The notes beneath the pieces were generated by a model. The model saw only the letters and a program-made list of their open reading frames with translations. It was not told the DNA's origin and searched no databases. Shown here piece after piece: positions 1 to 64,000 of a DNA stretch of 64,000 nt (its first letter is position 1; each line of letters opens with the position of its first letter). Source of the stretch: an uncultured Lentisphaeraceae bacterium (GTDB lineage: Bacteria > Verrucomicrobiota > Kiritimatiellia > RFP12 > UBA1067); the NCBI GenBank assembly GCA_964482645.1, contig CAYZYQ010000001.1, forward strand, positions 31,271 through 95,270, read 5' to 3'. The translations under genes were made by a program, and so were the position numbers.

Positions 1-522
1 GAGATCATGATTCCGCTCACGGGCGACGTCAAGGAGTTCAAGTTCGTGAAGGACATCGTCGTCCACGTGGCGAACGATGAAATCCAGGCCGCCGAAATCA
101 AGCTCAACTACGAAGTCGGCACGATGATCGAAGTGCCGCGCGCCGCGCTCGTCGCGGACAAGATCGCGGAGGAGGCCGAGTTCTTCTGCTTCGGCACGAA
201 CGACCTCACGCAGATGACGTTCGGCTTCTCCCGCGACGACGCGGGCAAGTTCCTCGGCGACTACTACGACAAGAAGATCTACGAGAACGACCCGTTCCAG
301 AAGATCGACCCGGACGGCGTGGGCAAGCTCATGCGTTTGGCGGTCAAGGACGGCAAGGCCGTGCGCGAAGGGCTCCACTGCGGCATCTGCGGCGAACACG
401 GCGGCGATCCGGCCTCGATCGTGTTCTGCCATCAGATGGGACTCGACTACGTGTCCTGTTCGCCGTATCGTGTGCCGATCGCGCGTCTCGCGGCGGCGCA
501 GGCCGCGCTGGGCAAGAACTGA
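1..522 (+). CDS. ppdK: pyruvate, phosphate dikinase, C-terminal fragment (gene starts upstream of window)
   Basis: Translation GTNDLTQMTFGFSRDD...HCGICGEHGGDPASIVFCHQMGLDYVSCSPYRVPIARLAAAQAAL matches the PEP-utilising TIM-barrel C-terminus of PPDK; in frame from base 1, stop at 520-522. Confidence 0.85.
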   Translation, partial: EIMIPLTGDVKEFKFVKDIVVHVANDEIQAAEIKLNYEVGTMIEVPRAALVADKIAEEAEFFCFGTNDLTQMTFGFSRDDAGKFLGDYYDKKIYENDPFQKIDPDGVGKLMRLAVKDGKAVREGLHCGICGEHGGDPASIVFCHQMGLDYVSCSPYRVPIARLAAAQAALGKN

Positions 523-532
523 CGCGACGGCC

Positions 533-1285
533 GTGATCGAACGGGATGCCTATCTGCTGGCGGGTGCGACGGCGAGCGGGAAGACCGCCGCCGCGAACCT
601 GCTGGCTCGTGCGCGTGGCGCGGCAATTCTGAGCGCCGATTCCATGCTCGTCTATGCGGGCATGGACGTTGGCACGGCCAAGCCGTCGCCCGCCGAACGG
701 CGCGAGTTCGCCATGGGCGGCGTGGACGTCGTGACGCCGGCCGAGAAGTTTTCGTCGGGCGCTTGGTTGCGCGCGGCGGCGAAATGGCTGGCGAGCATTC
801 CCACGTCGCGCCCGATCGTCATCGTCGGCGGGACGGGGCTTTATTTCTCCGCATTGTTGCGCGGCCTCGACCGCACGTGGACGAATCCGCCGCCGGCCTA
901 TCCCGTGTTGCAGGTGGATCGCGCCGTGCTCCACGCGCGGATCGCGGCGCGGCTGGACGACATGTTCCTCGCGGGCCTCGCCCAGGAAGTCGCCGCCCTC
1001 CGCCGCGCCTATCCCGTCTGGTCGATCACGGCGGCGGCGGCCATTGGCTACAAGGAGTTCATCGACGGGCTGCCGGCGGCGGCGGTTCGTGAAAAGATTC
1101 TCGTGCGGACGCGCCAGCTGGCGAAACGTCAGGACACGTGGTTTCGCCATCAGGCGACGCCGCTCTACGTGCCGATCGGTGCGACGGCTGAAGAGACGGC
1201 CGCGCGAGTGGCGGACGTTTGGGACGCCCACGGCCCGTGGCGTGTGCGTCTGCCAGAAGAAGGAGAGACGGTCGATGTTGCTTGA
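533..1285 (+). CDS. miaA: tRNA dimethylallyltransferase
   Basis: P-loop AGATASGKTAAA near N-terminus, IVIVGGTGLYFSALLRGL motif; probable GTG start at 533 just after ppdK stop (alternative ATG 470 would overlap ppdK). Confidence 0.8.
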   Translation: MIERDAYLLAGATASGKTAAANLLARARGAAILSADSMLVYAGMDVGTAKPSPAERREFAMGGVDVVTPAEKFSSGAWLRAAAKWLASIPTSRPIVIVGGTGLYFSALLRGLDRTWTNPPPAYPVLQVDRAVLHARIAARLDDMFLAGLAQEVAALRRAYPVWSITAAAAIGYKEFIDGLPAAAVREKILVRTRQLAKRQDTWFRHQATPLYVPIGATAEETAARVADVWDAHGPWRVRLPEEGETVDVA

Positions 1286-2219
1286 CGTCCGGAATCTGCG
1301 GATTGCGTTCCATCGCGACGGACGGGAGATCGTGCCCGTTCGCGACGTGAGTTTCACGGTGCCCGAACACGGGCGCGTGGCGCTTGTGGGCGAATCGGGG
1401 TGCGGGAAGTCGCTCACCGCGCTCTCCCTGCGGCGGCTCTCTCCGACCGACCGGGCGGCGATTTCGGGCGAAATCCGCTTCACGCCGCCATCGTCGTCCC
1501 GCCGCCAGGCGGACGATCCGCGTCGTATTGCCTACGTCTTCCAGAATCCGTCGGATTCGCTCAATCCCGTGATGCGGATCGCAGACCAGATCCGCGAAGC
1601 GTTGCCGGACGAGTTGAACCGGGCGGCGCAGGACGCCCGCATTGTGGAACTGCTGGCGCGGACGGGACTGCCCGATCCGCAACGGGCCGCCCATGCCTAC
1701 CCGTGCGAGTTGTCCGGTGGACAACAGCAGCGGTGCATGATTGCAATGGCGTTGGCGGCCGAGCCGGATTTGCTCGTGGCGGACGAACCGACAACGGCGC
1801 TCGACGTGACGACGCAGAAGCAGGTGTTGGAATTGATCGATGCGTTGGCCGACGAGACCGGGATGGCCGTGCTGCTGATTACGCACAACCTCGGTCTCGT
1901 GGCGGGACGCATGGACGTTGTGAACGTGATGTATGCCGGGCGCATCGTCGAAAGCGGCCCCGTATTGGACGTGCTGGCGCGGCCGCGCCACCCGTACACG
2001 AAAGGCTTGCTGGCGGCCGTGCCGGCGCTCGATGCGCCGCGTGACGCGCCGCTCGCGGACATCCCCGGCACGGTGCCGCCGCCCGACGCCTGGCCGGCGG
2101 GATGCGCGTTCTGGCCGCGCTGCGCCCTCGCGCAGGAACGTTGCCGCCGGGTGTCGCCGCCCGATGTCGCCGACGGTCGCCGCCGCCATGCTTGCTGGCT
2201 GTCCCGTGCCGGCGACTGA
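1275..2219 (+). CDS. ABC transporter ATP-binding protein, oligopeptide/dipeptide (OppD/DppD) type
   Basis: Walker A GESGCGKS, signature LSGGQQQR, Walker B LLVADEPTTALD, C-terminal oligopeptide-ABC extension with conserved Cys pattern; ATG at 1275 inside longer ORF. Confidence 0.8.
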   Translation: MLLDVRNLRIAFHRDGREIVPVRDVSFTVPEHGRVALVGESGCGKSLTALSLRRLSPTDRAAISGEIRFTPPSSSRRQADDPRRIAYVFQNPSDSLNPVMRIADQIREALPDELNRAAQDARIVELLARTGLPDPQRAAHAYPCELSGGQQQRCMIAMALAAEPDLLVADEPTTALDVTTQKQVLELIDALADETGMAVLLITHNLGLVAGRMDVVNVMYAGRIVESGPVLDVLARPRHPYTKGLLAAVPALDAPRDAPLADIPGTVPPPDAWPAGCAFWPRCALAQERCRRVSPPDVADGRRRHACWLSRAGD

Positions 2220-2267
2220 CCGCTTCTTCCGTGATTTTATGATATAATCTAACGACCGATTTTATAA

Positions 2268-4736
<2,469 letters not shown>

Positions 4737-4748
4737 GGTCGCCCTCCC

Positions 4749-7517
4749 ATGAAGTGGACGCTCTACAACCTTCTGTTCGGCATCGCCTATCTGGCGATGC
4801 TGCCGTCGTTTCTCGTCCGCATGATGCGTCGCGGCGGCTACAAGGCGCGGATGGGCGATCGCTTCGGCCGCTATCCCGGCGACTTGAAAGTCCCCGAAGG
4901 CGCGGTGTGGATTCACGCGGTGAGCGTGGGCGAGGTCTTCGTGGCGGGGCAGATGATGGCGGCGTTGCGCGAACGTGCGCCGGACATCCGTTTCGTCTTT
5001 TCGACAACGTCCTCCACGGGCTGGTCGGAGGCGGAGAAGATTGTGGGGCCGCACGATGTGCTGATCTACAATCCGCTCGACTTCAGCGGGTGCGTGAAAC
5101 GTGCGCTCGACCGGATGCGTCCCCGTGCCGTCATTCTGACGGAGAGTGAAATCTGGCCCACGTTCATTCGCGCCCTCAAGGCCCGCAACATTCCCGTCTT
5201 TCTGATAAACGCCCGCGTGTCGGATCGCAGTGCCCCGCGCTACCGGAAACTGCGTTGGTTCTTCGGCGACGTGTTGCGCTGTTTCACGAAGATTTTTGCC
5301 CAATCGCAGTTGGATGCCGACCGTCTGGTGGCGGCGGGCGCCGATTCGGCGACGGTCGAGGTGACGGGTTCGTTCAAGTTCGACGTCGCGCGTCGGAATG
5401 CGGCCAAGGAACGCGAACTGCGCGGCTGGATCGGGCCAGGCGACATTCTGCTCGGTGCCAGTACGTGGCCGGGGGAAGACCAGGCGCTGGTGCGGATCTA
5501 CCAGGCGTTGCTGCGGTCGCGGCCGGACGTGAAACTCGTCCTCGCGCCGCGCCATTTCGAGAAAGCGGACGCCGTGGAGGCCAACATCCGCAAGGCCGGT
5601 TTCTCCTGCGTCCGCCGTTCATGCGATCTTGTGGCCATGCCCTCTGAAGACCCCAACGTCTATCTCTGCGACACGACGGGCGAACTGATGGGGCTTTACG
5701 GCATCGCGACGGTCGCGTTCGTCGGGAAGTCGCTCTGTGCGCATGGCGCCCAGAACATGGTCGAGCCGTGCCTCTGCGGCATCGCCACGTTGGTGGGGCC
5801 GAACACCGAGAACTTCCGTCCCGTGATGCACGATTTGCTGGCGCAGAAAGCGCTCGTTCAAGTGGGGAGCGAAGACGCCCTGCGGCGGGAGGTGCTGCGG
5901 CTTTTCAACGATGCGTCCGCTCGCACTGCGTTGGGCGAACGCGCACGTGCGGCTGTCGCGAGCCGGCGCGGCGTCGTGGGGCGTTGTGCCGACGAATTGC
6001 TGGCCGCGTTGCGTCCGCCGGTTTCGCTGGACGTTTCGGGGACGGCTGTCTCGGACGTTCGCAAGCGGTCGCATCGGGTGGCGATTTGGACGTGCGTAGC
6101 CGCCGCGCTCCTCTATTTGGCGTCGTGTCCGTTCGTCGTGCCGCGTCTCAACCATGCCTGGGATTATCTGCAGATGGACGCCAACCGTCGTTATTCGACG
6201 TTCATCGGTCTCTCGGCCGCGACGCTCATTTACCCGTGGTCGTTGCCTGCGGCGCGGACGGCCTGTCGCGGCCTTCGCCAGCGCGAAGTGGCGGGTGTGG
6301 ACGAGTTTGGCGTCGACCGTTTCCAGTCGACGGCGAAGTTGAAAAACCTGCTGCCGCGTCTTTTCGACGGACGGCGGACGGTGGCGTTCGACGCCCGTTT
6401 CGCCACGCTTGCGGATTTGAAAGGCGTCCACACGTTCATGTGCCGGGAAGGGGACGGTTATTGGCTGTGGTGCATCGGTCGTTGGGACTATCTGTTTATT
6501 GCCAAGAAGGGGGACGACGGGCGGACTGAGACGGTTGATTCGGCGGCGTTTCTGGAGAAGTTCTCCGGATTGTTCGACGATTTTGCGTCGGCGGGTATCT
6601 ACGCGCCGGCGGATCTCTTCGCCTCCTACGTGGGGGACGAGACGACGACTGCGCCGTTGTTGGAGGATGTGACGGCCGGAGACCGGATGTTGTCGGCGGT
6701 GCTGCCGTTGCGCTTGGCGTTCAAGCCCACGCCGACGGGCGGCCGCGGGCCGGTCGTCGCTTCGCGCCTGATGCCCTACGAACTGCCGCCGCTGGAGTGG
6801 TTCAAGCGTGGGGAGACGGACGGGCGCGTCTTCCTCACGTTCATCGAGCGGATTGACGCCGTGCAAGTCGCCCGGCGCGGTATTCTGCTGGGATTTGATG
6901 CGGCCGACGCGGGCGCGTCGACGAACGCCGTGTCGTCCTGGTCGGCGGCGGCCAAGACGAATCCGCGTGATCCGTTGCTGATGAATCTCGTCGATTCGTT
7001 GGACTTGGAAGGGCGGCGCTTTCTCAAAATCGGCAATGTGAACGGAGCGATTCGCTGCTACGAGAATCGTCTGCTCATTCGCCCGAACGACGTCGCGGCC
7101 GTCCACAACTTCGGCATCTGCCTCAAGAAATCGGGGCATCCCGACGTGGCCGCGCGGATTTTCGCGCGCGCGGTGGAGATGGATCCGAAGACGGACGCGC
7201 ATCGGTTGGAACTCGTCGAGACGTGCGCGGCGAGCGGGCATGAGGATATCGCCTGCCGCCAGCTGGACGTGCTGATGAAACGCCATCCAGACGATCCGGC
7301 GTTGATGATGCGCGCGGCGCGGTTGCTCTGTCTGCAGTCGAACAAGGCGCGGAACGACGCGCGCGCGGTGGATTTGGCGGAAAACGCTGTCAGATTGACG
7401 GGTTGGAAAGACCGTGCCTACGTACAGGCCCTTGCGGACGTCTACATTGAAGTCGGACAAGTCCGCTTGGGCGTGGCGCTTAAACGGAAAATGAAAGAAA
7501 TGAGGTTTGAAAAATGA
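4749..7517 (+). CDS. waaA: 3-deoxy-D-manno-octulosonic acid (Kdo) transferase fused to a ~490-aa C-terminal extension containing TPR repeats
   Basis: N-terminal 430 aa match KdtA/WaaA (VWIHAVSVGE..., glycosyltransferase C-domain); continuous 922-aa ORF; TPR-like helices near residues 780-900 (NRLLIRPNDVAAVHNFGICLKKSGHPDVAARIFARAVEMDP). Confidence 0.75.
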   Translation: MKWTLYNLLFGIAYLAMLPSFLVRMMRRGGYKARMGDRFGRYPGDLKVPEGAVWIHAVSVGEVFVAGQMMAALRERAPDIRFVFSTTSSTGWSEAEKIVGPHDVLIYNPLDFSGCVKRALDRMRPRAVILTESEIWPTFIRALKARNIPVFLINARVSDRSAPRYRKLRWFFGDVLRCFTKIFAQSQLDADRLVAAGADSATVEVTGSFKFDVARRNAAKERELRGWIGPGDILLGASTWPGEDQALVRIYQALLRSRPDVKLVLAPRHFEKADAVEANIRKAGFSCVRRSCDLVAMPSEDPNVYLCDTTGELMGLYGIATVAFVGKSLCAHGAQNMVEPCLCGIATLVGPNTENFRPVMHDLLAQKALVQVGSEDALRREVLRLFNDASARTALGERARAAVASRRGVVGRCADELLAALRPPVSLDVSGTAVSDVRKRSHRVAIWTCVAAALLYLASCPFVVPRLNHAWDYLQMDANRRYSTFIGLSAATLIYPWSLPAARTACRGLRQREVAGVDEFGVDRFQSTAKLKNLLPRLFDGRRTVAFDARFATLADLKGVHTFMCREGDGYWLWCIGRWDYLFIAKKGDDGRTETVDSAAFLEKFSGLFDDFASAGIYAPADLFASYVGDETTTAPLLEDVTAGDRMLSAVLPLRLAFKPTPTGGRGPVVASRLMPYELPPLEWFKRGETDGRVFLTFIERIDAVQVARRGILLGFDAADAGASTNAVSSWSAAAKTNPRDPLLMNLVDSLDLEGRRFLKIGNVNGAIRCYENRLLIRPNDVAAVHNFGICLKKSGHPDVAARIFARAVEMDPKTDAHRLELVETCAASGHEDIACRQLDVLMKRHPDDPALMMRAARLLCLQSNKARNDARAVDLAENAVRLTGWKDRAYVQALADVYIEVGQVRLGVALKRKMKEMRFEK

Positions 7518-8209
7518 AACGTGCAGTCGCTTTCCTCTCGCTCGTTCTGCTGGCGGGGTGCTTCACCCTCCATCGTTCCGCCGTCACGCCCGTTCAGATG
7601 ACGAAGGCGCCGGCGGGGCGCGACGTCAAGGTGGCCGTGTCGGGCTTCGCCGCCACGCTCACGGAGTACATTCCCGTCTATGGCTACACGACGGGCTACG
7701 TCGACCACGGCCCCTATCGCGGGCGGCATGGCCGCTGGTACTACACGGGCGGGCACTACGAGACCGTGACGACGGAGACGCTGGTGCCGAAAATCAGCCC
7801 CAACGAGGCGTTTCTCAAACGGGCGCAGACGCACCTGGAGGAGAATGGGTTTCTGCTGCGCGCGCCTGAACCCGCGTTTACGATCGATGTTGCGTTCAGT
7901 GGCCCGTTCGTTTCGGCGAGCGAGAAGTCGGCGGAATGGGCGTGGATGCTGCTCTCCGTCCTCTCCGCCGAATATTCCGTCCAGAACTGGACGGCGAAGT
8001 TGAAGATCTACGACAACAAGACGGGGCGGCTCGTGTTCAGCCACGACTACGCCGAGAAGTTTGAGGATGTCGTCTGGTCGCCGCTCTTCTTCGTTGGGCT
8101 GGCGGGCTACGACGAGAACACCTACAATTTTATGCAGAGCTGGTGTCTGACGATTCTGACCGATCGTGCCATGGCCGACGCGACGGCGTTTCTCGCCAAG
8201 ATGCCGTGA
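7514..8209 (+). CDS. lipoprotein, unknown function
   Basis: Signal peptide with lipobox LLAGC; ATGA overlap with upstream gene. Confidence 0.6.
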   Translation: MKRAVAFLSLVLLAGCFTLHRSAVTPVQMTKAPAGRDVKVAVSGFAATLTEYIPVYGYTTGYVDHGPYRGRHGRWYYTGGHYETVTTETLVPKISPNEAFLKRAQTHLEENGFLLRAPEPAFTIDVAFSGPFVSASEKSAEWAWMLLSVLSAEYSVQNWTAKLKIYDNKTGRLVFSHDYAEKFEDVVWSPLFFVGLAGYDENTYNFMQSWCLTILTDRAMADATAFLAKMP

Positions 8210-8237
8210 GCATTCGTGCCGTTTGAACTGAAGGGAG

Positions 8238-9647
8238 TTGAAGATGCCGTTTATCAACGATGAGTTTTTGCTGACGACGGACGCCGCGAAGGAACTGTAC
8301 CACGGTTATGCGGAGAAGATGCCGATCATCGACTACCACTGTCATCTGCCGCCGGCGGAAATCGCCGAGGACATGCGGTGGGAGAACATCGCGCAAGTCT
8401 GGCTAGGCGGCGACCACTACAAGTGGCGGCAGATGCGCTCGAACGGCGTTGACGAGAAGTACATCACGGGCGACGGCTCGTGGGAAGAGAAGTTCAACGC
8501 TTTCGCCGCGACGATGGAGCGTCTGATCAAGAACCCGCTCTTCGACTGGTCGCATCTTGAACTCGCGCGTTATTTTGGCGTGACGGATCGTCTCTCGTCC
8601 CAAACGGCCGCGCAGATCTGGGCGACGTGCAACGCGCAGTTGCAACGCCCCGAATTCTCGGCGCGGGGTTTGATGGCGCGGTCGAACGTGAAGGTTGTCT
8701 GCACGACGGACGATCCGGTCGATTCGCTCGAACATCATCGGGCGATCGCGCGTCAGCCGTTCGGGACGAAAATCCTGCCCGCCTGGCGGAGCGACAAGGC
8801 TTCGAAAATCGACCATCCGACCGTGTGGAATGACTGGATGGACAAGTTGGCGGCGGCGGCGGGGATGCCGGTGAAGACGATGGACGATTTTCGCGCGGCT
8901 TTGCAGGCGCGGCACAGCTTTTTCGCGCAGACCGGTTGCGTCGTTTCCGACTACGGCCTCACCGAAATCTTCGCGACGCCCTACACGGAAGCCGAACTGT
9001 GTGCCATTTTCAAGAAAGTGCGCACGGGCGGAACGGCGACGGACGAGGAGGTGCGCAAGTTCAAAAGCGCGTGGCTTTACGAAGGATTGAAAGCGGACGC
9101 AGCGTCCGACTGGTCGGCGCAGCTCCATTTCGGCTGTCTGCGCGACAATAACACGCGGATGTTCCAGATGCGGGGGCCGGATACGGGGTTCGACTGCATG
9201 GGCGATTGGAATGTGGCGGCGAATCTGTCGCGTCTGTTCGACCGTCTGGAGATGGCGGATGCGCTGCCGCGTACGATTCTCTATTCGCTCAACCCGAAGG
9301 ATACGGAAATGCTCGGCACGTTGATGGGGTGCTTCCAGAAGGGGCCCGTGCGTGGCAAGATCCAGCTCGGCGCCGCCTGGTGGTTCCTCGACCAGAAGGA
9401 CGGCATGAAGAAGCAGATCGAGGCGTTGGCGGCGCTGGGATGTCTGGGGAACTTCGTCGGCATGTTGACGGACAGCCGTAGTTTCCTGAGCTACACGCGC
9501 CACGAGTACTTCCGCCGCATTCTCTGCGCCAAGCTGGGCGAGGAAATCGAGCGTGGCGAAATCCCGAACGATCTCGCATGGGTGGGCGGACTTGTCGCTG
9601 ATATTTCCTACAATAACGCAAACCGCTATTTCTTCGGCGGAAAGTGA
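8238..9647 (+). CDS. uxaC: glucuronate (uronate) isomerase
   Basis: N-terminus MPFINDEFLLTTDAAKELYH...PIIDYHCHL and WLGGDHYKWRQMR are characteristic of UxaC; 469 aa. Confidence 0.9.
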   Translation: MKMPFINDEFLLTTDAAKELYHGYAEKMPIIDYHCHLPPAEIAEDMRWENIAQVWLGGDHYKWRQMRSNGVDEKYITGDGSWEEKFNAFAATMERLIKNPLFDWSHLELARYFGVTDRLSSQTAAQIWATCNAQLQRPEFSARGLMARSNVKVVCTTDDPVDSLEHHRAIARQPFGTKILPAWRSDKASKIDHPTVWNDWMDKLAAAAGMPVKTMDDFRAALQARHSFFAQTGCVVSDYGLTEIFATPYTEAELCAIFKKVRTGGTATDEEVRKFKSAWLYEGLKADAASDWSAQLHFGCLRDNNTRMFQMRGPDTGFDCMGDWNVAANLSRLFDRLEMADALPRTILYSLNPKDTEMLGTLMGCFQKGPVRGKIQLGAAWWFLDQKDGMKKQIEALAALGCLGNFVGMLTDSRSFLSYTRHEYFRRILCAKLGEEIERGEIPNDLAWVGGLVADISYNNANRYFFGGK

Positions 9648-9720
9648 GGGTCCGCGCCGACCACCCCTATGTGCAGGGTGCGGTTCACGGAGACGCGAAA
9701 CGAACGAATAAAGAACATGA

Positions 9721-9754
9721 AAAAAGTCCGGCGAACGAGATTCGCCGGACTTTT
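9721..9754. terminator. bidirectional rho-independent terminator between convergent uxaC and purM
   Basis: aaaaa GTCCGGCGAA cgaga TTCGCCGGAC tttt : 10-bp perfect stem flanked by A-run and T-run. Confidence 0.6.
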
Positions 9755-9780
9755 GCGTACCACCGTCGTGGACGGACGGA

Positions 9781-10845
9781 TTACTTGGAGAAGACGACCT
9801 GCGGGCCATCGCCCTTGCGCTTGCGGATGACGCCGATCTGCTTCCAGGACTGGCGCAGATTGCGGAAGAGCGTCTTGACGCGGGGGAGCTGATCGGCCGG
9901 CAGGATGATGACGAAGCCGATGCCCATGTTGAACACGCGGTACATTTCGTCGTGATCCACCTTGCCCTGGCGTTCGATGAAGTTGAACACCGTCGGAACC
10001 GTCCAGGACGTGCGGTCGATTTCGCAGACGACCGAGTCGGGCAGGACACGCGGAATGTTGTCCGGGAATCCACCGCCCGTGATGTGTGCCATGCCGTTGA
10101 TTTTGATCTTGGAATCCAGCAGCTTGGTGACGGGCTTGAGGAAGCTCTTGTGGACGGCGAGGAGGGCGCTGCCGACGGTCTGATTCGTACCAGGCAGCTT
10201 GTCCTGCGGCGACATCTGGCAGATGTCGAAGAACACGCGGCGGGCGAGGGAGTAGCCGTTCGTCTGGAGACCGCCGGAGGGGAGGCCGATCACGACGTCC
10301 CCGGCGCGGATGGACTTGCCCGTGATGACATCCTTCTTCGCGACCGTGCCGACGATCGTGCCCGTGAGATCGTACTCGCCGGCGGGATAGAGACCGGGGA
10401 GTTCAGCCGTTTCGCCGCCGAGAAGCGCCATGCTATTCTCCTTGCAGGCCTTGCAGAGGCCGGCGACGATCTGCTTGAAGACGGGGCCGTCGAACTTCGA
10501 CGTGCCAACGTAGTCCATGAAGAAAAGCGGCCGGGCGCCCTGGACGAGAATGTCGTTGACGCAGTGGTTCACGATGTCCTGACCCACCGTGTCATGCTTC
10601 TTCATCATGCAGGCGATTTTGAGTTTCGTGCCCACGCCGTCCGATGACGCGACGAGCAGCGTGTCCTTTGAACTTCCGTTCGGCAGCTTGCACAGTCCGC
10701 CAAACGAACCGATTCCGCCGACGACGTTCGGGGTCTTGGTGGTTCCAACCATCGTCTTGATGGCTTTCAACGCCTCCATTTTGCTGTCGATGTTGACACC
10801 GGCGGCGGCATAGGCGGATTTCGCGGCGGGCGCGGGATTGTTCAC
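9781..10845 (-). CDS. purM: phosphoribosylformylglycinamidine cyclo-ligase (AIR synthetase)
   Basis: Full-length match to PurM (AAAGVNIDSKMEALKAIK..., DGVGTKLK, LLGGETAE motifs); 354 aa. Confidence 0.95.
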   Translation of the reverse strand: MNNPAPAAKSAYAAAGVNIDSKMEALKAIKTMVGTTKTPNVVGGIGSFGGLCKLPNGSSKDTLLVASSDGVGTKLKIACMMKKHDTVGQDIVNHCVNDILVQGARPLFFMDYVGTSKFDGPVFKQIVAGLCKACKENSMALLGGETAELPGLYPAGEYDLTGTIVGTVAKKDVITGKSIRAGDVVIGLPSGGLQTNGYSLARRVFFDICQMSPQDKLPGTNQTVGSALLAVHKSFLKPVTKLLDSKIKINGMAHITGGGFPDNIPRVLPDSVVCEIDRTSWTVPTVFNFIERQGKVDHDEMYRVFNMGIGFVIILPADQLPRVKTLFRNLRQSWKQIGVIRKRKGDGPQVVFSK

Positions 10846-10924
10846 GATGATGCTCCTTTGTTAAATTTCCATTTCGGGAAAATTGCGCATATTTTAGCAG
10901 AAACTTTGCTTGGGCGCAACCCCT

Positions 10925-10953
10925 TGACACTCACTTCAGAAAATGATATTCTA
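10925..10953 (+). promoter_or_regulatory. sigma70-like promoter candidate upstream of rpoD
   Basis: TTGACA - 17 nt - TATTCT in divergent purM/rpoD intergenic region; second TTGACT at 10959. Confidence 0.35.
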
Positions 10954-11001
10954 TCCCCTTGACTTTTTATCCCTAAACTAGGATTGTACCCTGGAGTGGA
11001 C

Positions 11002-13104
11002 ATGGCGACAAAAGATACGCAAAAAAAGGCTGAAATCGGAAAAACAGGGAAGAAAAGAGGTTCAGCCGCAAAGAAGGAAGATTCTGCCCCGAAGAAACGG
11101 ACGCGGAAATCCGCCAAGGACTGGGACGTCGAGGCGGAAGATGACGTTTCCGCTGGGAATGCGGACGAGGCGTCTTCCTCCGAGGCGTTCCTGGACGCCC
11201 CTGGTGGCGAGTTGGACGATGCGGAGAGCGAAGCGCGGGATTTGAATCTCGACAGCGTGGCGCGGGAAGTCGCGGCGGCCGAGAACATTGATGATTTGCC
11301 GGCGGACGAACAGGACGTGCCGGATCCGTCCGTGCTGGGCGATTCGTTCATTGCCGACGTCTTTTCCCCGATGTCGGGCGGCGAGTTCGGCGACGACGGC
11401 GACGGGGAGACGATGACGAGTTTCGAGGGAGGCAGCGAGATGCGCTTCGGCGAAATCCAGGCCGCCGTGAGCGAACTCGTCCACATCTCCGAACGCAACG
11501 GCGGGTTCGTCACGAAGGAGATTCTCGACCAGCACATGCCCTGGGGCGCGTTGCTGGACGAGGGGACGGACACCGAGAAGGCGATCGAGAACTTCAAGAC
11601 GATGCTGGACAAGCTCGGCGTGCGCGTGATCGACTCCCGCGAAACGGAGGCGTTCATTGCCGACAAGGACAGTACGCTCGACAAGTTGTCGCAGAAAGCG
11701 CGGACGCAGGAGCTGTTCGACGATCCCATCCGCATGTACCTGCACCAGATGGGGCAGGTGCCGCTTCTGAGCCAGACGGAAGAAATCGAAATCTGCAAGC
11801 GGATCGAGGAGTCCGAGGAGAAAACGCAGGATCTGTTCAACCGCTTCGCGTTCACGCCCGGCATGTACCTGAGTTTGCTCGCCAAGCTGGAGGCCATGCA
11901 GGAGCGCTTCGACCGCGTGGTGACGGACAAGTTCGACGACAACCGCGACGCCTACATGGATCGTCTGCCGGAACTCCGCAAGATGTTGACCGACGTCGCC
12001 AAGCGTTTGCACGACGCGCAGGACAAGTACATGGCCGTCATGGGCCAGCGCAAGAAAATGACGGATGCACAGATCCGGGGCGCCGAGACGACCGTCAAGA
12101 ACGCGCGTGACGCGCTGCGGAAGGCCTACGAGGAACTGAACTTCAAGCAGAAGGTGCTGGAGACGCTCTGCCGTGAGGCGGACGAGACGATCTATCTGCC
12201 CTATCGCGGCCTCCTGTCGCAGAAGCAGACGCTCCTCGGCCAGCATCCTTCCAAGAAGCGCGAAACGGAGCTGGGGAGGGTTCGCGCCGAAATCGAAAAG
12301 CTGGAAGCGCGGTTCGGGATGCCACCGGAGGAGTTTTTGGAGACGTTTGGCGAATTGCGCGACTTCCTCCACCGGGGTGAAGAGGCACGCACGAAGATGG
12401 TGGAGGCGAACCTCCGTCTCGTGATTTCGATTGTGAAGAAGTACATGAACCGCGGCCTCAGCTTCCTCGACCTCATTCAGGAGGGCAATACGGGGTTGAT
12501 GAAGGCCGTTGAGAAGTTCGAGTACACGCGCGGCTACAAGTTTTCGACGTACGCCACGTGGTGGATTCGTCAGGCCGCCACGCGCGCGATTGCCGACCAG
12601 GCGCGGACGATCCGTATCCCCGTGCACATGATCGAGACGATCAACAAGTTGATGCGCGTCCAGAAGAAGCTGATTCAGAAACTGGGCCGCGAGCCGACCG
12701 AGAAGGAACTCTCCCTCGAAATGGAGATGAAGCCCGAACAGGTCCGCGCGGTGCGCCGCATGGCGCAGCAGCCGATTTCCCTCCAGTCGAAGGTCGGCGA
12801 CAACGACGACGCCAAGTACGGCGATTTCATTCCGGACACGACGGCCGAGAACCCGTCCGAGCAGACGGCCTACTCGATGCTGCGTGAACGGTTGGGCGAA
12901 ATCCTGCAGACGCTCACGGATCGTGAGCGGCAGGTGCTGGACTACCGTTTTGGGCTCACCGACGGTTTCTCCAGGACGTTGGAAGAGGTGGGCAAGCAGT
13001 TCAATGTGACGCGCGAACGCATCCGCCAAATCGAAGCGAAGGCCTTGCGTAAACTGCGTCACCCCTCGCGTCTCAAGAAACTCGACGGGTTCCTCGCGGG
13101 TTGA
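11002..13104 (+). CDS. rpoD: RNA polymerase sigma factor RpoD (sigma-70) with long acidic N-terminal region
   Basis: Regions 1.2-4.2 conserved ([37 protein letters not shown]; C-terminal region 4 HTH); GGAG 7 nt upstream of ATG 11002. Confidence 0.95.
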
Positions 13105-13158
13105 CGTTTGGAGGCGCCGACGGGAAAGAAGAGAAGAAGAAAGGTAGAGTAGAAGAAA

Positions 13159-13668
13159 ATGAGTATGATGATGTTTGCCCAGGCGGCGTCGAGTTGTTCG
13201 GCGTCGGCGGGTCTGTGCCCGGTCTCCTTGGGCATCGCAGCCGTCGTGGGCGCAGCCGTCGGTTTCGTCGCCGGCCGTCTGAGCAAGGGTGCGGGCAACA
13301 AGAACACGAAGAAAGCCGCGTCGCCGTCGCAGAAGAAAGGTTCGTCGCAGCCGCAGCCGCGCCGTGACCTGCGCATCACGGAAACGCGTGTGCCGATTCC
13401 GGCGGGCTACGTGGAAATCTACGTGGGCAACCTGAGCTACGACATGGACGAGCCGGCGTTGCGCAAGACGTTCGAGGCGTTCGGCACGGTTCACACCGCG
13501 CGTGTGGTGCTCAACCGCTACAACAACAAGTCCAAGGGCTTCGGTTTCGTGGTGATGCCGAATCGTCCCGAGGCCGAAAAGGCCATTGCGGCGCTCGACG
13601 AAAAGGACGTCATGGGCCGCAAGATGAAGGTGAACGAGGCCAAGAACACGGTCAAGCAAGAGGCCTAA
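13159..13668 (+). CDS. RNA-binding protein with RRM (RNP-1/RNP-2) domain and N-terminal hydrophobic segment
   Basis: RNP-2 IYVGNLSY and RNP-1 KGFGFVVM motifs in C-terminal 90 aa; N-terminal hydrophobic stretch LCPVSLGIAAVVGAAVGFVAG followed by basic linker. Confidence 0.7.
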   Translation: MSMMMFAQAASSCSASAGLCPVSLGIAAVVGAAVGFVAGRLSKGAGNKNTKKAASPSQKKGSSQPQPRRDLRITETRVPIPAGYVEIYVGNLSYDMDEPALRKTFEAFGTVHTARVVLNRYNNKSKGFGFVVMPNRPEAEKAIAALDEKDVMGRKMKVNEAKNTVKQEA

Positions 13669-13676
13669 GGACGGAT

Positions 13677-15209
13677 ATGAACGACGACCTCCTCTTCCTC
13701 TACGGACCTCCCGGCAGCGGGAAGTCGACCCTTGGCCAAGTCCTGGCGGCGCGTCTGGGTGTGCCGTTTACGGATCTCGATTCGGTTATCGTGGCGGAGG
13801 CAGGAGGCGTTTCCATTCCGGACATCTTCGCACGGGAATCGGAAAAAGGTTTCCGTGCGCGTGAACGCGCCGCGCTCCAGAACGTCGCCGCCCGCCCGGC
13901 GGGCGTTGTGGCGCTGGGTGGCGGTGCGCTTGTGGATTCTGCCGCCCGCGCCGTGGCGGAAGCCGCCGGGCGCATTCTTTTCCTCGACGTGCCGCGCCCC
14001 GTCCTCGAACGGCGCGTGATGGCGCAGCGGGGGACGCGGCCGCTTGCGGGTGCCGTGGACAAACTGCGCGCGCTGCTCGATGCGCGTGCCGCGCACTATG
14101 CGAGTTTTCCCCTTCGTTTGGTACAGACGGAGGCGCAGGGCGACGAATCGCCCGACGTCCGCGCCGACCGCGCGGAAATCGCGCTCGGCCGTTTTCGCAT
14201 TACATCGGGCGACGTGCCGTCCGACGTCCGCGTGGGGACGGATCTCATCGAGACGCTGGGCGTCCGCACCCGCGCCTGCGGGTTCACTTCCCGCGCCGTC
14301 GTGGTCTGTGACGCGCACACCGCGCCGTTGTACGCCGATCGCGCCGTGAAGGCACTTCGTACGGCCGGGCTTGATGCGACGAGTGTGACAATTCCCGCCG
14401 GCGAGGAAACGAAGGACATTTCAACTGTCGCTACCATTTGGCGTGCGTTCCTGTCGGCCGGGCTTGGCCGCCGCGACGTCGCCGTGGCCGTGGGGGGCGG
14501 CGTGACGGGCGACATGACGGGATTCGCGGCCGCCACGTGGATGCGTGGTATCGCGTGGATCAACGTGCCGACGACGCTCCTGTCGATGGTCGACGCCTCG
14601 ACGGGGGGCAAGACGGGGTGCGATTTGCCGGAAGGCAAGAACCTTCTCGGTGCGTTCCATTCGCCGGCCGTTGTGTTGGCGGACGTTTCGACGCTCGCGA
14701 CGCTTCCAGAACGGGAAATCCGCTGTGGGCTTGCGGAGGCGATCAAACATGCGTTTATCGCCGATCCCGCACTGCTTTCTCTCCCCGATTTCAAAGACCC
14801 GGCGGCCGTGGCCGCCTACGTCCGCCGCGCCTTGGCGGTGAAGGTGGGCGTCGTCCGTCGCGATCCGTGTGAGAAGGGAGAACGCGCCCTGTTGAATCTC
14901 GGCCACACGGTCGGTCACGCCGTGGAAATCGCCACCGACTTCAAGCTCCACCACGGCGAAGCCGTCGCCATCGGCGTCGTGGAGGAGGCGCGTCTCGCCG
15001 TCCGTCTTGGCCTCGCCGCCGCCGATTGGCCCACGCAGGTTGCCGCGCCGTTCGCCGCCGCCGGGTTGCCGACGGAACTGCCCGCCGGGCTTGCATTCGA
15101 TGATTTGAAACCGATTATGCGGCGCGACAAGAAGCAGCGCGAGGGGCGGATTCATTTCGCCCTGCCGTGCGCGATGTGCGACGTCCGTCTCGTCCCCGTT
15201 TCGCTCTGA
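13677..15209 (+). CDS. aroKB: bifunctional shikimate kinase / 3-dehydroquinate synthase
   Basis: N-terminal P-loop LYGPPGSGKST (AroK); C-terminal AroB motifs GGGVTGDMTGFAAATWMRGIAWINVPTTLLSMVDASTGGKTG; single 510-aa ORF. Confidence 0.9.
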   Translation: MNDDLLFLYGPPGSGKSTLGQVLAARLGVPFTDLDSVIVAEAGGVSIPDIFARESEKGFRARERAALQNVAARPAGVVALGGGALVDSAARAVAEAAGRILFLDVPRPVLERRVMAQRGTRPLAGAVDKLRALLDARAAHYASFPLRLVQTEAQGDESPDVRADRAEIALGRFRITSGDVPSDVRVGTDLIETLGVRTRACGFTSRAVVVCDAHTAPLYADRAVKALRTAGLDATSVTIPAGEETKDISTVATIWRAFLSAGLGRRDVAVAVGGGVTGDMTGFAAATWMRGIAWINVPTTLLSMVDASTGGKTGCDLPEGKNLLGAFHSPAVVLADVSTLATLPEREIRCGLAEAIKHAFIADPALLSLPDFKDPAAVAAYVRRALAVKVGVVRRDPCEKGERALLNLGHTVGHAVEIATDFKLHHGEAVAIGVVEEARLAVRLGLAAADWPTQVAAPFAAAGLPTELPAGLAFDDLKPIMRRDKKQREGRIHFALPCAMCDVRLVPVSL

Positions 15210-15211
15210 CC

Positions 15212-16792
15212 ATGATTTTCGACCGTACATTCCATCCCGACGAGGCGAATCAGGCGTTTACCGTGGGGCGTTTGCTGGAGACGGGGCAGTACACCTACAC
15301 GCCGACCGACCACCACGGCCCTACGCTCTACTATGCGGCCGCGCCGCTGCAGAAAATCGCGGGACATTCGACGACGCAGACGCTGGACGGTACGTTGTTG
15401 CGGGCGACGCCGCTCGTCTTCGCCATCCTGGGGCTTGTGCTCGGCTTTCTGGCCGTTCGCCGTGTTACGCGGAGTGTCGGTGCGGCGCTGGCGTTCGTTC
15501 TGTTGCTGGGGACGGCGCCGTTCTTCGTCTTTTTCGCGACGGATTTCATTCAGGAAATGCTGCTTTCCTGTTTCCTGATCGGCATGTTTTTCTCGGCTGT
15601 GGGCTATTTGCGGCCCGATGGCAAGTTGAAACCCGGCAGTTGGGCATTGCTTTTCGGCATTTTTGCGGGGTTGGCGTTTGCGACGAAAGAGACCGCCGTG
15701 ATTTCTTTCGCGGCCGCCGCGCTGGCGGGGGCGCCGTTTCTCGTCACGCGCATCCTGCGGCATCGAGATGCGCCGCCGCCGAAACCCGGCGTCGAACCGC
15801 CGCCTGTCGTTTACGCTCACCCCGTGACGGACGTGGTGTTCGCGCTCATTGCATTTGCCTTGACGTCCGTCACGCTCTATTCGTCCCTTGGGACGGATTG
15901 GACGGGTGTCTACCATGCGTTCATCACCGCGCCGCTGGCGTACCTCGGCCGTGCGGCGGGTGACGCGGCGGCCTCGGTGGGGGCGAACTGGCATGTCCAT
16001 CCGTTCAACCAGTATTTCAAATGGCTGTTCGCCTATCCGCCGTTCACGGAAATCGATCTCGTCATCGTCGGGTTCGTGGGGACGCCGCTCTGTCTCGGTC
16101 TGCTCCGCTTGGCTCGGAAACGGGCGGACGCCAAACGTGCGCATTTCGTCCGCTTCAAGCCGGAGAAGCCGCGCCCGTCTCAATTTCCCAGTTTGGCGCC
16201 GTGGGGCTTTGCTGTCCTCTATTCGTTGATTTTGCTGGCGGTCTATTCGCTCATTCCCTACAAAACGCCGTGGTGCGCGTTGCGTTTCCTGCCGGGGTTC
16301 GTGCTGGCGGCGGTGTTTGGCCTCCACGCGATTTTTGTGCGGATGGGGGCGGGTGTTCTGCCGCGTCTGATTGTCGCGGCCGTGGTGGGATGTATCGTGG
16401 CGTTCCGTTTGCCCGCGCTCCAGAAGATGAACGACGATCCCGATTCGAAGGACATCCCCTGCAACTATGCGAACGCCTCGCCGGAGGTGAAGGAGCTGGC
16501 GCGTGTCGTCTCCGAAGCGATGAAGGCGCCTTGCGCCGATCCGCTGGTGGCCGTGGCGCTGCCGCCTGAAGACACGTGGCCGTTCCCTTGGTACAATCGC
16601 GATTTGGCGCATCGAACGGGGTATTGGACGTCCTTCGAGGACTTGGAGAAACTGCAGCAGACTGGCATCAAACCCTCCGTGGTCGTCGTGCCGATGAACC
16701 AGGGGCATCTCGTCCAGCCGCTCTTTCCGCACTTGAAGAACACGCGCCGTTTCTTCATGCGCAACAAGGTGCGTGTGCGTGTGTTCTGGTAA
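15212..16792 (+). CDS. polytopic membrane glycosyltransferase-like protein (GT39/ArnT/PMT-like, TIGR03663-like)
   Basis: N-terminal DEANQAF...DHHGPTLYY motif followed by about 10 predicted TM helices; ATG directly after aroKB stop. Confidence 0.55.
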   Translation: MIFDRTFHPDEANQAFTVGRLLETGQYTYTPTDHHGPTLYYAAAPLQKIAGHSTTQTLDGTLLRATPLVFAILGLVLGFLAVRRVTRSVGAALAFVLLLGTAPFFVFFATDFIQEMLLSCFLIGMFFSAVGYLRPDGKLKPGSWALLFGIFAGLAFATKETAVISFAAAALAGAPFLVTRILRHRDAPPPKPGVEPPPVVYAHPVTDVVFALIAFALTSVTLYSSLGTDWTGVYHAFITAPLAYLGRAAGDAAASVGANWHVHPFNQYFKWLFAYPPFTEIDLVIVGFVGTPLCLGLLRLARKRADAKRAHFVRFKPEKPRPSQFPSLAPWGFAVLYSLILLAVYSLIPYKTPWCALRFLPGFVLAAVFGLHAIFVRMGAGVLPRLIVAAVVGCIVAFRLPALQKMNDDPDSKDIPCNYANASPEVKELARVVSEAMKAPCADPLVAVALPPEDTWPFPWYNRDLAHRTGYWTSFEDLEKLQQTGIKPSVVVVPMNQGHLVQPLFPHLKNTRRFFMRNKVRVRVFW

Positions 16793-16910
16793 CCGCGCCG
16801 TGTCCTAACCGAATCCTAACGGAAGTCTCATCGTCTTCTAACACGGTTTTTACGAACCGTTCATAATCCTTCGTTAGACTATCCTCAAACGAAAAAGAAG
16901 GATCAGGATT

Positions 16911-18593
16911 ATGAATTACTTTCAACTCGGTGTAAACGTCCTGGGCGGATTGGCGATATTCGTCTACGGCATGGGATTGATGTCGGACGGTTTGACGCAA
17001 ATCGCCGGGGCGCGGTTGCGGGCGGTGCTCGCCTATGTGACGCGCAACCGCGTGGCGGCGATTCTCGCGGGTGCCGTGGTGACGGCGATTATCCAGAGTT
17101 CAAGTGCGACGAGCGTGATGACCGTCGGTTTCGTGAACGCGGGGTTGCTGTCTCTGACGCAGGCCATCGGCGTGATTTTTGGTGCGAACATCGGCACGAC
17201 CGTCACGGGGCAGCTCGTGTCGTTGAATTTGTCCGACCTTGCAATGCCGGCTGTCGTGATTGGCGTGGTGGGGTTGCTGATTTCCCGCCGGACGGTCACG
17301 CGCGGGCTGTGGCGAACGCTGCTGGGATTTGGATTCCTGTTCTTTGGCATGAACTTGATGAGCCATGAACTCGATGCCGTCGCGAAACTGCCGTCGTTCG
17401 TTTCGTTCTTCTCGTCGTTCGACTGCGCCCCGTCCGCGTCCGGCTTCCTCCCGTTTGGCAACGTGCTCGGCGCCATCGCCGTCGGTACGATTTGCACGAT
17501 GATCGTCCAGAGTTCGTCCGCGACGATCGGCATCACGATCGCGCTGGCGCAGTCGGGTCTGATTTCCATCTGGACGGCCGTGCCGATTGTGCTGGGCGAC
17601 AACATCGGTACGACGGTCACGGCCGCGTTCGCCGCCATCAACACGAATGCGAACGCGCGGCGCACGGCGCTCGCCCACGCGCTTTTCAACGTGATCGGCA
17701 CGACGGTTCTCGTGACGACGTTCATCTTCGTCTTCGGCAACGCCGCCGGCGTCCGCGCTCCGGCGTTCTTCCATCTTGTCAACGCCTGTACGGAGGGCAA
17801 TGCGTTCGCAGGCGAGAATCCGGGCCGCTACGTGGCGATGGCCCACACGCTCTTCAACGTGACGAACGTGATTATCCTCTCCTCGTTCATCCCGCTGCTG
17901 GCGCGGCTCTGCGAATGGATCATTCCCGAGAAGCGCAGACAGCAGAATCGGACGCTTGAACCGCACTTGCTGGCCGCGCCCGAAGTTGCGCTCCATGCGG
18001 CCACGGTGGCGTTGGCGGACATGACGCGCCGCGCGTGGACGGTGGCATCCTGCTCGCTCAACAGCTGTTTGGGCAAGGCCGACGTGAACGAAGATTCCGT
18101 CCAGAAAGCGGAATCCGACATTGACGAGATGCAGACGTCCATCCGCAACTACCTGATTGAGATTTCGCGGCGCAAGATTACCGACCGCCAGGCGCAGATG
18201 ATTCCCGAACTCATCCACTGCGTCAACGATGCCGAACGCATTTCAGACATTGCGCTGCGCATCTACCGCAAGACGGCGCGTGTCCGGCGGGACGGTCTGC
18301 CCGACGACGTGCGGGCGGAATTGAATGCGGTCGTTTCCCGTGTTCGTGCGTTGGCGCACGAGACCGTCCATGCCGTGCGGGCAGGAACGCCGTCGGCGGC
18401 CGATCCGGCCGAAGAGGAGCGGAAGATCCATGAACTGGCGCGGACGACGACCCACTCGTTCGCCGCGCGTGTCCAGTCCGCCGGCGGTGCGCCGGAAGGG
18501 GAGTTGGCCGTGTTGTCCGTCCTGGCCGGCTTGCGCGACATTTCCCGCCATCTGGGCAACATCGCCACGCGCGTCCCCCAGTTCGCCGTGTAA
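16911..18593 (+). CDS. Na+/phosphate cotransporter family protein (NptA-like) with PhoU-like C-terminal domain
   Basis: Duplicated QSSSAT(S/I) Na/Pi-cotransporter motifs, multiple TM helices, helical C-terminal PhoU-like region. Confidence 0.85.
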   Translation: MNYFQLGVNVLGGLAIFVYGMGLMSDGLTQIAGARLRAVLAYVTRNRVAAILAGAVVTAIIQSSSATSVMTVGFVNAGLLSLTQAIGVIFGANIGTTVTGQLVSLNLSDLAMPAVVIGVVGLLISRRTVTRGLWRTLLGFGFLFFGMNLMSHELDAVAKLPSFVSFFSSFDCAPSASGFLPFGNVLGAIAVGTICTMIVQSSSATIGITIALAQSGLISIWTAVPIVLGDNIGTTVTAAFAAINTNANARRTALAHALFNVIGTTVLVTTFIFVFGNAAGVRAPAFFHLVNACTEGNAFAGENPGRYVAMAHTLFNVTNVIILSSFIPLLARLCEWIIPEKRRQQNRTLEPHLLAAPEVALHAATVALADMTRRAWTVASCSLNSCLGKADVNEDSVQKAESDIDEMQTSIRNYLIEISRRKITDRQAQMIPELIHCVNDAERISDIALRIYRKTARVRRDGLPDDVRAELNAVVSRVRALAHETVHAVRAGTPSAADPAEEERKIHELARTTTHSFAARVQSAGGAPEGELAVLSVLAGLRDISRHLGNIATRVPQFAV

Positions 18594-18623
18594 TCGCCCT
18601 GTACATTCTTTCACCCTGCCCGT

Positions 18624-18657
18624 GGCACGAGTTTGTAAACTCGTGCCTTTTTCAGTT
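18624..18657 (+). terminator. rho-independent terminator after Na/Pi cotransporter gene
   Basis: GGCACGAGT ttgtaa ACTCGTGCC followed by TTTTTCAGTTTT. Confidence 0.6.
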
Positions 18658-18732
18658 TTGTTGTACGGCGTGGTGCGGCGTCACAGTCTGTCAAAAAAAA
18701 AGAATTGTCAAAACGTCTGAAAAGATCCCGCT

Positions 18733-18762
18733 TGACGGACGAGAAAAAAAAATCGTATAATC
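18733..18762 (+). promoter_or_regulatory. sigma70-like promoter candidate for large secreted protein gene
   Basis: TTGACG - 18 nt A-rich spacer (gacgagaaaaaaaaatcg) - TATAAT, about 75 nt upstream of ATG 18840. Confidence 0.4.
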
Positions 18763-18839
18763 CCCGATATAATCAAACTTGGTGGAATGGCGTGACGCGC
18801 GGGGCGTGTGCCGTTCAAACCGACAAAGGAGTGTTGCCG

Positions 18840-21800
18840 ATGAGAGTGAAGAAGCTGAGAACCGCCGCCTGTTGTCTGATGGCCGTCTGCACGGGCGGTC
18901 TTTTCGCGGATGACGCGGAAGACGTTTCTGGGGGTGACCCTGCACCCGTCGAACCCGTCTTCGGGCGTGTGTTCGGCATGTACTGCCTGAACAAGGAGGC
19001 CGGGCAGACGCCTATCTTCCCGTTCCGCGCCCAATGGGAGGTTAATCCGTCCTCCACCAAAACGTCGGGTTCCGATGCGTCGCCCGACACGTCGAAACTC
19101 TCCGCCGAGGATCTCGCCTCCCTGCCCACGAATGCATTCACTCGTACGGGTTACGTCCATGCAGACGGAAAAGGGGCCAAGGAGTTCGACGTCTTCAATG
19201 TTCTCAACCTTACGCCGGGTGCGACATATCGGATGGACGTTTACCTGAACGAACCATGGGACGATTGTGGACGTGCCCAGTACGTGCGTGTCAACGACGC
19301 GAATGTGAAGGATGCGTCCGGCGCGGACGTCAAGTTGACACCGTTTGTGAACTGTGGCGGAAAAAAGATTGTCGGGAAATTCTCCTATGACGTCGTGGCG
19401 ATGGCGGATGGCACGTTGTCCTTTGCGTTTCCGAGAGTCAGCAATCAATCCGCCCTCAACGTGGTCACGTTGGCGGGAACGAACCAACCAGCGGCCGTCA
19501 CTGCGCCGACGTTCAAGTCGAACGGAAAGACGGACGAAGTTGAACTCCACTGGCCGCTTGCGCGTGACGCGTTCGCCTACTACGTCCAGCAACAGATGGA
19601 CGATGGTGCGTGGGAAACTGTCGCCGAGACGACGACGACGAACGTCGTCCTCACGTTGCCGGCGGTACAGCAGACGCTGGACTACCGCGTCATCTCCTCA
19701 AACGGGTTGGGCGTGGCGGAGGGGACGGTCGTTTCCCACGGCATTCGCCGTCGTACGCGTTACGCCGTGGGGTTGGGTTTGACCGCGCCGGCTGGCCGTT
19801 TCGTCCCGGCGAATGCCGTGTTGACCTCTTGCGTGAGACCTGATCTCACCAAGATTGCGGCGCCGCCCGGCATCGAAGGGCAGTATGCGGCGGATGGAGG
19901 CATTTACACGAACTATGTCTGGGGCGTGGACAACAAGATGTCGTTTGCGTTCTCGAACTTGACGGCGAATGCCGCCTATGCGTTCCGTATCCACTTCATA
20001 GAGGGAAGCGGTACATCCAATACGAATCAAACGCGCCTCATTGACATCTCCACGAACGGTGCTTTGGCCCAGACGTCGTATGACGCTTTGGCGGCGTGTG
20101 GTTATCGGCAGTACGGCGTGGGGTATCTCGACATGACGTCCGCCGCCGACGCGGATGGCACGTTGACGCTTGCGTTCACCAATACGGTAGGTTCAACATT
20201 CACCGGCATATCTGCTTGCGCCGTGGAAGTGTTCGCGCGTGCCGACGAACCGTTCGCATCGGAGATTCCCGCACTCGTCGTGACGGCGTTTGCGGAGGGT
20301 GTGCGTATCGTGCCCGAAACGCGCCATGCGCAGAACGTCTATGAAATCTGGTACGTCGATGCGGCGACGGCGCCCGCTGAAACGACGGAAGAGGCAGGTA
20401 CGCGTCTCGTGGCGAATGTCCCCGCGGCGGGCTTTTTCGATTTCGACGTGCCTGAAACGGGGACGCGGTGGTATCGCGTCCGTGCTGTGGCGGAAGATGG
20501 GACGTTCGGCGCGTGGTCGCCGTGGACGGGTGCGGCGCGAGGTGACCGCGCGTTCTCGGCCGCCCTGCGCGTCAACTTCACGGAAAACGACATCATGCCG
20601 CCGAACGGCTGGGTGAACGACAAACCGTTCCGTGCTGGCCATGTCGGGGCGTTCACGCAGTCGCCGACGTCGACGACGGCGTTTGTGGTCCTGCAGAACG
20701 TCATTCCCGACCAGGCGCCGGATCTCGTCTACCTGACGGGCATTCTTGGTTTTTCGGAGGATGCCGATAAAAAGACGTACCGTTTCGTCTTCCCCGGTTT
20801 CGACAGCGCACGGACGTACCGGTTGCGTCTGCATTTGGTGGAGAACTACTATGACAAAATTGAGCAGATCGGAAAGCGAACCTTCCGTCTGGCGGTCAAC
20901 CGCCTCGCGCGTAGCGAATGGCGGGGTATTGATTCGCTGGCACTGGCGAACGGCGAGAAATACCGCCCGTCCGTCTTCGAGGCGACGGTGACGCCCGCGC
21001 TCGACGGTACGATTCGCATGGACATTCTGCGCGAAAAGGAGAATCCCACGTTGCGTGGCGTCGAGTTCATCCCCGTTGAATGCGAAGGGGAGACGTTCGG
21101 TCCGGGGCGTGTGGCGTTTCTGCGCGACGCGGGCGCGGACGCCGTTGCGGGATCGAACGAGACGTGCGTGGCGGAAGCGGAGGCCCCGCGTGTGTGGTCG
21201 TGGACAACGGAGGACGTACCGGAGAACGCGGGCGATCGGCCGCGCATTCTTGCGCACGGACGCTTCTACGCGCCGTGGACGGATCTGTACACGGCCGAGG
21301 TCACGAAAGACGTGGACGGTACGTTTGATTTGTGGGTGGACGGGCAAGTCTTTTCCGTCAACAAGGCGGTGGAACTCGCGGTTGGCCCGCATGACGTCTA
21401 CGTGTCGTACCGTCCGGCGAACCGGGCGTCGTGCACGGCGACGCTGACGTGGCAAACGGAGTCGGGGGTGCCGCCCCGCGCCCTCCGTACGGATGCGCCG
21501 CTCGCCTATCCGGACGGCTGGCATTTTGCGCAGATCGGCCCTCATGCCGCGCCGGCGTTTTTGCGGGGAACGACGCCGGGCGCCTGGAAGATGGCGGCCT
21601 CCGGCAACGACACGTGGGGGGCTGCTGACTGCGCGACCTTCCTTTATCATGCGGCAGGGCGCGGGACGTTTGATTGCTCCTTCCGCGTGACGGGACTGGG
21701 CGGGACGTACACGGACAATACACGCCTCGGCGTGATGGTGCGTTCGTCCCTTGAATCGGCGAAAACAGATGCGTTCATGCTCTACGCGGGGTTGACCGGT

Positions 21801-22148
21801 AATCGTAAAGACCTGCGTGGCTATCTGGACGCGGATCCAGACAACGGGACGTTCAACATCGAAAAGGGGTTCGATGTCCCGGCGGGTGCTTGTTCGAACT
21901 TTCCGTTCACCGTCCGTGCCGTCCGTACGCGCGAAGGCCTCGGCGACCGGTTCGTGCTGTCTTTCACGGCAGCGGACGGTACGCTCGTCCATGCCGAGAC
22001 GCAGGATGTGGCGCGCGCGGCGAACGTCTACGTCGGCCCCGTGGCCGTGGCGCACCATACTATCGGCACGGCGCTCACGCACTACGAGTTCGCGGATCTT
22101 GAGTTCGAGGACACAACGCCCCGTGCGCTCGTGATCATTGTCCGCTAG
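18840..22148 (+). CDS. large secreted protein with fibronectin-III-like and repeated carbohydrate-binding (malectin-like) modules
   Basis: Signal peptide MRVKKLRTAACCLMAVCTGGLFA; AAGGAG RBS; three diverged repeats sharing a DGTLxxAF core (DGTLSFAFPRV, DGTLTLAFTNTV, DGTIRMDILRE); FN3-like segment (FKSNGKTDEVELHWPL..YYVQQQMDDGAWE). Confidence 0.7.
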   Translation: MRVKKLRTAACCLMAVCTGGLFADDAEDVSGGDPAPVEPVFGRVFGMYCLNKEAGQTPIFPFRAQWEVNPSSTKTSGSDASPDTSKLSAEDLASLPTNAFTRTGYVHADGKGAKEFDVFNVLNLTPGATYRMDVYLNEPWDDCGRAQYVRVNDANVKDASGADVKLTPFVNCGGKKIVGKFSYDVVAMADGTLSFAFPRVSNQSALNVVTLAGTNQPAAVTAPTFKSNGKTDEVELHWPLARDAFAYYVQQQMDDGAWETVAETTTTNVVLTLPAVQQTLDYRVISSNGLGVAEGTVVSHGIRRRTRYAVGLGLTAPAGRFVPANAVLTSCVRPDLTKIAAPPGIEGQYAADGGIYTNYVWGVDNKMSFAFSNLTANAAYAFRIHFIEGSGTSNTNQTRLIDISTNGALAQTSYDALAACGYRQYGVGYLDMTSAADADGTLTLAFTNTVGSTFTGISACAVEVFARADEPFASEIPALVVTAFAEGVRIVPETRHAQNVYEIWYVDAATAPAETTEEAGTRLVANVPAAGFFDFDVPETGTRWYRVRAVAEDGTFGAWSPWTGAARGDRAFSAALRVNFTENDIMPPNGWVNDKPFRAGHVGAFTQSPTSTTAFVVLQNVIPDQAPDLVYLTGILGFSEDADKKTYRFVFPGFDSARTYRLRLHLVENYYDKIEQIGKRTFRLAVNRLARSEWRGIDSLALANGEKYRPSVFEATVTPALDGTIRMDILREKENPTLRGVEFIPVECEGETFGPGRVAFLRDAGADAVAGSNETCVAEAEAPRVWSWTTEDVPENAGDRPRILAHGRFYAPWTDLYTAEVTKDVDGTFDLWVDGQVFSVNKAVELAVGPHDVYVSYRPANRASCTATLTWQTESGVPPRALRTDAPLAYPDGWHFAQIGPHAAPAFLRGTTPGAWKMAASGNDTWGAADCATFLYHAAGRGTFDCSFRVTGLGGTYTDNTRLGVMVRSSLESAKTDAFMLYAGLTGNRKDLRGYLDADPDNGTFNIEKGFDVPAGACSNFPFTVRAVRTREGLGDRFVLSFTAADGTLVHAETQDVARAANVYVGPVAVAHHTIGTALTHYEFADLEFEDTTPRALVIIVR

Positions 22149-22249
22149 AATTTTCCCGTTTGCCATTCGGGAGGATTCGTGATAGAATGGCTCATGATAT
22201 TTCATATCAAAGAACTTACGAAATCCGAAATGGAGGCATAGAGAGCGAC

Positions 22250-23506
22250 ATGAATAGACGCGATTTCTTCAAGGCTGGCGCGGCGTTTGCGGCCGTGGCG
22301 GCGGCCACGCGGGCCGCAAAGGCGCAGATGCCCGGTTTTGGCGCGGGGGCGCCGAAGCCGATGAACAACCCCATCTGGCTCATGACGTCCGCCTTTCCGG
22401 GCGAATCGTTCGAGGACGTGCTCAAGCGCGCCAAGAGCGTGGGCGCCCAGGGTCTTGAACTCTGCGTCTTCCGCCGTGATTCGGACCGCAAGGATCACAC
22501 GGCCACGCATCTCGACTACGAGACGTTCGACCTCGCGGCGGCCAAGCACGTCGTGCGCCGTTGCAACGAAGAGGGGTTGCGCGTGTCCGTCGGCGCGTAC
22601 GACAATCTGATTGGCGGCGATCCCGCGCAGCAGGTCAACAACCAGAACCACATCCTCAAGCTCATCCGTATTGCATCCTTGCTGGGTGGCGACGCGAACG
22701 ACGTCGTGTGCGGCACGTTCGTGGGCTATGATCACGTGCTGGGCCGTCAGGACGGCGGGTTCGAGAAGAACCTCCACAAGTTCAAAAAGGTCTTCACGCC
22801 GATTCTCAAGTACGCGAAGGATCTGGGCGTGACCGTATGCGTGGAGAACTGCCCGATGGAAGGCTGGCAGCCCGCGACGGCGCCGGACGCCTACAACAAT
22901 CTGCCGGGCTGTCTGGCGGCGCGTAAGTTGATGTACGCGATTCTTGATGACGCGGCGTCGTCCGCGCTGAATGAAACGTACGATCCGTCGCACGACATTT
23001 GGCAGCACATCGACCCGAGCGACGTGATCGAAGCGATGGACTTCAAGCGTCTTCGCCGCGTCCACATCAAGGGTACGCGCAACTTCCCGAAGTCGGCGGA
23101 CGCGATTCACTGGGGCCGTCTCTATCCGGAACAGGTCGTGGACAAGGCGCTTGCGGCCAAGGCGGGTGTGCCGATCGCGCAGAACGAGTGGGCTCGGATG
23201 AACTACGAGCCGCGTCTGCCCGGTTTTGGCGGCAGCGATTCGTGCGACTGGACGAAGTTCCTGCAGACGCTCATGAAGAAGGGCTTCAAGTATCCGTTCG
23301 TCATCGAGAACGAAGGCTGCAACTCGTCCCATACGGGCAACAAGGCGGCCACGATGCAGGGCTTCCGCGCCACGATTCTCAACACCGCGCCGGTCATCTG
23401 GTCGCTCGACCCGGCCACCGGGTTCACGTTCGACAAGGCGGCGCTCAAGCCGATGGTCGAGACGGACAAGGAATTGCCCGTCGTGACGATGAAGGATCTG
23501 GTCTAA
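22250..23506 (+). CDS. Tat-secreted sugar phosphate isomerase/epimerase (xylose-isomerase-like TIM barrel)
   Basis: Twin-arginine motif NRRDFFKAG; TIM-barrel AP-endonuclease/xylose isomerase-like body; GGAGG RBS. Confidence 0.8.
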   Translation: MNRRDFFKAGAAFAAVAAATRAAKAQMPGFGAGAPKPMNNPIWLMTSAFPGESFEDVLKRAKSVGAQGLELCVFRRDSDRKDHTATHLDYETFDLAAAKHVVRRCNEEGLRVSVGAYDNLIGGDPAQQVNNQNHILKLIRIASLLGGDANDVVCGTFVGYDHVLGRQDGGFEKNLHKFKKVFTPILKYAKDLGVTVCVENCPMEGWQPATAPDAYNNLPGCLAARKLMYAILDDAASSALNETYDPSHDIWQHIDPSDVIEAMDFKRLRRVHIKGTRNFPKSADAIHWGRLYPEQVVDKALAAKAGVPIAQNEWARMNYEPRLPGFGGSDSCDWTKFLQTLMKKGFKYPFVIENEGCNSSHTGNKAATMQGFRATILNTAPVIWSLDPATGFTFDKAALKPMVETDKELPVVTMKDLV

Positions 23507-23558
23507 ACGATTTTGTCCGCTCACGGACAGATAAAGAAAACAAACAAGGAGTGAATTG

Positions 23559-24461
23559 ATGAATCTCTCAAGACGTGCGTTTCTGGGTTCGATGGCTGCG
23601 GCGGGTGCCGCGTCCGTTCTGCCGGCGGGTTGCGCCACCATGTGCTGTGGCAAGGGGAAGGTCGGCCAGCTGGCCGTCCAGCTCTACTCCATCCGCGACT
23701 ACATCGGCGGCAAGAAGAAAGTGGGGCTCGCACAGTCGCTCAAGGACGTGGCCGCGCTCGGCTACAAGGGCGTTGAGTTCGCCGGCTACTACGGCAACGA
23801 CGCCAAGACGCTCAAGGCGATGCTGGACGACGCGGGTCTCGTGGCGTGTGGTACGCACGTGGGCCGCGATGCGTTCTCCCCGGCGAACGTCGCCAAGACG
23901 TGCGAGTTCAACCTCGCCTACGGCAACAACCTCATCATCTGCCCCGGCGGCGGCAACTTCCCTGGCAAGGGCCAGAACCTCGACGACTTCCTGAAGATGC
24001 TTGTGGATTACTACAACAAGGCGGCCGAGGATGCCGCCAAGTTTGGTTGCAAGATCGGTCTGCACAACCACACGCAGGAATTCACGATGAAGATGAAGGA
24101 TGGGACCACGTACTGGGACTACTTCTTCTCGAACACGCATCCGAACGTCTGCATGGAACAGGACGTCGGCTGGACGACCTGTGCGGGCAGCGATCCGTGC
24201 GAGCAGTATAAGAAGTATCCGCACCGTTCGCCCACGCTCCACGCGAAGGAGAACGGTATGGGCGCCGGTGTCAAGACGTTCGACGCGATTCTCGGCCAGC
24301 CCGGCAAGCCGGGCGCCAAGGGCGTGGAATGGGATCGTCTCTTCCCCGTCACGGACGCGGACGGCGTCAAGTGGTACGTTGTCGAGTGCGAGCGTCACTG
24401 CGACAGCTTCGACGCCATCAAGCCCTCGATCGAGTTCCTGAAGTCCAAGGGCCGCGGTTGA
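23559..24461 (+). CDS. Tat-secreted sugar phosphate isomerase/epimerase (xylose-isomerase-like TIM barrel)
   Basis: SRRAFLGSMAAAGAA Tat signal; LAVQLYSIRD...GYKGVEF motif typical of the family; AAGGAG RBS. Confidence 0.8.
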   Translation: MNLSRRAFLGSMAAAGAASVLPAGCATMCCGKGKVGQLAVQLYSIRDYIGGKKKVGLAQSLKDVAALGYKGVEFAGYYGNDAKTLKAMLDDAGLVACGTHVGRDAFSPANVAKTCEFNLAYGNNLIICPGGGNFPGKGQNLDDFLKMLVDYYNKAAEDAAKFGCKIGLHNHTQEFTMKMKDGTTYWDYFFSNTHPNVCMEQDVGWTTCAGSDPCEQYKKYPHRSPTLHAKENGMGAGVKTFDAILGQPGKPGAKGVEWDRLFPVTDADGVKWYVVECERHCDSFDAIKPSIEFLKSKGRG

Positions 24462-24553
24462 TTCCCACAGGCCATGATTTCGCTGGCGGGGCGTGGTCGT
24501 CTAGACCATCCGCCCCGTCACGGAAAAGCGGCCGTTCATTCAAGGATTAGAAC

Positions 24554-26086
<1,533 letters not shown>

Positions 26087-26119
26087 CATTCCCCTCGCGT
26101 GAATGGCATATCACGAAGA

Positions 26120-26152
26120 GGCCGTCCTCCTGTGAGGGCGGCCTTTTCGTTT
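26120..26152 (+). terminator. rho-independent terminator after oxidoreductase gene
   Basis: GGCCGTCCTC ctgt GAGGGCGGCC then TTTTCGTTT. Confidence 0.5.
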
Positions 26153-26196
26153 AAAATGACACCACCCGTTGACGCGGAATGCCGGAGGATGGTAGA

Positions 26197-28002
26197 ATGG
26201 CAATCATGGAACGGCGACTGAAAATACCCTACGGCATCAAGGACTTCAAGCGCATTCGCAACGAAGGCTACTATTACGTCGACAAAACGGCCTATATTCG
26301 GCGGATGGAGGAGCGTGACAGCTTCGTCTTCTTCGTGCGCCCCCGCCGCATGGGGAAGTCCCTCTTCGTCGAGACGCTGCGCTGCTACTACGACGTCAAC
26401 GAGAAGGCGAATTTCAAGAAGCTCTTTGGCGGCCTCGACATCGGCGAGAACCCGACGGAGAACGCGAACAAGTATCTCGTGCTCGCGCTCGACTTCTCGT
26501 TGGTGGACAGGGGTAGCGGAATGGCGCTTGAGGAGCGCTTCGAGCGCTACCTCTCCACGCAGTTCAACGCATTCCTGTACGCCTACGCGGAGTTGTTCGG
26601 GCCGGAATTCGTGGAACGTCTGTTGGAGCGGAACGCCGTCGACAAGTTCAACGAGATCGTCTCGCGGACGCGTCTGCGCGGCCGCGAAATCTACCTCGTC
26701 ATCGACGAGTACGACAACTTCACGAACACGATGATGCGCGACGAGGCGGATTCCGACTACCGGTCCGTCACGCACGGGGCAGGGTTCTACCGCAACTGGT
26801 TCAAGGCGTTCAAGGAAGGCTGTTCGCGGATTTTCATGACGGGCGTTTCGCCCGTGACGATGGACGACCTGACGAGCGGGTTCAACATCGCCGCCAACCT
26901 CACGCAGGACGAGGAGTTCAACGCGATGGCGGGCTTCTCCGAGGCCGAGGTCGTGAAGATGTATTCCGACTTCAAGGGAACGGGGCGTTTCACGAACGGC
27001 GACCCGGCGGCGATCGTAAAGGCGATCAAGCCGTGGTACGACGGCTACTGTTTCTCGACGGCCTGCATCGGGAAGGAGTGCGTGTTCAACAGCGACATGG
27101 CGCTCTACTACCTGAAGGCGCTCGTCGCGAAGGGCGAGCCGCCGGAGAACATGGTGGACGTCAACATCAAGACGGACTACGAGAAGCTGAAAATCATCGC
27201 CGACATCCAGCGGCGGCAGTGTGGCGGCGTCAGCGCCGCTTCCTCCCCCGAGACGGCCGCCGACCCCGCCGTCGCCGAGGGCGTGCTGCCGGTCACGGAG
27301 CAGCTCGCCGCGACGGGCGAGATCTCCTTCGACCTCGTCGAGAGCTTCCCGGCCGACAAGATCTCCGACCTCGCGAACTTCCACTCGCTCTTCCACTACT
27401 ACGGCATCGTCTCGATGCAGGGGCGGCGCGAGGGGCAGACCGTTTTCAAAATCCCGAACGTCTGCGTCCGCCGCCAGCTCTTCGACTACCTGCGCGACGC
27501 CTACCGCCGGACGCGGACGCCGGACTGGATGGAATGGTCGCGTCTCGCCTCCGCGTTCGCCTACCGGGGCGAGTACGAGCCGTTCCTCCGCCGCCTCGCG
27601 CAGGACTACGCGGAGACGACGCCCGTGCGCGGCGGTCTCCAGGGCGAGATCCGCGTGCAGGGCTACATGCAGGCGGAGTTCGGGCACCTGAAGTTCTACC
27701 TCCTCGCGCCGGAGATGGAGCTCGCGCGCGGGTTCTGCGACTTCTGCCTCTTCCCCGAGCGCGTCCACTACGGCGACGCCTCGCACAGCTACCTCGTCGA
27801 ACTGAAATACGCGGGCAAGGACGCGACGGACGAAGAGATGGCCGCGAAGGTCGACGAGGCGAAGGCGCAGCTGGCGAAGTACCGCGCCGACCGCGCCGTC
27901 CCGTCGCTCGCGCGGGGCACGACGCTCCACCAGATCGTCTACGTCTTCCGGGGCGCGGAACTGCACACGCTCGAAGAAATCGCCTGTGAGCAGATGCCAT
28001 AG
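26197..28002 (+). CDS. AAA-ATPase-like domain protein with C-terminal PD-(D/E)xK nuclease-like domain (PF09820/PF08011-type)
   Basis: N-terminus LKIPYGIKDFKRIRNEGYYYVDKTAYI...FFVRPRRMGKSLF is the hallmark of the predicted-AAA-ATPase family; C-terminal FCDFCLFP...YLVELKYAGK matches the PD-(D/E)xK nuclease motif. Confidence 0.75.
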   Translation: MAIMERRLKIPYGIKDFKRIRNEGYYYVDKTAYIRRMEERDSFVFFVRPRRMGKSLFVETLRCYYDVNEKANFKKLFGGLDIGENPTENANKYLVLALDFSLVDRGSGMALEERFERYLSTQFNAFLYAYAELFGPEFVERLLERNAVDKFNEIVSRTRLRGREIYLVIDEYDNFTNTMMRDEADSDYRSVTHGAGFYRNWFKAFKEGCSRIFMTGVSPVTMDDLTSGFNIAANLTQDEEFNAMAGFSEAEVVKMYSDFKGTGRFTNGDPAAIVKAIKPWYDGYCFSTACIGKECVFNSDMALYYLKALVAKGEPPENMVDVNIKTDYEKLKIIADIQRRQCGGVSAASSPETAADPAVAEGVLPVTEQLAATGEISFDLVESFPADKISDLANFHSLFHYYGIVSMQGRREGQTVFKIPNVCVRRQLFDYLRDAYRRTRTPDWMEWSRLASAFAYRGEYEPFLRRLAQDYAETTPVRGGLQGEIRVQGYMQAEFGHLKFYLLAPEMELARGFCDFCLFPERVHYGDASHSYLVELKYAGKDATDEEMAAKVDEAKAQLAKYRADRAVPSLARGTTLHQIVYVFRGAELHTLEEIACEQMP

Positions 28003-28081
28003 GACGTTTGGGGGACTCTCAAGGGGAATTGTGGTTGTAAAAAAAAAAGGAGTAAAAGTGTAAACATCTCTCCGTTCGGGT

Positions 28082-28113
28082 TTGACAGAAAGAAAAAAAA
28101 AATGGTTATAATA
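28082..28113 (+). promoter_or_regulatory. strong sigma70-like promoter candidate
   Basis: TTGACA - 18 nt A-rich spacer - TATAAT in AT-rich intergenic region upstream of ATG 28170. Confidence 0.45.
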
Positions 28114-28169
28114 GCCCTATTCTGCATGGAGTGGTTTCGTGCGGACGTCAAATCGAACGGAGTTGAAAC

Positions 28170-30851
28170 ATGGGCAAAATGTACAGGCGGGTTGCGGATT
28201 GGCGCACGGTTCTGGTCGCAGGTTTGTGGATGGTGGCGGGGAGTGTTTCTGCCATATCCTTTCCGGAGGTCGTGGACGGTACGATCACACTCGACGTCGC
28301 GGCGGGCGTCACGAACACGTACAACGCGGTTCTGCCGAACGTCGCGTCCGTCGTCAAGACCGGCGCCGGTTGTGCGGTTCTCGCGGCCGCGTCGTCGTCC
28401 TTCACGGGGCAGGTCGACGTTCGCGACGGAACGCTTCGGCTGACCCACATCGATGCTGTCGGGTCAAGCCGCGCCGACGGTACGACGGGCAAGCTCGCCG
28501 TCACGGGCGACGCCGCTACGCTCCATCTCAATTTCCCCGCGCCGAGTGGGGCACACCAGGGGACGACGTTTTTTGCGGGGCATGACATCACGATCCGCGG
28601 CAAGGGTGTGGACGGGAAGGGGACCCTGCGCTGGACGGATCCAAATAAGACGGACAGTATGTACGATAGCATGATCGACACGCTTACGTTGTCGGGAGAC
28701 GCCTACCTGTCCGTCACGCATCGCTACGGTTTCGCCAAGGCACTCAACCTCAACGGGCACGTCCTCACGCGCATTGATGGTGGCTCCCAGTGGATGTGGT
28801 ACAACGAGGCGTGTGTCATCGGCGCAGGCGTCGTCTCGAACGTCACGGGCACGATCACGTTCCAGAATACGCAAAAATTTGCCGATCCGGCCAACACGAC
28901 GCTCTACATGGCCGGCGGTACGCTGCACCTCTGGTCGGCGTTTCCTATTCCGTGCCGCGTCGTGATGTGCGGTGGTAAAGTCAGTGCAGGATCGTGGTGG
29001 AAGACGACGCCACGGCGGAATGTCTTCACCGGACCGTTTGAAGTCGTGAAGAACACAGCCATAGATGTGGGTGCCACGAACAGGGTGGTGGAACTTCTCG
29101 GTCCGACGACAGTGTCTGCCAATTTGACGGTCACGGGTTCAGGAACGCTTTATCTCGACGGTCCTTTTGAAATGTCGGCGGGAGATTTTTACGGGAACTG
29201 GGAGAGTCGGGTGGTTTGTAGTTCGAACGTCGTTCGCGCTTTGAGAGGGTTGGTATTGGCGGGCGGTCGTACGACGCGCTTCAATGTCTACGGCGGTGTG
29301 GTGACGAACACCATGTTACGTGTGGCGAATGGTGGCGGGTGGCGCAGTGTGCTTGTCCAAACGAATGGTGCGCTCGTCAACGCGGGTAATTCGTATGTGG
29401 GCGAAAGTACGGGGTCTTACGGCGCGTATCTGATGTCTGGCGGGGAGTCGATTATGAATTACGAATTGAATATTTGTGCTGCGACGAATTCCGAAGGTGT
29501 TGTTTGGCAGACAGGTGGTCGGATGCGGCTCGATCACGAATTTATCAGGATTGGCTGTTCCGGGCGTGGCTTCCTGGGCGTCTTCAACGGCGCGACGAAT
29601 GACACGTGGGTGAGCAAGTATGGTGGCCAGACACGTTTACATTTGGGTAACCAGGCTACCGGACGGGGAACGCTTGTCGTCTCTGGCACGGGATCGGTCG
29701 TGCAGACCGAATCGGTCGTCATGGGGTCGGCTGGCGTCGTTTCCACGAACCTCATCGTCGTTACAGACGGCGGCACGCTCAAGGCGCGTCGGTTCTACCG
29801 TGCCGAAAATACCGACGCCGAATCGGTAAACGAAGTCTACGTGGACGGTGGTATCATTATGCCGACGTTTCATGCAGGTTGGGGGCATGTGTCTCCCGGC
29901 GATGCGAGGTTCTTCCGTCGCAGTCCCGACCATTGGACGATTGGGCCGCGCGGCATGGCCGTAGATACGTCCGATTTGCTCGGCGAGAACGCGGAACATG
30001 TTGCCGAAACGGTCGACTTTCCCTATGCGCTGACGGACACGGCGGGGCGTGGCATTGCATCGATCGAATTGCCAACGGATGCAGCGTTTACGGCGGAGGT
30101 TTACTGCGGCCCCGCATTCGTGGACATCGAGGGGCAGGATGGGAGCTACGGTGCGGCGGCGATGGCCGCGTTCGATCCCGATACCTGCAAGCTGACGCAC
30201 GTCGTCGTGATGTCGCCTGGCTGTCGCTACGACGAAACGACGCGCGTCTACGTCCGCGCCGCCAAGGCGACGGGACGCTATGAATGCGCCTACACGCTGA
30301 CGGACGTCCGTTCGGGTGGCGTCCTCATCAAGCGCGGTTCCGGCACGTTCAAGGCCTATGGAACGAACGACTACACGGGTGGCACGGTCGTGGAGGGAGG
30401 GACGTTGCAGATGATCAACGCGACATCCTTCCCGTCGAACACGCCGCTCACAGTGAAAACGGGCGGGACGTTCAACAACAACGGCCGCGCATTGGTCGTC
30501 TCCACGCTGGGCGGCGTGGGCGGTACGGTGACGAGTTGCGGCAGGGACGTGACGGTGAACGCCGGGCTTGAAATCTCGGCGGCCGAACTCTATGCCGCGC
30601 CGGGTCCGCTCACGGTCAGGTCTGCCGTGGCGTTCGCCGACGGCGCGACGGTGCGCGTGACCGATCCCGAGAACCTTCCGCCGCATCGCCATGGGGCGAG
30701 CGTGGCGTTTCTCACGGCGACAGGCGGCTTCACGGGGACGATTCCGCGCCTGAATCTCGTTGACGAGACGGGCACGTCTTGGACGGTTTTCCGTCGTGGC
30801 GACGAATTGCGTCTCACGCCCGTGAACGGGACGCTGCTCATTCTCCGCTGA
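28170..30851 (+). CDS. large secreted protein with autotransporter-associated beta-strand repeats
   Basis: N-terminal signal sequence; recurring G(G)TL(R/Q)L repeat units (VRDGTLRLT, AGGTLHLW, VEGGTLQMIN, DGGTLKARR) typical of PATR/beta-helix adhesin-like proteins; 893 aa. Confidence 0.7.
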   Translation: MGKMYRRVADWRTVLVAGLWMVAGSVSAISFPEVVDGTITLDVAAGVTNTYNAVLPNVASVVKTGAGCAVLAAASSSFTGQVDVRDGTLRLTHIDAVGSSRADGTTGKLAVTGDAATLHLNFPAPSGAHQGTTFFAGHDITIRGKGVDGKGTLRWTDPNKTDSMYDSMIDTLTLSGDAYLSVTHRYGFAKALNLNGHVLTRIDGGSQWMWYNEACVIGAGVVSNVTGTITFQNTQKFADPANTTLYMAGGTLHLWSAFPIPCRVVMCGGKVSAGSWWKTTPRRNVFTGPFEVVKNTAIDVGATNRVVELLGPTTVSANLTVTGSGTLYLDGPFEMSAGDFYGNWESRVVCSSNVVRALRGLVLAGGRTTRFNVYGGVVTNTMLRVANGGGWRSVLVQTNGALVNAGNSYVGESTGSYGAYLMSGGESIMNYELNICAATNSEGVVWQTGGRMRLDHEFIRIGCSGRGFLGVFNGATNDTWVSKYGGQTRLHLGNQATGRGTLVVSGTGSVVQTESVVMGSAGVVSTNLIVVTDGGTLKARRFYRAENTDAESVNEVYVDGGIIMPTFHAGWGHVSPGDARFFRRSPDHWTIGPRGMAVDTSDLLGENAEHVAETVDFPYALTDTAGRGIASIELPTDAAFTAEVYCGPAFVDIEGQDGSYGAAAMAAFDPDTCKLTHVVVMSPGCRYDETTRVYVRAAKATGRYECAYTLTDVRSGGVLIKRGSGTFKAYGTNDYTGGTVVEGGTLQMINATSFPSNTPLTVKTGGTFNNNGRALVVSTLGGVGGTVTSCGRDVTVNAGLEISAAELYAAPGPLTVRSAVAFADGATVRVTDPENLPPHRHGASVAFLTATGGFTGTIPRLNLVDETGTSWTVFRRGDELRLTPVNGTLLILR

Positions 30852-30938
30852 CGCCTGTCGGCACGGCTGTGTTGACAGACGGGCGGACGATGGTGTAGAC
30901 TGCGCGGTCGTTTGAGTTGTTCAAAGGAAGCGGTTGCT

Positions 30939-31454
30939 ATGAAAGTCGTCATCATCGGTACGGGGTTGCTTGCGAACGTCCCGGCGGCTGCCGGGACCGG
31001 ACTCCCGCCGCCCGATACGTGGGAACTCGTATTGCGTCTATTGTTGGCGGGACTGCTCGGCACGTTGATCGGCGCGGAACGCGAGTACCGTGCGAAAGTG
31101 GCCGGGATGCGGACGCATCTGCTCGTCGCGCTCGGCGCCGCGCTGATGATGATCGTTTCGCAGTATGGGTTCGGCGGTTACGGCGATCCGTCCCGCGTGG
31201 CCGCGCAGATCGTGAGCGGCATCGGCTTCATCGGCGCGGGCGCAATCATGGTGAACAAACATGCCGTCCATGGTGTGACGACGGCCGCCGGGCTTTGGGT
31301 TTCCGCCGGCATCGGCATGGCCGTCGCGAGCGGCCTCTACGGTCTGAGCGTGGCGACGACGCTGTTCGCGCTCGTGGGGTTGGAGGCGTTTGGCCGCATC
31401 ATCCGCAAGTTGCGCGGCAAAGGTGCGCAGTCCACGCTGCCAGACGAGAATTGA
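30939..31454 (+). CDS. mgtC: MgtC/SapB family membrane protein
   Basis: LIGAEREYRAK...GIGFIGAGAI...GLWVSAGIGMAV conserved MgtC motifs; AGGAAG RBS. Confidence 0.85.
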   Translation: MKVVIIGTGLLANVPAAAGTGLPPPDTWELVLRLLLAGLLGTLIGAEREYRAKVAGMRTHLLVALGAALMMIVSQYGFGGYGDPSRVAAQIVSGIGFIGAGAIMVNKHAVHGVTTAAGLWVSAGIGMAVASGLYGLSVATTLFALVGLEAFGRIIRKLRGKGAQSTLPDEN

Positions 31455-32181
31455 CGCGGACGCTTCCGACGATGGCCGGTTCGTCTTGCGCGTCGCGCTG
31501 GCCGGGCGCGGGTTCGCCGCAAACGTCCACGCCGAGCAGGGTGCGATGGGCGGCCAGCGCGTCGAGGCGCGTGCGCAACGTGTCCCAGCCGACCGTACCC
31601 TGATCCCAGTTGACGGACACTTCCGCTGGATCAAGCACGTCCTTGTCGATGGAGAGGTAGACGGGTACGGGCGGCAGGGCGTCGAGCGCAGTTTGGAATC
31701 GTGCGGGATCGTCCTTCAACGTGGCTTCGTCGAGAAAGAATATGCGTTGTCGCAGCGGCGCGTCCACACCGTCGATGGCTTCGGTGGGCGGGCCGGCCAC
31801 GAGGATGGATTGGACGTGCGGGTTCGTCCGGGCGACGTACGCGATCCAGCCGCCGCACGAGAGGATGGAATCGCCCCAGGCGGGCGGTTGCGTGTCGGGA
31901 TGGTGGTCGAAGACGACGAGGTTGAACGGCGTATCGATTTTCTCCAGCCAGAACGCTGTGACGTAATGGTAGTTTCCCGAATCGAGGAAATGGAGGCCGT
32001 GTGGCGGGAAGGGGGCGAGTGCGTGGCGGAGGGCGGCGGTGCCGTCCGCGTCGCAATAACAGTCCGTTCCCATGAACGCACGGCAGTCGAGCCGGGTGAA
32101 AGGGCGTTCGGGGAGAAGCGGTGCGTCTGCGTAGACGCCCGAAAAATCCATGACGAGCGGAGGGGAGGCGAAGCGGTTCAT
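31399..32181 (-). CDS. arginase/deacetylase-fold family protein with non-canonical metal-site motifs
   Basis: Motifs LVVFDHHPDT (cf. DAHAD) and LSIDKDVLDP (cf. SxDxDxxDP); FLDSGNYHY in place of GGDHS; 3' end overlaps mgtC tail-to-tail by about 55 nt. Confidence 0.55.
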   Translation of the reverse strand: MNRFASPPLVMDFSGVYADAPLLPERPFTRLDCRAFMGTDCYCDADGTAALRHALAPFPPHGLHFLDSGNYHYVTAFWLEKIDTPFNLVVFDHHPDTQPPAWGDSILSCGGWIAYVARTNPHVQSILVAGPPTEAIDGVDAPLRQRIFFLDEATLKDDPARFQTALDALPPVPVYLSIDKDVLDPAEVSVNWDQGTVGWDTLRTRLDALAAHRTLLGVDVCGEPAPGQRDAQDEPAIVGSVRVNSRLAAWTAHLCRATCG

Positions 32182-32191
32182 GCGGGGCGAT

Positions 32192-32914
32192 TCAATGCGC
32201 GTAGATGAGATCAGCGGGTGGTTCGGCCAAAAATTCCAACGGCCGTCCCGTCACGGGATGCGGAAAGGAAAGACCGAGCGCGTGGAGGAGCGTCCGATGC
32301 GGACGCACGGCGAGGTGGCGGTCGCGCACGGGATCGCCGTAGAGCGCGTCGCCGACGACGGGATGCCCCAGATGGGCGGCATGGACGCGGATTTGGTGCG
32401 TCCGCCCCGTTTCGATACGGAACTCGACAAGCGCGAGCGGGCCTTGTTTCTGCAACGTTTCCCAGTGCGTGATGGCGCGGACACCGCCCGATTCGACGAC
32501 GGCCATGCGCCGAGCGTCCCAGTTCTTGCGTCCGATCAACGTATCGAGCGTTCCGTGGCGGGGATTTGGCGCCCCGTGGAGAACGGCCAGATACGTCTTG
32601 ACGATTTTCACGTGCCGCTCGAAGAGCGTCCGCAGTGCCCGATAGGCGCGGTTGGTCTTGGCCACGACCATCACGCCGCTCGTCTCCTGGTCGAGGCGAT
32701 GGACGATGCCCGGCCGCGCGACGCTCCCCACGCCGGCGAGGCGGGGGCAGTGGGCCAGCAGGGCGTTGACGAGCGTACCGGTCGGGTGGCCGGGCGCGGG
32801 GTGGACGATCATTCCGGCCGGTTTGTCCACGACAAGAATGTCGCCATCCTCGAAGAGAATGTCGATGGGAATTCGTTCAGGTTGGGGCACGGCGGGGACG
32901 TCGTTCGATTTCAT
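32192..32914 (-). CDS. RluA-family pseudouridine synthase
   Basis: HRLDQETSGVMVVAK catalytic-Asp motif, GRTHQIRVH motif; TATAAT immediately upstream of ATG 32914 (longer ORF to 32941 possible). Confidence 0.85.
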   Translation of the reverse strand: MKSNDVPAVPQPERIPIDILFEDGDILVVDKPAGMIVHPAPGHPTGTLVNALLAHCPRLAGVGSVARPGIVHRLDQETSGVMVVAKTNRAYRALRTLFERHVKIVKTYLAVLHGAPNPRHGTLDTLIGRKNWDARRMAVVESGGVRAITHWETLQKQGPLALVEFRIETGRTHQIRVHAAHLGHPVVGDALYGDPVRDRHLAVRPHRTLLHALGLSFPHPVTGRPLEFLAEPPADLIYAH

Positions 32915-33063
32915 GACGCAAATTATACCATACTGGCGCATGGCCGGCGCGATTCCGCGTGTTTGGGCTTGCCGATACGGGCGGGTTTACGCTAAAATGG
33001 CATCTCCGTTTTTTCGTCTTGCGGGAAAGACGGAAAACGAAACGTAAACGAGGAGACTTGAAC

Positions 33064-36000
33064 ATGAAGGGTAGGAAAATCGCGGTGTTCGCGTGCTGGG
33101 CCAAGCGTAGTCTGGGCGCGGGTTGTGTCGCGTGGGCGTTTGTCTGTGGTGGCGCGGACGGCGTGTCCTTCGATGCCCGGACGGGAGCGATGACCGTCGC
33201 GCAGGATGGCAGGACGCTTTGGACGAGCGGCGAACAGGGGCTGTGGCGGATCCACTTCCGCGACGGTTCAAGTCTGTCTGCGGCGGATTTCGCGACGAAT
33301 GGCGTCGCCGGTGGCGCATTCAAGATGACCGGCGATGGCGCGGACGTTCGGCTCGACTGGCGTTCGTCCCGCGCGGATGTGACGGTCGTCGCCGTGCCGT
33401 CCGCCGACGGTGTTGCATTCGATCTCCGCGCCGAAGTGACGCCGAAGACCGGCGAATCGCTGATGTTCGACTTCCCCGCGCGGCTGCGTTTTCCGGCGGA
33501 TGACGTGGCGGAATTCATTTATCCCGGTCGTGGCAATTCGGGTCTGGGACTCGCGTTCAACGCGAAGTACTTTCAGCCATCCCCGCCCGGTTCTCCCCGC
33601 AGTTGGAACGCGGTGCAGAAGGGCGGCGCCGGCTACGCCCGCCTCTACGGGCGCGGACTCAAAATGCAGCCGATGGACGCCGAACCCGTGCCGTTGCGGG
33701 TGACGGATGAAGGGCGAACTTGGTTTTCGTCGAACGCCGTCGCCCGCCTCGCCAAATGGAAGCGTCCCGTCATTCGACCGTCGGCTGCGGGGCAGTCAGA
33801 CCTCGTGCTGATCGATTCCGAGCTGGGGCCGTATCTGTCCGCCAAGCGTTTCGGCGGCACGGGCGCACTCTGGCGGTTTGGTGTGGCTGACGGGTCGTCG
33901 GCTTGGATGACCGTGCCGCCGGCGGAGACGTTCGCCGTCCGGCAGCTCCTGCCACGTTTGGCCGAACGGACGCCCGCGCGGCGGACGGTTGCGTTGATCG
34001 CGCTCGCGGGCGGTCCGAAGGTGGGCGGGTTCGTTCGCGCCACGGTGGACGACTGGCGGCGGGCGTTGCGGGCCGCGTTGCCGCGTGGTTGCGTCTACGA
34101 GGAACTGCGCACGGTTGCCGCCCTGCACCGCGCGCTGGCGTCGCAAGATCATCTCTTCATCCTCAATCCGTACGGCGAATTGTTCCCCGTCGACCGGGAG
34201 GAGAACTACGCGGCCGGACTCGATCGCGTCCGCGCTTACGTGCAGGCTGGCGGCAACTGGCTTGAGACGGGTGGTTATTCCTTCTATGCGGCGCTCGTCG
34301 GTGGACGCTACCACGCGATGACCGTCCCCTACCCGCCGCTGTTTGCGGACTTTGCGCAGTTGGCCACGTGCACGGGCGGCCGCGTGGCGCTTTACGGCGT
34401 CCAGCCGCGTCCACCGCACGAACCGTGGCAAAATCCCCGGCCGTTCATTCCTGGCGAGACGGGTGTGGGTGGCGACGACGCGGGCGGGTGGTACGTCCAT
34501 GCGTTCGCCGCGTACGCGAAGGCGGGCGAGACCGTGCGAACCCCGGCCGTGCGTGTGCGCGTGGGCGGGACACTCGACACGGCGCTGGCGGACTACGCCG
34601 CCGCGAACTCGTTCACGACGCCGCTCGCCGCGAAGTTCCGCGATTTGACCGTGCTGGAGAAATTCAAACGCGCCCCGTTGCTCCATCTCCATGCGACGGC
34701 GCAGGAGGCGAAGACGCTGCTGGACAATCTGCCCATTCCGACGCTCTACCATCCGTCGTGCTACCTCAAAGGCGGATTCGACAAGGAATATCCCGATCAT
34801 CTTCCGCCCAAAGCCTGGTACGGCACGCTGGCGGATTTGCAAGAACTCTACCGCGTTGCGCGGGCGAAGGGACATCTCGTGTCGCCCTACACGAATCCGA
34901 CGTGGTGGTGCGACCATCCGCGCGGGCCGTCCTTCCTCGCCGCCGGCGAGGCGCCGCTGGCCATCGGCCTCAACGGCAAGCCCTACTACGAACGCTACGC
35001 GAAGAACGACGGATGGAAGATCACCTTCTGGCATCCCGATGTCCAAAAGGCGAATCGCAAGACCGTCCGCGAGTTCACGCAGGACGCCCCCGTCGATCTG
35101 CTCTTCCAAGATCAGTGCGGCGCACGGACGTGGTGCTGGGACTTCAACGCGGCGTCGCCTTCGCCGATGGCCTACTTCGAGGGGATGCTGTCCATGAACG
35201 AGGAGGATTCGCGCGTCGTCCCGCTCGGCACGGAAGACGGCTGGGATCACTGCGCGAATTTGCAGGCGGCGATTTGCGGTTGCACGTGGCGGACCGTGCC
35301 GACGGAGGGCGGTCTGCAGCGGACGCTCTTCAAGGAGGAAATCGCGCCCGACAGTTGGCGCTTTGAGCCGATCGGTCTGCGTCTGTTCCACGACAAGTCG
35401 CTCTTCTACATGCACGACCTTGGCGCGTTCGTGACGAACGAGCGCGTCCTCTCCTGGATGTTCGCGTTTGGCTACAACCTTTCGTTGGCCGGATCGGCAA
35501 AGGATTTCGCGCCCGGTACGCCGCGTCGCATCTGGTACGATTGGCTGCACGTCCTTCAGTCACAAGTTGTCTCGCGGATTGCCGGGCAGCCGCTCGTGCG
35601 TTTCCACCATGACCGTGCGCCGCTTCTGGCGCGGGCGGGCTTCGATCCGACGGACAAGACGGACGATGGTGTGGTGACGGCGCAGTGGGGCGACGTGTCC
35701 GTCGTCGCCAACCTTGGCGACATCCCGCGCGCGGTAGCCGGGCGGCGGCTTGCGCCCTACGGCTGGTGGATCGAGGGGCCGGGGTTGACGGCCGGTTACC
35801 TGGAAGGGGCGCGTCCTTTCGTCGAGACGTCTGCCGGTCGCTGGGTCTACGCGGAAGACCCGGCGTTTGCGCCCGTTCATCCGTCGCCAGCCGAACGGAC
35901 GCAACCGGCGAGTGTGCGGCCCGATGCGCCGCGCACGGTCGGCGTCATCGATTTTGGGCCGGGTCTTCGCGCGGCCTGGACGAAATGTTCGCCGGGTGAC

Positions 36001-36684
36001 TGGGTACGCGCGTTGGCGGCGAATGGAAGACTCTCCGTCGTCCGTCTGACGAACGCGGCGGCTTTGGACGCGGCGTTGACGAACGGTACGTGCTTCGCCA
36101 TCGTCAATCCTTACGGGGAGTATCTGCCGACGGACGGGCCGCAACGCTGGCTCGCGCGTCTGGCCGCCGTACGGCGCTATGTGGCGCACGGCGGGAACTG
36201 GGTTGAGGTCGGCGGGGCGCCGTTCTTCGGTGCGACATGGCGTAACGCGGACGGCACGTGCGCGGGCGAGGCGGTCGGCGCGGCGGGGCTGCGGAAGCTG
36301 GGTGTTGCCGTGCGCATGGATGACATCGACGAGCCGCCCGTGCCGTTGAAAGTCGCGCCGAGGGCGCACGGCTTTTTCGCCGACGATTTGCGGACACGGA
36401 TCGAAGCGGCATCGTCCGCCGTGAATCGCGGTCTTCTGGAAACGCCCGATGCGACGTTGGAGCCGTGGATTGTCGACGGCGACGGCCGTGTCTGGTTCGG
36501 CCGTCATCAGCTCGGCGGCTGGGGGGCGCTCTGGCGGTTCGGCGGCGCGAATCCGAATCGCGAACTGGCGCCGGCGGTACTGTCCGCCGCGTTGGCCCAT
36601 GCGTACACGCACGTGCCGCCGCCCATGCCGGCCAATCGCCACTTCGTTGTCCGGCGCGTTGCGCCTGAAAAATGCGAAGACTGA
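33064..36684 (+). CDS. large secreted protein of unknown function with internal domain duplication
   Basis: Signal peptide MKGRKIAVFACWAKRSLGAGCVAWAFVCGGA; AGGAG RBS; two homologous segments (LFILNPYGELFPVDREENYAAGLDRVRAYVQAGGNWLETGGYSFYAA vs FAIVNPYGEYLPTDGPQRWLARLAAVRRYVAHGGNWVEVGGAPFFGA); 1206 aa. Confidence 0.65.
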   Translation: MKGRKIAVFACWAKRSLGAGCVAWAFVCGGADGVSFDARTGAMTVAQDGRTLWTSGEQGLWRIHFRDGSSLSAADFATNGVAGGAFKMTGDGADVRLDWRSSRADVTVVAVPSADGVAFDLRAEVTPKTGESLMFDFPARLRFPADDVAEFIYPGRGNSGLGLAFNAKYFQPSPPGSPRSWNAVQKGGAGYARLYGRGLKMQPMDAEPVPLRVTDEGRTWFSSNAVARLAKWKRPVIRPSAAGQSDLVLIDSELGPYLSAKRFGGTGALWRFGVADGSSAWMTVPPAETFAVRQLLPRLAERTPARRTVALIALAGGPKVGGFVRATVDDWRRALRAALPRGCVYEELRTVAALHRALASQDHLFILNPYGELFPVDREENYAAGLDRVRAYVQAGGNWLETGGYSFYAALVGGRYHAMTVPYPPLFADFAQLATCTGGRVALYGVQPRPPHEPWQNPRPFIPGETGVGGDDAGGWYVHAFAAYAKAGETVRTPAVRVRVGGTLDTALADYAAANSFTTPLAAKFRDLTVLEKFKRAPLLHLHATAQEAKTLLDNLPIPTLYHPSCYLKGGFDKEYPDHLPPKAWYGTLADLQELYRVARAKGHLVSPYTNPTWWCDHPRGPSFLAAGEAPLAIGLNGKPYYERYAKNDGWKITFWHPDVQKANRKTVREFTQDAPVDLLFQDQCGARTWCWDFNAASPSPMAYFEGMLSMNEEDSRVVPLGTEDGWDHCANLQAAICGCTWRTVPTEGGLQRTLFKEEIAPDSWRFEPIGLRLFHDKSLFYMHDLGAFVTNERVLSWMFAFGYNLSLAGSAKDFAPGTPRRIWYDWLHVLQSQVVSRIAGQPLVRFHHDRAPLLARAGFDPTDKTDDGVVTAQWGDVSVVANLGDIPRAVAGRRLAPYGWWIEGPGLTAGYLEGARPFVETSAGRWVYAEDPAFAPVHPSPAERTQPASVRPDAPRTVGVIDFGPGLRAAWTKCSPGDWVRALAANGRLSVVRLTNAAALDAALTNGTCFAIVNPYGEYLPTDGPQRWLARLAAVRRYVAHGGNWVEVGGAPFFGATWRNADGTCAGEAVGAAGLRKLGVAVRMDDIDEPPVPLKVAPRAHGFFADDLRTRIEAASSAVNRGLLETPDATLEPWIVDGDGRVWFGRHQLGGWGALWRFGGANPNRELAPAVLSAALAHAYTHVPPPMPANRHFVVRRVAPEKCED

Positions 36685-36770
36685 GATTTCCACTTGCGAC
36701 TTTGCGTCAAAAGCCCTATAATGTTCTGAAACAAAACCCCTACAAAGGATTTAACGTAAGAGGATTCAAT

Positions 36771-37352
36771 ATGAAAAAGATGCTGATGGGTCTCTGTGTG
36801 TTGGCTTGTGCCGCTGTGTCCGCGCAGGATGCGGTTCCGTCTCCCGAAGCGGCGCCGGCGAATCCGCCTCCGGCGAAAGTGTCCTCCGAAAAAGCGGCGT
36901 GGCCGGTGTGGCTGGCGTTTAATTCGGCGAAGGACATCGATGTGGTTGGTTTCCGTTTCACGCTGCCCTACGGTCAGTGCGAAAGCGTCACGGGTCTTGA
37001 CCTCGGCATCTACGGCCGTTGCCGCTATTTCGAAGGGCTGCAGGTCAACGTGCTCCGCAACGAGGCCGAGGATGTGTTGTCCGGTATCCAGCTTGGCGTC
37101 TACAATACGGCCGGCCGCGCGGATCTGTTCGGCGTCCAGGTTGGTCTTTTCAATGAAGCGCGTACGATTCGCGGTGTCCAGGTCGGCATCATCAACCTCG
37201 CCGAGCAGGTGGAGGGCATTCAGGTTGGTCTGATCAACCGTGCGGAAACGGCCTACGGCTTCCAGGTTGGCGCGGTGAACGTGATTCGCGAAAGCGAACT
37301 GACGTTCTGCCCGATCGTCAACGTCGGGTTCGATATTTTCCCGAACTACTAA
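36771..37352 (+). CDS. secreted GxQxGxxN surface-repeat protein (LA_2272-like family)
   Basis: Signal peptide; at least five tandem about 20-aa units with G(I/V/F)Q(L/V)G(V/L/I/A)xN core (GIQLGVYN, GVQVGLFN, GVQVGIIN, GIQVGLIN, GFQVGAVN); AAGAGGA RBS. Confidence 0.6.
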   Translation: MKKMLMGLCVLACAAVSAQDAVPSPEAAPANPPPAKVSSEKAAWPVWLAFNSAKDIDVVGFRFTLPYGQCESVTGLDLGIYGRCRYFEGLQVNVLRNEAEDVLSGIQLGVYNTAGRADLFGVQVGLFNEARTIRGVQVGIINLAEQVEGIQVGLINRAETAYGFQVGAVNVIRESELTFCPIVNVGFDIFPNY

Positions 37353-37367
37353 TCTAGACGCACGCGC

Positions 37368-38573
37368 ATGAACGTCCGTCCTTTTTCCGCCCTGCGGCCG
37401 TCCCCTGAAAAGGCGGCGGCCGTGGCCGCTGTGCCGTATGACGTGGTGGATGCCGCCGAGGCGAAAGCCTTGGCCGCCGGGAATCCGGCGAGCTTTCTTC
37501 ATGTCTCCCGTCCTGAAATCGACATGCCCGACGGCACGGATGGTTCGTCGGATGCAGCCTACGCCCAGGCTCGCCGTGCGCTTGATGCCTTGCGGGCGGA
37601 CGGTACGCTTGTCCAGGATGCCACGCCGCGTTTTTACGTCTACCGTCAGATCATGGGCGACCATGCGCAGACGGGGATTGTGGCGACGTTCGACACGCAG
37701 GACTATCTCGCGGGCGCGTTGAAGCAGCACGAGAAAACGCGCAAGGACAAAGAGGACGACCGGACGCGCCACATCGAAACGTTGCAGGCCCACACGGGGC
37801 CGGCGTTTCTGACGTACAAGGACGTTCCTGAGATCGACCGTCTCGTGGCGGATGTCTGCGCGGCCGCGCCGCGTGACGACTTCACGGCGGCGGACGGGAT
37901 TCGTCATACGACGTGGGACGTGCCTGTCGCCCGTGCGGCCGAGTTGGAAGGGCTGTTCGCCCAGATTCCCGTGGCCTACATTGCGGATGGTCACCACCGC
38001 AGTGCGGCCGCGAGCCGCTACGCCCGCGCACGGGGGTTCGCGGGCGAGAGCCGCTGGTTTCTGGCGGTGGCGTTTCCGGCGTCGCAGTTGAAGATTCTGC
38101 CTTACAATCGGCTCATCGCCGATTTGAACGGCTTGACGGCGGGCGAACTGCTCGCGGCGGCGAGGCGGACGTTTACCGTGACGGAGGCCGCCGACGGTGT
38201 GCCGGCGGCGGGACGTCACGCGCGAATGTTCTTGGATGGGCGTTGGTACGATCTCGCATGGGATGTGCCGGCGGGGACGGACGTTGTGTCTGCGCTGGAT
38301 GTATCCGTGCTGCAGGACCGTTTTCTCGCACCCGTTCTCGGTATCGACGATCCGCGTACGTCGCCCCGCATTTCGTTCATGGGTGGCGTCCGTGGCTTGG
38401 ACGAGTTGAAGGGGCGCGTCGTGGACGGTCGTGCGGCGGTGGCATTTTCGATGTATCCCGTCACGGTGGGCGAGATGATGGACATTGCCGACGCCGGCGC
38501 GATCATGCCGCCGAAGTCGACGTGGTTTGAACCGAAACTCCGTTCCGGGTTGTTCGTTCATGTCGTGGATTAA
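37368..38573 (+). CDS. DUF1015 family protein
   Basis: N-terminus MNVRPFSALRPSPEKAAAVAAVPYDVV matches the DUF1015 consensus start; 401 aa. Confidence 0.7.
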   Translation: MNVRPFSALRPSPEKAAAVAAVPYDVVDAAEAKALAAGNPASFLHVSRPEIDMPDGTDGSSDAAYAQARRALDALRADGTLVQDATPRFYVYRQIMGDHAQTGIVATFDTQDYLAGALKQHEKTRKDKEDDRTRHIETLQAHTGPAFLTYKDVPEIDRLVADVCAAAPRDDFTAADGIRHTTWDVPVARAAELEGLFAQIPVAYIADGHHRSAAASRYARARGFAGESRWFLAVAFPASQLKILPYNRLIADLNGLTAGELLAAARRTFTVTEAADGVPAAGRHARMFLDGRWYDLAWDVPAGTDVVSALDVSVLQDRFLAPVLGIDDPRTSPRISFMGGVRGLDELKGRVVDGRAAVAFSMYPVTVGEMMDIADAGAIMPPKSTWFEPKLRSGLFVHVVD

Positions 38574-39060
38574 GCGCCAGTGGGTGCGCCTCCGCGTGAA
38601 GATGTTGCGCGAGAAGGCGTCGCCGGAGTTCATCGCGCGCGGCTGGGCGATCGGCATGTTCTATGGGTGTACGATTCCGTTCGGCCTTCAGCTGGCGTTG
38701 TCGATTCCCACGGCGTTCATCCTCAAGGGCAGCAAGATCGGCGCGACGTTCGGGACGCTCCTCACCAACCATTTCACGATTTGGTTTATCTATCCCGCCC
38801 AGTGTTGGGTTGGGAATCGTCTGCTGGGCGGCGAGTTGTCGTTCGCCAACATCAACACCGCGTTGAAGGACGTGCTCACGGAGCAGAGTTGGGAGGCGTT
38901 GTTGCAGTTGGGCGGCGACCTCTGTTCGGCATTCCTGTTGGGCGGCGCGTTGTTGGCGGCCGTGTGTGTGCCGTTGACTTACTGGGGCGTGTTGCGTTAT
39001 GTTCGGCTCATGCGGGGACGTAAGGCCGCGACGCGCCAGAAGGACGCGCGGCGTGTCTGA
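38560..39060 (+). CDS. DUF2062-like small membrane protein
   Basis: MSWIKRQWVRLRVKMLREKASPEFIARGWAIGMFYGCTIPFGLQ start typical of DUF2062; two or three TM helices; overlaps upstream stop. Confidence 0.6.
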   Translation: MSWIKRQWVRLRVKMLREKASPEFIARGWAIGMFYGCTIPFGLQLALSIPTAFILKGSKIGATFGTLLTNHFTIWFIYPAQCWVGNRLLGGELSFANINTALKDVLTEQSWEALLQLGGDLCSAFLLGGALLAAVCVPLTYWGVLRYVRLMRGRKAATRQKDARRV

Positions 39061-40123
39061 CGCGAATCCGTTTGCCGAGCGCCTGTCGGATCTGTCGGCG
39101 CGAATCCGGCGGCGCCGGTTGGATGTCGCCGTTCTTTTCGGCGAGGCCAACATCCGCGCGTTGACGGGTCTGGTCTGCGACAACGGTTGTCTCGTTGTCA
39201 CGGCGGCGGGGGCGGTCGTGTTCGCGACGGATTTCCGCTATGTCCCGATGGCGCACCGCGTCGCGCCGTGGCTTGAGACGCGGGAACTGCCGCGCAAGTC
39301 GACGTTCGCCGATTTTGTCGGGCGTCTGGGGCGGGGGTGGACGCATTTGGGTTACGAGGGAACGCTCGATGTGCGCCGCTATCTCCAGTTGGTGAAGAAA
39401 TTTCCGGCGGCGAAGTTTGTTGATGTCGGCGACGACGTGTTGGCGTTGCGCGCGGTGAAGACCGTGGATGAGATTGCGCGGATTGCCGCCACCGAGGCGT
39501 TGAACGATGAAATCTGGGCGCGGGCGCAGGACGACATCAAGCCCGGCATGACGGAGAAGGACATTCAGCGCGTCATTCGCGCGTGGATGAATGCCCTGGG
39601 CGACGGCGAGGCGTTCGAGACGATTGTCTGCGCGGGCGCGAACGCGGCCGAGTGCCACCACGTGCCGGACGACACGGTGTGGCGCACAAACGAGCCGTTG
39701 CTCGTCGACATGGGCGTGTTGTTGGATGGGATGCATGCCGACATGACGCGGAACATCCGTCCGCCCAAAGGCGCGGATCGCCTGTACGACAAGATCTACA
39801 ATCTGGTGTTGAAGGCCAATCGCGCGGCCATTGCCGCTGCGCAACCGGGCATGACGACCGGTGCGCTGGACAAGGTGGCGCGGGAGATCATCGACCAGGC
39901 GGGCTACGGCGCGGCGTTTGGTCATTCGCTGGGGCACGGCGTCGGCTATGAAATTCACGAGTTGCCTGTGGCGCGGCCGGATGACAAGACCGTGCTCGAA
40001 CCGGGGATGTTCGTGACGATTGAGCCGGGAATCTATTTGGAAGGACGGCTTGGGGTTCGTATCGAGGACCTTGTGCTGATAACGACAACGGGATGCGAAG
40101 TGATGTCTCACTCCGCGAAATGA
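39053..40123 (+). CDS. pepP: M24 family Xaa-Pro aminopeptidase
   Basis: Pita-bread fold metal ligands ([56 protein letters not shown]); probable GTG start overlapping upstream stop. Confidence 0.85.
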
Positions 40124-40134
40124 GGATGATGAAC

Positions 40135-40647
40135 ATGAAAAAAGCGACGATTGAAACTTCGATGGGCAGCATCACCCTGGAACTGGACGAGGCGAAAGCC
40201 CCCATCACGGTGAAGAACTTTTTGGACTACGCGGCGAGTGGCCACTACGACGGCACGATTTTCCATCGTGTGATTGACGGCTTCATGATTCAGGGCGGCG
40301 GGTTCACGAAGGAGATGAACCAGAAGGCGACGAAGGCGCCGATCAAGAACGAGGCGGCGAACGGATTGGCGAACGCGCGCGGCACGATTGCCATGGCGCG
40401 GACGATGGTGGTTGATTCCGCCACGAGCCAGTTCTTCATCAACCTTGTGGACAATGGCTTCCTCGATTATCGCGGGCCTAGTCCGCAGACGTTCGGCTAC
40501 TGCGTTTTCGGCAAGGTCGTCGACGGCATGGAAGTCGTGGACAAAATTGGCAAGGTCCGCACGGGGTTTGCCGGACCGCACCAGAACGTCCCCGAAGAGC
40601 CGATCGTCATCAAGAAAGTCCATGTGGCCGTTGCGCCGCAGAAGTGA
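40135..40647 (+). CDS. ppiB: cyclophilin-type peptidyl-prolyl cis-trans isomerase
   Basis: [15 protein letters not shown] and GTIAMAR cyclophilin signatures; 170 aa. Confidence 0.9.
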
Positions 40648-40662
40648 CGGGCCGGTCGCGCC

Positions 40663-42882
40663 ATGGCGGGCGGGGCGGTGAAAACGGATGCGCTTGAGAC
40701 GGTCGACGGAACCGTCAAGAGCGTTGTTTTTCGTAACGACGATACGGGGTTCACCGTCCTCCACGTGGTGACGGAGGAGGCGCGGTTTCGTTTGGGCGCA
40801 CGGGAGACGACGGTGCTGGGTACGTGCGCCGCCGTCTGGGAAGGTGAGGAACTCCACGCCGAGGGTGTTTGGGTGCAGGATCCCGTACGTGGGCGGCAGT
40901 TCAAAGCGAAGACGATTGCCTGCATACCGCCGAAATCGACGGAGGGGATTCGCCGTTATCTCGCCAGTGGATTGATTAAGGGCATCGGCCCCGTGTTGGC
41001 GAACCGCATTGTCGATACGTTTGGCGCGGACACGTTGGATGTCCTCGACCACCACTCGGGACGCCTCTCCGAAGTCAACAAGGTGGGGCCGCGCAAGATT
41101 GAGCAGATTCGGAAGTCCTGGCGTGACGCGCGGGGGATGCGCGAAGTGATGATTTTCACGCAGACCTACGGCATCTCGGTGGCGAAAACGACGAAGATTT
41201 ATCGGAAGTACGGACCTGATTCCATTGCCATCATCAAGGCCGATCCCTATCGTCTCTGTCGGGACATCTGGGGAATCGGTTTCGCAACGGCGGATCGCAT
41301 CGCCACGAGTGTCGGTCTGCCCATGGATTCACCCCTCCGTGCCCGCGCGGCAATTCTCCACACGTTGCGCGTCGAGGCCGAAGAGGCCGGGCATTGCTGG
41401 ACGTCCGAACCCGATCTGCTCCTGCACGCGCAGGAACTCGTCGGCATCTCCGTGGAAATCCTCTCCGCCGCCCTTGCGGTGGAGGTTGCCGAACGGCGCG
41501 TTGTCCGTGAAGACGACCGTCTCTATCTGTACGAACTCTATGCGGCCGAAAAGAGCGTGGCGGCGAGGATACGTCGTCTGCTCGCGACGCGCCCGGCTTT
41601 CGCGCCCATCGATCCCGACAAGGCGATTCCCTGGTGGGAAGGGCGGACGGGGTTCACGCTCGCGCCGGCGCAGATGCGGGCCGTGCGGACGACGTTGCGG
41701 TCGAAAGTCGCGATTGTCACGGGCGGTCCGGGCGTCGGCAAGACCACGATTATTCGGGCGCTTGTGGATATCTATCGCGCGCGCGGCGGCGTTCATGCGA
41801 TCAAGACGCTTTTGGCCGCGCCGACGGGCCGCGCCGCAAAGCGAATGTCGGAATCGACGGGCGCGGCGGCCCAGACGCTCCACCGACTGCTCAAATACAA
41901 TCCGCAGACGAATGAGTTTACGTTCAACGCGGAACGTCCGTTGCCGGGTGACGTGTTCATCTTCGACGAGATGTCGATGGTCGACATTCGCTTGATGCGT
42001 GATCTCATGGTCGCGTTGCCGGACGAAGCCACGCTCATTCTCGTGGGCGACACCGACCAGTTGCCGTCCGTCGGCCCCGGCAACGTTCTGCGCGACTTGA
42101 TTCGCAGTGGGGCGATTGCGACGTCGCAGTTGACGGAGATTTTTCGTCAGGACAGTTCGGGGTTGATTGTCCGCAACGCCCACCATGTCAACGCGGGCGA
42201 GGGGTTGGAGACGCGGAGCGGCGAGAGCGATTTCTATTTCGTCCCGCAGGAAGACCCGGAGAAAGCGCTTGCCGCCGCGCTCGATCTTATGACGGTACGT
42301 ATTCCGCGCCATTTCCATCTTGAGCCGTTGCAGGACGTGCAGGTACTCACGCCGATGCGGCGCAATTTGCTGGGGGCGGAAAACTTGAACACCGTCATTC
42401 AGCAACGATTGAACGGCACAGGACCGTCCATTCCGCGTGGTGGTACCGTGTTCCGTGCGGGCGATCGCGTGATGCAGTTGCGCAACAACTACGACAAGGA
42501 TGTCTACAACGGTGACGTTGGATTCGTGCAGAGCGTCGATTCGGGCAATCGGTCGCTCATCGTCCTCTTCGACGGGCGGCCTGTGGAATACGGCAGTGCG
42601 GACCTTGATGAGCTGACATTGGCCTACGCGACGACGATCCACAAGTCGCAGGGCAGCGAATATCCCGCCGTCATCGTCATTCTGCATCGCCAGCACTACA
42701 TGATGCTGCAACGCAATTTGCTCTACACCGCGATTACACGCGGCAAGAAGCTCGTCCTCGTTATCGGGTCGGGTTGGGCCGTCAAGAAAGCCATCGAGAC
42801 GAACACCGTCCGCGAACGGCGTACGTCCCTTGCCGACCGTTGTGCGGTCACACCGCCGGGCGGGCTTCCTGCGGAATCATGA
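40663..42882 (+). CDS. recD2: RecD2-like SF1B ATP-dependent DNA helicase
   Basis: N-terminal OB/HhH region (GIGPVLANRIV), Walker A GGPGVGKTT, VFIFDEMSMVD, C-terminal 2B/SH3 and motif VI (ATTIHKSQGSEYPAVI); 739 aa; last about 40 nt form repeat copy 1. Confidence 0.85.
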   Translation: MAGGAVKTDALETVDGTVKSVVFRNDDTGFTVLHVVTEEARFRLGARETTVLGTCAAVWEGEELHAEGVWVQDPVRGRQFKAKTIACIPPKSTEGIRRYLASGLIKGIGPVLANRIVDTFGADTLDVLDHHSGRLSEVNKVGPRKIEQIRKSWRDARGMREVMIFTQTYGISVAKTTKIYRKYGPDSIAIIKADPYRLCRDIWGIGFATADRIATSVGLPMDSPLRARAAILHTLRVEAEEAGHCWTSEPDLLLHAQELVGISVEILSAALAVEVAERRVVREDDRLYLYELYAAEKSVAARIRRLLATRPAFAPIDPDKAIPWWEGRTGFTLAPAQMRAVRTTLRSKVAIVTGGPGVGKTTIIRALVDIYRARGGVHAIKTLLAAPTGRAAKRMSESTGAAAQTLHRLLKYNPQTNEFTFNAERPLPGDVFIFDEMSMVDIRLMRDLMVALPDEATLILVGDTDQLPSVGPGNVLRDLIRSGAIATSQLTEIFRQDSSGLIVRNAHHVNAGEGLETRSGESDFYFVPQEDPEKALAAALDLMTVRIPRHFHLEPLQDVQVLTPMRRNLLGAENLNTVIQQRLNGTGPSIPRGGTVFRAGDRVMQLRNNYDKDVYNGDVGFVQSVDSGNRSLIVLFDGRPVEYGSADLDELTLAYATTIHKSQGSEYPAVIVILHRQHYMMLQRNLLYTAITRGKKLVLVIGSGWAVKKAIETNTVRERRTSLADRCAVTPPGGLPAES

Positions 42883-42890
42883 ACGCGAGA
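42859..42890. repeat. direct repeat copy 1 (core GGGCGGGCTTCCTGCGGAATCATGAACGCGAG) at recD2 3' end
   Basis: 32-nt core identical to 54352-54383 and with 1 mismatch to 57799-57830; flanks partially similar. Confidence 0.8.
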
Positions 42891-42926
42891 TGTCGATGTC
42901 CCGCGTGTAGTGTGATCCGGAACCAA

Positions 42927-43322
42927 CTATCGCGAACTCAATGACTCCGGTAACCAGATGTCTTCCCAGAAGAACGTCGGAAAGAAGTCGATTGTTTCGC
43001 TTGAATGCGAAACCGAGTTTCCCCAGATGCCGAGCGTGAAGCAGTCGGCAACCCCGTCGACAATGCGCACGGCGCACATGACGGCGCCGGGGACAATGCC
43101 GAAGACGCCTCCCAAAAAAGCGCCTGGCTCGGCGGCGGATTCATATCCCCTGCCGCCATAGTACGATATGTCCCTGACGATTTCGCCAGGACTTGTGACG
43201 ACGTTCACGAGTCCGCGGCCGACGCCGGTGGGCGGCGGCCATCCAAATTCATCCCCGTCCTCGCTGGCGGCAAGGCACGCCAGCGTCGTGCAGGCGCATA
43301 TCAGCATGCAAAGCTTTCTCAT
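42927..43322 (-). CDS. small secreted/lipoprotein, possibly exosortase-associated TIGR04073-like
   Basis: Signal peptide with LAC lipobox; GRGLVNVVTSPGEIVRDI segment resembles the conserved core of TIGR04073-family small proteins; last gene of the operon. Confidence 0.45.
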   Translation of the reverse strand: MRKLCMLICACTTLACLAASEDGDEFGWPPPTGVGRGLVNVVTSPGEIVRDISYYGGRGYESAAEPGAFLGGVFGIVPGAVMCAVRIVDGVADCFTLGIWGNSVSHSSETIDFFPTFFWEDIWLPESLSSR

Positions 43323-43337
43323 CTCATGTTTCTCCTG

Positions 43338-44165
43338 TTAGGCAAACTCGACCCGGGCCTTTCCAAGGCATTTGCCCTCGGTGGTACGAATCAGCGCCGT
43401 CTTGACCTTCGTGACTGTCATGGTGTTGTCCAGGGGGTGGGCGCCTAGGCCGTAAACAATGTGGAGGTCGGAATTGATTGGATCTCCAACGAGATCCCAA
43501 GTCACTTCGCAGCCTGCCGTCCGCCCGTCAAGCAGTTTTTTGAATTGCCGCCGAATGTCTGTCAGTTTCGCCTCGTCGTCGCGGAACAATGTGTAGAGTT
43601 CGACGTCAAACGCCTTGAAGCGGTTGGCGAACGCAATGTTGTTGTTCCTTGCAGAACTGACGGCTCCGATGAAAAGAGACACGATTCTCGTCGCGTCAAG
43701 GTTGCCACCCAGTTCCTTCCATATCGGCAGAACCTCAAGATGCAGGTCTTCGGGGATGAACGACGGCATCGGTTCGTTTTCGATTCTATAGCCCTTTCCT
43801 CGAAGCGCAGCGCATTCTATTGCCGTCTTCTTCAACTCGTTCTCAAGTTCGGCGATGCGCTCCCTGAGCCGATCCGCCTCTGAAGGCCTCGGCGGCTTCG
43901 CGTCGCGCTCTGCGAGTGAATGGTGTGAAATCCACTCCTGCCGGTTCCAGATTGCGCAGAGCTTTTGGAGACCGTCGGGCATGACTGCGCCTGGATGCTC
44001 TGAAAGGGTACGGGCGATGTCGGAGTCGGAGAGTCGCTTGTTGACGAAGCGCACCGCGAAGTCCTTGCCGATTTTTTCTTCAAGGGCGTCGGCGACGACG
44101 CACACCTGCCCGTCGTCGATCAGCCCTGTTTCGACAATGCGTGAAAGTACAGTGGTCAGGTTCAT
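43338..44165 (-). CDS. hypothetical protein (central coiled-coil)
   Basis: 275-aa ORF with lower-GC codon usage consistent with neighbours; 4-nt overlap with upstream gene; no recognisable motif. Confidence 0.5.
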   Translation of the reverse strand: MNLTTVLSRIVETGLIDDGQVCVVADALEEKIGKDFAVRFVNKRLSDSDIARTLSEHPGAVMPDGLQKLCAIWNRQEWISHHSLAERDAKPPRPSEADRLRERIAELENELKKTAIECAALRGKGYRIENEPMPSFIPEDLHLEVLPIWKELGGNLDATRIVSLFIGAVSSARNNNIAFANRFKAFDVELYTLFRDDEAKLTDIRRQFKKLLDGRTAGCEVTWDLVGDPINSDLHIVYGLGAHPLDNTMTVTKVKTALIRTTEGKCLGKARVEFA

Positions 44166-45286
44166 TCCGCATCAACCCCCGCATGAGACAGACATTTCGG
44201 TTCACCGTTTTTCGGCAGGCACATGACATACGCTGAACGGGCGTAGGTGATTCTTCTCGCGTTTTCGTTGCCCTCATGGATTTCCTTGTCGAAGTCATCG
44301 CCTTTTTTCGGCCAGCAAACCGAGATCGTGCAGTCGTCGCGCTTGCCGGCCATTTTGCTGTTCAGGTATCTTTCCACGCGTCTGCGGCATTCCTCCAATG
44401 TGTCTCCGCTGCCCATGGCCTTGGCGAAAGCATTGTCGAATGCCCTGAACCGTTCGACGAAGACATCCCTGTCAAGGGATCCCGTCAGAAGCCACATGAA
44501 GGAGTAGGCGCATTGAAGCCTGCGGCGTGAATCCTCGGAGTCGTCCGCATCCTCCCGATAGCCGAAGAGGTCGCACACATCCTTCGGCATTGCCTTTTCG
44601 ATTTCCAAACGCACTTTTTCAAGTTCGTCCTCGCACCCGGCCCTCACCTGCTCTATTTCCTCATTCTTCTCTTTGAGAGCCGATTCGTACTTCTGCCGAA
44701 TTTCCTCGATTTCGGCCTTATGCTCTGCCTCCATGGCGTTCTTTTCGGCTTCGCAGTTGCCCTGCTCCGTGGAAACTGTCTGCTCCATCGCCACCGCAAT
44801 GTCCATCTTGCGCTTTTCTTCCAGGCGGCATCTTTCATCGTCAAACGCCTTGCGCTCCGCCTCAAGCGTTTTCTTGGCCTCACACGCTTCCTCAAAGTCC
44901 TTCCGCGCCGATTCTTCAAGGCGCCTCTTGTCGCACTTCAACGCTTCGACCTCTTTATTCAGCGCTTCGACCTCTTCATTCAGATCGGCATTCTCCATGC
45001 GGTATCTTATTGTGTCGTCCAGAAGGAGGGAATAGGTCTTTTTATGCCGTTCAAGCTCCGTTTCAAGTTCGCGTTTCTTCTCATCGTTCAGTCTGTCGAC
45101 CTGTTCGTATCGGGCCTTGATTGCGTCCTTGATTGCATTCAGGCTGACGTTCAGGCTGGCGAGAACCTTGTTCGCGACTTTGTCGCATATGTTTTCGATC
45201 AGAATCTCGTCCGAAGAAGGTGGCTGGGAGGCCGTGGATGGAATCTCGGCGGCTTCGCTTTTGCTGGAAGTGTTTTCATCGGTCAT
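44162..45286 (-). CDS. coiled-coil protein, Glu/Lys-rich
   Basis: About 250 aa of heptad-like E/K/L-rich sequence (ELETELERHKK..., LNEEVEALNKEVEALK...) followed by globular Cys-containing C-terminal domain; 20-nt gap to upstream gene. Confidence 0.55.
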   Translation of the reverse strand: MTDENTSSKSEAAEIPSTASQPPSSDEILIENICDKVANKVLASLNVSLNAIKDAIKARYEQVDRLNDEKKRELETELERHKKTYSLLLDDTIRYRMENADLNEEVEALNKEVEALKCDKRRLEESARKDFEEACEAKKTLEAERKAFDDERCRLEEKRKMDIAVAMEQTVSTEQGNCEAEKNAMEAEHKAEIEEIRQKYESALKEKNEEIEQVRAGCEDELEKVRLEIEKAMPKDVCDLFGYREDADDSEDSRRRLQCAYSFMWLLTGSLDRDVFVERFRAFDNAFAKAMGSGDTLEECRRRVERYLNSKMAGKRDDCTISVCWPKKGDDFDKEIHEGNENARRITYARSAYVMCLPKNGEPKCLSHAGVDAE

Positions 45287-45306
45287 GTTCCGTCTCCTCT
45301 TTTTCT

Positions 45307-47691
45307 TCAGGCTATTTCAACGATGCGGTCCATCATGAACTCGCCGTCCATTGTGCAGACGCGGCACTCGACGTCTTCGGGATGCAGTTCCGTGGCGTCG
45401 CCTCTGAACGTGCCGGTTGCGGACACGACTCGCAGGGCGTTGTTCAGCGGATCGCTTTCAAGTCTCACCGAGACTCCGTCGCCGATTCCGCCATGTTTTT
45501 CGAGCGCTTCCGGTTTTATGCGGAGTTCGTACGACAGGATGGCTGTTTTCCCATATGGCGTCTTGCGCGCGAAAAGACGTCGCGGCGACGTCATCGGGAT
45601 GTCCTTCTGCAGTTCCCCGTCTCCGAATATCGGGCGCGTGAACGCGACGTGCTGCCCGTCGGGAACGATGCCCCACTTGAAGTCCGTGTTCACGACGTTG
45701 TTCGTGAACGACAGGTTCACGGATGCTTCGTTGCGCAGCGCATACAGCGCTCCGCCAAGCGCGGTCGAGATCTTCGAGTCGGTGATGCTCTTCGCGCCAT
45801 TGAAGAACTTGCCGCACCAGTCGCTGACGCGGTAGTCCTTCATGCTCCGGATTGCGGACGAGGGCAGGGCGATGCGTCTCTTGAACACGTTCTGCACTGC
45901 GGTGAACTCCATCGTCTTTCCGGAGAGGACGAGCATGTCGACGTCGTACGCGGCAATCAGATTCGCGAAGGAATGCGCGATGCTCCGAAATGTCTTCTCC
46001 GCGGTTGCACGGTAGGCGGAGACAATCTCCTGCGTAATGGCAATCTCGATTTCAAGGTCCTTGACTTTCTCAACGTCATCGATTTTCAGTTTTGCAATGC
46101 GGCACCAATCGGTGGCGTCGTCGTTCGAGAACTTGTGCCGGAAGACAGACAGGTCGTCATCGCGGATGTCGTCATTCGGATATCGCCGCAGAAGTTCGTC
46201 CAGTTTGATGGCGAGCGAAAGGGCAAGGTCGAACCAGAACGTCTTTGTCAGCGATCTGACGTGCGATCGCATTTCCGACGAATGGTAGTTCGCGCGAAGG
46301 TCTGCGTCCTTCGTTCCGAATTCATGCTCCAATTTCTGCGCAACGGCCTTGAACCCTGCCTTGGCAACGCAGTTCTCGATGAACGCGAAGATGAACGCAT
46401 CTCCGGCCGTGTTCACGCCATCGCGGCAGAAGAGGTCTATCGTGGCGCTGTACGGATCGACGCCGGCCGTTTCCTCCGATGCGGACACGGCGGATATCGA
46501 GAGATCGGACGTTCCGCCTCCGACGTCGATGACGGCAATCCTGGCCTCGCGTCCAATCGGAGACCTGCGGCCTATGGACTGGAGCCAGAAGAACGCACTC
46601 GGGTTTCTGCGGATTTCGTTGTAGGCGAAGAGAGAGAGCACGGACGTCGCCTCGTCGATGTCCGAGGTCAGCTCCACTTCCGTCTCGGGAAAATTCCGCA
46701 GATAGGCTCGCAGTCCATTCTGCAGCCGTTCGCGGTACAGTTCCAGCTCGCGCGGCAGAAGCGTGGAAGGATATGTGACGTGAATGCGGGAGATTCTGCG
46801 GCAGCGCGAGTCGCATGATTTTTTCTTGAACTCCGCCGAAGAGACGTAGTAGCACCCCTGTTCGTACAGTTCCGCCAGCATGGCGCCGAGCATGGCGGCG
46901 GGTGGAAGACGGTTCATGTCGATTCCGCAGTCCATTCCAAGTTCTGCCGCGATGATTCCGTTCAGATGTTCCACTTTCGGCTGCTCGGCGTCGACAGGCA
47001 TTCTTGAGGCGACCCATTCGCGTGACGAAGGATCGGCGTCCCAGAAATACCTTTTGGGGCTTGAAAGCGTATAGCGTCCCGCTCCTTCGCGACCTCTGAA
47101 CTGATAGTTGTTCCATTCCGCAAAGCGTCCGAGTCTGACAAACGACAGCCGTCCCTCGTTGTCGCAGAATTCACCGTCGGGGCGTGAATCCGCGTTCGTG
47201 AGCGACACCAGGCTTTTGAACGCGCCCTTCAGGGGACTCTCGCTTTTCCGCTGCTTGCACGCGATCGGCAATTCGTATACCGACGGGGCGCTTTCTCCAA
47301 GACCGTCGACGAGAAGAGCCACCGTGCGCGTGTTGCCAAGATCAATTGAGAGCATGCAGTCGACGACGTTGGACGGCGTCGCGATCTCATAACCCTCCCA
47401 GTCCTCGAAGTCGCCTAACTTTCTCCTGGCGTTTGGGTCTTTGCGGTCGCCGGGACGCGGCAGGGAAGGGCGCGCGTCGACCGTGAGGTACAGTATGTAC
47501 CTGGTCGTTTCCGTATCTCCGCCTACGGGTCTGCTCTTTTCCGTGGATGTCACGTACAGCAGACGATGGGGCACGACCCCTCCGTCCGATTCGGCTGCGA
47601 ACGCGCCCTGTTCCAGATTGTTAAACACGCTTTCCTCTAGATCAAGTTTCAGCGTGCAGACTTCGCCTTTGTAGATTGCAGATAATGCCAT
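45307..47691 (-). CDS. Hsp70/actin-fold ATPase-like protein (about 795 aa)
   Basis: Phosphate-1-like MLSIDLGNTRTVALLVDG and phosphate-2-like IAVIDVGGGTSDLSI motifs in the spacing expected for an Hsp70-type nucleotide-binding domain; start ambiguous (ATG 47691, or 47793/47838 overlapping upstream gene). Confidence 0.65.
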   Translation of the reverse strand: MALSAIYKGEVCTLKLDLEESVFNNLEQGAFAAESDGGVVPHRLLYVTSTEKSRPVGGDTETTRYILYLTVDARPSLPRPGDRKDPNARRKLGDFEDWEGYEIATPSNVVDCMLSIDLGNTRTVALLVDGLGESAPSVYELPIACKQRKSESPLKGAFKSLVSLTNADSRPDGEFCDNEGRLSFVRLGRFAEWNNYQFRGREGAGRYTLSSPKRYFWDADPSSREWVASRMPVDAEQPKVEHLNGIIAAELGMDCGIDMNRLPPAAMLGAMLAELYEQGCYYVSSAEFKKKSCDSRCRRISRIHVTYPSTLLPRELELYRERLQNGLRAYLRNFPETEVELTSDIDEATSVLSLFAYNEIRRNPSAFFWLQSIGRRSPIGREARIAVIDVGGGTSDLSISAVSASEETAGVDPYSATIDLFCRDGVNTAGDAFIFAFIENCVAKAGFKAVAQKLEHEFGTKDADLRANYHSSEMRSHVRSLTKTFWFDLALSLAIKLDELLRRYPNDDIRDDDLSVFRHKFSNDDATDWCRIAKLKIDDVEKVKDLEIEIAITQEIVSAYRATAEKTFRSIAHSFANLIAAYDVDMLVLSGKTMEFTAVQNVFKRRIALPSSAIRSMKDYRVSDWCGKFFNGAKSITDSKISTALGGALYALRNEASVNLSFTNNVVNTDFKWGIVPDGQHVAFTRPIFGDGELQKDIPMTSPRRLFARKTPYGKTAILSYELRIKPEALEKHGGIGDGVSVRLESDPLNNALRVVSATGTFRGDATELHPEDVECRVCTMDGEFMMDRIVEIA

Positions 47692-47716
47692 GAGGGTTTC
47701 CAGAGAATGTCCGTGT

Positions 47717-48193
47717 TTACTTTGAATCGCATTGGAACAGGCTTTCAAGGCGCATTCGCCAGGGCTTTGTCTGTCCCTGCCCAAGGACGGCATTTGCGTC
47801 CTTGATTGAACGGTGCGTATCGTCGGTCGACGTTTCACCGCGCATCACGCGCATGAAGAACCGCGCGAGATGATCGCGGATTTCCTTCTCCGATGCGTTC
47901 CAGTTGCAGAGTTCGTCGCTGAACGTCTGGAACTCATTCGATTCGCCATCGTCGCCGAGACAGCGGTCGCAGCGCTTCCGATAGAACGCCTGCCGTTCGG
48001 AAGACGGCCCGGCGGCCTTGATGAACTCCTTTAGGATTTCCGCAACGGCGTCCGTGTCCACGTACTGGTCTTCCAGGTCAAGGGCGATGAAATGGTCTCC
48101 AACCAGTTCCGTCTCGTCCCATATCAGCCGGAGATACGTCTCTTCCGTGGCTCCGGCCTTTTTTTCCCTCTCGAAATCTTCTCTAAGTCCCAT
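47717..48193 (-). CDS. hypothetical acidic protein
   Basis: 158-aa ORF tightly packed between tubulin-like and Hsp70-like genes; no recognisable motif. Confidence 0.5.
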   Translation of the reverse strand: MGLREDFEREKKAGATEETYLRLIWDETELVGDHFIALDLEDQYVDTDAVAEILKEFIKAAGPSSERQAFYRKRCDRCLGDDGESNEFQTFSDELCNWNASEKEIRDHLARFFMRVMRGETSTDDTHRSIKDANAVLGQGQTKPWRMRLESLFQCDSK

Positions 48194-48206
48194 TTCCCAT
48201 CTCCAA

Positions 48207-51164
48207 TCAGATTCCGTGGATATCCAGCGTGGACGTTATCGTCGCCTTTGCCGTATTGAGCTCCGCGATTTCCGCGTCCGTTATTGAAAAACGGAGGGCG
48301 TTGAAGATGTCTGTTTCGCAATTCAGCACGCTCGTGAACCTCGCCTTTGGATAGAACGATACGAAACCCTTCGGACTGCGGATCCACGCGAGAATCTTTC
48401 CCGTCCAGTCGACGGAAATAAAGTCGAACTGGCACGTGCCATCGAGATTGTCCACCACGCCCAGTTCGTGAAGCCTTGCGCCCGGGAGTCCAAACTTGTC
48501 TCCGTCCTTTGTGAACGTGAACTCGACTTTGGGCTTGTGCAGCAGGACGGTGGCGTCCGGATTCGCGGTGTTTTTCTTGTACGCCTTCCAGGACTCGTTG
48601 AGTCTGCACTCGATCGATTCCATGATGACGCCGAAACGGATCATTTCGGACAGCGTCATGGTCGTTCGCGACGACGGCGCCATGAGACCGGCCCTTATCC
48701 ACGCCTGTTTTACGGCGGGCATGGACGAATAGAGCCTTGAGAGCGTGTCGTGCGCCGTGAAGTCGATGCCGAGAGTCCCCATCCAGAGCCCCTGCACGTG
48801 TATAGGCGTCGCGTCCTTCTTCCTGCCCTTGAACAGCGGCGACGCGGCGGTTTCCTCGTCCTTCCACATGTTCGGGTTCATGATGCCCGATGAATGGTTT
48901 ACGGACAGGAAGGAATCTGCCGAGTTTGCCGTGTTCGGCATGGTCTTCAGACCGAGGACGTCGCAGACGTCGCCATTCGTCATCTTGAAGCCAGGCGGCG
49001 TTCCGCCCTGCTTGATTACGTAGTGGTAGTGGAACGTCTGGGAGTCCGGCGCCGCGAATTCCGGCGCATTCGTCCTGCAGCCGATTGAGTTCTTTGCCAC
49101 GGAGAAGTCCTGAAGCGTTGCACCCGAAAGAGGGTTGGCGCCCGGCTCCAGCTGGTCTGCAAGTTCGATGAACTTGTTGAAGACGCTTTCCTCCGCAAGC
49201 TCCAGGATGGCGTCCGCCGTATGGTCGTAATTGAGGAGTAGTTCGGCGGAGTCGTCGCGTGCGTTCATGTCCTTCACGGTCTGCACGTTCAGTCTCTTGT
49301 CGTTGACGCACTTGCGGTACACGATCGACATCACGATGCGGAATGGATCGAATGCGAGCTGTTTGCGCTTCTCGTCCGGGAGCGGGGCAAGCGGTTCCAC
49401 GAGAAGACCGTCTATGATGTGCGGATTCGTTCCGCCGCGCAGCTCCTTGCACTGTCTGTGCAGTTTCGCCTTCAGTTCGTCGCACTCTTTCCTGAAGTCG
49501 GAGAGTTCGCGCGAAAAGGCGCCTGTGTCGATGAACGACGTGCGCGCGCAGCGGCAGGCGCAGATGTAGAAGCCGAGCAGTTCGCGGAAGCGCTTGTCAA
49601 ACGCATCCACCACTTCCCTGAAGACTTCGTCCTCTTTCGAGAGGCCGAACACCCAGTCGCGTACGACGCGATTCTGCTTCCGCGTCGAGGCCAGCGCGAT
49701 CGCATTGTCCAGCGACTTGACCATCTCGGCCGCATACTGGGAGACGTTTGCCTTAAGCCCCTGGATCTTGTCATGAAGTTCTTTGTATCCCTGGGCGATG
49801 AGTTCCACGTTGACGTCGCCGTTCCAGTCTGCATACTTCGAACAGGCGAGGAGGAGCATGAGTTCCTTGGCGGGGACGACCCTGTACTCCGGAACGCCGT
49901 CTTTCACCGCGTCAAGCAGTTGCCTGAAGGAGTTCCTGAATTCTCCAAGGGACCTCTCGTTGATGGCGCCGCGTTCTTCCGCCTGGAGCAGCGCTTTCAG
50001 CGGAATGCACTGCGCGGGATCGACGCCGGCAAGGGCTTTCCTGTATTCGGGCAGCTGGGCGTCGATGAACACGCTTTTGACGTTCTCCAGGATTGCGGGG
50101 GCAGCTCCGCTTCCGTTCAGAAATCCCGTCCGCCCGTCCTTGCCGTCAAGGACGGCGATGAGGCTCTTGTAGAACCAGTTCTTCAGCGAGACCATCCGTC
50201 CGCTTTTCATCACGAACATGTTGAATGCGGAAAAACACGGATCCTCCTTGTCCACGTGGTACGCGGGGCCTGACTGCCCCGCGATCAGCCTGTCCACCCA
50301 GCGCGGATGGAATTCCTCCACGTGGAGGTACGTGGCGGCGAAGAGCTGTTCGGCCAGGAGCGACGTCACAAGCGGCCGGCGTCCATGCGGCGTGGGAAGC
50401 ACGTAGAGGTTGCCCATGGGCAGGGATGAACCCGAAATGCCGCGGTCTGCAAGCACGTGTCCGTCGGGCTTCGCGCCGGTGAACAGCGGAAACGCTTGGT
50501 CTTCCTTCTGCACCCACACGGGGACTTTGAAGCCGGGGCGTTCCGATTCCAGCCGTCGCCGCCAGCTTGCCGTCTGGAGGTCCTTGAACATCGAGATCAT
50601 GTTCAGCGCGATTGGATAGTTGCCCTCTCCGGGAATCGCCTCCGGCATCAGGAGAAAGCCCAGCACCACCACGTTCTTGAAGTCGGGGTTTGCGTTTCTC
50701 TTCCGCAGAATCTGCAGGTCGAGGAAATCGCATATGTTCAGGAACAGGCCTCCGGACGTTCCACCGAACGCAGAGCCCACCACGACGATCTGGTCGTCCG
50801 GTTCTAGCGGGAATTCGTTCTCGATTTCAGCCCAGGTCTTTCTGATGAACTCGGCCGCCTTGCCGGAGACAGAACGGTCGCCGCCGACACCGCCCGCAGG
50901 AACGGTCTTGGCCGTCCATGACGGCTGGAAGCTCTTTTCCACGTCTCCGTCGTCGTCCGATATCTTCAGCACGTAGCCCTTCACGCGCGACGTGTGCAGG
51001 CGCGTCCCAAGGGCGTTGAAGGCGTCGATCTCCGACGGCATCGAGTCGATCGCCACGTAGCGGTCGTCGAACCTTCCAAACAGATTCTCCTCGCACAGGC
51101 GTTTGATGAGCGCCATTACGCCTTTCAACGACTCGCTTCCGGATGCAATGAAAATTCTCTTCAT
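48207..51164 (-). CDS. tubulin/FtsZ-like GTPase domain protein with about 700-aa helical C-terminal extension
   Basis: N-terminus RIFIASGSESLKGVMALIKRL...VAIDSMPSEIDAF resembles the FtsZ/tubulin N-terminal strand-loop-helix and DxxAL; VVVGSAFGGTSGGLFLNICDFL resembles the T4 GGGTGSG loop; 985 aa. Confidence 0.6.
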   Translation of the reverse strand: MKRIFIASGSESLKGVMALIKRLCEENLFGRFDDRYVAIDSMPSEIDAFNALGTRLHTSRVKGYVLKISDDDGDVEKSFQPSWTAKTVPAGGVGGDRSVSGKAAEFIRKTWAEIENEFPLEPDDQIVVVGSAFGGTSGGLFLNICDFLDLQILRKRNANPDFKNVVVLGFLLMPEAIPGEGNYPIALNMISMFKDLQTASWRRRLESERPGFKVPVWVQKEDQAFPLFTGAKPDGHVLADRGISGSSLPMGNLYVLPTPHGRRPLVTSLLAEQLFAATYLHVEEFHPRWVDRLIAGQSGPAYHVDKEDPCFSAFNMFVMKSGRMVSLKNWFYKSLIAVLDGKDGRTGFLNGSGAAPAILENVKSVFIDAQLPEYRKALAGVDPAQCIPLKALLQAEERGAINERSLGEFRNSFRQLLDAVKDGVPEYRVVPAKELMLLLACSKYADWNGDVNVELIAQGYKELHDKIQGLKANVSQYAAEMVKSLDNAIALASTRKQNRVVRDWVFGLSKEDEVFREVVDAFDKRFRELLGFYICACRCARTSFIDTGAFSRELSDFRKECDELKAKLHRQCKELRGGTNPHIIDGLLVEPLAPLPDEKRKQLAFDPFRIVMSIVYRKCVNDKRLNVQTVKDMNARDDSAELLLNYDHTADAILELAEESVFNKFIELADQLEPGANPLSGATLQDFSVAKNSIGCRTNAPEFAAPDSQTFHYHYVIKQGGTPPGFKMTNGDVCDVLGLKTMPNTANSADSFLSVNHSSGIMNPNMWKDEETAASPLFKGRKKDATPIHVQGLWMGTLGIDFTAHDTLSRLYSSMPAVKQAWIRAGLMAPSSRTTMTLSEMIRFGVIMESIECRLNESWKAYKKNTANPDATVLLHKPKVEFTFTKDGDKFGLPGARLHELGVVDNLDGTCQFDFISVDWTGKILAWIRSPKGFVSFYPKARFTSVLNCETDIFNALRFSITDAEIAELNTAKATITSTLDIHGI

Positions 51165-51189
51165 GGTGTTTCCTTTCTGCGTCTGCGCC

Positions 51190-51783
51190 CTACAGTCTTG
51201 TCGTCTGCCGCTTCATCTTGAAGCCCGGCCAGAAGAACCATGCCAGCACGACCATGTCCAGAAGTGTCGGAATGATTGGGTGTATGTAGCCGTAGTGCCT
51301 GTAGAAGAATGCGGTCGTCCTGTACGCCGGCCGCTTGCTTGCGTCGGCGTGGTCTTTCGCGTCGCCCTTGTTCTGCGCGGCGCGACTGTTCTGGCACTTC
51401 TCGCTGATGGCCTTGATGTTCCAGAAGTCGTTCTTCGCGTTCGCGTCATATCCCGGCATCGACGCCCTGTAGTCCGTCGCGAACGACGTGATCCCGCTTA
51501 TTTCGGTCACCAGCACGGAGTGCGCGACGAAATAGATGCACGCCATGGCGACGAGGCTGGCCCAGAAGCACTTGCACCATGCCTCCCCGGCCGTGCGCCA
51601 GGCGCCTTTTGCCTCTTGATTGAATCGGTTTCGGAAAAAGCGCACAAGGCCGAAGACCAGGCCGACGGGAAGGGCGATGAAGAAAAAGGCGTCCCAGGCG
51701 AGAAGCGCCAGGCTCGTCGGCAGAAGGCTTTTCAGCATCGTCAGCCATCCTTCGACGGACAGCGAATTCAGAGTTTCGATCAT
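51190..51783 (-). CDS. integral membrane protein (about 4 TM)
   Basis: Hydrophobic helices LLPTSLALLAWDAFFFIALPVGLVFGLV, CFWASLVAMACIYFVAHSVLV, IIPTLLDMVVLAWFFW; 14-nt gap to neighbours. Confidence 0.55.
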   Translation of the reverse strand: MIETLNSLSVEGWLTMLKSLLPTSLALLAWDAFFFIALPVGLVFGLVRFFRNRFNQEAKGAWRTAGEAWCKCFWASLVAMACIYFVAHSVLVTEISGITSFATDYRASMPGYDANAKNDFWNIKAISEKCQNSRAAQNKGDAKDHADASKRPAYRTTAFFYRHYGYIHPIIPTLLDMVVLAWFFWPGFKMKRQTTRL

Positions 51784-51797
51784 TTCCGTTCTCCTTG

Positions 51798-54176
51798 TTA
51801 GACTGCCCGTCGGAACTCGATTTGTCCGACAGGCTCCATTGCCACTTTGTTTTCAAACAGCAGGTAGATCCCCTCGTCGAAGACGACCGTGTTCTCCCCG
51901 ACGGTCTTCTTGTCCGTGCCTGCAATGGGCATCAGTTGGACGTCCTTGCCGGGGGCGCGCAGTTCAAATTCGACCGCCTCCGTCTCCCCCTTGCGGCAGA
52001 TGACGACGAGGTCGACCGGACAGCCGCATTTCCCGTCCAGTCGCACGGCGCGGTTGAGCCTGACGTCAAGCACGACTTGCGTATCGGACTCCTTGTTTGA
52101 ACGGTAGAGGATCTGCGCGGCAGTTCTGCCGCGAACGAGCTTGGCGACAACCACGCCCGTACCTGCGACAAGAGCCGGCAGCAGCACGAACGGAAGAACG
52201 TTGCCTCCGCCATTCGGCGTTCCGCCTTCGACCGGGATGGGCACTCGCTTCCACTCTTCGAGTTCGGCCTTGGCCGTTGCCAGCTCGTTGTCGTTTACGG
52301 CCGCCTCCACTTTTTTCCGTAGCGATTCAAGTTCGGCGCGGTTCTGGATGACGTCGTCGCCATTTGCCGAATTGTCCAGGCGCCAGACTCGCCTGTTCAG
52401 GAGTTCATCTTTCTTTCCTTGAAGTGCGGCCTCCTTGACGCGCCGTTTTTCTTCATCGTCCTTAAACTTTTCGGCCTCTTGATCGGCTTCGACCTGTTTA
52501 GGTGTCTTTGTGGCTGACTTCGTGGCGGGTTTCCATACATTGAATGCGTTCACCGCCTCGTCGAGGGAATCTTTGTCTTTTGCGGCTTTTATCCTCTGCA
52601 GAATCGTAGAGAGGTCTTCGTGATTGAAGATTTGATCCTCGGAATATACGGCCAGTTGTCTCTCCACAATACTAATGGCATTCGTACGCAATTCTTCAAA
52701 CCTGCGGCGGGCTATTTCCGCCTCTATCTCCTTGTTCCTCCGCGCCATGCTTTCCTCCAGTGTAGAAAGGCGTCCCGCCAGTTTTTCAAGCTCGGAGATG
52801 AACAAGGCGATGTCCTTCGTCGACAGCCTTGGGTCGTTGTCGATGAAGCCCGTGCACTTTGCAAGTTGATTGGAGATGTCGTTACAGTCGGAAGCAAAGG
52901 CGCTTCTGTCGCTCGCCGGCATTTTGGAAAGGCGTTCTACGGTGGAGTGCACTTTGATGGCGATGCCCTTCTTCTTTTCCTTGAGTTCGCGCAGGCATTC
53001 AAGGCGCGTGTTCTCTTCGGTCACGGATGCGACGAGTTCTGCGATGGAATCCAGTTTTACCTTGATATACGGCTTGTCAGGTGCAGCGGCAAGGTCGGCG
53101 AGCTGTTTCACGGCGTCGCCTTTCTGCCCTTCCTTCCGCGCCTTTGCGAGGGCGTTTGTGACATCGGAGAAGAGACGTTCTCTGTCGCGAAGACATCCGT
53201 AGTCGAACAGACTCGAATCCCATGTGCGCGTATACGTGATTCCGGCGGGCGAGACAATTGACGCCACCAGTTCATTCTGTCCGAGAACGGGCGTCAGGTT
53301 CGTCGAGTCTTCGTCAAGCGAAATAGACTGCCCATTGTGCCTTATGGTCGTCGTCCATGTTTCCCTTCTTGGCAGTCGGCTTGTTCGCCTTACGGCGATA
53401 TGCGTGTCTTCTGGATTGCAGACAAGCGCCTCCAGACCGGCTTTCTCCGTTTCCGAAAGCGCGTAGTAATGGTCGACGATGGCGTTGGCGACGTCGTTGG
53501 CGTTCGTGTCCAGGGCGACGCGAAGGAAATCTCGCCATTTTTCATGCGACCAGTATGGCTTGAAGATGCCCGCGTTCACTGATTCTGCTGGCGCGTGAAG
53601 CATGAAAAACATGATGTCGTGTTCTTCGTCGAGATGAAACGCGCCATGTCGCGTAGTCAGGTCCGGGTCGTTGGAAATGATGCAGACGACGACATTTCGG
53701 GCAGATTTTTCGTTGTCGAGCACCTGCTTCACGAGGATGTCCCGTCCCCACTCCTCGTCCTCTTTCCCGAATGCGCCGAAATCGGAACGGCTGGCTTTCC
53801 TTGAAAGCGAAAATGGCATGACGATGCCGGGTTTCAGCAGATATGCCGTCCCCGTGTTCACTTCGACGTAGTTTCCGAAGCCGCGCCGGCGCAGCCCTGC
53901 TTCAATCGGATTGTCACGATCGGCCAGAAGCGACCGCAATGCGTTGATGGCACGGACATAGGCGTGGGACGTTCCGTAGTCCATGTTCGCGTCCTTGTTG
54001 CGCTTGTGTCCGTCCACGTAGAAATGCACACTGACATCCCGTCGCCCGTCCAGCGACATGTTTCTCTCTATGGGCGGTACCGCCATGTCGTTCAATGCGG
54101 CCGCGCAAGTCCATGCCGCAAGCAAAATCGCGACTATGCCATATGATTTAAACATAAATTCTCTTCCTTCGCACAA
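51798..54176 (-). CDS. secreted/membrane-anchored protein: signal peptide, about 300-aa ectodomain (possible degenerate vWA), long coiled-coil, single TM, about 110-aa C-terminal domain
   Basis: Signal peptide MFKSYGIVAILLAAWTCAAA; ectodomain with DVSVHFYVDG...NVVVCIISNDPDL; about 250 aa Lys/Glu-rich coiled-coil; TM VLPFVLLPALVAGTGVVVAKLV; first gene of operon. Confidence 0.6.
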   Translation of the reverse strand: MCEGREFMFKSYGIVAILLAAWTCAAALNDMAVPPIERNMSLDGRRDVSVHFYVDGHKRNKDANMDYGTSHAYVRAINALRSLLADRDNPIEAGLRRRGFGNYVEVNTGTAYLLKPGIVMPFSLSRKASRSDFGAFGKEDEEWGRDILVKQVLDNEKSARNVVVCIISNDPDLTTRHGAFHLDEEHDIMFFMLHAPAESVNAGIFKPYWSHEKWRDFLRVALDTNANDVANAIVDHYYALSETEKAGLEALVCNPEDTHIAVRRTSRLPRRETWTTTIRHNGQSISLDEDSTNLTPVLGQNELVASIVSPAGITYTRTWDSSLFDYGCLRDRERLFSDVTNALAKARKEGQKGDAVKQLADLAAAPDKPYIKVKLDSIAELVASVTEENTRLECLRELKEKKKGIAIKVHSTVERLSKMPASDRSAFASDCNDISNQLAKCTGFIDNDPRLSTKDIALFISELEKLAGRLSTLEESMARRNKEIEAEIARRRFEELRTNAISIVERQLAVYSEDQIFNHEDLSTILQRIKAAKDKDSLDEAVNAFNVWKPATKSATKTPKQVEADQEAEKFKDDEEKRRVKEAALQGKKDELLNRRVWRLDNSANGDDVIQNRAELESLRKKVEAAVNDNELATAKAELEEWKRVPIPVEGGTPNGGGNVLPFVLLPALVAGTGVVVAKLVRGRTAAQILYRSNKESDTQVVLDVRLNRAVRLDGKCGCPVDLVVICRKGETEAVEFELRAPGKDVQLMPIAGTDKKTVGENTVVFDEGIYLLFENKVAMEPVGQIEFRRAV

Positions 54177-54212
54177 GATGTCGTTGAATGAAAACGCGCA
54201 TATTTTACAATA

Positions 54213-54231
54213 CCCCCCCCCCCCCCCCCCC
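54213..54231. repeat. homopolymeric C19 (G19 on coding strand) tract 37-55 nt upstream of operon start codon
   Basis: 19 consecutive C residues read directly; sits between island operon start (54176) and repeat copy 2. Confidence 0.9.
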
Positions 54232-54338
54232 TGTCAACTGCAAGTTTTGGAATTGTCATTTGTCAGAGTGAATGTACCTATGGCAGTCGCATCTATTCTG
54301 GCAAGCGACCTACAAATGTACGTGTAAAGGCGTTGTGC

Positions 54339-54383
54339 ACTCACGCCACGGGGCGGGCTTCCTGCGGAATCATGAACGCGAGG
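54339..54383. repeat. direct repeat copy 2
   Basis: CACTCACGCCACGGGGCGGGCTTCCTGCGGAATCATGAACGCGAG; 41/41 identical to 57786-57826. Confidence 0.85.
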
Positions 54384-54418
54384 TGACGGGCGACGAATTG
54401 ACTGCGACGAGCTTTTGG

Positions 54419-55684
54419 TTACGCTTTCGTTGAGAACAACTTGTCCAGCTGCCCTCTGACGTCGAGGCCGCCTTCGCTCTTGTACACCGTGGCGTAGAGG
54501 CACGAACCGCCTGACTTCGCCGCCCAGAGGCGGCCGATGGCGTCCTTTTCCAGCGTGTCCCTGGCGTTGCGCAACTGTTCGCCCTTGTATTCGACCGCGA
54601 AGAGGCGTCCGTCGTCAAGGACGCCCACGAAGTCCGGGAAGAACCGCGTGTGCGCCAGCGGCAGCCAGAACGACTCGTCGCACGTGTCGAGATTGCGCAG
54701 CCACGTCCTGACTTTCGGATGGGCGTCAATCAGCTTTGCGCACTCGAACTCTTCGCCCTCGCCGTATTTCAGCTGCCCGTCGAACGCCGGGATGCGGTGC
54801 GTTCCAAGAAAGTGCTTGTTGAAGCGGTAGTTGCCACGGTAAACCTCAAGCATCGTCTGATTGCGATAGAGCGCGTCGTCCAACGCAAAAGCCTTGTCCA
54901 CGTTCAGTTCAACACGATGGACGCTGTCGAAGAACACCGCTTGATAGGCCTTCTTCCGGACGATTCTCGCGGCCTCGGCAATATGGCCGTCGAGACAGTT
55001 TCGCAGTTTGTAGCGGAAGCAGTAGAGCTGTGCCGGCGTGAATCCCCTGGCCGTCACAAGATGATTGACGACCCCGGCGATCCAGCCGCGCATCACCTCC
55101 GGCGGAATCGCATTGTGCCGCGTCAGGGCGGCGAGTTCATTGACCACGTCTCCCGGCGCAAGATCCGTCTTGACCTCTTGCAGGAACGTCATCTGTTCGT
55201 GCGCGAACTGCTGTTTGATTTCATTTCCGTTCAGTTCGAGAACAAACGTTTCGCCCTGTTCCCTTATCTCGAATTCGCCGTCCGGCAGCACGGCGTGGTT
55301 CGCCTCCAGTTCCCTGCCCAGATCCTCGCCCGCCAGTTCCTCCGCCTCTTCGCCGTCGAAGCAGAGTTCGCCCTGGACGTCTGCGCAGAGTTTTGGAAAC
55401 GTCATCTTGACGGAGTTCGCGGGAACGGCCTCGACGGCCTCTGACTTCTTCTCTGCGACCTTCTTCAGGAATTGGGCGGCGAGTGCGGTCTGGCCGTTTT
55501 CATGCAGGAGGTTCGCGATTTTGGATGCGGATGCCTCGGAGATGTCCGCCCTTACCGCAATCGTCCCCGAACCGTCGGCGTTCGCTGTCACCTCGACGTC
55601 TTCGGGCATTTCGGCGGCAATGGCCTCGTACACTGGAGTTTTGGAGTTCGGGAGACGCGAGGGTGTTCCGCAATTCTCCCCCAA
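54419..55684 (-). CDS. PD-(D/E)xK restriction-endonuclease-like domain protein (possibly truncated)
   Basis: C-terminal FFPDFVGVLDDGRLFAVEYKGEQL shows D...E-x-K nuclease core similar to type III restriction Res C-terminal domains; no helicase motifs in N-terminal half. Confidence 0.5.
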   Translation of the reverse strand: MGENCGTPSRLPNSKTPVYEAIAAEMPEDVEVTANADGSGTIAVRADISEASASKIANLLHENGQTALAAQFLKKVAEKKSEAVEAVPANSVKMTFPKLCADVQGELCFDGEEAEELAGEDLGRELEANHAVLPDGEFEIREQGETFVLELNGNEIKQQFAHEQMTFLQEVKTDLAPGDVVNELAALTRHNAIPPEVMRGWIAGVVNHLVTARGFTPAQLYCFRYKLRNCLDGHIAEAARIVRKKAYQAVFFDSVHRVELNVDKAFALDDALYRNQTMLEVYRGNYRFNKHFLGTHRIPAFDGQLKYGEGEEFECAKLIDAHPKVRTWLRNLDTCDESFWLPLAHTRFFPDFVGVLDDGRLFAVEYKGEQLRNARDTLEKDAIGRLWAAKSGGSCLYATVYKSEGGLDVRGQLDKLFSTKA

Positions 55685-55931
55685 GCCTCCGAAACTCCAC
55701 GCGGCGAAAGCAACACCTCCCCTACGGCATCTGCTCGCCGGCGATTTCTTCGAGGGTGTGTATCGGACGCGCTCCGCGTTCCCGCAGCCGAATTTTCACT
55801 TGGCGCAAAGCGAAAACAGCGACGTCGCCCTTTGTTTACAGGGGTTCGGCGATTCTCTTGCCCGAAAAATTGGGGAATCTCCAAAGGTGATGATAGTACG
55901 CTGCACCAGTCACTCCCATAATATTGCCGAA

Positions 55932-56591
55932 TTACAAAAGCTCCCAAGTGAAAATAACGGAGTCAGAAACGTCAAGGTCGTCAGGATTGATGTCTGGTAC
56001 AGAACAAGCAGACGCCTCTTGCCAACAACCCAGAACTTCAATTCTAGTCCTTCTATACACATTTAACTCATGCCACGAATAGTTAATGTTTATAATGTCG
56101 CCAAGCTTCTTGCCAACACCACGACTGAGTCCTTCGGCAATCTTACGGGCGTTCTCGGAGGCCTTAGCGAACAATTCAGCTTGTACAAACGAAGCGTCTT
56201 TCACCGTAAATCGAACTTCAAACTCAGGATTGACACCGGACTTTACAATGCCCCCCAGAATTGCACCTATCATTTCGCGGCTGAAATCAAAACCAAACTT
56301 GAGTTTTTGGTGAATCTTGTATCCAGCAAACACACGCTTCTTTGTGCGTTCACCATTCGCATCATCAATCCACTCCCATTCAGTATCGACATCAAAATCC
56401 GTGGTTCGCAAATCCTCGGCATCGACATTGACTTCTTTCAATGCATTTTGCAGAAATTGAATCTTGTGTGCCGCATCGGACATACAATTCGAATAATCAT
56501 GGCCGCGTGTCACTATGTCGATAAGAATATTGACATAATCCGGCTTTACTTTCACATTTGCCGCACTGCGGACAGTTATTTCTTTTCTCAT
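55932..56591 (-). CDS. SIMPL (DUF541) domain protein
   Basis: N-terminus MRKEITVRSAANVKVKPDYVNILIDIVTRG matches the SIMPL-domain start; low-GC codon usage unlike host. Confidence 0.55.
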   Translation of the reverse strand: MRKEITVRSAANVKVKPDYVNILIDIVTRGHDYSNCMSDAAHKIQFLQNALKEVNVDAEDLRTTDFDVDTEWEWIDDANGERTKKRVFAGYKIHQKLKFGFDFSREMIGAILGGIVKSGVNPEFEVRFTVKDASFVQAELFAKASENARKIAEGLSRGVGKKLGDIININYSWHELNVYRRTRIEVLGCWQEASACSVPDINPDDLDVSDSVIFTWELL

Positions 56592-57785
56592 TGCCTCTAC
56601 TCCTTTTTTAGTTAAACAATGTCACTACCATGCAATAGTGATGGTGTGATGTGAGTAAAAAAGTCGTTGCCTTCAGGTCGCTTTCCCGTGTACCATACAC
56701 GGTGTCATGAAAGAACCCTGAAAGCAACGACGAAGAGAATGATACCAATTCTGGCGCAGATAGTCCAACATACTTGCCAGGATACAAAATCGAGGAACTC
56801 GCGGCCGAAGAGAAAATCAAGGCCAGGGAGTTTTCCTGCTCCGCGCAGGTGTACCTGTTGATGCTCGGCCAGCTTGCGCATGTCTTCTCTTTGAATGAAC
56901 TCGTCGACCCCTCGACGATATTCTCCGGGGAGCTCCGCCACATACGCGGCATCGAGGCCGTGAAGCTCACGACGTTCTCCCACGCCAACAGGACGCGGGC
57001 GAATGGCAGATATGGGCGGCGATGCTGACGCATCTTGTCCTGTACTACATCAAATGGAAGAACAAGGTGGTTTCCTCGTATACGCGGTTCGCGGCGATGA
57101 TCAAGAACACCATCTGGTTGAAGCGCCCTCTTGAGGCGGGGATCAATTTATATTGCAGAACACCTGGCCAAAGCAGCCCTCCGCCAGACCGCAGCATGCC
57201 GTATTTGCCGGGGTTTGAGCGGCTTGCCATTGGATAGCACCCGGCGACAATTGCAACGACAACGGCGTCTATCGCATGACATAAACACACTCACATTGAA
57301 AATCGCCTTGCGAAACTGTCGCTTTGGGCCGAAAAACCACCTAATACGCTATCCGTTCGCATAGTTTTGGAACCCTGTTGTATGGTATTGGAGATGCGAG
57401 GTCGTTCCACAATTCCCTCGAACTCCGGGACTCCAGAACTTCCGCAACGAAAGCAACAAACTTCCGCGCCCGCATGATGCAACCCGGCGCGACAGGGACG
57501 TCGCGCCCTACTGGATGGGCAGACGCCCCGCCATGCGGTAGCCGAACAGACGTTCCGCCATTCGGCAGGGCGTGCAGATGTTTCGCCATTCGGTAGGGCG
57601 GGGCGTCCCGCCCCGCCGTTGACGTGCGCGACGGGGAACTTGCCGACGATGCGGCCGGCCTTGACGAAGAATCTTCAGCTCATGGTCGTCGCGCTGGAAT
57701 GTTTCGTCCGCAAAAAAAAAGGGGATCCTCCAAAACATGTGCATCTTCCCAAAGCCAATGCGCCCGAAATCCGGAATAGCTGTAC

Positions 57786-57830
57786 ACTCACGCCACGGGG
57801 CGGGCTTCCTGCGGAATCATGAACGCAAGG
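57786..57830. repeat. direct repeat copy 3 (forms the 3' end of antiporter gene)
   Basis: CACTCACGCCACGGGGCGGGCTTCCTGCGGAATCATGAACGCAAG. Confidence 0.85.
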
Positions 57831-58807
57831 TAGGCGAGGAAGAGAAGAATCCAGAGGGCGCCTTCCAGACGGTTGATCGTACCGTCCTTCTTGGGATTGC
57901 GGAAGTTGAGGCCGAAGACGGCGATGAGAATCGAGAAGAACGTCATGACGGGCAAGTCGCGCGTCAGGATGTAGCCGGAAAATCCGCTGAACGGCGAAAT
58001 CGATCCGGCAACGCCCACGACGACGAGCGCGTTGAAGAAGTTCGAGCCGACGATGTTGCCGACGACGAACTCGTTTTCGCCTCTCCGTGCCGAGGCGATT
58101 GACGACGCCAGTTCCGGCAGGGACGTGCCGGCCGCCACGATGGTCAGGCCGATGAGGAGTTCGCTCACGTGCAGAACGTCGCGCGCGAAGTCCACGCATC
58201 CCCACACCATGACGTGGGACGAAAGGACGAGGATTGCCAACCCGAGAACGAGGCGCGTCCATTCGCGAATGCCGCTGAACGGCACGGTAGGCGTTGGCGC
58301 GGCGACGGGTTCGGCTGCGGTGAGGGGCTTAGCCTCCCGTTGGTCGTACCAGCAGTAGATGGGCATCAGAACCGCGAACGCCACAAGCAGGCCAAGGGCG
58401 TTGAAACGGTCGAACGAGCCGTCTCGCACGGCCCACCAGGAAAGGACGGACGTGATGAGCAACAGGGGGACGGCAAACCAGTTGACCGACGACTTCACCT
58501 TGATGGGCCAGAAGAGGGCCGTCACGCCGAGGATGATGCCGATGTTGAAAATGTTGCTGCCGTAGGCATTGCCCAGCGACAAGTCGGCATGGCCGCTCGC
58601 GCTTGCAATGGCCGAGACGGCCATTTCTGGCGCACTCGTGCCGAAGCCGATGATGACCATGCCGACAATGAGCGGCGAAAGGCCGAAATGACGAGCAAGG
58701 ACGCTGGCCGCGTCCACGAACACGTCCGCACTCTTTGCGAGGACGAAAAGACCACCGATGATGAAGATGAGTGACAGGATGAGGGGGATGTCTGTACTGA
58801 TACTCAT
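57788..58807 (-). CDS. Ca2+/Na+ antiporter (CaCA/YrbG family)
   Basis: Duplicated alpha-repeat motifs GTSAPEMAVS and GTSLPELASS; about 10 TM; AAGGAG RBS before ATG 58807. Confidence 0.85.
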   Translation of the reverse strand: MSISTDIPLILSLIFIIGGLFVLAKSADVFVDAASVLARHFGLSPLIVGMVIIGFGTSAPEMAVSAIASASGHADLSLGNAYGSNIFNIGIILGVTALFWPIKVKSSVNWFAVPLLLITSVLSWWAVRDGSFDRFNALGLLVAFAVLMPIYCWYDQREAKPLTAAEPVAAPTPTVPFSGIREWTRLVLGLAILVLSSHVMVWGCVDFARDVLHVSELLIGLTIVAAGTSLPELASSIASARRGENEFVVGNIVGSNFFNALVVVGVAGSISPFSGFSGYILTRDLPVMTFFSILIAVFGLNFRNPKKDGTINRLEGALWILLFLAYLAFMIPQEARPVA

Positions 58808-58870
58808 GTTTGTACCTTCTCCTTCGTTTGGTTTTCTTGTGAAAGGGGCGGCTCGTCCGAATGACAAGCT

Positions 58871-58958
58871 TGGCGGAGAGAGAGGGATTCGAACCCCCGA
58901 AGCCTTGCGGCTCGCCGGTTTTCAAGACCGGTGCATTCAACCACTCTGCCATCTCTCC
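58871..58958 (-). tRNA. tRNA-Ser (anticodon TGA)
   Basis: Reverse complement GGAGAGATGGCAGAGTGGTTGAATGCACCGGTCTTGAAAACCGGCGAGCCGCAAGGCTTCGGGGGTTCGAATCCCTCTCTCTCCGCCA folds as cloverleaf: 7-bp acceptor, anticodon loop CTTGAAA, long variable arm, TTCGAAT T-loop, encoded CCA. Confidence 0.85.
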
Positions 58959-59186
58959 AGCGCACGGATGAAAGTACGAGATAGTCTACACGATTTTGTC
59001 GTCCGATGCCAATGAAAACAACTTAATCTTTTGGCAATGTTTCGCACTGTTGTTTTCGGTAGGGAACTCCCATTCCCCACACCACGAGATTTATATAAAT
59101 CCGGTGGTGCGGATTCTATTCTGCTCCCGTCCGGCGATGATTTATGGTAGAATTTTCGCCTGTCTTAATTGGAAGGACTGTAAGTC

Positions 59187-61169
59187 ATGCATAGATTTTT
59201 TGCGTTGGTTTGTTCGTTGTCGGCAGTGGCCGTGTCCGCTGCGGATTGGCATGTGGACGCTGCGGCGGGTAATGACGCGGCCGACGGGTTGACGCCAGCC
59301 ACGGCGTTGCGGACGTTGGCGGCCATCAACAAGGCTCCGGTACAGCCGGGCGACCGCGTCCTCTTCAAGCGCGGCGGCCTGTGGCGCGGTTCGTTGACGC
59401 CGAAAAGCGGCGAACCCGGCAAGCCTGTCGTCTACGGTTCGTATGGTGTCGGCCCGAAGCCGATTCTCCAGAAATCGGCGGATCGGTCGCGTCCCGAGGA
59501 CTGGGTGGAAGTCGAACCCGGCATCTGGGCGACGCGGGTCAACGAGAACAAGGTGTACGAACAGGTCTGGGACGGTGCGGATTGCCAGGGCTGGTCGGGG
59601 TCGTTCCAGGAGGGCGTGAAGGGCTTTGTGAAGCGCGTCGCGTCGCCCGACGAGGGCACGTTCGTCCGCGTGGTCTGCACGGAACAGCCGAAACGCGCGA
59701 ACCATCTCATCCAGATCTGGGGGCCGAAGGTCGACAACTTGCCGGAGGCGGTGATGATGAAGATGAAGGTGCGGGCCACGAAGCCGTTCGCAATCGAGCA
59801 GATCGGCCTGTCGCTCAACCACCCGCCGTGGACGTACGGGCTGCGCGGCGCCGTGCAGGGAGAGGGGGAGGCGTCCGCCGAACTTGGCTCCGCGTGGAAG
59901 ACCGTCTGGGTGCCGATGGCCCGTAAGGACGCCATTGCCGATTTGCATTTCCATTTTTCGATTGGCGACCTGATGCCCGTTGGCTGTACGTTCGATTTCG
60001 TGCCGCTGGGGTTGTGGCGCATGGAGTCCGATCCGCGCGCGACGCTGCCGTATGACGTGGGCATTTTCATCGCCGACCACGGAAAGGCGTGGGGTGTGAA
60101 GAAGTGGTCGCGTGACGCGCTGAAAAAGCCGCTCGACTACTGGGACGACCGTCCGCACGAGCGCGTGTTCGTCCGCCACGACGGCAATCCGGCGGCCGCG
60201 TTCGCGAGCATCGAACTTGCGTTCACTTCGCACATCGTCCAGCAGGGCGGTTGCCACGACGTCGTCTACGACGGCCTTTGCGTTCGCTACGGCGGCGCCC
60301 ACGGCTGGGGCGGCGGCAGCACGCGCAACATCGTCATTCGGAATTGCGACATCTACTGGATCGGCGGTGGCCTCCAGTACTGGAAGACGCGCCCGAACGG
60401 CACGCGCTATCCCGTCCGTTTCGGCAACGGCATCGAGTTCTGGGGGCACTGCGTGAACAATCTCGTGGAGCGCAACCGCGTGTGGCAGATCTACGACGCG
60501 GCGCTCACGAACCAGACGAACGGCGATCCGCGCCCGGAGACGGACGTGATCTGGCGCGACAACGTGATCTGGCAGGCCGAGTATTCCTACGAGTACTGGA
60601 ACCACGATCTGCGTTCGCACACGGCCAACGTTCTCTTCGAACACAACACGTGCATCGACGCGGGCTATTGCTACAGCCACGACCAGCGGCCCGACGTCAA
60701 TGGCGCCCATCTGATGTTCTACGACAACGCCGCGCCGACGACGAATTTCGTCGTGCGCAACAACGTGTTCGTGCGCACGACCGACCGCTCCACGCGAATG
60801 TTCAACGACTGGCGGGCGAAGGACGGCTCGAACGTCGGTCTGACGATGGATCACAATCTCTACTTCATTCCGGAGAACAAGATCTACGAGTACCACGTCA
60901 ACGGACGCGAAAAGGCGCAGAAGAAGGAGGGCATTCGCCTGACGCCCGCCTGCTACGGCGCGGGCGCGGAGGCGTTCGCCAAATACGTCGCGGAGATGGG
61001 ACTCGACGCCGGCAGCGTCTACGGCGAACCGCAGTTCGTCGACGAGGCGAAGCGCGACTATCGTCTCAAGCCCGGCTCGTTCGGCTCGAACCTTGCGACG
61101 GACGGCGGCCCGCTCGGGGCGCGGAACATGCCCGGCCTGGATGAAGACCAGTCGCGTCCGATGAAGTGA
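59187..61169 (+). CDS. secreted right-handed parallel beta-helix (pectate-lyase-fold) protein
   Basis: Signal peptide MHRFFALVCSLSAVAVSAA; repeated NxVxxN/beta-helix rungs (NIVIRNCDIYWIGGG, NNLVERNRVWQIYD, NFVVRNNVFVRT). Confidence 0.75.
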   Translation: MHRFFALVCSLSAVAVSAADWHVDAAAGNDAADGLTPATALRTLAAINKAPVQPGDRVLFKRGGLWRGSLTPKSGEPGKPVVYGSYGVGPKPILQKSADRSRPEDWVEVEPGIWATRVNENKVYEQVWDGADCQGWSGSFQEGVKGFVKRVASPDEGTFVRVVCTEQPKRANHLIQIWGPKVDNLPEAVMMKMKVRATKPFAIEQIGLSLNHPPWTYGLRGAVQGEGEASAELGSAWKTVWVPMARKDAIADLHFHFSIGDLMPVGCTFDFVPLGLWRMESDPRATLPYDVGIFIADHGKAWGVKKWSRDALKKPLDYWDDRPHERVFVRHDGNPAAAFASIELAFTSHIVQQGGCHDVVYDGLCVRYGGAHGWGGGSTRNIVIRNCDIYWIGGGLQYWKTRPNGTRYPVRFGNGIEFWGHCVNNLVERNRVWQIYDAALTNQTNGDPRPETDVIWRDNVIWQAEYSYEYWNHDLRSHTANVLFEHNTCIDAGYCYSHDQRPDVNGAHLMFYDNAAPTTNFVVRNNVFVRTTDRSTRMFNDWRAKDGSNVGLTMDHNLYFIPENKIYEYHVNGREKAQKKEGIRLTPACYGAGAEAFAKYVAEMGLDAGSVYGEPQFVDEAKRDYRLKPGSFGSNLATDGGPLGARNMPGLDEDQSRPMK

Positions 61170-61210
61170 ACGTGTCGATGCGCCTGACCGAGAAGAAAGA
61201 AGCAGGGAAC

Positions 61211-61735
61211 ATGAAGAAGCTTGAAGACTACATCCGGACGATTCGCGATTTTCCGAAGCCGGGCATTCTCTTTCGCGACGTGACGGGCGTGATGGCAGAT
61301 CCGTTCGGTTTCCAACTGGCGCTTGAATCCTATTGCGACGCGCTGGACGGTACAGCGTTCGACGTCGTGGCGGGCGTCGAATCGCGCGGGTTCATTTTTG
61401 GTGCGCCGTTGGCGTTGCGTCTGGGCAAGTCCTTCCTACCCGTCCGCAAGGCGGGAAAACTACCAGGGCGGACGCTGTCCGAATCCTACGATTTGGAGTA
61501 CGGGCGCGCGACGTTGCAAGTCCATGCGGATGACGTCAAGACGGGCGCGCGCGTGGTGGTGGTCGATGACTTGCTAGCGACGGGCGGTACGGTTCATGCT
61601 GCCGCGCGACTTATCGAACGGTTGGGCGCACACGTGGTGAAGTATGTGTTTTTGATCGAACTCGACGACCTTGGCGGACGGAATCGTCTGCCGCCGGGAT
61701 CTGTCGTGTCATTGACGCACTTCCCCGGACACTGA
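61211..61735 (+). CDS. apt: adenine phosphoribosyltransferase
   Basis: PRPP-binding VVVVDDLLATGGT; DFPKPGILFRD N-terminal motif. Confidence 0.9.
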   Translation: MKKLEDYIRTIRDFPKPGILFRDVTGVMADPFGFQLALESYCDALDGTAFDVVAGVESRGFIFGAPLALRLGKSFLPVRKAGKLPGRTLSESYDLEYGRATLQVHADDVKTGARVVVVDDLLATGGTVHAAARLIERLGAHVVKYVFLIELDDLGGRNRLPPGSVVSLTHFPGH

Positions 61736-61766
61736 GCGCGGCGAAACGATTTTGAAAGAAGGTTCC

Positions 61767-63335
61767 ATGAACGAAACAGAAGTTGAATCCGCGAACCGAC
61801 GGGAATGGATTGCCATTCTCGACTACGGTTCGCAGTATACGCAGTTGATCGCGCGGCGCATTCGCGAAAAGCACGTCTATTCCGAAATCATCCGTTTCGA
61901 CACGCCGGCCGAAACATTGCGGGCGCGAATGCCGAAGGGCGTCATTCTTTCGGGTGGCCCGAACAGCGTGTTCGAGGACGGTGCGCCCGGCGTCGACAAG
62001 GAGATTTTCAATCTAGGCGTCCCCGTGCTCGGCATTTGCTACGGGATGCAGTTGATGAGCCAGACATTGGGCGGCCGCGTCCGTCCTGGCGTGTCCCGCG
62101 AGTACGGCAAGACGGAAATGGCGATCCAGCCCGGTAACCGCCTCTTCAAGGGACTGCCGACGAAATCCGTCGTCTGGATGAGCCACGGCGATCGCGTCGA
62201 GGCGATTCCGCCCGGCTTCAAGGTCAGTGCCGTGTCTGACAACTGCCCGTTCGCGGCCATGCGGCACGAGGAGAAAAACTTCTACGGCATTCAGTTCCAC
62301 CCGGAAGTCGTGCATTCACAGTACGGAAACGAGATCCTCCACAACTTCCTCTTTTCGATTTGTGGCTGTCGGGGCGACTGGCAGCTGGCGTCGTGGATCG
62401 ATGAAACGGTGGAGCGTCTCAAAGAACAGATCGGCGACGAGGAAGTCGTGCTCGGATTGTCGGGCGGTGTCGATTCGTCCGTCGTGGCCGTCCTCCTGAA
62501 CAAGGCGATCGGATCGCGTCTCCACTGCATTTTCGTGGACAACGGCCTGTTGCGTTACGAGGAGGATAAACAGGTCGAAGCGATGTTCCGCGCCAAACTC
62601 GGCCTCGACCTTCACGTGGCTCACGCCGCGCCGCGTTTCTACGCCGCACTGAAGGGCGTGAGCGATCCCGAACAGAAGCGGAAGATCATCGGACGCGAGT
62701 TCATCAACGTCTTCGCCGACGAGGCGCGTAAGTTCAAGCACTGCAAGTTCCTCGGCCAAGGGACGATCTATCCGGACGTCATTGAGTCTTCCTCTTCCGT
62801 GAAAGGTCCGTCCCAGACGATCAAGAGCCACCACAACGTAGGCGGTCTGCCGCCCGATCTGAAGTTCGCGCTCGTGGAGCCGTTGCGCGATCTCTTCAAA
62901 GACGAGGTTCGCGCGGTCGGTCGCGTCCTCGGCATGGACGCCGAGCTGCTCGATCGTCAGCCGTTCCCCGGGCCGGGATTGGGCGTCCGCATCCTCGGTG
63001 AAATCACGGAGGAGAAAGTCAAGCTCCTTCAACAGGCCGATCTCCGCGTTCAGGAAGAAGTACGCAAACTGCCCGACTACAAGACGATCTGGCAGACGTT
63101 TGCCGTGCTGTTGCCCGTGAAGAGCGTGGGCGTGATGGGCGACCAACGTACCTACGAGTATACGTGCGTGATTCGCAGTGTGAACTCGATTGACGCAATG
63201 ACGGCGGACTGGACGCGCCTTCCGTACGAGACGCTGGCCACGATGTCCAACCGCATCATCAACGAAGTGCGCGGCATCAACCGCGTCGTCTACGACATTT
63301 CATCCAAACCTCCAGCGACAATCGAGTGGGAATGA
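61767..63335 (+). CDS. guaA: GMP synthase (glutamine-hydrolysing)
   Basis: GATase VLGICYGMQL, PP-loop SGGVDSSV, C-terminal dimerisation domain ending PATIEWE; 522 aa. Confidence 0.95.
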   Translation: MNETEVESANRREWIAILDYGSQYTQLIARRIREKHVYSEIIRFDTPAETLRARMPKGVILSGGPNSVFEDGAPGVDKEIFNLGVPVLGICYGMQLMSQTLGGRVRPGVSREYGKTEMAIQPGNRLFKGLPTKSVVWMSHGDRVEAIPPGFKVSAVSDNCPFAAMRHEEKNFYGIQFHPEVVHSQYGNEILHNFLFSICGCRGDWQLASWIDETVERLKEQIGDEEVVLGLSGGVDSSVVAVLLNKAIGSRLHCIFVDNGLLRYEEDKQVEAMFRAKLGLDLHVAHAAPRFYAALKGVSDPEQKRKIIGREFINVFADEARKFKHCKFLGQGTIYPDVIESSSSVKGPSQTIKSHHNVGGLPPDLKFALVEPLRDLFKDEVRAVGRVLGMDAELLDRQPFPGPGLGVRILGEITEEKVKLLQQADLRVQEEVRKLPDYKTIWQTFAVLLPVKSVGVMGDQRTYEYTCVIRSVNSIDAMTADWTRLPYETLATMSNRIINEVRGINRVVYDISSKPPATIEWE

Positions 63336-64000
63336 CAGTCGAACTCAACATCACGAAAACCGTCTACGGCGGCGACGGTCTGGGGCGTCTGGGCGACGGG
63401 CGCGTGTGCTTTGTGCCGGGCGCGTTCGCGGGCGAGACCGTCCGCGTGGAACTCGTCGAACAGAAAAAGAAATTTGTTCGCGCCCGGCTTGTCGAACTTC
63501 TCAAGGCTCTACCAGATCGCGCGGCGGCGTTGCCGCCCGAACGGCGTGTGCCGGGCATGGTCTATGCCGACGTCGCCTACGCGGCGGAATTGCGCTTCAA
63601 GCAAGATCAGCTTGAAAACTTCCTCGGGAAGGTGGCCCCGCACGTACGGCCGTTGACCGTCGTACCCGCGCCGAGTCCGCTCAACTACCGCAACAAGGTC
63701 GTCTACCACACGGAACGGCGCGATGGACGCTGGTTGCTCGGTTATCGGACGGAACCTGAACACCGCGTGGTTGACGTCGTGGACGATCCGCTTGCCTGTG
63801 CGGCGATCAATGCCGCGTTGCCCGAAATCCGCGCGAGCGTGTTCGCGCTTCTCACGCAAGGGTCACGCGCGGCCCGCCAGTCCGTAAAAGCGGCCGACAA
63901 CGTGACGATTCGCTGGACGCCGCTTGACGGTGTGAAATGGTGGCTGGGCGATGCGCCCGCCCATCTGGAACTTCACGAACGGACGGACAATCGAACGTTC
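63332..64000 (+). CDS. RumA/RlmD-like 23S rRNA (uracil-5)-methyltransferase, 5' partial (continues past window)
   Basis: N-terminal TRAM-like region (TKTVYGGDGLGRLGDGRVCFVPGAFAGETVRVELVEQKKKF) characteristic of RumA family; ATGA overlap with guaA stop. Confidence 0.7.
   Translation, partial: MTVELNITKTVYGGDGLGRLGDGRVCFVPGAFAGETVRVELVEQKKKFVRARLVELLKALPDRAAALPPERRVPGMVYADVAYAAELRFKQDQLENFLGKVAPHVRPLTVVPAPSPLNYRNKVVYHTERRDGRWLLGYRTEPEHRVVDVVDDPLACAAINAALPEIRASVFALLTQGSRAARQSVKAADNVTIRWTPLDGVKWWLGDAPAHLELHERTDNRTF

Follow-up and report, generated by a model that had tools for sequence, protein, structure and literature searches.

The overlapping 3' ends of recD2, a helicase gene, and of a convergent gene for a CaCA (Na+/Ca2+ exchanger family) antiporter could act as an attachment-like recombination site, at which two integrase-less, CIME-like segments were stacked one after the other by tandem accretion. 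We give this reading about an even chance of being correct. In the 64-kb stretch of DNA that was analysed (the window), the two genes are separated by an 11.5-kb block next to recD2 (block 1) and a 3.4-kb block next to CaCA (block 2), and three copies of a short repeat bound these blocks (Table 1).

The 32-nt core of the repeat, GGGCGGGCTTCCTGCGGAATCATGAACGCGAG, is exact in copies 1 and 2 and has one mismatch in copy 3, where the G of the other two copies is replaced by A on the CaCA side (position 57827). The core was matched in none of 100 dinucleotide-preserving shuffles. All three copies lie in direct orientation, with boundaries that are nearly alike on both sides. This arrangement had been described in an earlier note and was confirmed, although all three coordinates given there were one base too high. 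The full repeat is also longer than the approximately 45 bp first proposed, at about 55 nt; copies 2 and 3 have in common a 47-nt stretch with one mismatch and an exact run of 42 nt, not 41 nt. In a repeat search, 58-nt copies began at the starts given in Table 1, copies 2 and 3 being 88% and 76% identical to copy 1, respectively. An nhmmer profile built from the three copies found only these three in the window (E ~1e-19 each; next match E 0.69).

The proposed origin of the repeat, a 3' end common to the two convergent genes, was borne out. The minus strand of every copy encodes the final 13 CaCA codons and the stop, with the gene attached only at copy 3, which spans the final codons of CaCA (stop at 57788-57790). 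Copy 1 also contains the last eight codons of recD2 and its TGA stop (42880-42882). On the recD2 side of the repeat, copy 1 has the PAV-type chromosomal sequence, whereas copies 2 and 3 are of the PVA type, and the distribution of polymorphisms over the three copies fits an attL, hybrid and attR pattern. Copy 2 is an orphan that neither gene needs, a sign that the repeat itself was what recombination targeted.

Table 1. Features of the recD2-CaCA locus (positions counted from the first nucleotide of the window)
Feature	Position	Strand	Details
recD2 helicase gene	40663..42882	+	739 aa; Pfam HHH_RecD2, AAA_19/30, SH3_13, UvrD_C_2, OB_YrrC
Repeat copy 1	42838..42892		Core 42858-42889; plus strand, recD2 tail; minus strand, LAFMIPQEARPAV and stop, displaced 'PAV'-type CaCA tail
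Arm, copy 1 to operon module	42890..42924		35 nt; homology to L093/L100 ends at 42925/42927
Block 1 operon	42927..54155	-	8 genes
Operon promoter	54207..54237	-	TTGACA, G19, TATTGT
Arm, operon module to copy 2	54263..54330		~88 nt counted to exact core
Repeat copy 2	54331..54385		Core 54351-54382; orphan 'PVA'-type CaCA tail, joined to neither gene
Truncated type III restriction enzyme gene	54419..55684	-	C-terminal half only; PADLOC REase_III, profile positions 505-895 of 898, E 9e-38; no Pfam match
Fragment like 5' (twin-arginine signal) end of gene at 26053-27966	55721..55760	+	40 nt, 90% identity
SIMPL/DUF541 gene	55932..56591	-	Intact; Pfam PF04402, E 6e-28
Weak IS4-type transposase N-terminus fragment (DUF4372)	56774..56911	+	Six-frame Pfam, E 0.0013, 19.3 bits, below 25-bit cutoff
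28-nt REP-like tandem unit	57519..57600		Three copies; non-coding right end of block 2
Repeat copy 3	57778..57832		Core 57798-57829, one mismatch; live CaCA 3' end encoding …LAFMIPQEARPVA and stop
CaCA antiporter gene	57788..58807	-	339 aa; Pfam Na_Ca_ex, E 2e-62
tRNA-Ser(TGA)	58871..58958	-	Directly upstream of CaCA; outside repeat

When copies 1 and 3 were recombined in silico, an intact recD2 and a 339-aa CaCA were obtained, with their tails overlapping by 35 nt; without the blocks, the locus is thus a coherent empty site in silico. The CaCA C-terminus of this product, …QEARPAV, is the same as that of natural alleles (P0127, P0131-P0133), and the exact CaCA protein of the window is present on ENA contigs.

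Under tandem accretion, each segment would have arrived as a circle with its own ~55-nt copy of the site. A single reciprocal crossover between circle and chromosomal copy, inside the identical core and probably within a stretch of at most 28 nt (42858-42885), would leave both genes intact, as the incoming copy would give CaCA a substitute tail, ending in RPVA instead of RPAV. The displaced CaCA tails would persist as copies 1 and 2. Block 2 would be the older arrival, since decayed to fragments, and block 1 the younger one, with a captured intact operon. As both blocks are without a recombinase they would be CIME-like, the integrase having been lost or being supplied in trans from elsewhere in the genome. 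The earlier note had also proposed two successive site-specific integrations that regenerate gene 3' ends; the in silico restoration, the RPAV allele, the insertion hotspot described below and orphan copy 2 agree with it, but we infer the site-specific nature of the recombination from the sequence only.

Both blocks have foreign-looking gene content, as had been noted, but their GC content is only modestly lower (57.0% in block 1 and 54.6% in block 2, against 62-64% in the left flank and 60.8% in the right flank). Block 2 is a visibly decayed mosaic, and its gene fragments trace to a restriction enzyme and an IS rather than to an ICE. It also contains an intact SIMPL/DUF541 gene, which looks foreign from its low GC3 (0.43). 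Block 1, by contrast, is not a decayed element, a point that the earlier note had missed; it consists of one complete 8-gene operon and no more than 35 and 88 nt of additional sequence. The genes encode g792 (785 aa as called, with a signal peptide and a C-terminal TM), g197 (membrane), a 985-aa weak Tubulin_2-like protein, g158, an SrfB-like protein (794 aa), the coiled-coil paralogues g374 and g275, and g131 (signal peptide). These families are rare (28 clusters; 41 representatives), and the operon can be described as rare, uncharacterised and envelope-associated. The homopolymer in its promoter (54213-54231) varied from 9 to 22 nt between samples, which suggests phase variation of the operon. 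No ICE, IME or other element backbone remnant was found in block 1, an unusual finding if it were an integrative element in decay.

The earlier statement that neither block has a recognisable recombinase held in every scan. The proteins of both blocks had no match to recombinase families in Pfam, NCBIfam, PADLOC or PHROGs, and a six-frame Pfam scan of 56560-57800 detected none. Pfam also found no integrase in the rest of the window, where the longest non-overlapping ORFs (100 aa or more) were scanned, and precomputed Pfam annotation gave no recombinase within 10 kb either side. No integrase was present downstream of CaCA in related species with differing synteny (first 25 of 52 families), or at the recD2/CaCA site in the few strains that could be examined. 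Likewise, the empty site that the earlier note had suggested looking for in relatives was not seen: metagenome contigs carrying recD2 or its neighbour enter block 1 or end inside the repeat, of the listed Logan contigs, all 19 that extend to the site, whether from recD2 or from CaCA, break off within the repeat, and GTDB relatives (at most 81% amino acid identity) do not have the recD2-CaCA synteny. No extrachromosomal, circular, phage or mobile-element copy of the site was found, with core pieces of 29 and 20 nt absent from viral contigs. Counted against accretion are the failure to find an integrase, an empty site or a circular or extrachromosomal copy, the lack of a backbone in block 1 and the unrelated arms.

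The three-copy layout is not an assembly artefact. An independent 44-kb ENA contig (ERZ27271042 k141_304338; L001 plus L008) has copies 1, 2 and 3 in unchanged order, and copies 2 and 3 are present in ERZ27271029/39/43; in the population sampled, the layout appears to be fixed. Other strains have different cargo behind the same CaCA tail, which makes the site a genuine insertion hotspot. In one of them (L074), a CaCA-PAV tail and an 18-codon remnant of the recD2 tail are accompanied by genes for a 224-aa protein, a Fic protein and a 114-aa protein (two of them of unknown function), and further cargo variants are found at the site in L081-L086. In a 97.7%-identical sister lineage, Logan contigs break off precisely 30 nt inside a shared segment that is longer, which shows that a second repeat copy exists there too.

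The same strains bring in a less probable explanation, which nevertheless deserves serious weight: RecA-dependent, Campbell-type homologous recombination over ~55-75 nt of homology on circularised incoming DNA, with islands swapped between strains via CaCA and recD2 and a site-specific recombinase never involved. RecA alone could yield the same structure, and this was also counted against accretion. The allele sequences demonstrate that the CaCA tail undergoes homologous recombination: the CaCA of L075 is chimeric relative to L074 (~70% identity over the first 750 nt, 97-100% over the last 270 nt and 40 nt downstream), and L076-L079 differ from the window solely in a ~40-nt patch abutting the core. 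The duplicated segment also differs in length between lineages, from ~55 nt here to at least 62 nt with the recD2 remnant in the L074/L072 lineage. The arms of blocks 1 and 2 have no similarity outside the repeat, and the 35-nt and ~88-nt arms of block 1 had no blast match in the other fetched loci; these results and the negative integrase scans fit RecA as well. However, perfect identity over 29-32 nt is about the least with which RecA recombines efficiently, and copies 2 and 3 start and stop at almost identical points, as copies of one defined att segment should. RecA would also leave the origin of the first duplication, and of the site on the incoming DNA, unaccounted for.

Another possibility, which we consider improbable, is that illegitimate insertions were filtered by selection. 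The 35-nt overlap of recD2 and CaCA would have to be duplicated for an insertion to survive, the repeats would be this enforced duplication, and the third copy would have come from unequal crossing-over and subsequent content replacement. The repeat does consist of this overlap with ~10 nt on each side, the cargo is heterogeneous and without recombinases, and the operon module occurs elsewhere without flanking repeats. Selection, however, does not require orphan copy 2, and the PVA allele of copies 2 and 3, against PAV in copy 1, indicates that they are not fresh duplicates of the resident sequence. Repeated independent insertion at one nucleotide position is also unlikely without targeting.

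The operon itself allows an equally doubtful explanation. In sister lineages it adjoins LptFG or RecO without the repeat, an observation likewise counted against accretion, and the copies beside recD2, LptFG and RecO are ~98% identical at the nucleotide level in the conserved genes (g197, the 985-aa gene and the SrfB-like gene). The 11.3-kb operon could therefore be a mobile unit of an undescribed kind, an exact promoter-to-stop cassette that moves between chromosomal sites within one species without transposase, integrase, inverted repeats or target duplication. The recD2/CaCA repeat would then be a docking site, either recombinase-independent or served by an unknown recombinase, that captures such cassettes.

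It is very improbable that we are dealing with a dispersed REP-like repeat or with an artefact of assembly, and that the blocks are ordinary chromosome: block 2 does contain REP-like short repeats that recur in other loci (a stretch at ~57486-57618 near the tandem units also matches L012), but the repeat itself has only three copies in the window, all at this one locus. It is coding sequence of two genes, shows no significant folding (z-scores of -0.6, +0.6 and -1.0), and the arrangement is reproduced in several independent ENA assemblies. As with the viral contigs, JGI metagenomes did not contain the core pieces searched for (25 and 20 nt), save for chance 20-mer matches.

Three known kinds of element were also considered and rejected. 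An integron cassette array was set aside as no significant fold was present in the repeat and no integrase was detected. For a DDE transposon, there were no inverted 8-mers common to the module ends, the 55-nt direct repeat far exceeds a target-site duplication, and the sole transposase signal was the weak IS4 fragment in block 2. For an IMEX or other Xer-dependent element, inspection of the core showed no dif-like XerC/XerD arms (no ATAA-N6-TTATG pattern), and no GC-skew switch coincides with the locus, as the cumulative GC skew climbs on either side.

Overall, the pattern is that of well-known islands, here at a new site; what stands out most is an intact operon that adjoins different genes in sister strains. 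If tandem accretion is correct, the overlapping tails of recD2 and CaCA would be a new kind of protein-gene attachment site and would give a first handle on the building of genomic islands in Kiritimatiellia, an uncultured gut lineage from which, to our knowledge, no mobile elements have been described. The practical value is modest, as a strain-variable hotspot that can be used for strain typing and for recombinase hunting. The cargo is the more interesting lead, being an operon with exact boundaries and no visible mobility genes that is found at different chromosomal positions in near-identical genomes.

Several known systems resemble this locus. Integrase-free hotspots between conserved core genes have strain-variable cargo, no local recombinase and homologous exchange in the flanking genes; the variable cargo between recD2 and CaCA and the homologous exchange in the CaCA tail are similar. 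Such hotspots, however, normally do not contain internal copies of the end of a flanking gene, and orphan copy 2 points to Campbell-type integration. IMEX elements are integrase-less and often tandem, are flanked by target-site repeats and use the host Xer recombinase at dif (a 28-bp site). The blocks are likewise integrase-less, tandem and bounded by target-site repeats, but without dif-like arms in the core.

The tandem ssrA islands of Dehalococcoides and the SCCmec/pseudo-SCC composites at rlmH are rows of islands bounded by direct repeats of the target 3' end, with strain-variable cargo and with some units that have no integration module and were suggested to be CIMEs (PMC3146451). In those arrays, at least some units carry serine recombinases (DsiB, CcrAB) and the repeats are ~20 bp, whereas here no recombinase is seen and the repeat is ~55 nt. 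The closest scheme, which the pattern of our locus matches, is that of CIMEs that accrete in tandem at target-gene 3' ends in the ICESt1/ICESt3 family of Streptococcus (reviewed in PMC5704250). Our locus differs in that no related integrase-bearing element is known for the recD2/CaCA site, block 1 has no ICE/IME backbone remnant, the target is formed by the overlapping ends of recD2 and CaCA, both protein genes, in Kiritimatiellia, and mobilisation is putative. What the blocks have in common with CIMEs is tandem stacking, an internal att copy, the decay of the older unit, and attL/attR-like repeats that are kept while genes for integration and transfer are absent (PMC5704250).

Three direct copies of a 32-nt core had been described at this locus in the earlier note, and all three were recovered on the plus strand, each one base lower than it had been placed; no match to the core was obtained in any of 100 shuffles. 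The repeat reaches further left than the core, as 58-nt copies were returned by a repeat search, and copies 2 and 3 have 47 nt in common with one mismatch. Copy 1 lies at the helicase gene recD2 and copy 3 at the convergent gene of a Na+/Ca2+ exchanger family antiporter (CaCA), with block 1 between copies 1 and 2 and block 2 between copies 2 and 3. The minus strand of every copy codes for the end of CaCA with its stop codon, the encoded tail being LAFMIPQEARPVA in copies 2 and 3 and LAFMIPQEARPAV in copy 1. On its recD2 side, copy 1 is of the chromosomal PAV type (ending …RPAV), and copies 2 and 3 are of the PVA type (…RPVA). The only stretch identical across all three copies is 42858-42886; the 23-nt core sequence is GGGCGGGCTTCCTGCGGAATCAT. 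Readings of the repeat as a dif/Xer site, an attC hairpin, a TIR/TSD transposon, a REP or an Rfam RNA were all rejected.

Features of the repeat locus, in window coordinates
Feature	Position	Strand	Description
recD2	40663-42882	plus	stop TGA 42880-42882, within copy 1
Copy 1, core	42858-42889	plus	exact; 58-nt copy from 42838
Block 1	42890-54350	minus	57.0% GC, single eight-gene operon
Operon gene product			785 aa, signal peptide and C-terminal transmembrane segment
Operon gene product			197-aa membrane protein
Operon gene product			985 aa, weak Tubulin_2 match
Operon gene product			158 aa
Operon gene product			SrfB-like (PF07520, E 5e-39)
Operon gene products			two coiled-coil paralogues
Operon gene product			131 aa, signal peptide
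Operon promoter	54207-54237	minus	TTGACA, G run, TATTGT; homopolymer 54213-54231
Copy 2, core	54351-54382	plus	exact; 58-nt copy from 54331
Block 2	54383-57797		54.6% GC, mosaic
Type III restriction enzyme (Res), C-terminal half only	block 2		profile positions 505-895 of 898
5' gene fragment	55721-55760		40 nt, 90% identical to 27964-28003, the start (twin-arginine signal region) of gene 26053-27966
SIMPL gene, intact	block 2		GC3 0.43 vs 0.75-0.85 in neighbouring genes
IS4-type transposase fragment (DUF4372)	block 2		weak, six-frame Pfam scan
REP-like 28-nt tandem units	57519-57600		three copies, GC-rich, non-coding right end of block 2
Copy 3, core	57798-57829	plus	one mismatch; 58-nt copy from 57778
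CaCA antiporter gene	57788-58807	minus	3' end within copy 3

The key feature of the locus is the internal orphan copy 2. In the reading we prefer, a circular DNA bearing its own copy of the site would recombine with the resident copy (Campbell-type integration), and this would have happened twice, with the crossover placed within 42858-42886 and copies 2 and 3 representing the imported PVA type. A third copy would be expected because the incoming circle recombines with the resident copy through its own site, and does so twice. Judged from the sequences, the allele pattern of the copies is consistent with Campbell-type integration. Tandem accretion of this sort, via a putative or lost site-specific recombinase, has in our estimation about an even chance of being correct.

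An in-silico join of the left part of copy 1 with the right part of copy 3 left recD2 unaltered and restored CaCA as 339 aa ending …RPAV, with a 35-nt overlap of the two gene tails. This C-terminus is not hypothetical, since natural C-termini in the CaCA 90% identity cluster are …RPVA, …HPVA or …RPAV (the last in proteins P0127 and P0131-P0133). The predicted empty-site junction (left base of copy 1, core, right base of copy 3) is CGGGCGGGCTTCCTGCGGAATCATGAACGCA, and that of a block 1 circle (left base of copy 2, core, right base of copy 1) is GGGGCGGGCTTCCTGCGGAATCATGAACGCGAGA. In exact-protein look-ups with recD2, the neighbouring PPIase gene and the CaCA alleles, no contig joined recD2 directly to CaCA; those with exact recD2 or PPIase run on into block 1 or end within the repeat. 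Logan contigs end exactly 30 nt into the sequence common to the copies, which is where a k=31 assembly graph is bound to branch once a second copy exists, therefore each such sample contains at least two copies. The organism, an uncultured gut Kiritimatiellia, is carried in sequencing runs such as SRR17704081, SRR6824177 and SRR22923238. A scan of genome contigs with CaCA gave 56 loci (the best at 81% amino acid identity, a figure that also holds for the top match in GTDB species representatives), and recD2 was near CaCA in none of the 56, where synteny is not conserved. The surroundings of CaCA are not kept at genus level, and the nearest relatives (L009-L012 and L075) carry two tandem CaCA paralogues, compared to one in this genome.

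The site itself is variable. In contig L074, whose CaCA is 96% identical at the nucleotide level, what comes after the PAV-type tail is a remnant of 18 codons from the end of recD2 (LADCCTVVTPPGGLPAES, then stop), and beyond it lie unrelated genes (224 aa, Fic and 114 aa). Contigs of the 97.7% identical sister lineage (L072 and L073; runs SRR14160743/49, SRR20681293/95 and SRR36265361/71 for the lineage) end where a longer remnant of the L074 type starts being shared, which implies the same architecture there with a longer duplicated segment, and still other sequences lie downstream of CaCA in L081-L086. Between L075 (1640-2653) and L074 (268-1287), CaCA is ~70% identical over its first 750 nt, and its last 270 nt together with 40 nt downstream are 97-100% identical. 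A 70-nt identity between these two contigs was weighed as the mark of a site-specific crossover in both species and rejected, as the identity extends 270 nt into CaCA in a sliding comparison, indicating homologous recombination. In L076-L079, CaCA is otherwise identical to that of the window and differs in a ~40-nt patch abutting the core (window 57830-57870). These alignments provide evidence of frequent exchange of the CaCA tail by homologous recombination or gene conversion, which weakens the argument for an obligatory site-specific enzyme at the junctions. Integration driven by RecA, in whose favour this mosaic tail speaks, is in our view a tentative and rather unlikely explanation of the locus.

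Further differences were seen beyond the CaCA tail. The tRNA-Ser(TGA)-CaCA unit (window 58811-59042; L081 6800-7035) has ~94% nucleotide identity, and its upstream neighbours in the L081 lineage are wholly different (an RND efflux pump, against a 660-aa protein in the window), so the 1.3-kb unit is variable on either side. A palindrome centred on TTTATATAAA upstream of the tRNA-Ser (window 59077-59112), with a very similar hairpin at L100 1-35, may be a dispersed terminator-like element. L075 also carries, downstream of its CaCA tail (~2690-3100), an 11-nt direct repeat (GTTAATGAACA) with copies ~270 nt apart, followed by a stretch that by eye only resembles an IS630-type transposase fragment; this is possibly a small insertion with target duplication.

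Selection for intact recD2 and CaCA accounts for a single duplication of their overlap and leaves the further copy that separates the two foreign blocks unexplained; illegitimate insertion filtered by such selection is improbable. A REP element or an assembly artefact is hardly credible, as a profile search of the 64-kb window found no fourth copy, and all three copies recur in identical order on one independent 44-kb ENA contig, with copies 2 and 3 also in other ENA assemblies, therefore the arrangement is no product of assembly.

Two protein families of the block 1 operon are very rare: that of its first protein is limited to 28 clusters in a set of 5.8 billion proteins, and in 1.84 billion representatives the 985-aa protein finds only 41 relatives. 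Searches of plasmids, phages and the PDB gave no match to the operon. By eye only, a likeness to GrpE is seen in the C-terminal domains of the coiled-coil pair. The first (exposed) protein and the coiled-coil proteins have diverged faster (77-91% at the amino acid level) than the other operon proteins (95-100%). The G run of the promoter is 19 nt long in the window, 22 in L008, 17 in L093, 9-10 in L100-L102 and ~15 in L094-L097, and the promoter is kept even in species at 71-83% nucleotide identity. Its sequence suggests phase variation by slipped-strand events, with the reservation that sequencing tends to err in long homopolymers.

The same eight genes adjoin LptF/G in L093, where g197, the 985-aa gene and the SrfB-like gene are ~98% identical in nucleotides, and RecO in L100 and L101; in a more distant lineage (L094-L099, 71-83% nucleotide identity) they lie between an SMR gene and Iso_dh. 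In every context the homology runs from ~10-25 nt upstream of the -35 TTGACA to the stop codon of the last gene, with limits at 42925/42927 and 54254/54262 in the window. Besides the operon, block 1 holds just 35 and 88 nt, therefore it looks like a captured operon and not like an integrative element that decayed with loss of its integrase. Inverted terminal repeats, target duplications and mobility genes are all absent from the module and its surroundings, and at the other loci it has no direct repeats at its flanks. The leads of greatest interest at this locus are the change of position of the operon and the variable length of the G run in its promoter.

In block 2, the 5' gene fragment carries ACG in place of ATG and sits exactly at the truncation point of the Res gene. 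A stretch near the 28-nt units (~57486-57618) recurs in a contig of a related species (L012 34-193 and 9670-9704). No intact parent of block 2 could be accepted: Res homologues are few and fragmentary, and the closest (L103, 81% amino acid identity) has an unrelated downstream context. Decay of block 2, together with the 45 nt next to CaCA that it has in common with a 93.6% identical lineage, makes it probably the older insertion; block 1, which is intact and located elsewhere in the 97.7% sister lineage, is probably the younger.

As the earlier note had claimed, no integrase or recombinase is detectable in block 1 or block 2. The six-frame Pfam scan found no decayed integrase in block 2, the IS4 fragment being its sole yield, and no recombinase was present among the longest non-overlapping ORFs of at least 100 aa elsewhere in the window or in precomputed Pfam matches 10 kb to either side on the contigs. 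For 37 related loci, Pfam was run on 79 ORFs downstream of CaCA, and the 25 families listed, of 52, were housekeeping ones; this absence of integrase-bearing islands is only weak evidence. Searches of viral contigs and JGI metagenomes with 20-29-nt fragments of the core gave only six chance 20-mer matches in unrelated sequence. There is no evidence of present mobility at the locus. The two successive site-specific integrations proposed earlier are partly supported: repeated integration at the repeat fits copy 2 and the allele pattern; the site-specific part is weakened by homologous recombination at the CaCA tail, and neither a recombinase nor an empty site was found.

The locus agrees with a published scheme of decay to cis-mobilizable elements (CIMEs) followed by tandem accretion (PMC5704250), and with the tandem arrays of Dehalococcoides ssrA islands (PMC3146451). 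Stacks of islands that lack an integrase are already known from the 3' ends of target genes, and this locus is a further example, at a site that is new and in a host from a poorly known phylum.

Follow-up and report, generated by a model that had tools for sequence, protein, structure and literature searches.

The uncultured Lentisphaeraceae genome analysed here carries an eight-gene operon in which a tubulin/FtsZ-superfamily GTPase is encoded next to an SrfB-type ATPase. Its core comprises a bitopic envelope protein (g8), a multi-TM protein (g7), the GTPase (g6), SrfB (g4) and a variable coiled-coil set (g3, g2). That the operon is a conserved unit, that the fold assignments hold and that the tubulin-like GTPase and SrfB form an obligate pair is very probable. 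The whole reading, in which the conserved operon builds an envelope-anchored, NTP-driven assembly with conflict or defence (against phage or another invader) as its likeliest purpose, is given a probability of about 0.4.

SrfABC has been known since 2000 and is widespread in Proteobacteria. The FtsZl1 tubulin-like proteins were described in 2010 (PMC2875224). Both are common orphan systems without an established mechanism, and the operon reads as a bridge between FtsZl1-centred and SrfBC systems, with one SrfB clade having an obligate tubulin-like partner in place of the P-loop SrfC. This leads to the testable hypothesis that FtsZl1-type GTPases and SrfC are functionally equivalent, each having SrfB as a dedicated partner of Hsp70 fold at a membrane receptor. 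The operon would also be one of the rare instances in which bacteria encode a tubulin-fold and an actin/Hsp70-fold NTPase as an obligate pair. At 11.4 kb and eight genes the cassette is compact, and its structure models are good.

Operon structure and genomic context

The window, which is the whole stretch of DNA that was analysed (64,000 nucleotides), contains eight co-directional, close-packed ORFs on the minus strand at 42927-54155 (Table 1). All of them are present where an earlier note on this DNA had placed them, although the start of g8 is better set at ATG 54155 (MFKSYG..., with GGAAGAG ahead) than at TTG 54176; public gene calls yield an identical 785-aa product. The intergenic gaps from g8 to g1 are 14, 25, 13, 25, 20, -4 (overlap) and 15 nt. 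The lower GC content claimed for the block was also found, with 0.570 in the island span (42896-54330) versus 0.622 in the remainder of the window, and the island value is below those of all 63 upstream 11.4-kb windows compared (their minimum being 0.610).

Table 1. Positions of the operon genes, upstream element, direct repeats and flanking genes, counted from the first nucleotide of the window.
Feature	Position	Strand	Description
recD2	40663..42882		RecD2 domains recognised in product
Direct repeat copy 1	42838..42895	+	left edge of island 1; covers last 15 codons and stop of recD2
g1	42927..43322	-	131 aa; last operon gene; signal-like N-terminal segment
g2	43338..44165	-	275 aa; short coiled coil and C-terminal domain common to g3
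g3	44162..45286	-	374-aa coiled-coil protein; 4-nt overlap with g2
g4	45307..47691	-	794-aa SrfB-family ATPase, predicted Hsp70/actin (ASKHA) fold
g5	47717..48193	-	158-aa acidic soluble protein
g6	48207..51164	-	985-aa predicted tubulin/FtsZ-superfamily GTPase, Tubulin_2/FtsZl1 type
g7	51190..51783	-	197-aa integral membrane protein
g8	51798..54155	-	785-aa bitopic envelope protein
Upstream element	54207..54237	-	coding strand TTGACA, G19, TATTGT(AAAAT); ~55 nt ahead of g8 start codon
Direct repeat copy 2	54331..54388	+	island 1 right edge and island 2 left edge
Direct repeat copy 3	57778..57835	+	island 2 right edge; overlaps 3' end of Na/Ca-exchanger gene
Na/Ca-exchanger gene	57788..58867	-	convergent; 3' end inside repeat copy 3

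The direct repeats of the recD2 3' end, between which the block had been described to lie, are real and beyond chance (58-nt unit, 29-nt exact core present three times, 0 matches expected from shuffles), but there are three copies instead of two, and they delimit two tandem islands. The block does lie on an island, at a repeat-bounded insertion site. Island 2 contains a 421-aa ORF that codes for part of a type III restriction enzyme; this ORF was considered as a candidate integrase and rejected, and neither island 1 nor island 2 has an integrase gene. An empty insertion site or alternative junctions were not recovered from Logan contigs, which all end at the repeat, nor by an exact-pattern scan of JGI metagenomes. 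Contigs of 11.4 kb equal to the island were rejected as a circular form, as repeated k-mers explain them. Because the integrase and the empty site were not found, we infer, and do not count as observed, that the operon is mobile and was acquired horizontally. Among the related loci, mobile-element genes (integrase, IS66 element or DDE transposase) adjoin L003, L005 and L006, a Macro-domain gene is inserted in L008, and a protein resembling the PADLOC candidate PDC-M26A is encoded downstream in L001.

The tubulin-like GTPase

The g6 product has an N-terminal GTPase domain (~1-340) and a C-terminal domain of mixed alpha/beta structure (714-985). The region between them (~356-700) is helical, and the AF2 model (pLDDT 86, pTM 0.79) places four helices there, each 20-34 residues long. 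Among the Foldseek matches of this model in the PDB, the best 50 consist entirely of CetZ, tubulin, OdinTubulin and TubZ structures (best E 8.5e-5, probability 1.00, target-normalised TM-score 0.47), TubZ appearing at rank 38. The T4 loop reads GSAFGGTSGG (signature GGGTG(S/T)G). Four glycines (G9, G95, G134, G139) are invariant across 27 sequences, to 13% identity, and G92, R97, G135 and N188 nearly so. As a candidate for the T7 loop, whose acidic residue triggers GTP hydrolysis within filaments, there is a WVDR motif (289-292) just after the putative H7 helix; its R292 is invariant in the close family, but the motif is not conserved in the wide alignment. By profile, g6 matches Pfam Tubulin_2 (PF13809) with 23.4 bits and an E value of 4.1e-5, under the gathering score of 27, and 20 of its 22 relatives match the same family at E <= 0.01 (best 1.2e-9), with no other family matched. 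The profile of the g6 clade does not pull out the general Tubulin_2 family, and a sequence search of the PDB with the g6 profile gave nothing relevant.

By predicted fold, g6 is a tubulin/FtsZ-superfamily GTPase, and by profile it is probably of a divergent FtsZl1/Tubulin_2 type. The tubulin/FtsZ-type assignment of the earlier note passes both the profile and the structure comparison, and its hesitant suggestion of the FtsZl-1 family was probably right, in that the GTPase is of a very divergent Tubulin_2/FtsZl1 type by the matches of its relatives, with g6 itself under the gathering score. A different composition, with a tubulin domain fused to an SrfC-like body, was rejected, g6 and SrfC being not homologous (hhalign probability 0.2%). 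The tubulin-like clade is extremely rare, with just 65 clusters in a set of 1.84 billion representatives. Scans that used the g6 alignment found no relatives in GTDB species genomes or in IMG/VR viral contigs, and only 4 loci in JGI metagenomes.

The SrfB-type ATPase

The g4 product matches SrfB (PF07520) with an E value of 4.1e-39 and 134.8 bits (cut-off 27.1), and this domain is present in all 97 of its homologues. It contains the motifs IDLGNTRT (phosphate-1), VIDVGGGTSD (phosphate-2) and LSGKT (adenosine motif), which are invariant in 29 relatives, and it can be aligned with the nucleotide-binding domain of DnaK (hhalign 92.6%, E 4.6e-7); its weak PDB sequence matches are all DnaK, MreB or FtsA. 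The start at ATG 47691 fits homologues of ~790 aa. From its sequence, g4 is a member of the SrfB family and a predicted Hsp70-fold ATPase. The Hsp70-like assignment made previously holds for the phosphate-1 and phosphate-2 motifs and in the profile tests, but the named family, SrfB of the SrfABC operon, had been overlooked.

Membrane and accessory proteins

As had been proposed from the sequence, g8 has a signal peptide, an ectodomain, a helical stalk and a TM segment. In order, these are the signal peptide, an alpha/beta domain (~30-243), a beta-sandwich (244-321), a stalk of ~300 residues, the TM segment (655-675) and a cytoplasmic beta-sandwich (678-783). The best fold match of the ectodomain is ANTXR2 (vWA+Ig, E 5.2e-4, probability 0.75), the single Foldseek match behind the vWA-like call. 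The MIDAS motif was not found, its position reading D48-G-H50-K-R52, and Pfam VWA has no match in the eight operon proteins of the window. The alpha/beta domain is possibly vWA-like, without a MIDAS motif, according to the model. Homology of the ectodomain to the Srf-linked vWA proteins was rejected (hhalign probability 0.5%). The counterparts of g8 in distant loci bear PKD beta-sandwich repeats. The g7 product, described earlier as a 4-TM protein, is indeed a multi-TM protein with three to four hydrophobic segments (two or three N-terminal and one C-terminal), and a protein of equal topology holds its position in L006, L007, L072, L073 and L074.

Signal peptides and TM segments are absent from g6, g5, g4, g3 and g2. 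The g2 and g3 products are paralogues via a common C-terminal domain of ~100 aa (BLASTP E 2e-5), and there are two to four paralogues of this type per operon. Pfam matches of g2, which has homologues in L001, L005, L007 and L008, are coiled-coil-type noise, and g3 matches only SMC/JetC/DivIC-type coiled coils in Pfam, PADLOC and NCBIfam. The g5 product is 28-33% identical to its counterparts in L001, L005 and L008 and has no domain or family match in Pfam, PADLOC, NCBIfam or PHROGs; its reading as a J-domain protein was rejected upon sequence inspection, the HPD motif being absent. What lies between the tubulin-like and SrfB genes differs among the loci: near relatives encode 142-172 aa there and two distant loci ~300 aa, whereas L072 has no gene at this position. 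The g1 product has hydrophobic segments at 1-19 and 70-88 and weakly resembles the exosortase-associated family TIGR04073 (E 8.4e-7, under the cut-off); it is 70% identical in L001 and conserved also in L005 and L008. The most conserved operon products are the NTPases, and the most divergent are g8, g5, g3 and g2.

Conservation of the tubulin-SrfB linkage

The operon is a conserved unit in every related locus in which gene neighbourhoods were compared, which bears out the linkage that had been put forward for this locus. In each of the 21 loci (11 distinct) whose sequence extends far enough past the tubulin-like gene, an SrfB gene follows it on the same strand at a distance of 0-1 kb, and the order of bitopic ecto/TM, small multi-TM, tubulin-like, SrfB and coiled-coil proteins is kept in all 11 distinct loci found, to ~15% identity, as are the membrane topologies. 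The tubulin-linked SrfB proteins (n=11) form an exclusive clade in a neighbour-joining tree of 67 sequences. Among the 56 other SrfB loci sampled (GTDB genomes and the classic Skermanella locus L009), SrfC is present in 52 and a tubulin-like gene in none. The Walker A motif is found in 38 of 45 SrfC sequences, versus none of the eight operon proteins. SrfB is the only component common to SrfC-type and tubulin-type loci by sequence; the accessory proteins of planctomycete SrfC-type loci have no BLAST similarity to those of tubulin-type loci. Because this SrfB clade and the tubulin-like GTPase only co-occur, while elsewhere SrfB mostly pairs with SrfC, the tubulin-like GTPase appears to take SrfC's role beside SrfB and a membrane anchor.

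Comparison with known systems

Similarly to g6, FtsZl1 proteins have ~1000 aa and start with a highly divergent tubulin/FtsZ GTPase domain, in which a loop of GGGTG(S/T)G type is found; a long helical stretch comes next, and the C-terminus is unlike that of FtsZ. Both FtsZl1 and the present operon are sporadic, occur beside a normal division apparatus and have membrane proteins as operon partners. Unlike in FtsZl1 operons, a clear vWA, a P-loop GTPase, a protein kinase and an OmpA-family protein are all missing here, the partner is SrfB, and the C-terminal domain of g6 is mixed alpha/beta whereas that of FtsZl1 is mostly helical. Makarova and Koonin (PMC2875224) proposed that FtsZl1 operons serve membrane remodelling, and their supplement includes the M. 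magneticum locus amb2957-2961, coding for vWA, FtsZl1, vWA, vWA and Hsp70-like proteins.

The SrfABC system of Salmonella, Xenorhabdus and many Proteobacteria also has an SrfB Hsp70-fold ATPase of ~800-1000 aa, which is encoded beside another large NTPase and a membrane protein of bitopic type. Genes for vWA proteins adjoin srfABC (bioRxiv 10.64898/2026.09.18.752743), and vWA and membrane-transport genes are often near. In the present operon, a tubulin-like GTPase without homology to the P-loop SrfC (PF10139 Virul_Fac) stands in its place, genes for SrfA, a Lol-like ABC transporter and an FGE-sulfatase are absent, and SrfB belongs to a clade apart from other SrfB. Virul_Fac has no Pfam match in the operon, and phmmer with SrfC matches 52 loci, none of tubulin type; likewise, NCBIfam, which according to the bioRxiv preprint includes an SrfA model, gives no SrfA match. 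The layout of the membrane protein is inverted: the bitopic SrfA has a kinase-like domain in the cytoplasm at its N-terminus and a lipocalin in the periplasm at its C-terminus, whereas g8 has its large part outside and ~110 aa inside.

Kaur et al. 2020 (PMC7159879) described predicted conflict systems in which tubulin homologues and HSP70-family proteins accompany vWA and membrane proteins; the two themes, tubulin and HSP70, do not overlap there and come chiefly from Firmicutes and Actinobacteria. The paper also reported GAP1-N2 systems in Planctomycetes, Verrucomicrobiae and other phyla. These DO-GTPase/GAP1-N2 systems are likewise mobile membrane-proximal operons, which combine a tubulin homologue or an HSP70-family ATPase with extracellular vWA/beta-sandwich-repeat proteins, TM components and variable partners. 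However, the defining DO-GTPase is absent here; none of the eight operon proteins has the Walker A motif of a P-loop (TRAFAC) GTPase, and no such GTPase is matched in Pfam or NCBIfam. The HSP70 of Kaur et al. is canonical and accompanied by GrpE and DnaJ, whereas here it is SrfB, always with a tubulin homologue. Pfam found no FNIII domain in the window proteins, and the PKD repeats of the distant g8 counterparts are analogous to the FNIII-repeat protein of GAP1-N2, which does not make them members of that system.

TubZ/PhuZ and CetZ are structurally the closest matches of the g6 N-terminal domain, but they are small, single-function filament formers of ~330-420 aa that lack a C-terminal extension of 650 residues, their partners differ (TubR/centromere, or none) and a sequence-level relationship to g6 was not found.

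No system model of PADLOC-DB 2.0.0 was matched, the output being coiled-coil noise (JetC, ZorA) and a weak motif-level match of g4 to PDC-M61B (E 0.002), and PHROGs phage families gave no matches; the operon is absent from that defence catalogue. The searchable literature on SrfB with tubulin, FtsZ-like, Hsp70 or vWA yielded no paper joining SrfB to a tubulin homologue. The earlier statement that no named system matches is accurate for PADLOC and for the SrfB-tubulin pairing, but the general theme (PMC7159879) and one FtsZl1-vWA-Hsp70 locus (PMC2875224) had already been described, and for this reason the locus is not without precedent.

Proposed function

Here it is proposed that the g8 ectodomain would bind an extracytoplasmic ligand or sense envelope damage, and that the signal would pass the membrane to the g8 cytoplasmic domain and g7, where a GTP-dependent assembly of g6 would be nucleated. 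The SrfB ATPase (g4) may load, remodel or take apart this assembly, with the coiled-coil paralogues (g3, g2) as possible adaptors or scaffold, and the output would be a change of the inner membrane, such as containment, permeabilisation via g7 or remodelling.

Counted for a conflict role were the triple repeat with tandem islands, the lower GC and the restriction-enzyme fragment of the adjacent island, together with the mobile-element neighbours (L003, L005, L006), the Macro-domain gene (L008) and the PDC-M26A-like protein (L001). The rare and patchy clade, in which the NTPases are conserved while g8, g5, g3 and g2 diverge, was counted likewise, as was the analogy with the conflict predictions of Kaur et al. 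2020 (PMC7159879) for membrane-proximal NTPase systems containing tubulin, HSP70 and vWA. Counted against it were the lack of an effector, the lack of a real PADLOC or PHROGs match, and the failure to find viral-contig copies, an integrase or an empty site; none of the operon products is recognisable as a nuclease, protease, NADase or known pore former that could be a toxic effector. The vWA-like call for g8, with its single Foldseek match, the absent MIDAS and the negative profile comparison, was counted against it too, as were SrfB being the sole component shared by sequence with SrfC-type loci and the putative T7 motif, which is not conserved in the wide alignment and bears on whether g6 would be a GTPase activated by polymerisation.

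As the main rival, the operon could encode an accessory machine that remodels membranes, forms vesicles or assembles surface structures. The tubulin-like polymer, the SrfB ATPase and the coiled-coil proteins would then make up a membrane-attached cytoskeletal scaffold that gives the envelope its shape, buds it or puts an envelope structure in position, and that senses no invader. The operon products are structural and NTPase parts without a toxic effector, and the long-stalk envelope-spanning g8, the multi-TM g7, the resemblance of g1 to an exosortase-associated secreted protein and the length-variable upstream poly-G, typical of phase-variable surface loci, all speak for such a scaffold. PVC-group bacteria also have elaborate envelopes. 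The FtsZl1 remodelling hypothesis (PMC2875224) and that of outer-membrane-vesicle export by SrfABC (bioRxiv 10.64898/2026.09.18.752743) point in the same direction. However, a rare patchy clade in an island beside mobile-element genes fits core cell biology poorly, genes for cargo or for glycan/polymer synthesis are not linked, and the neighbouring island holds a restriction-enzyme remnant, which leaves this scaffold rather unlikely, though to be taken seriously.

A bolder reading would be an undescribed class of envelope-spanning cytomotive machine, in which the tubulin-family GTPase and SrfB co-assemble on a transmembrane receptor and are themselves the effector, for instance by sealing or breaking the membrane where an invader is. 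This is speculative and, on balance, unlikely; if true, the exact SrfC-to-tubulin swap would reveal the job of the SrfABC and FtsZl1 systems.

An SrfABC-like tripartite toxin, exported as a complex against eukaryotic or bacterial target cells, is improbable: an SrfB homologue is present and SrfABC of Xenorhabdus stockiae was reported as cytotoxic and insecticidal (PMC6950479), but SrfA and SrfC are missing, SrfB alone is common to the classic loci, secretion-system genes are not linked, g6, g5, g4, g3 and g2 have no signal peptide or TM segment, and the toxin interpretation of SrfABC is itself disputed (bioRxiv 10.64898/2026.09.18.752743).

A DNA segregation or maintenance module, with cytomotive NTPase filaments partitioning a mobile element as plasmid and phage tubulins (TubZ, PhuZ) and the actin-like ParM segregate DNA, is scarcely credible: TubZ is among the fold matches of g6 and the block is on an island, but the island is chromosomally integrated, genes for replication, centromere binding or a DNA-binding adaptor are absent, three of the eight genes code for membrane or secreted proteins, the g6 family is of FtsZl1 and not TubZ type, SrfB is nearer Hsp70 than ParM, and no viral-contig copies were found.

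Upstream element

The element ahead of g8 is absent from the related loci whose upstream regions were compared. The length of its poly-G tract varies among assemblies, with 19 nt here, 20 in L015, 21 in L011/L012 and 22 in L010.

Operon structure and island boundaries

All eight minus-strand ORFs claimed for the block by the earlier note, which was made from sequence alone and without database searches, were found in the window, and the short distances between successive genes (14, 25, 13, 25, 20, -4 and 15 nt) give the block the look of a single transcription unit. The genes are numbered opposite to transcription, from g8 (first) to g1 (last). For g8, the ATG at 54155, with GGAAGAG upstream, is a better start than the TTG at 54176 and gives a 785-aa product beginning MFKSYGIVAILLAAW..., identical to that of the public gene calls. 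The lower GC claimed for the block was also found, being 0.570 (42896-54330) against 0.622 in the rest of the window and lying below the minimum of 0.610 among 63 sliding 11.4-kb windows upstream. The flanking direct repeats of the recD2 3' end are real (58-nt unit with a 29-nt exact core, chance expectation 0 matches), but they number three and not a pair, from which it follows that two insertions stand here in tandem, one of 11.4 kb (the eight-gene island) and one of 3.4 kb.

Coordinates of the operon NTPases, repeats and neighboring features in the window
Feature	Coordinates	Strand	Description
Repeat copy 1	42838-42895		Last codons of recD2
g4	45307-47691	minus	794 aa, SrfB family (PF07520)
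g6	48207-51164	minus	985 aa, tubulin-like
Repeat copy 2	54331-54388		Flanking repeat
Island 2	54389-57777		Second island
Island 2 ORF	54419-55684	minus	
Island 2 ORF	55932-56591	minus	
Island 2 ORF	56608-57033	minus	
Repeat copy 3	57778-57835		Overlaps 3' end of convergent Na/Ca-exchanger gene
tRNA-Ser	58871-58958	minus	Anticodon TGA

Identity of the two NTPases

The operon encodes a tubulin-like GTPase (g6) and an Hsp70-fold ATPase (g4), both folds being confirmed and their nucleotide-binding loops conserved. g6 has a weak match to Pfam Tubulin_2 (E 4.1e-5, 23.4 bits, under the cut-off of 27), which models the FtsZ-like (FtsZl1) proteins described by Makarova and Koonin (PMC9871819; PMC2875224), and Tubulin_2 was matched by 20 of 22 g6 relatives (best E 1.2e-9), which matched no other family. 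The AF2 model from 22 sequences was confident (pLDDT 86, pTM 0.79), and its top 50 Foldseek matches in PDB were all CetZ, eukaryotic or Odinarchaeota tubulins, gamma-tubulin or TubZ (best E 8.5e-5, probability 1.00). The T4 loop reads GSAFGGTSGG, and G9 (T1), G95, G134 and G139 never vary in an alignment of 27 sequences whose identity falls as low as 13%, pointing to a functional nucleotide pocket. The WVDR motif (289-292), after the putative H7 helix, is not conserved in the wide alignment, and no T7 catalytic residue could be assigned. Past residue 340, a helical region (356-700) is followed by a mixed alpha/beta domain (714-985). Overall, g6 has the character of a highly divergent FtsZl1/Tubulin_2 protein.

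The g4 product clearly belongs to the SrfB family (PF07520, E 4.1e-39), with the motifs IDLGNTRT, VIDVGGGTSD and LSGKT invariant or nearly so in 29 relatives. By hhalign, the profile of these relatives aligned to residues 108-211 of the nucleotide-binding domain of E. coli DnaK (probability 92.6%, E 4.6e-7), matching ITVPAYF, NEPTAAA and DLGGGTFD, and the ten weak sequence matches in PDB were all to DnaK/mitochondrial Hsp70, MreB or FtsA. Both NTPase assignments of the earlier note therefore hold, the tubulin/FtsZ-type one on profile and fold comparison and the Hsp70-like one on motif conservation, the DnaK alignment and the PDB matches, with SrfB as its family name.

Other operon products

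In the bitopic envelope protein g8, a signal peptide and a TM segment (653-671) were identified. Its model (pLDDT 75.5) begins with an alpha/beta domain (30-243), a beta-sandwich (244-321) and a helical stalk of ~300 residues; after the TM helix comes another beta-sandwich (678-783), which is cytoplasmic. The closest fold match was the vWA+Ig receptor ANTXR2 (E 5.2e-4, probability 0.75). g7 has 3-4 TM segments, and g3 and g2 are paralogues, each with a coiled coil and sharing a C-terminal domain of ~100 aa (E 2e-5). No domain was detectable in g5, and the small g1 product, whose N-terminus is signal-like, weakly resembles TIGR04073. The Walker A motif was absent from every one of the eight products.

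Conservation of the operon

Word-indexed searches gave only 29 relatives of g6, with a source record for one of them (Kiritimatiellae), and when 1.84 billion representatives were searched exhaustively by HMM, 65 members of its clade emerged, 56 of them at E <= 1e-10, which makes this a very rare clade. The loci recovered came to 11 distinct ones (the window, L001, L003, L005, L006, L007, L008, L072, L073, L074 and L082). Wherever a locus extends far enough, the SrfB gene lies 0-1 kb downstream of the tubulin-like gene on the same strand, the two always occurring together, and coiled-coil proteins follow SrfB everywhere, with 2 to 4 paralogues of the g3/g2 type per operon. Upstream of the tubulin-like gene, where examined, there are a large signal-peptide protein, whose TM segment lies ~110-130 residues short of the C-terminus, and a small one containing 3-4 TM segments. 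This upstream pair is kept down to ~15% g6 identity, where sequence similarity to g8 is unrecognizable; the g8 counterparts of distant loci have PKD repeats by Pfam. The genes are thus linked in relatives and not scattered, and the operon is a conserved unit with conserved membrane topologies. Between the window and L001, L008 and L005, respectively, the NTPases are the most conserved (57, 45 and 43% identity for g6; 48, 38 and 41% for g4), and g8 (37, 27 and 26%), g5, g3 and g2 the least.

Two variants were also observed. L015 (SRR17244081) has the same island in a form 179 nt shorter, with the tubulin-like gene and the 158-aa gene fused into a single 1089-aa ORF (locus coordinates 3205-6474). 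L072 has a second Tubulin_2-type gene (937 aa, 21923-23027 and beyond, running off the locus) ~9 kb downstream of its first tubulin-like/SrfB pair, which may belong to a tandem second system.

Relation to SrfC and to known systems

The SrfB profile found at least 56 loci in GTDB species genomes, mostly in Proteobacteria, with some in Bacteroidota and Planctomycetota. SrfC (PF10139) adjoins SrfB in at least 52 loci, counting the listed GTDB loci and the classic Skermanella locus (L009), and no locus of this sample has a tubulin-like gene, which occurs only in the 11-locus set; in the loci compared, the tubulin-like gene and SrfC never share a locus. The 11 tubulin-linked SrfB sequences form an exclusive clade in a neighbor-joining tree of 67 sequences, built with no bootstrap. 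In three loci of Planctomycetota (L039, L041 and L056), SrfC is upstream of SrfB, which inverts the classic srfA-B-C order and puts it on the side that g6 takes in the window, and in L056 it is preceded by a bitopic membrane protein, which is the layout of the tubulin-type operon. No accessory proteins common by sequence to the tubulin-type and SrfC-type loci were found. Because of the gene position and the mutual exclusivity, a non-homologous displacement is proposed, in which the tubulin-fold GTPase would do the job of SrfC beside SrfB and a membrane anchor. A Walker A motif is present in 38 of 45 SrfC sequences. Homology of g6 to SrfC was ruled out (hhalign, 0.2%).

Of the features that define the described FtsZl1 and DO-GTPase systems, the operon lacks a P-loop GTPase and has no clear vWA, and of those that define SrfABC it lacks both SrfA and SrfC. 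The parallel to FtsZl-1 raised in the earlier note is borne out for g6. That tubulin homologues and ATPases of the Hsp70 family work in mobile systems close to the membrane has been proposed in print (PMC7159879); however, the tubulin and HSP70 themes of Kaur et al. 2020 are non-overlapping and tied to DO-GTPases (PMC7159879). An Hsp70-like protein beside FtsZl1 has a single listed precedent, a M. magneticum locus in a supplementary table (PMC2875224). The operon had no match among PADLOC systems and PHROG families, and was not found on viral contigs. The library searched, which is incomplete, yielded no publication that connects SrfB to a tubulin homologue. In these searches, as in the earlier note, the combination matched no named system. 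It is a genuine, conserved system, a variation on known kinds that has yet to be described as such, and it bridges the SrfBC and FtsZl1 systems.

Mobility and the second island

No integrase was found in either island, and no empty insertion site was recovered, because short-read contigs break at the repeat. The C-terminal tails of RecD2 proteins from close relatives, in the same 90%-identity cluster (P0202, P0206 and P0207), diverge from that of the window (42838-42886) exactly inside the repeat core, with ...GGL/PAES (stop) in the window against ...GGL/VNCNPSG... and ...GGL/LAKSCARG... in the others (...GGL/VNCNPSGAGNPRTVLVGRDRT and ...GGL/LAKSCARGRHHH...). This suggests that different DNA is joined there in other strains and that the recD2 3' end is an insertion hotspot. 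A tRNA-Ser gene just past the Na/Ca-exchanger gene bordering the islands is itself not the insertion site.

Island 2 (GC 0.546) encodes the C-terminal half of a type III restriction enzyme (421 aa; positions 505-895 of 898 of PADLOC REase_III, E 8.7e-38), probably a remnant since no helicase half or Mod gene was found nearby, together with a SIMPL/DUF541 protein and an unknown 141-aa ORF. Mobile-element genes lie beside three related operons: a phage-type integrase at L003, an IS66 transposase at L005 and a DDE transposase at L006. In L008, SrfB is immediately followed by an inserted Macro-domain gene (9520-10047), and just downstream of the L001 operon a 612-aa coiled-coil protein (13561-15399) resembles the PADLOC candidate PDC-M26A (E 3.6e-33).

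Proposed mechanism and role

In the proposed machine, g8 would sense something outside the inner membrane, and its cytoplasmic domain and g7 would jointly recruit g6. g6 would assemble with GTP, SrfB would spend ATP to load, remodel or recycle this assembly, and the coiled-coil paralogues may be adaptors or a scaffold. The favored reading, with a probability of about 0.4 for the whole statement, is that this machine serves a conflict or defense role. It is favored because the operon sits on an island and is rare, because its ectodomain and accessory parts evolve fast, and because it resembles the tubulin/HSP70/vWA "GTPase-centric" conflict systems that Kaur et al. 2020 predicted (PMC7159879). 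Non-defensive membrane remodeling, vesicle formation or a surface structure is the main alternative, a somewhat less likely one that draws on the complete lack of a recognizable toxic effector in the operon and on the like function proposed for FtsZl1 (PMC2875224) and SrfABC (bioRxiv 10.64898/2026.09.18.752743). That the operon acts as a toxin or in DNA segregation is unlikely.

Upstream poly-G tract

About 55 nt upstream of the g8 start, the coding strand at 54207-54237 reads TTGACA-G19-TATTGTAAAAT, seen in the window as a poly-C run (54213-54231) between TTGACA-like and TATTGT-like hexamers. The tract has 19, 20, 21 (G15-T-G5) or 22 nt across assemblies of this locus, and a phase-variable promoter is one possible reading. 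Against it, homopolymer sequencing error may account for the differences in length between assemblies, the spacer in every observed tract is longer than the sigma-70 optimum, and related loci lack the tract.

Follow-up and report, generated by a model that had tools for sequence, protein, structure and literature searches.

A short-form SrfB-like ATPase of predicted Hsp70 type, encoded with a tubulin-like GTPase in a mobile cassette of an uncultured Lentisphaeraceae bacterium

Within the window, by which we mean the whole stretch of 64,000 nucleotides analysed here, lies an eight-gene cassette whose fifth gene is predicted, from its sequence and a structural model of its product, to encode a short-form member of the SrfB family with an Hsp70-type actin fold. 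This ATPase and its partners are a variant, not previously recognised, of the known but uncharacterised SrfB family, and the combination of a SrfB-type ATPase, a tubulin-like GTPase, membrane proteins and two probable GrpE-like cofactors is a rare and previously undescribed one. The explanation that we favour, with a confidence slightly better than even, is that the ATPase works as an Hsp70-type switch, served by exchange factors of its own and linked to the tubulin-like GTPase in this mobile cassette.

The SrfB-like ATPase

The open reading frame which the sequence-only reading had placed at 45307–47838 on the reverse strand is present there, with a GTG start and 843 codons, and the start of the gene, for which ATG 47691 had been listed as one candidate, is now settled at that codon. 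The stop of the upstream gene lies at 47717, gene callers give the same 794 aa on near-identical contigs, the N-termini of homologues stand 3–8 residues ahead of a conserved (Y/K)xGE(V/I) motif, and about 60 contigs on record carry exactly this 794-aa protein. The gene and the domains of its product are as follows.

45307–47691, reverse strand: cassette gene 5, SrfB-like ATPase, 794 aa (motifs, Pfam, AF2, Foldseek, HHalign)
Residues 1–105: N-terminal beta domain
Residues ~106–656: nucleotide-binding domain (NBD)
Residues 430–581: large helical insertion in lobe II
Residues ~657–794 (last ~135 aa): C-terminal beta domain of eight strands

Both Hsp70 phosphate motifs reported earlier were found in the protein, phosphate-1 as MLSIDLGNTRT at residues 113–123 (window 47323–47355) and phosphate-2 as IAVIDVGGGTSDLSI at residues 385–399 (window 46495–46539). 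Since D117, G119, N120, D389, G391–393, T394 and D396 are invariant or nearly so in 54 homologues, these matches are not due to chance; K213, E347, AGD429–431 and G591 are also invariant across 54 sequences. Judged from its residues, the window ATPase keeps the full Hsp70 catalytic set, namely phosphate-1 D117-x-G-N, K213 (the lysine of SPKRY), E347 in I-D-E-A-T, phosphate-2 D389-x-GGGT-x-D396, A-G-D at 429–431 and the adenosine-motif SGKT. The two phosphate motifs had been described as about 330 aa apart, at the spacing of an Hsp70; the measured distance is 272 residues (D117 to D389), which exceeds the 186 of DnaK (D8 to D194) and is thus not typical of Hsp70, the extra length consisting of insertions.

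The suggested comparison with SrfB places the ATPase above the gathering threshold of the Pfam family (PF07520; 134.8 bits against a cut-off of 27.1, E 4.1e-39), a family on record for all 97 of 97 homologues. The hmmscan match covers only positions 247–832 of a SrfB model of ~990 positions, while HHalign aligns the short subfamily with canonical SrfB at 100% probability (E 2.9e-74; query 100–792, template 247–987). Because this profile–profile alignment begins at canonical position 247, the canonical N-terminal domain is missing from the ATPase; its ~246 aa are replaced by an unrelated beta domain of ~100 aa, and the protein is ~200 aa shorter than canonical SrfB (srfABC of Salmonella, Xenorhabdus, Pseudomonas and others). 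Homology between the two extends over the NBD and the C-terminal beta domain, and they share the same invariant motifs at an identity of 20–26%.

The earlier assignment to the Hsp70-like actin-fold ATPases is backed by the Pfam family, the HHalign profile and the fold predicted by AF2 and compared by Foldseek; a lack of Hsp70-fold matches and of conserved Asp or Glu was looked for as counter-evidence, and instead Foldseek returned Hsp70s and the Glu and Asp residues proved conserved. With the AF2 model (pLDDT 92.4, pTM 0.92), all 50 of the 50 best Foldseek matches in the PDB are Hsp70s (DnaK, BiP, Ssb, Hsp110), with E-values from 1.2e-18 to 1e-14. Neither FtsA nor MreB, ParM or actin occurs among these 50, and membership of an MreB/ParM/FtsA-type group, considered as a candidate, was rejected on the ground that the closest fold neighbours are all Hsp70s. 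At the profile level, the subfamily matches E. coli DnaK in HHalign (89% probability, E 2.4e-6), which pairs E347 with E171 (IDEAT with INEPT), D389 with D194, T394 with T199, D396 with D201, and IAVIDVGGGTSD of the ATPase with IAVYDLGGGTFD of DnaK; against full-length DnaK the aligned stretch is NBD residues 108–214 only. A phmmer search of the ATPase against the PDB gave no matches, and searches of PDB sequences with the subfamily profile gave marginal ones to mortalin (0.046) and DnaK (0.13), the best being to MreB at the phosphate-2 motif (E 0.018). Unlike DnaK, the window ATPase has large insertions and no match to Pfam HSP70 (PF00012) at E ≤ 0.1.

Some 400 remaining aa had been set aside as an extension outside the NBD; ~265 of them belong to NBD lobe II with its long helical insertion. 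That the remainder does not look like a substrate-binding domain, as had been stated, is not established, because the Foldseek alignments to full-length Hsp70s run through the last ~135 aa, the C-terminal beta domain; they span 690–730 columns, against 552–565 for NBD-only entries, and the full-length E-values are better. By these alignment lengths and E-values alone, the C-terminal beta-sandwich of the model may resemble the Hsp70 substrate-binding domain. Fold, catalytic residues and motif order match those of Hsp70/DnaK, with a possible beta-sandwich after the NBD, but neither an interdomain linker nor a helical lid can be recognised, nor a J-protein (Pfam found no J-domain protein in the cassette), and the ATPase gene is accessory and island-borne, whereas DnaK is a housekeeping protein.

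The cassette and its relatives

The cassette measures 11.5 kb and lies at the recD2 3' end, with a direct repeat of 58 nt on either side. Its eight genes encode, in order, an envelope protein that crosses the membrane once, a polytopic membrane protein, the tubulin-fold GTPase, a 158-aa protein, the SrfB-like ATPase, two coiled-coil proteins and a lipoprotein.

54331–54388: 58-nt direct repeat, upstream copy, which duplicates the 3' end of recD2 in degenerate form
54201–54237, reverse strand: promoter-like site, TTGACA (54237–54232), a G19 homopolymer (54231–54213) as spacer, then TATTGT/TAAAAT
51798–54155, reverse strand: gene 1, 785 aa, from ATG 54155 (ORF; gene callers give 785 aa)
51190–51783, reverse strand: gene 2, 197 aa, polytopic membrane protein with 3–4 hydrophobic helices (ORF, hydropathy)
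48207–51164, reverse strand: gene 3, tubulin-fold GTPase, 985 aa (Pfam, AF2, Foldseek)
47717–48193, reverse strand: gene 4, 158 aa, acidic, cytoplasmic (ORF, Pfam, hydropathy)
44162–45286, reverse strand: gene 6, 374 aa, N-terminal coiled coil and conserved C-terminal domain of ~100 aa
43338–44165, reverse strand: gene 7, 275 aa, paralogue of gene 6 (coiled coil, same C-terminal domain)
42927–43322, reverse strand: gene 8, 131 aa, lipoprotein-like signal (hydropathy, NCBIfam)
42838–42895: downstream copy of the direct repeat, overlapping the last codons and stop of recD2
40663–42882, forward strand: recD2 (RecD2 identity assigned)

The cassette is accessory and horizontally mobile. Its repeat copies, spaced 11,493 nt apart, are 88% identical with a perfect core of 32 nt, and no other direct repeat of at least 24 nt occurs within 42500–54700. 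Both copies are also present in an independent contig (L063), and six independent assemblies break at 42860, within the perfect core. The island location claimed from the sequence is borne out by a GC dip (0.56–0.60), by the flanking repeats and by a related strain which lacks the cassette and carries other genes after recD2; an integrase next to the L003 cassette likewise speaks for mobility. Upstream of gene 1, the site at 54201–54237 is a putative promoter, whose homopolymer varies in length from one assembly to another (G19 in the window, G22 in L063, G14TG5 in L065 and L070) and which is possibly phase-variable; a consensus promoter scan, confined to spacers of 16–18 nt, made no call for this site at G19.

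Gene 1 is preceded by AGGAAG 6–8 nt ahead of its ATG, and its product has, by hydropathy, an N-terminal signal or anchor, a long region rich in coiled coil, one TM helix (~653–671) and a tail of ~115 aa; its orthologues bear PKD or Flg_new Ig-like domains. Gene 2 is kept in two related loci, L001 (46% identity) and L003. The gene 4 protein has no domain recognisable by Pfam, every cassette has a gene for 132–182 aa at this position, and a natural variant exists in which a single reading frame joins it to the tubulin-like protein. Gene 8, which is 70% identical in L001, resembles the exosortase-associated TIGR04073 of NCBIfam weakly (E 8.4e-7, 29 bits, cut-off 50).

The neighbouring tubulin-like GTPase pointed out in the sequence-only reading is borne out by a predicted tubulin fold, but it is not directly adjacent to the ATPase gene, as the 158-aa gene (47717–48193) stands between them. 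In the gene 3 protein, ~340 N-terminal aa with the tubulin/FtsZ fold are followed by a mostly helical extension of ~640 aa. Its T4-loop signature GSAFGGTSGG occupies residues 130–139 (window 50748–50777), where G130, A132, F133, G134, T136 and G139 are invariant, S131 and G135 nearly so, and S137 and G138 not conserved. The match to Pfam Tubulin_2 (E 4e-5, 23.4 bits) lies under the cut-off of 27, and a Tubulin_2 match is on record for many orthologues. With an AF2 model of pLDDT 86, all 50 of the 50 best Foldseek matches in the PDB are tubulin, CetZ or TubZ (best E 2.9e-4, TM 0.3–0.45), while HHalign against FtsZ was not significant, the sequence match being at the T4 loop only.

Directly downstream of the ATPase gene, genes 6 and 7 overlap by 4 nt (start of gene 7, stop of gene 6). 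Their C-terminal domain is common to genes just downstream of SrfB in other cassettes, and its family has 106 representatives. The domain always stands at the C-terminus, preceded by a coiled coil, in proteins whose genes directly follow that of SrfB. HHalign of this domain against GrpE, represented by a profile of 17 real GrpE sequences, spans the helix and beta domain (62%, P 7.4e-5, score 36.5, 90 columns), while the reversed control scored 14.6 and 40 column shuffles at most 13.6. The link was not seen by Pfam, by a PDB sequence-profile search or by profile-versus-single-sequence comparisons, and with this moderate support we regard the domain as probably GrpE-like. The position of these genes recalls the adjacency of grpE and dnaK; unlike GrpE, the proteins of this type have 275–750 aa and long coiled coils, and are sometimes membrane-anchored.

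The same gene order recurs in at least seven divergent lineages (matching loci L001, L003/4, L008, L009, L011 and L094), and the pairwise identities of the tubulin-like and SrfB-like proteins drop together (57/48, 29/35 and 24/31%). An HMM of the tubulin-like protein matches all 9 short-SrfB cassettes compared and none of 47 canonical SrfB loci; among the loci examined, the tubulin-fold GTPase occurs only beside the short form of SrfB. Canonical loci carry Virul_Fac/SrfC, with a Walker A motif, and the tubulin-like gene holds the place of this P-loop NTPase in the canonical operons. In both kinds of locus the NTPase partner is large (850–1000 aa), and some encode Ig-domain envelope proteins, but the partner is tubulin-fold here and P-loop there, and SrfA is absent from the window cassette, unlike in srfABC. 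No cassette protein matches Virul_Fac (PF10139); the 985-aa protein was considered as a possible SrfC and rejected, as it proved unrelated to SrfC on comparison.

A proposed switch and competing explanations

In the explanation that we prefer, the ATPase would act, powered by ATP, as the conformational switch or clamp of a machine with two engines at the membrane. What is held by the C-terminal beta domain would depend on ATP being bound and hydrolysed in the NBD, and the two downstream coiled-coil proteins would catalyse the release of ADP through their probable GrpE-like domain. The tubulin-like GTPase would be assembled or activated in step with this cycle, on a platform formed by the envelope protein of gene 1 and the membrane protein of gene 2. 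Gene order alone suggests the coupling between the ATPase and the tubulin-like protein. The biological role is most likely in envelope-linked conflict (defence or toxin-like) or in a surface-structure function. More tentatively, a self-contained, mobile Hsp70-type cycle of ATPase and GrpE-like exchange factors may have been recruited to control, at the membrane, a tubulin-fold GTPase which displaced SrfC, giving an unrecognised class of prokaryotic ATP-plus-GTP envelope machines.

An actin-superfamily ATPase, a tubulin-superfamily GTPase and membrane proteins in one operon also bring to mind FtsA–FtsZ, likewise encoded close together and acting at the membrane. By this analogy the ATPase would be a membrane-tethering or filament partner of the tubulin-like protein in cytomotive membrane remodelling, with no Hsp70 clamp, and the MreB match of the subfamily profile and the plentiful coiled-coil proteins, which suit a scaffold, speak for it. 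So do the FtsZl1/Tubulin_2 operons, predicted to be membrane-remodelling machines (Makarova & Koonin 2010, PMC2875224): going by the available text of that paper, FtsZl1 and the gene 3 protein both join an N-terminal divergent tubulin/FtsZ GTPase to a long helical or coiled-coil extension, and both systems include membrane proteins and are patchy and probably mobile. The vWA, OmpA, protein-kinase and P-loop GTPase partners that this text gives for FtsZl1 are, however, missing from the window cassette (the typical vWA partner by Pfam), and it does not name a SrfB-type ATPase among them. We consider this explanation unlikely, as the 50 best structural matches of the ATPase are Hsp70s rather than FtsA or other filament proteins, DnaK is its sole significant profile match, and probable GrpE-like partners suit an Hsp70 cycle, not a filament.

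Two further explanations were considered, the first of which concerns what the cassette is for. Compatible with the Hsp70-type switch is a role in defence against phages or other invaders, in which the ATPase would sense or remodel a protein or RNA of invader or host origin, with the membrane proteins as abortive-infection effectors. The low-GC variable island between direct repeats, absent from the related strain, is consistent with it, as are the remnant of a Type III restriction enzyme in a flanking ORF outside the cassette (PADLOC REase_III, E 8.7e-38), the integrase which adjoins the L003 cassette, a neighbour in L001 that matches the PADLOC candidate PDC-M26A (E 3.6e-33), and the possibly phase-variable promoter, as in some restriction systems. 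Hsp70-like NBD/SBD units coupled to GTPases are known from the predicted CoCoNuT/McrBC systems (PMC10542128) which, likened by description, share with the window cassette a divergent Hsp70-like module plus GTPase and an accessory, coiled-coil-rich, multi-gene character; there, however, McrB (AAA+) serves as GTPase, many of the modules have degenerate catalytic motifs and nucleases take part, whereas the window cassette combines intact motifs with a tubulin-fold GTPase and no nuclease was found in it. Moreover, no cassette protein rises above noise in PADLOC-DB v2 (best PDC-M61B, E 0.002 over 60 residues, plus coiled-coil noise), nuclease, protease, NADase and other known effector domains are absent by Pfam and NCBIfam, viral contigs yielded no relative, and the Ig-like extracytoplasmic domains of gene 1 orthologues fit a surface function equally well, so that defence is a possible role but a doubtful one. 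Far less probable still, by analogy with SrfABC, is that the ATPase is a subunit of a secreted or delivered complex toxic to eukaryotic cells. It shares its Pfam family with SrfB, and SrfA, SrfB and SrfC have been reported as a heteromeric complex cytotoxic to insect and HeLa cells (PMC6950479), a role which differs in kind from the proposed switch and which we count against it. Against the toxin, the cassette has neither SrfA nor SrfC and its partner is tubulin-fold, the ATPase has by hydropathy no signal peptide or hydrophobic segment, its nearest named relatives come from environmental Kiritimatiellae MAGs and not known pathogens, and the unbroken set of Hsp70-type catalytic residues, together with the probable exchange factors, suggests that the protein works inside the cell which produces it.

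Meaning for the SrfB family

SrfB proteins, which bear the annotation 'virulence factors', are widespread and occur among others in Salmonella, Yersinia, Pseudomonas and Planctomycetota; a link between SrfB and Hsp70/actin-fold ATPases is absent from the top-ranked full-text literature matches. Sequence and model together suggest that the family can be read as an Hsp70-type ATPase with an intact catalytic set, whose large NTPase partner is swappable, P-loop or tubulin-fold, and with which probable GrpE-like cofactors travel along. These three features turn the SrfB label into a testable machine. They also provide a new partner set for that branch of the bacterial tubulin superfamily which is least understood, and the compact 11.5-kb cassette suits heterologous reconstitution. 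If an Hsp70-type cycle does control the tubulin-fold GTPase, this would be the first mechanistic handle on the SrfABC-type 'virulence factors'.

The SrfB-like ATPase and its start codon

Within the window, the 843-codon open reading frame at 45307-47838 (-) encodes a protein that contains MLSIDLGNTRT and, 272 residues further on, IAVIDVGGGTSDLSI. The sequence-only reading had put these two Hsp70-like motifs about 330 residues apart; the measured distance is smaller, and still exceeds the 186 residues between the equivalent aspartates of DnaK because of insertions, which makes it unlike the spacing of an Hsp70. That reading had also left the start codon uncertain between ATG 47691 and ATGs further upstream. 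Four concordant lines of evidence place it at ATG 47691, giving a protein of 794 aa: the preceding gene stops at 47717, the gene is called as 794 aa in near-identical contigs, homologues begin only a few residues ahead of a conserved (Y/K)xGE(V/I) motif, and the identical 794-aa sequence is recorded on approximately 60 contigs. The upstream candidates, GTG 47838 and ATG 47793, are ruled out by the N-termini of the homologues and the stop at 47717.

The ATPase matches Pfam SrfB ("virulence factor SrfB") at 134.8 bits (E 4e-39, model positions 247-832 of 992). The 97 relatives found in the database search are likewise all SrfB and fall into length classes of ~780-820, ~890-913 and ~1000 aa, the last being the canonical form. 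Over residues 100-792 of the short and 247-987 of the canonical form, the two profiles align with 100% probability (E 3e-74), and the short SrfB thus retains the core and the C-terminal domain, while the canonical N-terminal domain of ~246 aa is, as judged from these profiles, exchanged for a different beta domain of ~100 aa. A scan of genomes with the SrfB subfamily recovered only canonical SrfB, at 20-26% identity. On its HMM score and core homology, the ATPase is assignable to the SrfB family, and not as a component of the canonical srfABC operons.

No related solved structure is detectable by sequence searches of the PDB. With a pLDDT of 92.4 and a pTM of 0.92, the AlphaFold model is a confident one, and all 50 of its best Foldseek matches in the PDB are Hsp70s, including DnaK, BiP, Ssb and Hsp110 (E 1e-18 to 1e-14), which bears out the Hsp70-like fold first proposed from motifs. 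The protein is predicted to resemble Hsp70 in its working and yet to lie outside the Hsp70 family proper, since it has no match to the HSP70 HMM, no J-protein was found with it, and a substrate-binding domain is unproven. Its subfamily profile aligns with genuine E. coli DnaK at 89% probability, pairing E347 with E171, D389 with D194, T394 with T199 and D396 with D201. Across 54 sequences, these four residues vary little or not at all, and the same holds for D117, G119, N120, K213 (in SSPKRY), A429-G430-D431 and G591. The alignment and the conserved catalytic residues lead us to predict an active Hsp70-type ATPase.

For the rest of the protein, put at ~400 residues, the sequence-only reading saw no likeness to an Hsp70 substrate-binding domain. 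About 265 of these residues fall, in the model, within lobe II, which carries a long insertion made of helices (430-581). The last ~135 residues form eight strands in the model: HHalign gives no match to a substrate-binding domain, but Foldseek alignments extend over 690-730 columns with full-length Hsp70s versus 552-565 with entries of the nucleotide-binding domain only, and E-values are better for the former, with TM-scores hardly different. These longer, better-scoring alignments hint that the modelled C-terminal domain resembles the substrate-binding beta-sandwich.

The eight-gene cassette and its conserved partners

The ATPase gene is the fifth of eight closely packed genes on the minus strand, which make up a cassette of 11.5 kb (42896-54330).

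Genes of the cassette (window coordinates)
Gene 1, 54155-51798 (-), 785 aa: signal/anchor, coiled coil, one transmembrane helix, tail of ~115 aa
Gene 2, 51783-51190 (-), 197 aa: polytopic membrane protein
Gene 3, 51164-48207 (-), 985 aa: tubulin-like GTPase
Gene 4, 48193-47717 (-), 158 aa: acidic, cytoplasmic
Gene 5, 47691-45307 (-), 794 aa: SrfB-like ATPase
Gene 6, 45286-44162 (-), 374 aa: coiled coil and conserved C-terminal domain
Gene 7, 44165-43338 (-), 275 aa: paralogue of gene 6
Gene 8, 43322-42927 (-), 131 aa: lipoprotein-like

PADLOC and NCBIfam give no useful name for any of these proteins. The gene order is repeated in other loci (L001, L003/L004, L008, L009, L011 and L094), where the ATPase counterparts share 48% identity in L001 and 35% in L003/L004, the latter cassette lying beside an integrase. 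Several of these loci have PKD or other Ig-like domains in the product of gene 1. The association of the ATPase with a tubulin-fold GTPase and with membrane and coiled-coil proteins is strict and co-diverging. Gene 8 (42927-43322, -) has a weak likeness to the exosortase-associated TIGR04073 (29 bits against a cut-off of 50), and its 70% identity in L001 exceeds the conservation of the neighbouring genes.

The tubulin-like protein has the signature GSAFGGTSGG, in which the Gly, Ala, Phe and Thr positions are mostly invariant, and it matches Tubulin_2 of Pfam below threshold, with no significant sequence similarity to FtsZ. In its AF2 model (pLDDT 86), the N-terminal third has only tubulin, CetZ or TubZ among its 50 best PDB matches, in agreement with the earlier proposal of a tubulin-like neighbour. 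The family is rare (29 clusters), and a pattern scan of 185,579 species-representative genomes and IMG/VR returned no relatives. In a local HMM search that covered 9 short-SrfB cassettes and 47 canonical loci, the protein is present in all 9 of the former and in none of the latter; canonical loci have SrfC (Virul_Fac) in its stead. SrfC contains a Walker A motif and is related to no solved structure by sequence; no homology between it and the tubulin-like protein was found. Thus, a tubulin-fold GTPase takes the position of a P-loop NTPase. In contig L070 (3205-6474, P0242), a natural deletion of ~175 bp (window 48192-48366) joins genes 3 and 4 in frame into a protein of 1089 aa, comprising tubulin-like residues 1-932 and the 158-aa protein; this fusion, recorded on 2 contigs, hints at an interaction of the two proteins by the Rosetta-stone argument.

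Genes 6 and 7 have in common a C-terminal domain of ~100 aa that is encoded in each cassette by the gene or genes that come next after SrfB, which is also weakly present in four canonical loci of Planctomycetota. An exhaustive representative search yields 106 members of this family, as against only 5 proteins in a word-index search with the domain profile, and in all members but one the domain is C-terminal, behind coiled coils of varying length. Its pattern, W..G(D/E)xFDxxxH ... V..V.SA.I ... G...KA.V.T, looks by eye like the GrpE C-terminus. GrpE was not returned when 8 members, and later 108, were scanned with Pfam, nor by a 7-sequence profile against PDB sequences, or by the family profile against the single E. 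coli GrpE sequence. Against a profile of 8 real GrpE sequences, the probability is 56%, and the 108-member profile reaches 62% against 17 genuine GrpE sequences (P 7.4e-5, score 36.5), with 90 aligned columns running to both C-termini (E. coli GrpE 100-197); a reversed template scores 14.6 and 40 column shuffles at most 13.6. Considering the profile match, the coiled-coil and C-terminal-domain architecture, and the adjacent Hsp70-type gene, homology to GrpE is rather likely, and we call the likeness probable because its signal comes from profile-profile comparison only. In a Pirellulales MAG, the canonical locus L032 (983-13674) encodes, in this order, a giant Big_2 Ig-like protein (1961 aa), SrfC, SrfB and a weak member of the GrpE-like coiled-coil family; this parallel to the window cassette suggests that the GrpE-like cofactor is older than the short SrfB subfamily. 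Two GrpE-like proteins (L003 12467-14440 and L008 12762-13781) have two N-terminal transmembrane helices, which would anchor the putative exchange factor at the membrane.

Island boundaries and flanking sequence

The cassette is accessory and, as the earlier reading had supposed, island-borne. GC content dips from 0.61-0.66 to 0.56-0.60 in the island, and a related strain has other genes after recD2. The only long direct repeats of the region, 58 nt each (42838-42895 and 54331-54388; 88% identical, with a 32-nt perfect core), enclose exactly the eight cassette genes; one copy overlaps the 3' end of recD2. They are an att-like signature of site-specific insertion, and no integrase lies between them. 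Many Logan contigs of ~11.37 kb from different samples (e.g. L065-L070, 11,331-11,515 bp) hold exactly the eight genes. Their reading as an autonomous element or replicon was rejected: they end in the 32-nt core (42860), the poly-G tract or the second copy of the repeat, and are therefore assembly (de Bruijn graph) breaks.

Just upstream of gene 1, within 54201-54237, TTGACA and TATTGT are separated by a G19 homopolymer (54213-54231, -) as their spacer. The tract reads G19 in the window, G22 in contig L063 and G14TG5 in other contigs, homopolymer lengths being unreliable in short-read assemblies, and it may represent a slipped-strand phase-variable promoter or a homopolymer sequencing error. 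Beside the cassette, a 421-aa frame with a TTG start (54419-55684, -; called elsewhere as 404 aa) has a match to a Type III restriction enzyme that is confined to the C-terminal half (model 505-895 of 898) and is probably the remnant of a decayed restriction system. Downstream of the L001 cassette, a 612-aa protein (13327-15165) matches the candidate defence protein PDC-M26A of PADLOC at E 3.6e-33, possibly through coiled-coil bias. A tRNA-Ser (TGA) at 58871-58958 (-) lies ~4.5 kb past the cassette, beyond SIMPL-domain and Na/Ca exchanger genes, and not at the repeat-defined boundary.

Possible mechanism and rival explanations

The catalytic core of the ATPase is of the Hsp70 type and intact. 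The protein may act as an ATP-driven clamp or switch, from which the two GrpE-like proteins would promote ADP release, and the tubulin-like GTPase could be assembled or activated on a membrane platform in step with its cycle. A cytoskeletal pair after the manner of FtsA and FtsZ is disfavoured, since the fold neighbours of the ATPase are all Hsp70s. Also disfavoured is a toxin of the SrfABC type (PMC6950479), as the SrfABC partners are missing and the ATPase is without a secretion signal. A role in defence, which would bear on the purpose of the cassette rather than on its mechanism, is suggested by the genomic context, but no cassette protein matches PADLOC and there is no recognised effector.

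For the clamp or switch coupled to a GTPase, the nearest conceptual precedent is CoCoNuT, in which Hsp70-like modules are coupled to McrB GTPases (PMC10542128). In its relevant passages, PMC2875224 names vWA, OmpA, kinase and P-loop GTPase proteins as the partners of FtsZl1, and not SrfB; nothing among the top-ranked full-text literature matches links SrfB to Hsp70 or actin-fold ATPases. The ATPase is a new form within the known but uncharacterised SrfB family.

Follow-up and report, generated by a model that had tools for sequence, protein, structure and literature searches.

The FtsZ-like 1 (FtsZl1) family, equivalent to Pfam Tubulin_2 (PF13809), is encoded in operons for which Makarova & Koonin (2010, PMC2875224) suggested a role in membrane remodelling. 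In the literature searched, Tubulin_2/FtsZl1 counts as the branch of the tubulin/FtsZ superfamily that has diverged furthest, and its proteins are described only computationally; neither an experimental characterisation of any member nor a measurement of GTP binding, hydrolysis or polymerisation for any Tubulin_2 protein was found there. A second system of relevance is srfABC, named for SsrB-regulated factor genes; the srfABC operon of Xenorhabdus is reported to be cytotoxic and insecticidal (PMC6950479).

The window analysed here, a 64,000-nucleotide stretch of DNA from an uncultured Lentisphaeraceae bacterium, encodes a 985-aa protein, g3, which very probably belongs to the tubulin/FtsZ superfamily as a strongly diverged protein of the Tubulin_2 ('FtsZ-like 1') type. 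Its open reading frame comprises an ATG start, 985 codons and a stop on the minus strand (48207–51164), while the same span on the plus strand is riddled with stops. A tubulin/FtsZ-like start had been proposed in an earlier sequence-only reading; the reading frame is genuine, and the motif strings quoted in that reading were located on the minus strand (RIFIASGSESLKGVMALIKRL at residues 3–23, RYVAIDSMPSEIDAF at 35–49 and VVVGSAFGGTSGGLFLNICDFL at 127–148). An AF2 model of g3 (pLDDT 84.7, pTM 0.79) gave the following layout:

48207..51164, minus strand: g3, 985-aa tubulin/FtsZ-superfamily protein, probably Tubulin_2/FtsZl1-type, the central finding
50130..51164, minus strand: N-terminal tubulin/FtsZ-like GTPase region, residues 1–345 (model)
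49065..50129, minus strand: middle region, all-helical, residues ~346–700, with a CACRC motif (model)
48210..49064, minus strand: C-terminal alpha/beta region, residues ~701–985 (model and conservation)

In the model, the N-terminal region contains strands S1–S6, an H7-like helix (residues 263–279), a low-confidence loop (287–296), a strand (311–320) and a helix (323–340). The long helical tail that had been predicted stands for residues ~346–700, where about 14 helices are modelled, and does not stand for residues ~700–985, which are modelled as mixed alpha/beta and include a QGxWxGT strand (residues 790–799) invariant in the family. Its description as Cys-rich was an overstatement, as g3 has 16 Cys in total (1.6%) and a single conserved CACRC motif at 535–539. 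The tail was also thought to lack obvious relatives; relatives do exist, none of them outside the small g3 family.

Placement of g3 in the superfamily is supported by both profile searches and structural comparison. The Pfam Tubulin_2 model matches g3 with E = 4.1e-5 (23.4 bits, under the gathering threshold of 27 bits) and matches 23 of 27 g3 relatives at E ≤ 0.1 (best 1.2e-9), a tubulin-family signal well above chance; PF00091 gives a weak match in 4 of these 27 relatives, and PF13809 is precomputed on 17 of 31 close homologues. Judged from these matches, the g3 family lies at the edge of the Tubulin_2 model. A full-length family profile retrieved 65 clusters among 1.84 billion with a sharp boundary, and the named hosts are Kiritimatiellae, Victivallales and Lentisphaeria only. 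No match for g3 was obtained in PHROGs, PADLOC or NCBIfam, and PDB sequence searches with g3 and the family profile returned spurious matches alone, such as aryldialkylphosphatase (E~2e-3). In the structural comparison, tubulin/FtsZ proteins, with TubZ and PhuZ among the top matches, ranked above all Rossmann folds by 1–6 Z units, with 245–311 aligned residues versus ~180 for the Rossmann folds. Of the two folds weighed in the sequence-only reading, tubulin/FtsZ and a generic Rossmann domain, the ranking favours the former, and that reading's suggestion of a new family or a distant FtsZl-1 member agrees with what appears to be a rare offshoot of the FtsZ-like 1 family.

Conservation at the putative nucleotide site was counted over 63 family sequences with identity down to ~21–23%, and the following elements were assigned:

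51129..51155, minus strand: T1-like segment IFIASGSES, residues 4–12 (conservation; paired by hhalign with FtsZ VIGVGGGGG, not significantly)
50874..50894, minus strand: T3-like loop GGVGGDR, residues 91–97 (conservation)
50748..50777, minus strand: T4-like signature GSAFGGTSGG, residues 130–139 (conservation)
50238..50381, minus strand: H7-like helix and candidate T7/H8 region, a putative assignment (conservation; low pLDDT in the loop)

Residues G9, D40, G92/V93/G95/R97, G134/G135/T136/G139, P174 and E272 are kept in 59–63 of the 63 sequences. In the T1-like segment, IFIA(S/V)GSES, only G9 never varies, and S10 occurs in 55 of 63 sequences; this single invariant glycine, with no glycine run, does not amount to the glycine-rich T1 loop claimed earlier, for which the superfamily pattern after strand S1 is GGGxxG. 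The T3-like loop, whose counterpart in the superfamily is of the GxGxGxxP/N type and contacts the gamma-phosphate, is near-invariant (G92 62/63, V93 61/63, G95 63/63, R97 62/63), as is the T4-like signature (G134 63/63, G135 61/63, T136 59/63, G139 63/63). The suggested parallel of the latter with the T4 loop GGGTGSG holds in its near-invariance and fails in its exact form: the PROSITE tubulin signature [SAG]GGTG[SA]G was absent from g3 in a regular-expression search, FGGTSGG at 133–139 agreeing at 5 of 7 positions. The near-invariance of the T3- and T4-like loops across the family argues for a functional nucleotide site in g3.

When the 63-sequence N-domain profile was aligned by hhalign with E. 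coli FtsZ, and with 8 FtsZ sequences from plasmid-borne ftsZ genes, the T1–T5 elements were sensibly paired (GGVGGDR with FtsZ GLGAGAN, for instance) at non-significant E-values of 0.05–0.07. Because these alignments are unreliable beyond T5, T7 could not be mapped onto FtsZ. In the superfamily, the core helix H7 is followed by a T7 'synergy' loop with catalytic acidic residues, and an S7–S10 sheet with H8–H10 makes up the C-terminal activation domain. The AF2 model of g3 has a 17-residue H7-like helix at 263–279, in which position 272 is E in 60 and D in 3 of the 63 sequences. It is followed by the low-confidence loop with WVDR at 289–292 (D291 being D or N in 56/63) and by an E307–D308 pair; the model contains no contiguous run of S8–S10-equivalent strands after the H7-like region.

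The g3 gene lies at the heart of a conserved operon of eight closely packed genes, with intergenic gaps of -4 to 25 nt, and orthologues of all eight genes are present in loci L005, L008 and L009. The other seven genes are:

51798..54155, minus strand: g1, 785 aa, two hydrophobic segments plus a long, charged stretch of coiled-coil type (orthologue in L005)
51190..51783, minus strand: g2, 197-aa membrane protein with about three hydrophobic segments
47717..48193, minus strand: g4, 158-aa acidic soluble protein
45307..47691, minus strand: g5, 794-aa SrfB-like ATPase of the Hsp70/actin (ASKHA) fold
44162..45286, minus strand: g6, 374-aa acidic coiled-coil protein with a C-terminal domain common to g7
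43338..44165, minus strand: g7, 275-aa protein, paralogous to g6 in the C-terminal domain
42927..43322, minus strand: g8, 131-aa TIGR04073-like protein with a signal-peptide-like N-terminus

The g1 protein belongs to an orphan family (15 homologues, no Pfam domain); its hydrophobic segments lie at residues ~13–33 and 658–682, numbered on a 792-aa ORF starting at 54176, and its position is taken in the Victivallales versions of the cassette by PKD domains. The gene for g4 invariably separates the tubulin-like gene from the SrfB-like gene. The g5 protein matches Pfam SrfB (PF07520) with 5e-39 and carries the motifs IDLGNTRT, TYPS, DEA, IDVGGGTSD, NxAGD, SGKTxE and DSKISTALGGAL; its structure prediction was based on database homologues. 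The start of g7 overlaps the stop of g6 by 4 nt, and g8 is the best-conserved cassette member, with 70% identity to its L005 counterpart. Hydrophobic segments occur in g1, g2 and g8 and, with the PKD domains, point to a membrane link; neither these segments nor signal peptides occur in g3–g7. Each of the 17 loci with sufficient downstream DNA has the SrfB-like gene after the tubulin-like gene, at identities down to 23%.

Searches of the eight cassette proteins against Pfam and NCBIfam gave no match to vWA, P-loop GTPase, OmpA or Ser/Thr kinase domains, and none to Virul_Fac, SrfA and SrfC both being absent. Against PADLOC-DB v2, the cassette proteins gave no significant defence-model match, only weak coiled-coil-type or marginal ones (g5 to PDC-M61B, 0.0023; g6 to JetC, 6.5e-4). 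A promoter/terminator scan did not exceed shuffled expectation, and tRNA was the sole Rfam match.

Inserted between recD2 and the gene for a Na+/Ca2+ antiporter, the operon forms a low-GC segment of 11.5 kb. Its location on an island, anticipated from the sequence, is borne out by a GC content of 52–58% over ~43–58 kb versus 60–66% elsewhere, and by 58-nt direct repeats that bracket the cassette:

42838..42895, no strand assigned: direct repeat copy 1, left cassette boundary, overlapping the recD2 3' end
54331..54388, no strand assigned: direct repeat copy 2, right cassette boundary, 88% identical to copy 1
57778..57835, no strand assigned: direct repeat copy 3, 76% identical to copy 1

Copy 3 is the true 3' end of the antiporter gene, encoding ...FMIPQEARPVA and the stop. 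Assemblies break at the repeat, and the repeat spacing of 11,493 nt agrees with the occurrence of 11.4–11.5-kb contigs. An island-free recD2/antiporter site was sought; the long contigs all carry the island, and the short-read contigs end at the repeat. No integrase was found within the island.

The genes around the cassette are in part of a conflict type, which speaks for a conflict role. It is adjoined by a type III restriction-enzyme remnant in the window and by PDC-S37/Hhe helicase (E=0) in L009, while PDC-M26A (3.6e-33) lies near it in L005 and IS66 in L008. A Macro-domain gene is inserted within the cassette in L029, and Lon_C-Sel1 and Sel1-FGE-sulfatase are found at the cassette in L027 and L016, respectively. 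Defence-type neighbours occur in only about 3 of 7 independent cassette contexts. Relatives of g3 were found neither in IMG/VR viral contigs nor among INPHARED phages or PLSDB plasmids.

We hypothesize that g3 binds GTP via its conserved T1-, T3-, T4- and T5-like elements, and that the nucleotide state would drive its self-association or conformational change, making it a large scaffold. The g1 and g2 proteins may tether this scaffold to the cytoplasmic membrane, where the Hsp70/actin-fold ATPase g5 and the coiled-coil proteins could assemble, remodel or reset it. The case for this GTP-dependent scaffold mechanism is evenly balanced. The most likely role of the cassette, put forward tentatively and with a probability short of one half, is that of an accessory module for conflict with phages or mobile elements, which is associated with the envelope and has moved horizontally. 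The account as a whole, comprising a divergent Tubulin_2-type g3, an operon island, a scaffold mechanism and a conflict role, is one towards which we lean.

A role outside defence is nearly as likely as the conflict role, though it too must be called doubtful: the cassette could be FtsZl1-style membrane-remodelling or vesicle/envelope machinery, in which membrane-attached tubulin-like assemblies shape or traffic membrane in PVC bacteria. Membrane or secreted proteins account for three of the eight cassette members, g8 resembles the exosortase-associated TIGR04073, and the named hosts are confined to the three PVC groups listed above, all of which would suit such machinery. However, the cassette has few representatives (65 clusters) with a patchy distribution, and it occupies a low-GC, repeat-bounded insert, not a core locus. 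It lacks the hallmark FtsZl1 partners (vWA, P-loop GTPase, OmpA, kinases), and candidate defence genes or IS elements frequently lie next to it. The scaffold itself might alternatively be static, with g3 containing a generic Rossmann-like nucleotide-binding domain or a degenerate pseudo-GTPase domain that does not undergo tubulin-like GTP-dependent assembly. This is improbable given the lead of tubulin/FtsZ proteins over all Rossmann folds in Z units and aligned length, the almost invariant T3- and T4-like loops across the family and the assignment of g3 relatives to Tubulin_2 by Pfam; a generic Rossmann domain was rejected on these grounds.

Two further explanations draw on individual cassette members. 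Since g5 belongs to Pfam SrfB, and the Xenorhabdus srfABC operon is reported to be cytotoxic and insecticidal, the cassette might be an SrfABC-like toxin or virulence module that exports its proteins to act on another cell. This is very unlikely: SrfA and SrfC are missing and g3 is not similar to SrfC, canonical SrfB pairs instead with the P-loop protein Virul_Fac/SrfC and with Sel1 and vWA proteins, and both large proteins retain intact cytoplasmic NTPase motifs. On these grounds, and because g3–g7 have no signal peptides or hydrophobic segments, an exported Srf-type toxin was rejected. The high structural rank of TubZ and PhuZ, together with the location of the gene on an inserted island, would fit a DNA-segregation tubulin that partitions its own mobile element, a reading to which we give almost no credence. 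In the cassette, neither a gene for a TubR-like DNA-binding protein nor one for replication was found, nor was an array of centromere-like repeats; g3 is roughly 2.5 times as large as TubZ, and the island is chromosomally integrated. On these grounds, and because IMG/VR, INPHARED and PLSDB yielded no viral, phage or plasmid relatives, a TubZ-like partition system was rejected.

A further possibility, which we consider rather unlikely as a whole, is that PVC bacteria possess in this cassette an undescribed membrane-anchored machine for conflict (anti-phage or anti-mobile-element) or for the envelope. Its core would be an obligate pair of cytoskeleton-superfamily NTPases: a tubulin-fold GTPase, with the 640-residue tail splitting or replacing its activation domain, and an Hsp70/actin-fold ATPase that triggers or resets the GTP-dependent assembly of the GTPase. 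The literature searched yielded no report of a tubulin-fold GTPase strictly paired with an Hsp70/actin-fold ATPase, and searches of the literature for a tubulin–SrfB link, the SrfB fold or tubulin-like defence systems returned nothing relevant. With a confident model and strongly conserved nucleotide-site motifs, the g3 subfamily offers a compact test case, and its fixed partner set makes it a tractable eight-gene unit. If the cassette were a defence or envelope system, it would provide the first function for an FtsZl1-type protein and for the widespread 'virulence factor SrfB' family.

Among known systems, FtsZl1 is the sole sequence family to detect g3. Both are ~1000-aa proteins with an N-terminal FtsZ-like GTPase domain, a long helical region and a C-terminal domain, in both the T6-H7-T7 region is difficult to identify, and both are patchily distributed and share their multi-gene operons with membrane proteins. 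They differ in that the C-terminal part is alpha-rich in FtsZl1 and alpha/beta in g3, and in that the FtsZl1 partners are replaced in the g3 operon by an SrfB-like Hsp70/actin-fold ATPase, coiled-coil paralogues and a TIGR04073-like protein. Archaeal CetZ (PDB 3ZID, 4B45) has 11–14% sequence identity to g3; at ~350–390 aa it lacks the 640-residue tail, it has a canonical GGGTG signature and T7 loop, and it has no gene context in common with g3. TubZ and PhuZ, from plasmid and phage segregation, differ from g3 in size and tail, and at g3 there is no TubR or centromere.

The srfABC operon (SrfB PF07520, Virul_Fac PF10139) resembles the g3 cassette in pairing SrfB with a large NTPase gene. Canonical SrfB is ~1000 aa long and 21–25% identical to g5, and its partner is SrfC, with the P-loop GASQQGKS, plus Sel1 and vWA proteins. 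The NTPase paired with g5, in contrast, is of tubulin fold, and comparison of g3 with SrfC (Virul_Fac) showed the two to be unrelated. The parallel between the g3–g5 and SrfC–SrfB pairings suggests that SrfB-type ATPases may be generic partners of large NTPase scaffolds.

The 985-codon open reading frame at 48207-51164, described in the sequence-only reading as a tubulin/FtsZ-like protein with a long helical tail, does exist, though on the minus strand; read in the plus direction, this frame is full of stops. The motif strings quoted in that reading were located at residues 3-23, 35-49 and 127-148. Eight genes (g1-g8) run in one direction here, separated by -4 to 25 nt, and this gene comes third (g3).

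Genes of the eight-gene cassette
51798-54155, minus: g1, 785 aa; combines two hydrophobic segments with a long, charged helical stretch; 15 homologues, without a Pfam domain
51190-51783, minus: g2, about three hydrophobic segments
48207-51164, minus: g3, tubulin-like protein
47717-48193, minus: g4, 158 aa, acidic
45307-47691, minus: g5, Pfam SrfB (5e-39)
44162-45286, minus: g6, coiled coil
43338-44165, minus: g7, C-terminal domain common to g6
42927-43322, minus: g8, signal-peptide-like N-terminus, TIGR04073-like at 8.4e-7 (below cut-off)

Tubulin_2 (PF13809), a model made for the 'FtsZ-like 1' (FtsZl1) proteins of Makarova and Koonin (PMC2875224), is the sole Pfam family matched by g3 (E = 4.1e-5), covering the T4-H5 region at 23.4 bits, under the gathering score of 27 bits. 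A word-indexed search of 5.8 billion proteins gave 31 homologues in total, 17 of them with a precomputed PF13809 match; one, 52% identical, carries the NCBI name 'tubulin-like domain-containing protein [Kiritimatiellae bacterium]'. When aligned family members were scanned singly, 23 of 27 matched Tubulin_2 (best 1.2e-9) and 4 of 27 weakly matched the classical Tubulin/FtsZ GTPase model PF00091. Exhaustive HMMER searching of 1.84 billion cluster representatives with the full-length family profile returned 65 proteins at E <= 1e-3, of which 64 reach <= 1e-10; the family is small and sharply bounded, its members are 900-1140 residues long, and no tail of weaker matches follows. The named hosts are Kiritimatiellae, Victivallales or Lentisphaeria MAGs, and IMG/VR viral contigs, phage genomes and plasmids yielded no relatives.

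Neither the PROSITE tubulin signature [SAG]GGTG[SA]G nor a P-loop is present in g3. Conservation was counted over the N-terminal 400 residues of a 63-sequence family alignment; the alignment and structure model of g3 were built from residues 2-985, and positions follow full protein numbering.

Conserved residues of g3 (of 63 sequences)
G9: 63
S10: 55
D40: 61, part of AIDSD, the counterpart of FtsZ VNTD
G92, V93, G95, R97 (GGVGGDR): 62, 61, 63, 62
G134, G135, T136, G139 (FGGTSGG): 63, 61, 59, 63
P174: 62
Y183, N188: 62 each
E272: E in 60, D in 3

The AlphaFold2 model is confident (pLDDT 84.7, pTM 0.79, 27-sequence alignment), and CetZ2, CetZ and tubulins rank first in Foldseek (E 4e-4 to 1e-3). 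Together with the Tubulin_2 match and the conserved motifs, this bears out the tubulin/FtsZ-like N-domain, and the first interpretation of g3 is supported. The recognisable order is S1-H1-S2-H2-S3-(T3)-H3-S4-(T4)-H4-S5-H5-S6, with inserts at ~66-90 and ~209-250. S6 is followed by a 17-residue helix (263-279) containing E272, a 29-residue segment that bears WVDR and E307-D308 and includes a low-confidence loop (287-296), a strand (311-320, FNMF) and a helix (323-340); 56 of 63 relatives have D or N at position 291 (D291 of WVDR). From helix 263-279 onward the modelled order matches FtsZ H7-T7/H8-S7-H9, but the T7 loop and a complete activation domain stay candidate assignments: profile alignments between the family and FtsZ fall short of significance and cannot be relied on past T5.

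Independent metagenomic contigs (L005-L010, L027-L029) carry orthologues of all eight genes in the same order, and Victivallales-type loci at 23-29% identity keep a core in which the tubulin-like gene is followed by a small gene, an SrfB-like gene and a coiled-coil gene. The tubulin-like gene is followed by an SrfB-like gene in 17 of 17 fetched loci with enough downstream DNA, a pairing for which no description was found in the literature searched. The paralogues g6 and g7 (43338-45286, minus) have a common C-terminal globular domain and a 4-nt frame overlap (ATGA); their positions are held by proteins of 255-455 aa in other lineages. The most conserved member is g8 (70% identity to L005 vs 57% for the tubulin-like protein), which is unexpected for a peripheral component that is small, TIGR04073-like and predicted to be secreted. 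In Victivallales and human-gut cassettes the g1-position protein has PKD domains (L001 6313-8919; L015 6546-8933), which points to a putative extracytoplasmic sensing or adhesion part.

The g5 protein has every motif of the Hsp70/actin (ASKHA) fold (IDLGNTRT, TYPS, DEA, IDVGGGTSD, NxAGD, SGKTxE, DSKISTALGGAL), and its model has pLDDT 90.7 and pTM 0.91. Canonical SrfB proteins are 21-25% identical to it and adjoin Virul_Fac/SrfC (P-loop GASQQGKS) plus Sel1 and vWA proteins. By comparison g3 is unrelated to SrfC, so in this cassette a predicted tubulin-fold GTPase fills the place beside SrfB held elsewhere by a P-loop NTPase. On the Skermanella mucosa chromosome (L012 8001-17097), the genes after canonical SrfB encode SrfC/Virul_Fac, with GASQQGKS at residues 71-78, then Sel1-like and vWA proteins and an ABC/FtsX pair. 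It may be that the srf operon itself is an NTPase-plus-vWA machine and not a classical toxin.

The island placement proposed for g3 holds: GC falls to 52-58% over ~43-58 kb vs 60-66% across the remaining window, and 58-nt direct repeats flank the cassette.

Features of the island and its boundaries
42838-42895: repeat copy 1, 58 nt, overlapping the recD2 stop
54331-54388: repeat copy 2, 88% identical to copy 1
54419-55684, minus: Type III restriction enzyme remnant, 404-421 aa ORF (PADLOC REase_III 8.7e-38, profile positions 505-895 of 898)
55932-56591 and 56608-57589, minus: SIMPL/DUF541 ('oxidative stress defense protein'-like) gene plus several small ORFs without annotation, lowest-GC stretch (52%), second insert
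57778-57835: repeat copy 3, 76% identical to copy 1, forming the real 3' terminus of the Na+/Ca2+ antiporter gene, which there encodes ...FMIPQEARPVA*
58871-58958, minus: tRNA-Ser(TGA), immediately upstream of the antiporter gene

With recD2 on one side and the convergent antiporter gene on the other, the three copies mark off two inserts in tandem. Copies 1 and 2, spaced 11,493 nt apart, flank exactly the eight genes; copies 2 and 3 flank the SIMPL/DUF541 gene and the restriction ORF. That ORF corresponds to no more than the C-terminal half of a Type III enzyme; a mod gene is missing from its surroundings, and it resembles the decayed relic of a restriction-modification system. No integrase was found in either insert, and no island-free allele among the recD2-end and long contigs compared. 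The recD2 end is exactly where short-read assemblies break off, and 11.4-11.5-kb contigs bear g1, as expected of a repeat-bounded unit. Many independent short-read assemblies (Logan contigs L021-L025) stop 5 nt past the recD2 stop, inside copy 1; with the separate g1 contigs, this is consistent with either breakage at the repeat or island presence/absence variation. A weak sub-threshold Rfam sX4 match overlapping tRNA-Ser(TGA) is probably merely the tRNA.

The fold, family placement and conserved nucleotide-site motifs of g3 are established, as are the constancy of its partners, the presence of membrane components and the position on an island. We hypothesize that g3 would be a large scaffold with GTP-dependent self-association or switching, tethered to the membrane by g1 and g2 and acted on by the Hsp70/actin-fold ATPase g5 and the coiled-coil proteins. 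An accessory conflict module is the favoured role, held tentatively and at less than even probability. The cassette is an insert that is rare and was placed horizontally, and elsewhere it often has conflict-associated neighbours: PDC-S37/Hhe helicase (E = 0), PDC-M26A (3.6e-33), IS66 and several lineage-specific add-ons. This is guilt by association, seen in ~3 of 7 independent contexts; against the catalogued defence models (PADLOC) the cassette proteins gave no significant match. The add-ons comprise a Macro-domain gene within the cassette directly after the SrfB-like gene (L029 9486-10013), a Lon_C+Sel1 protein after the g8-like gene (L027 13220-15697) and a Sel1+FGE-sulfatase protein (L016 7342-9522). 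Macro, Lon_C/Sel1 and FGE-sulfatase-type domains are common in conflict systems.

Membrane remodelling, as proposed for FtsZl1, is nearly as likely as the conflict role, likewise at less than even probability. Less likely are a secreted Srf-like toxin, for which the SrfB-like partner would speak but against which the cassette has neither SrfA nor SrfC; a TubZ-like partition system, given that viral contigs, phages and plasmids yielded no relatives; and a non-functional Rossmann scaffold, against which the conserved nucleotide-site motifs speak.

The g3 protein is best filed beside FtsZl1/Tubulin_2 and would work like it. Its family-level identity is already in databases; the new and testable part is the conserved two-NTPase cassette. 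Known since 2010, FtsZl1/Tubulin_2 still figured in 2023 as an outgroup, divergent and uncharacterised (PMC2875224, PMC9871819). As a member g3 is not a clean one: its score falls short of the Pfam threshold, the exhaustive profile search shows its family to be sharply bounded, and its cassette is without the vWA, GTPase, OmpA and kinase proteins that accompany FtsZl1.
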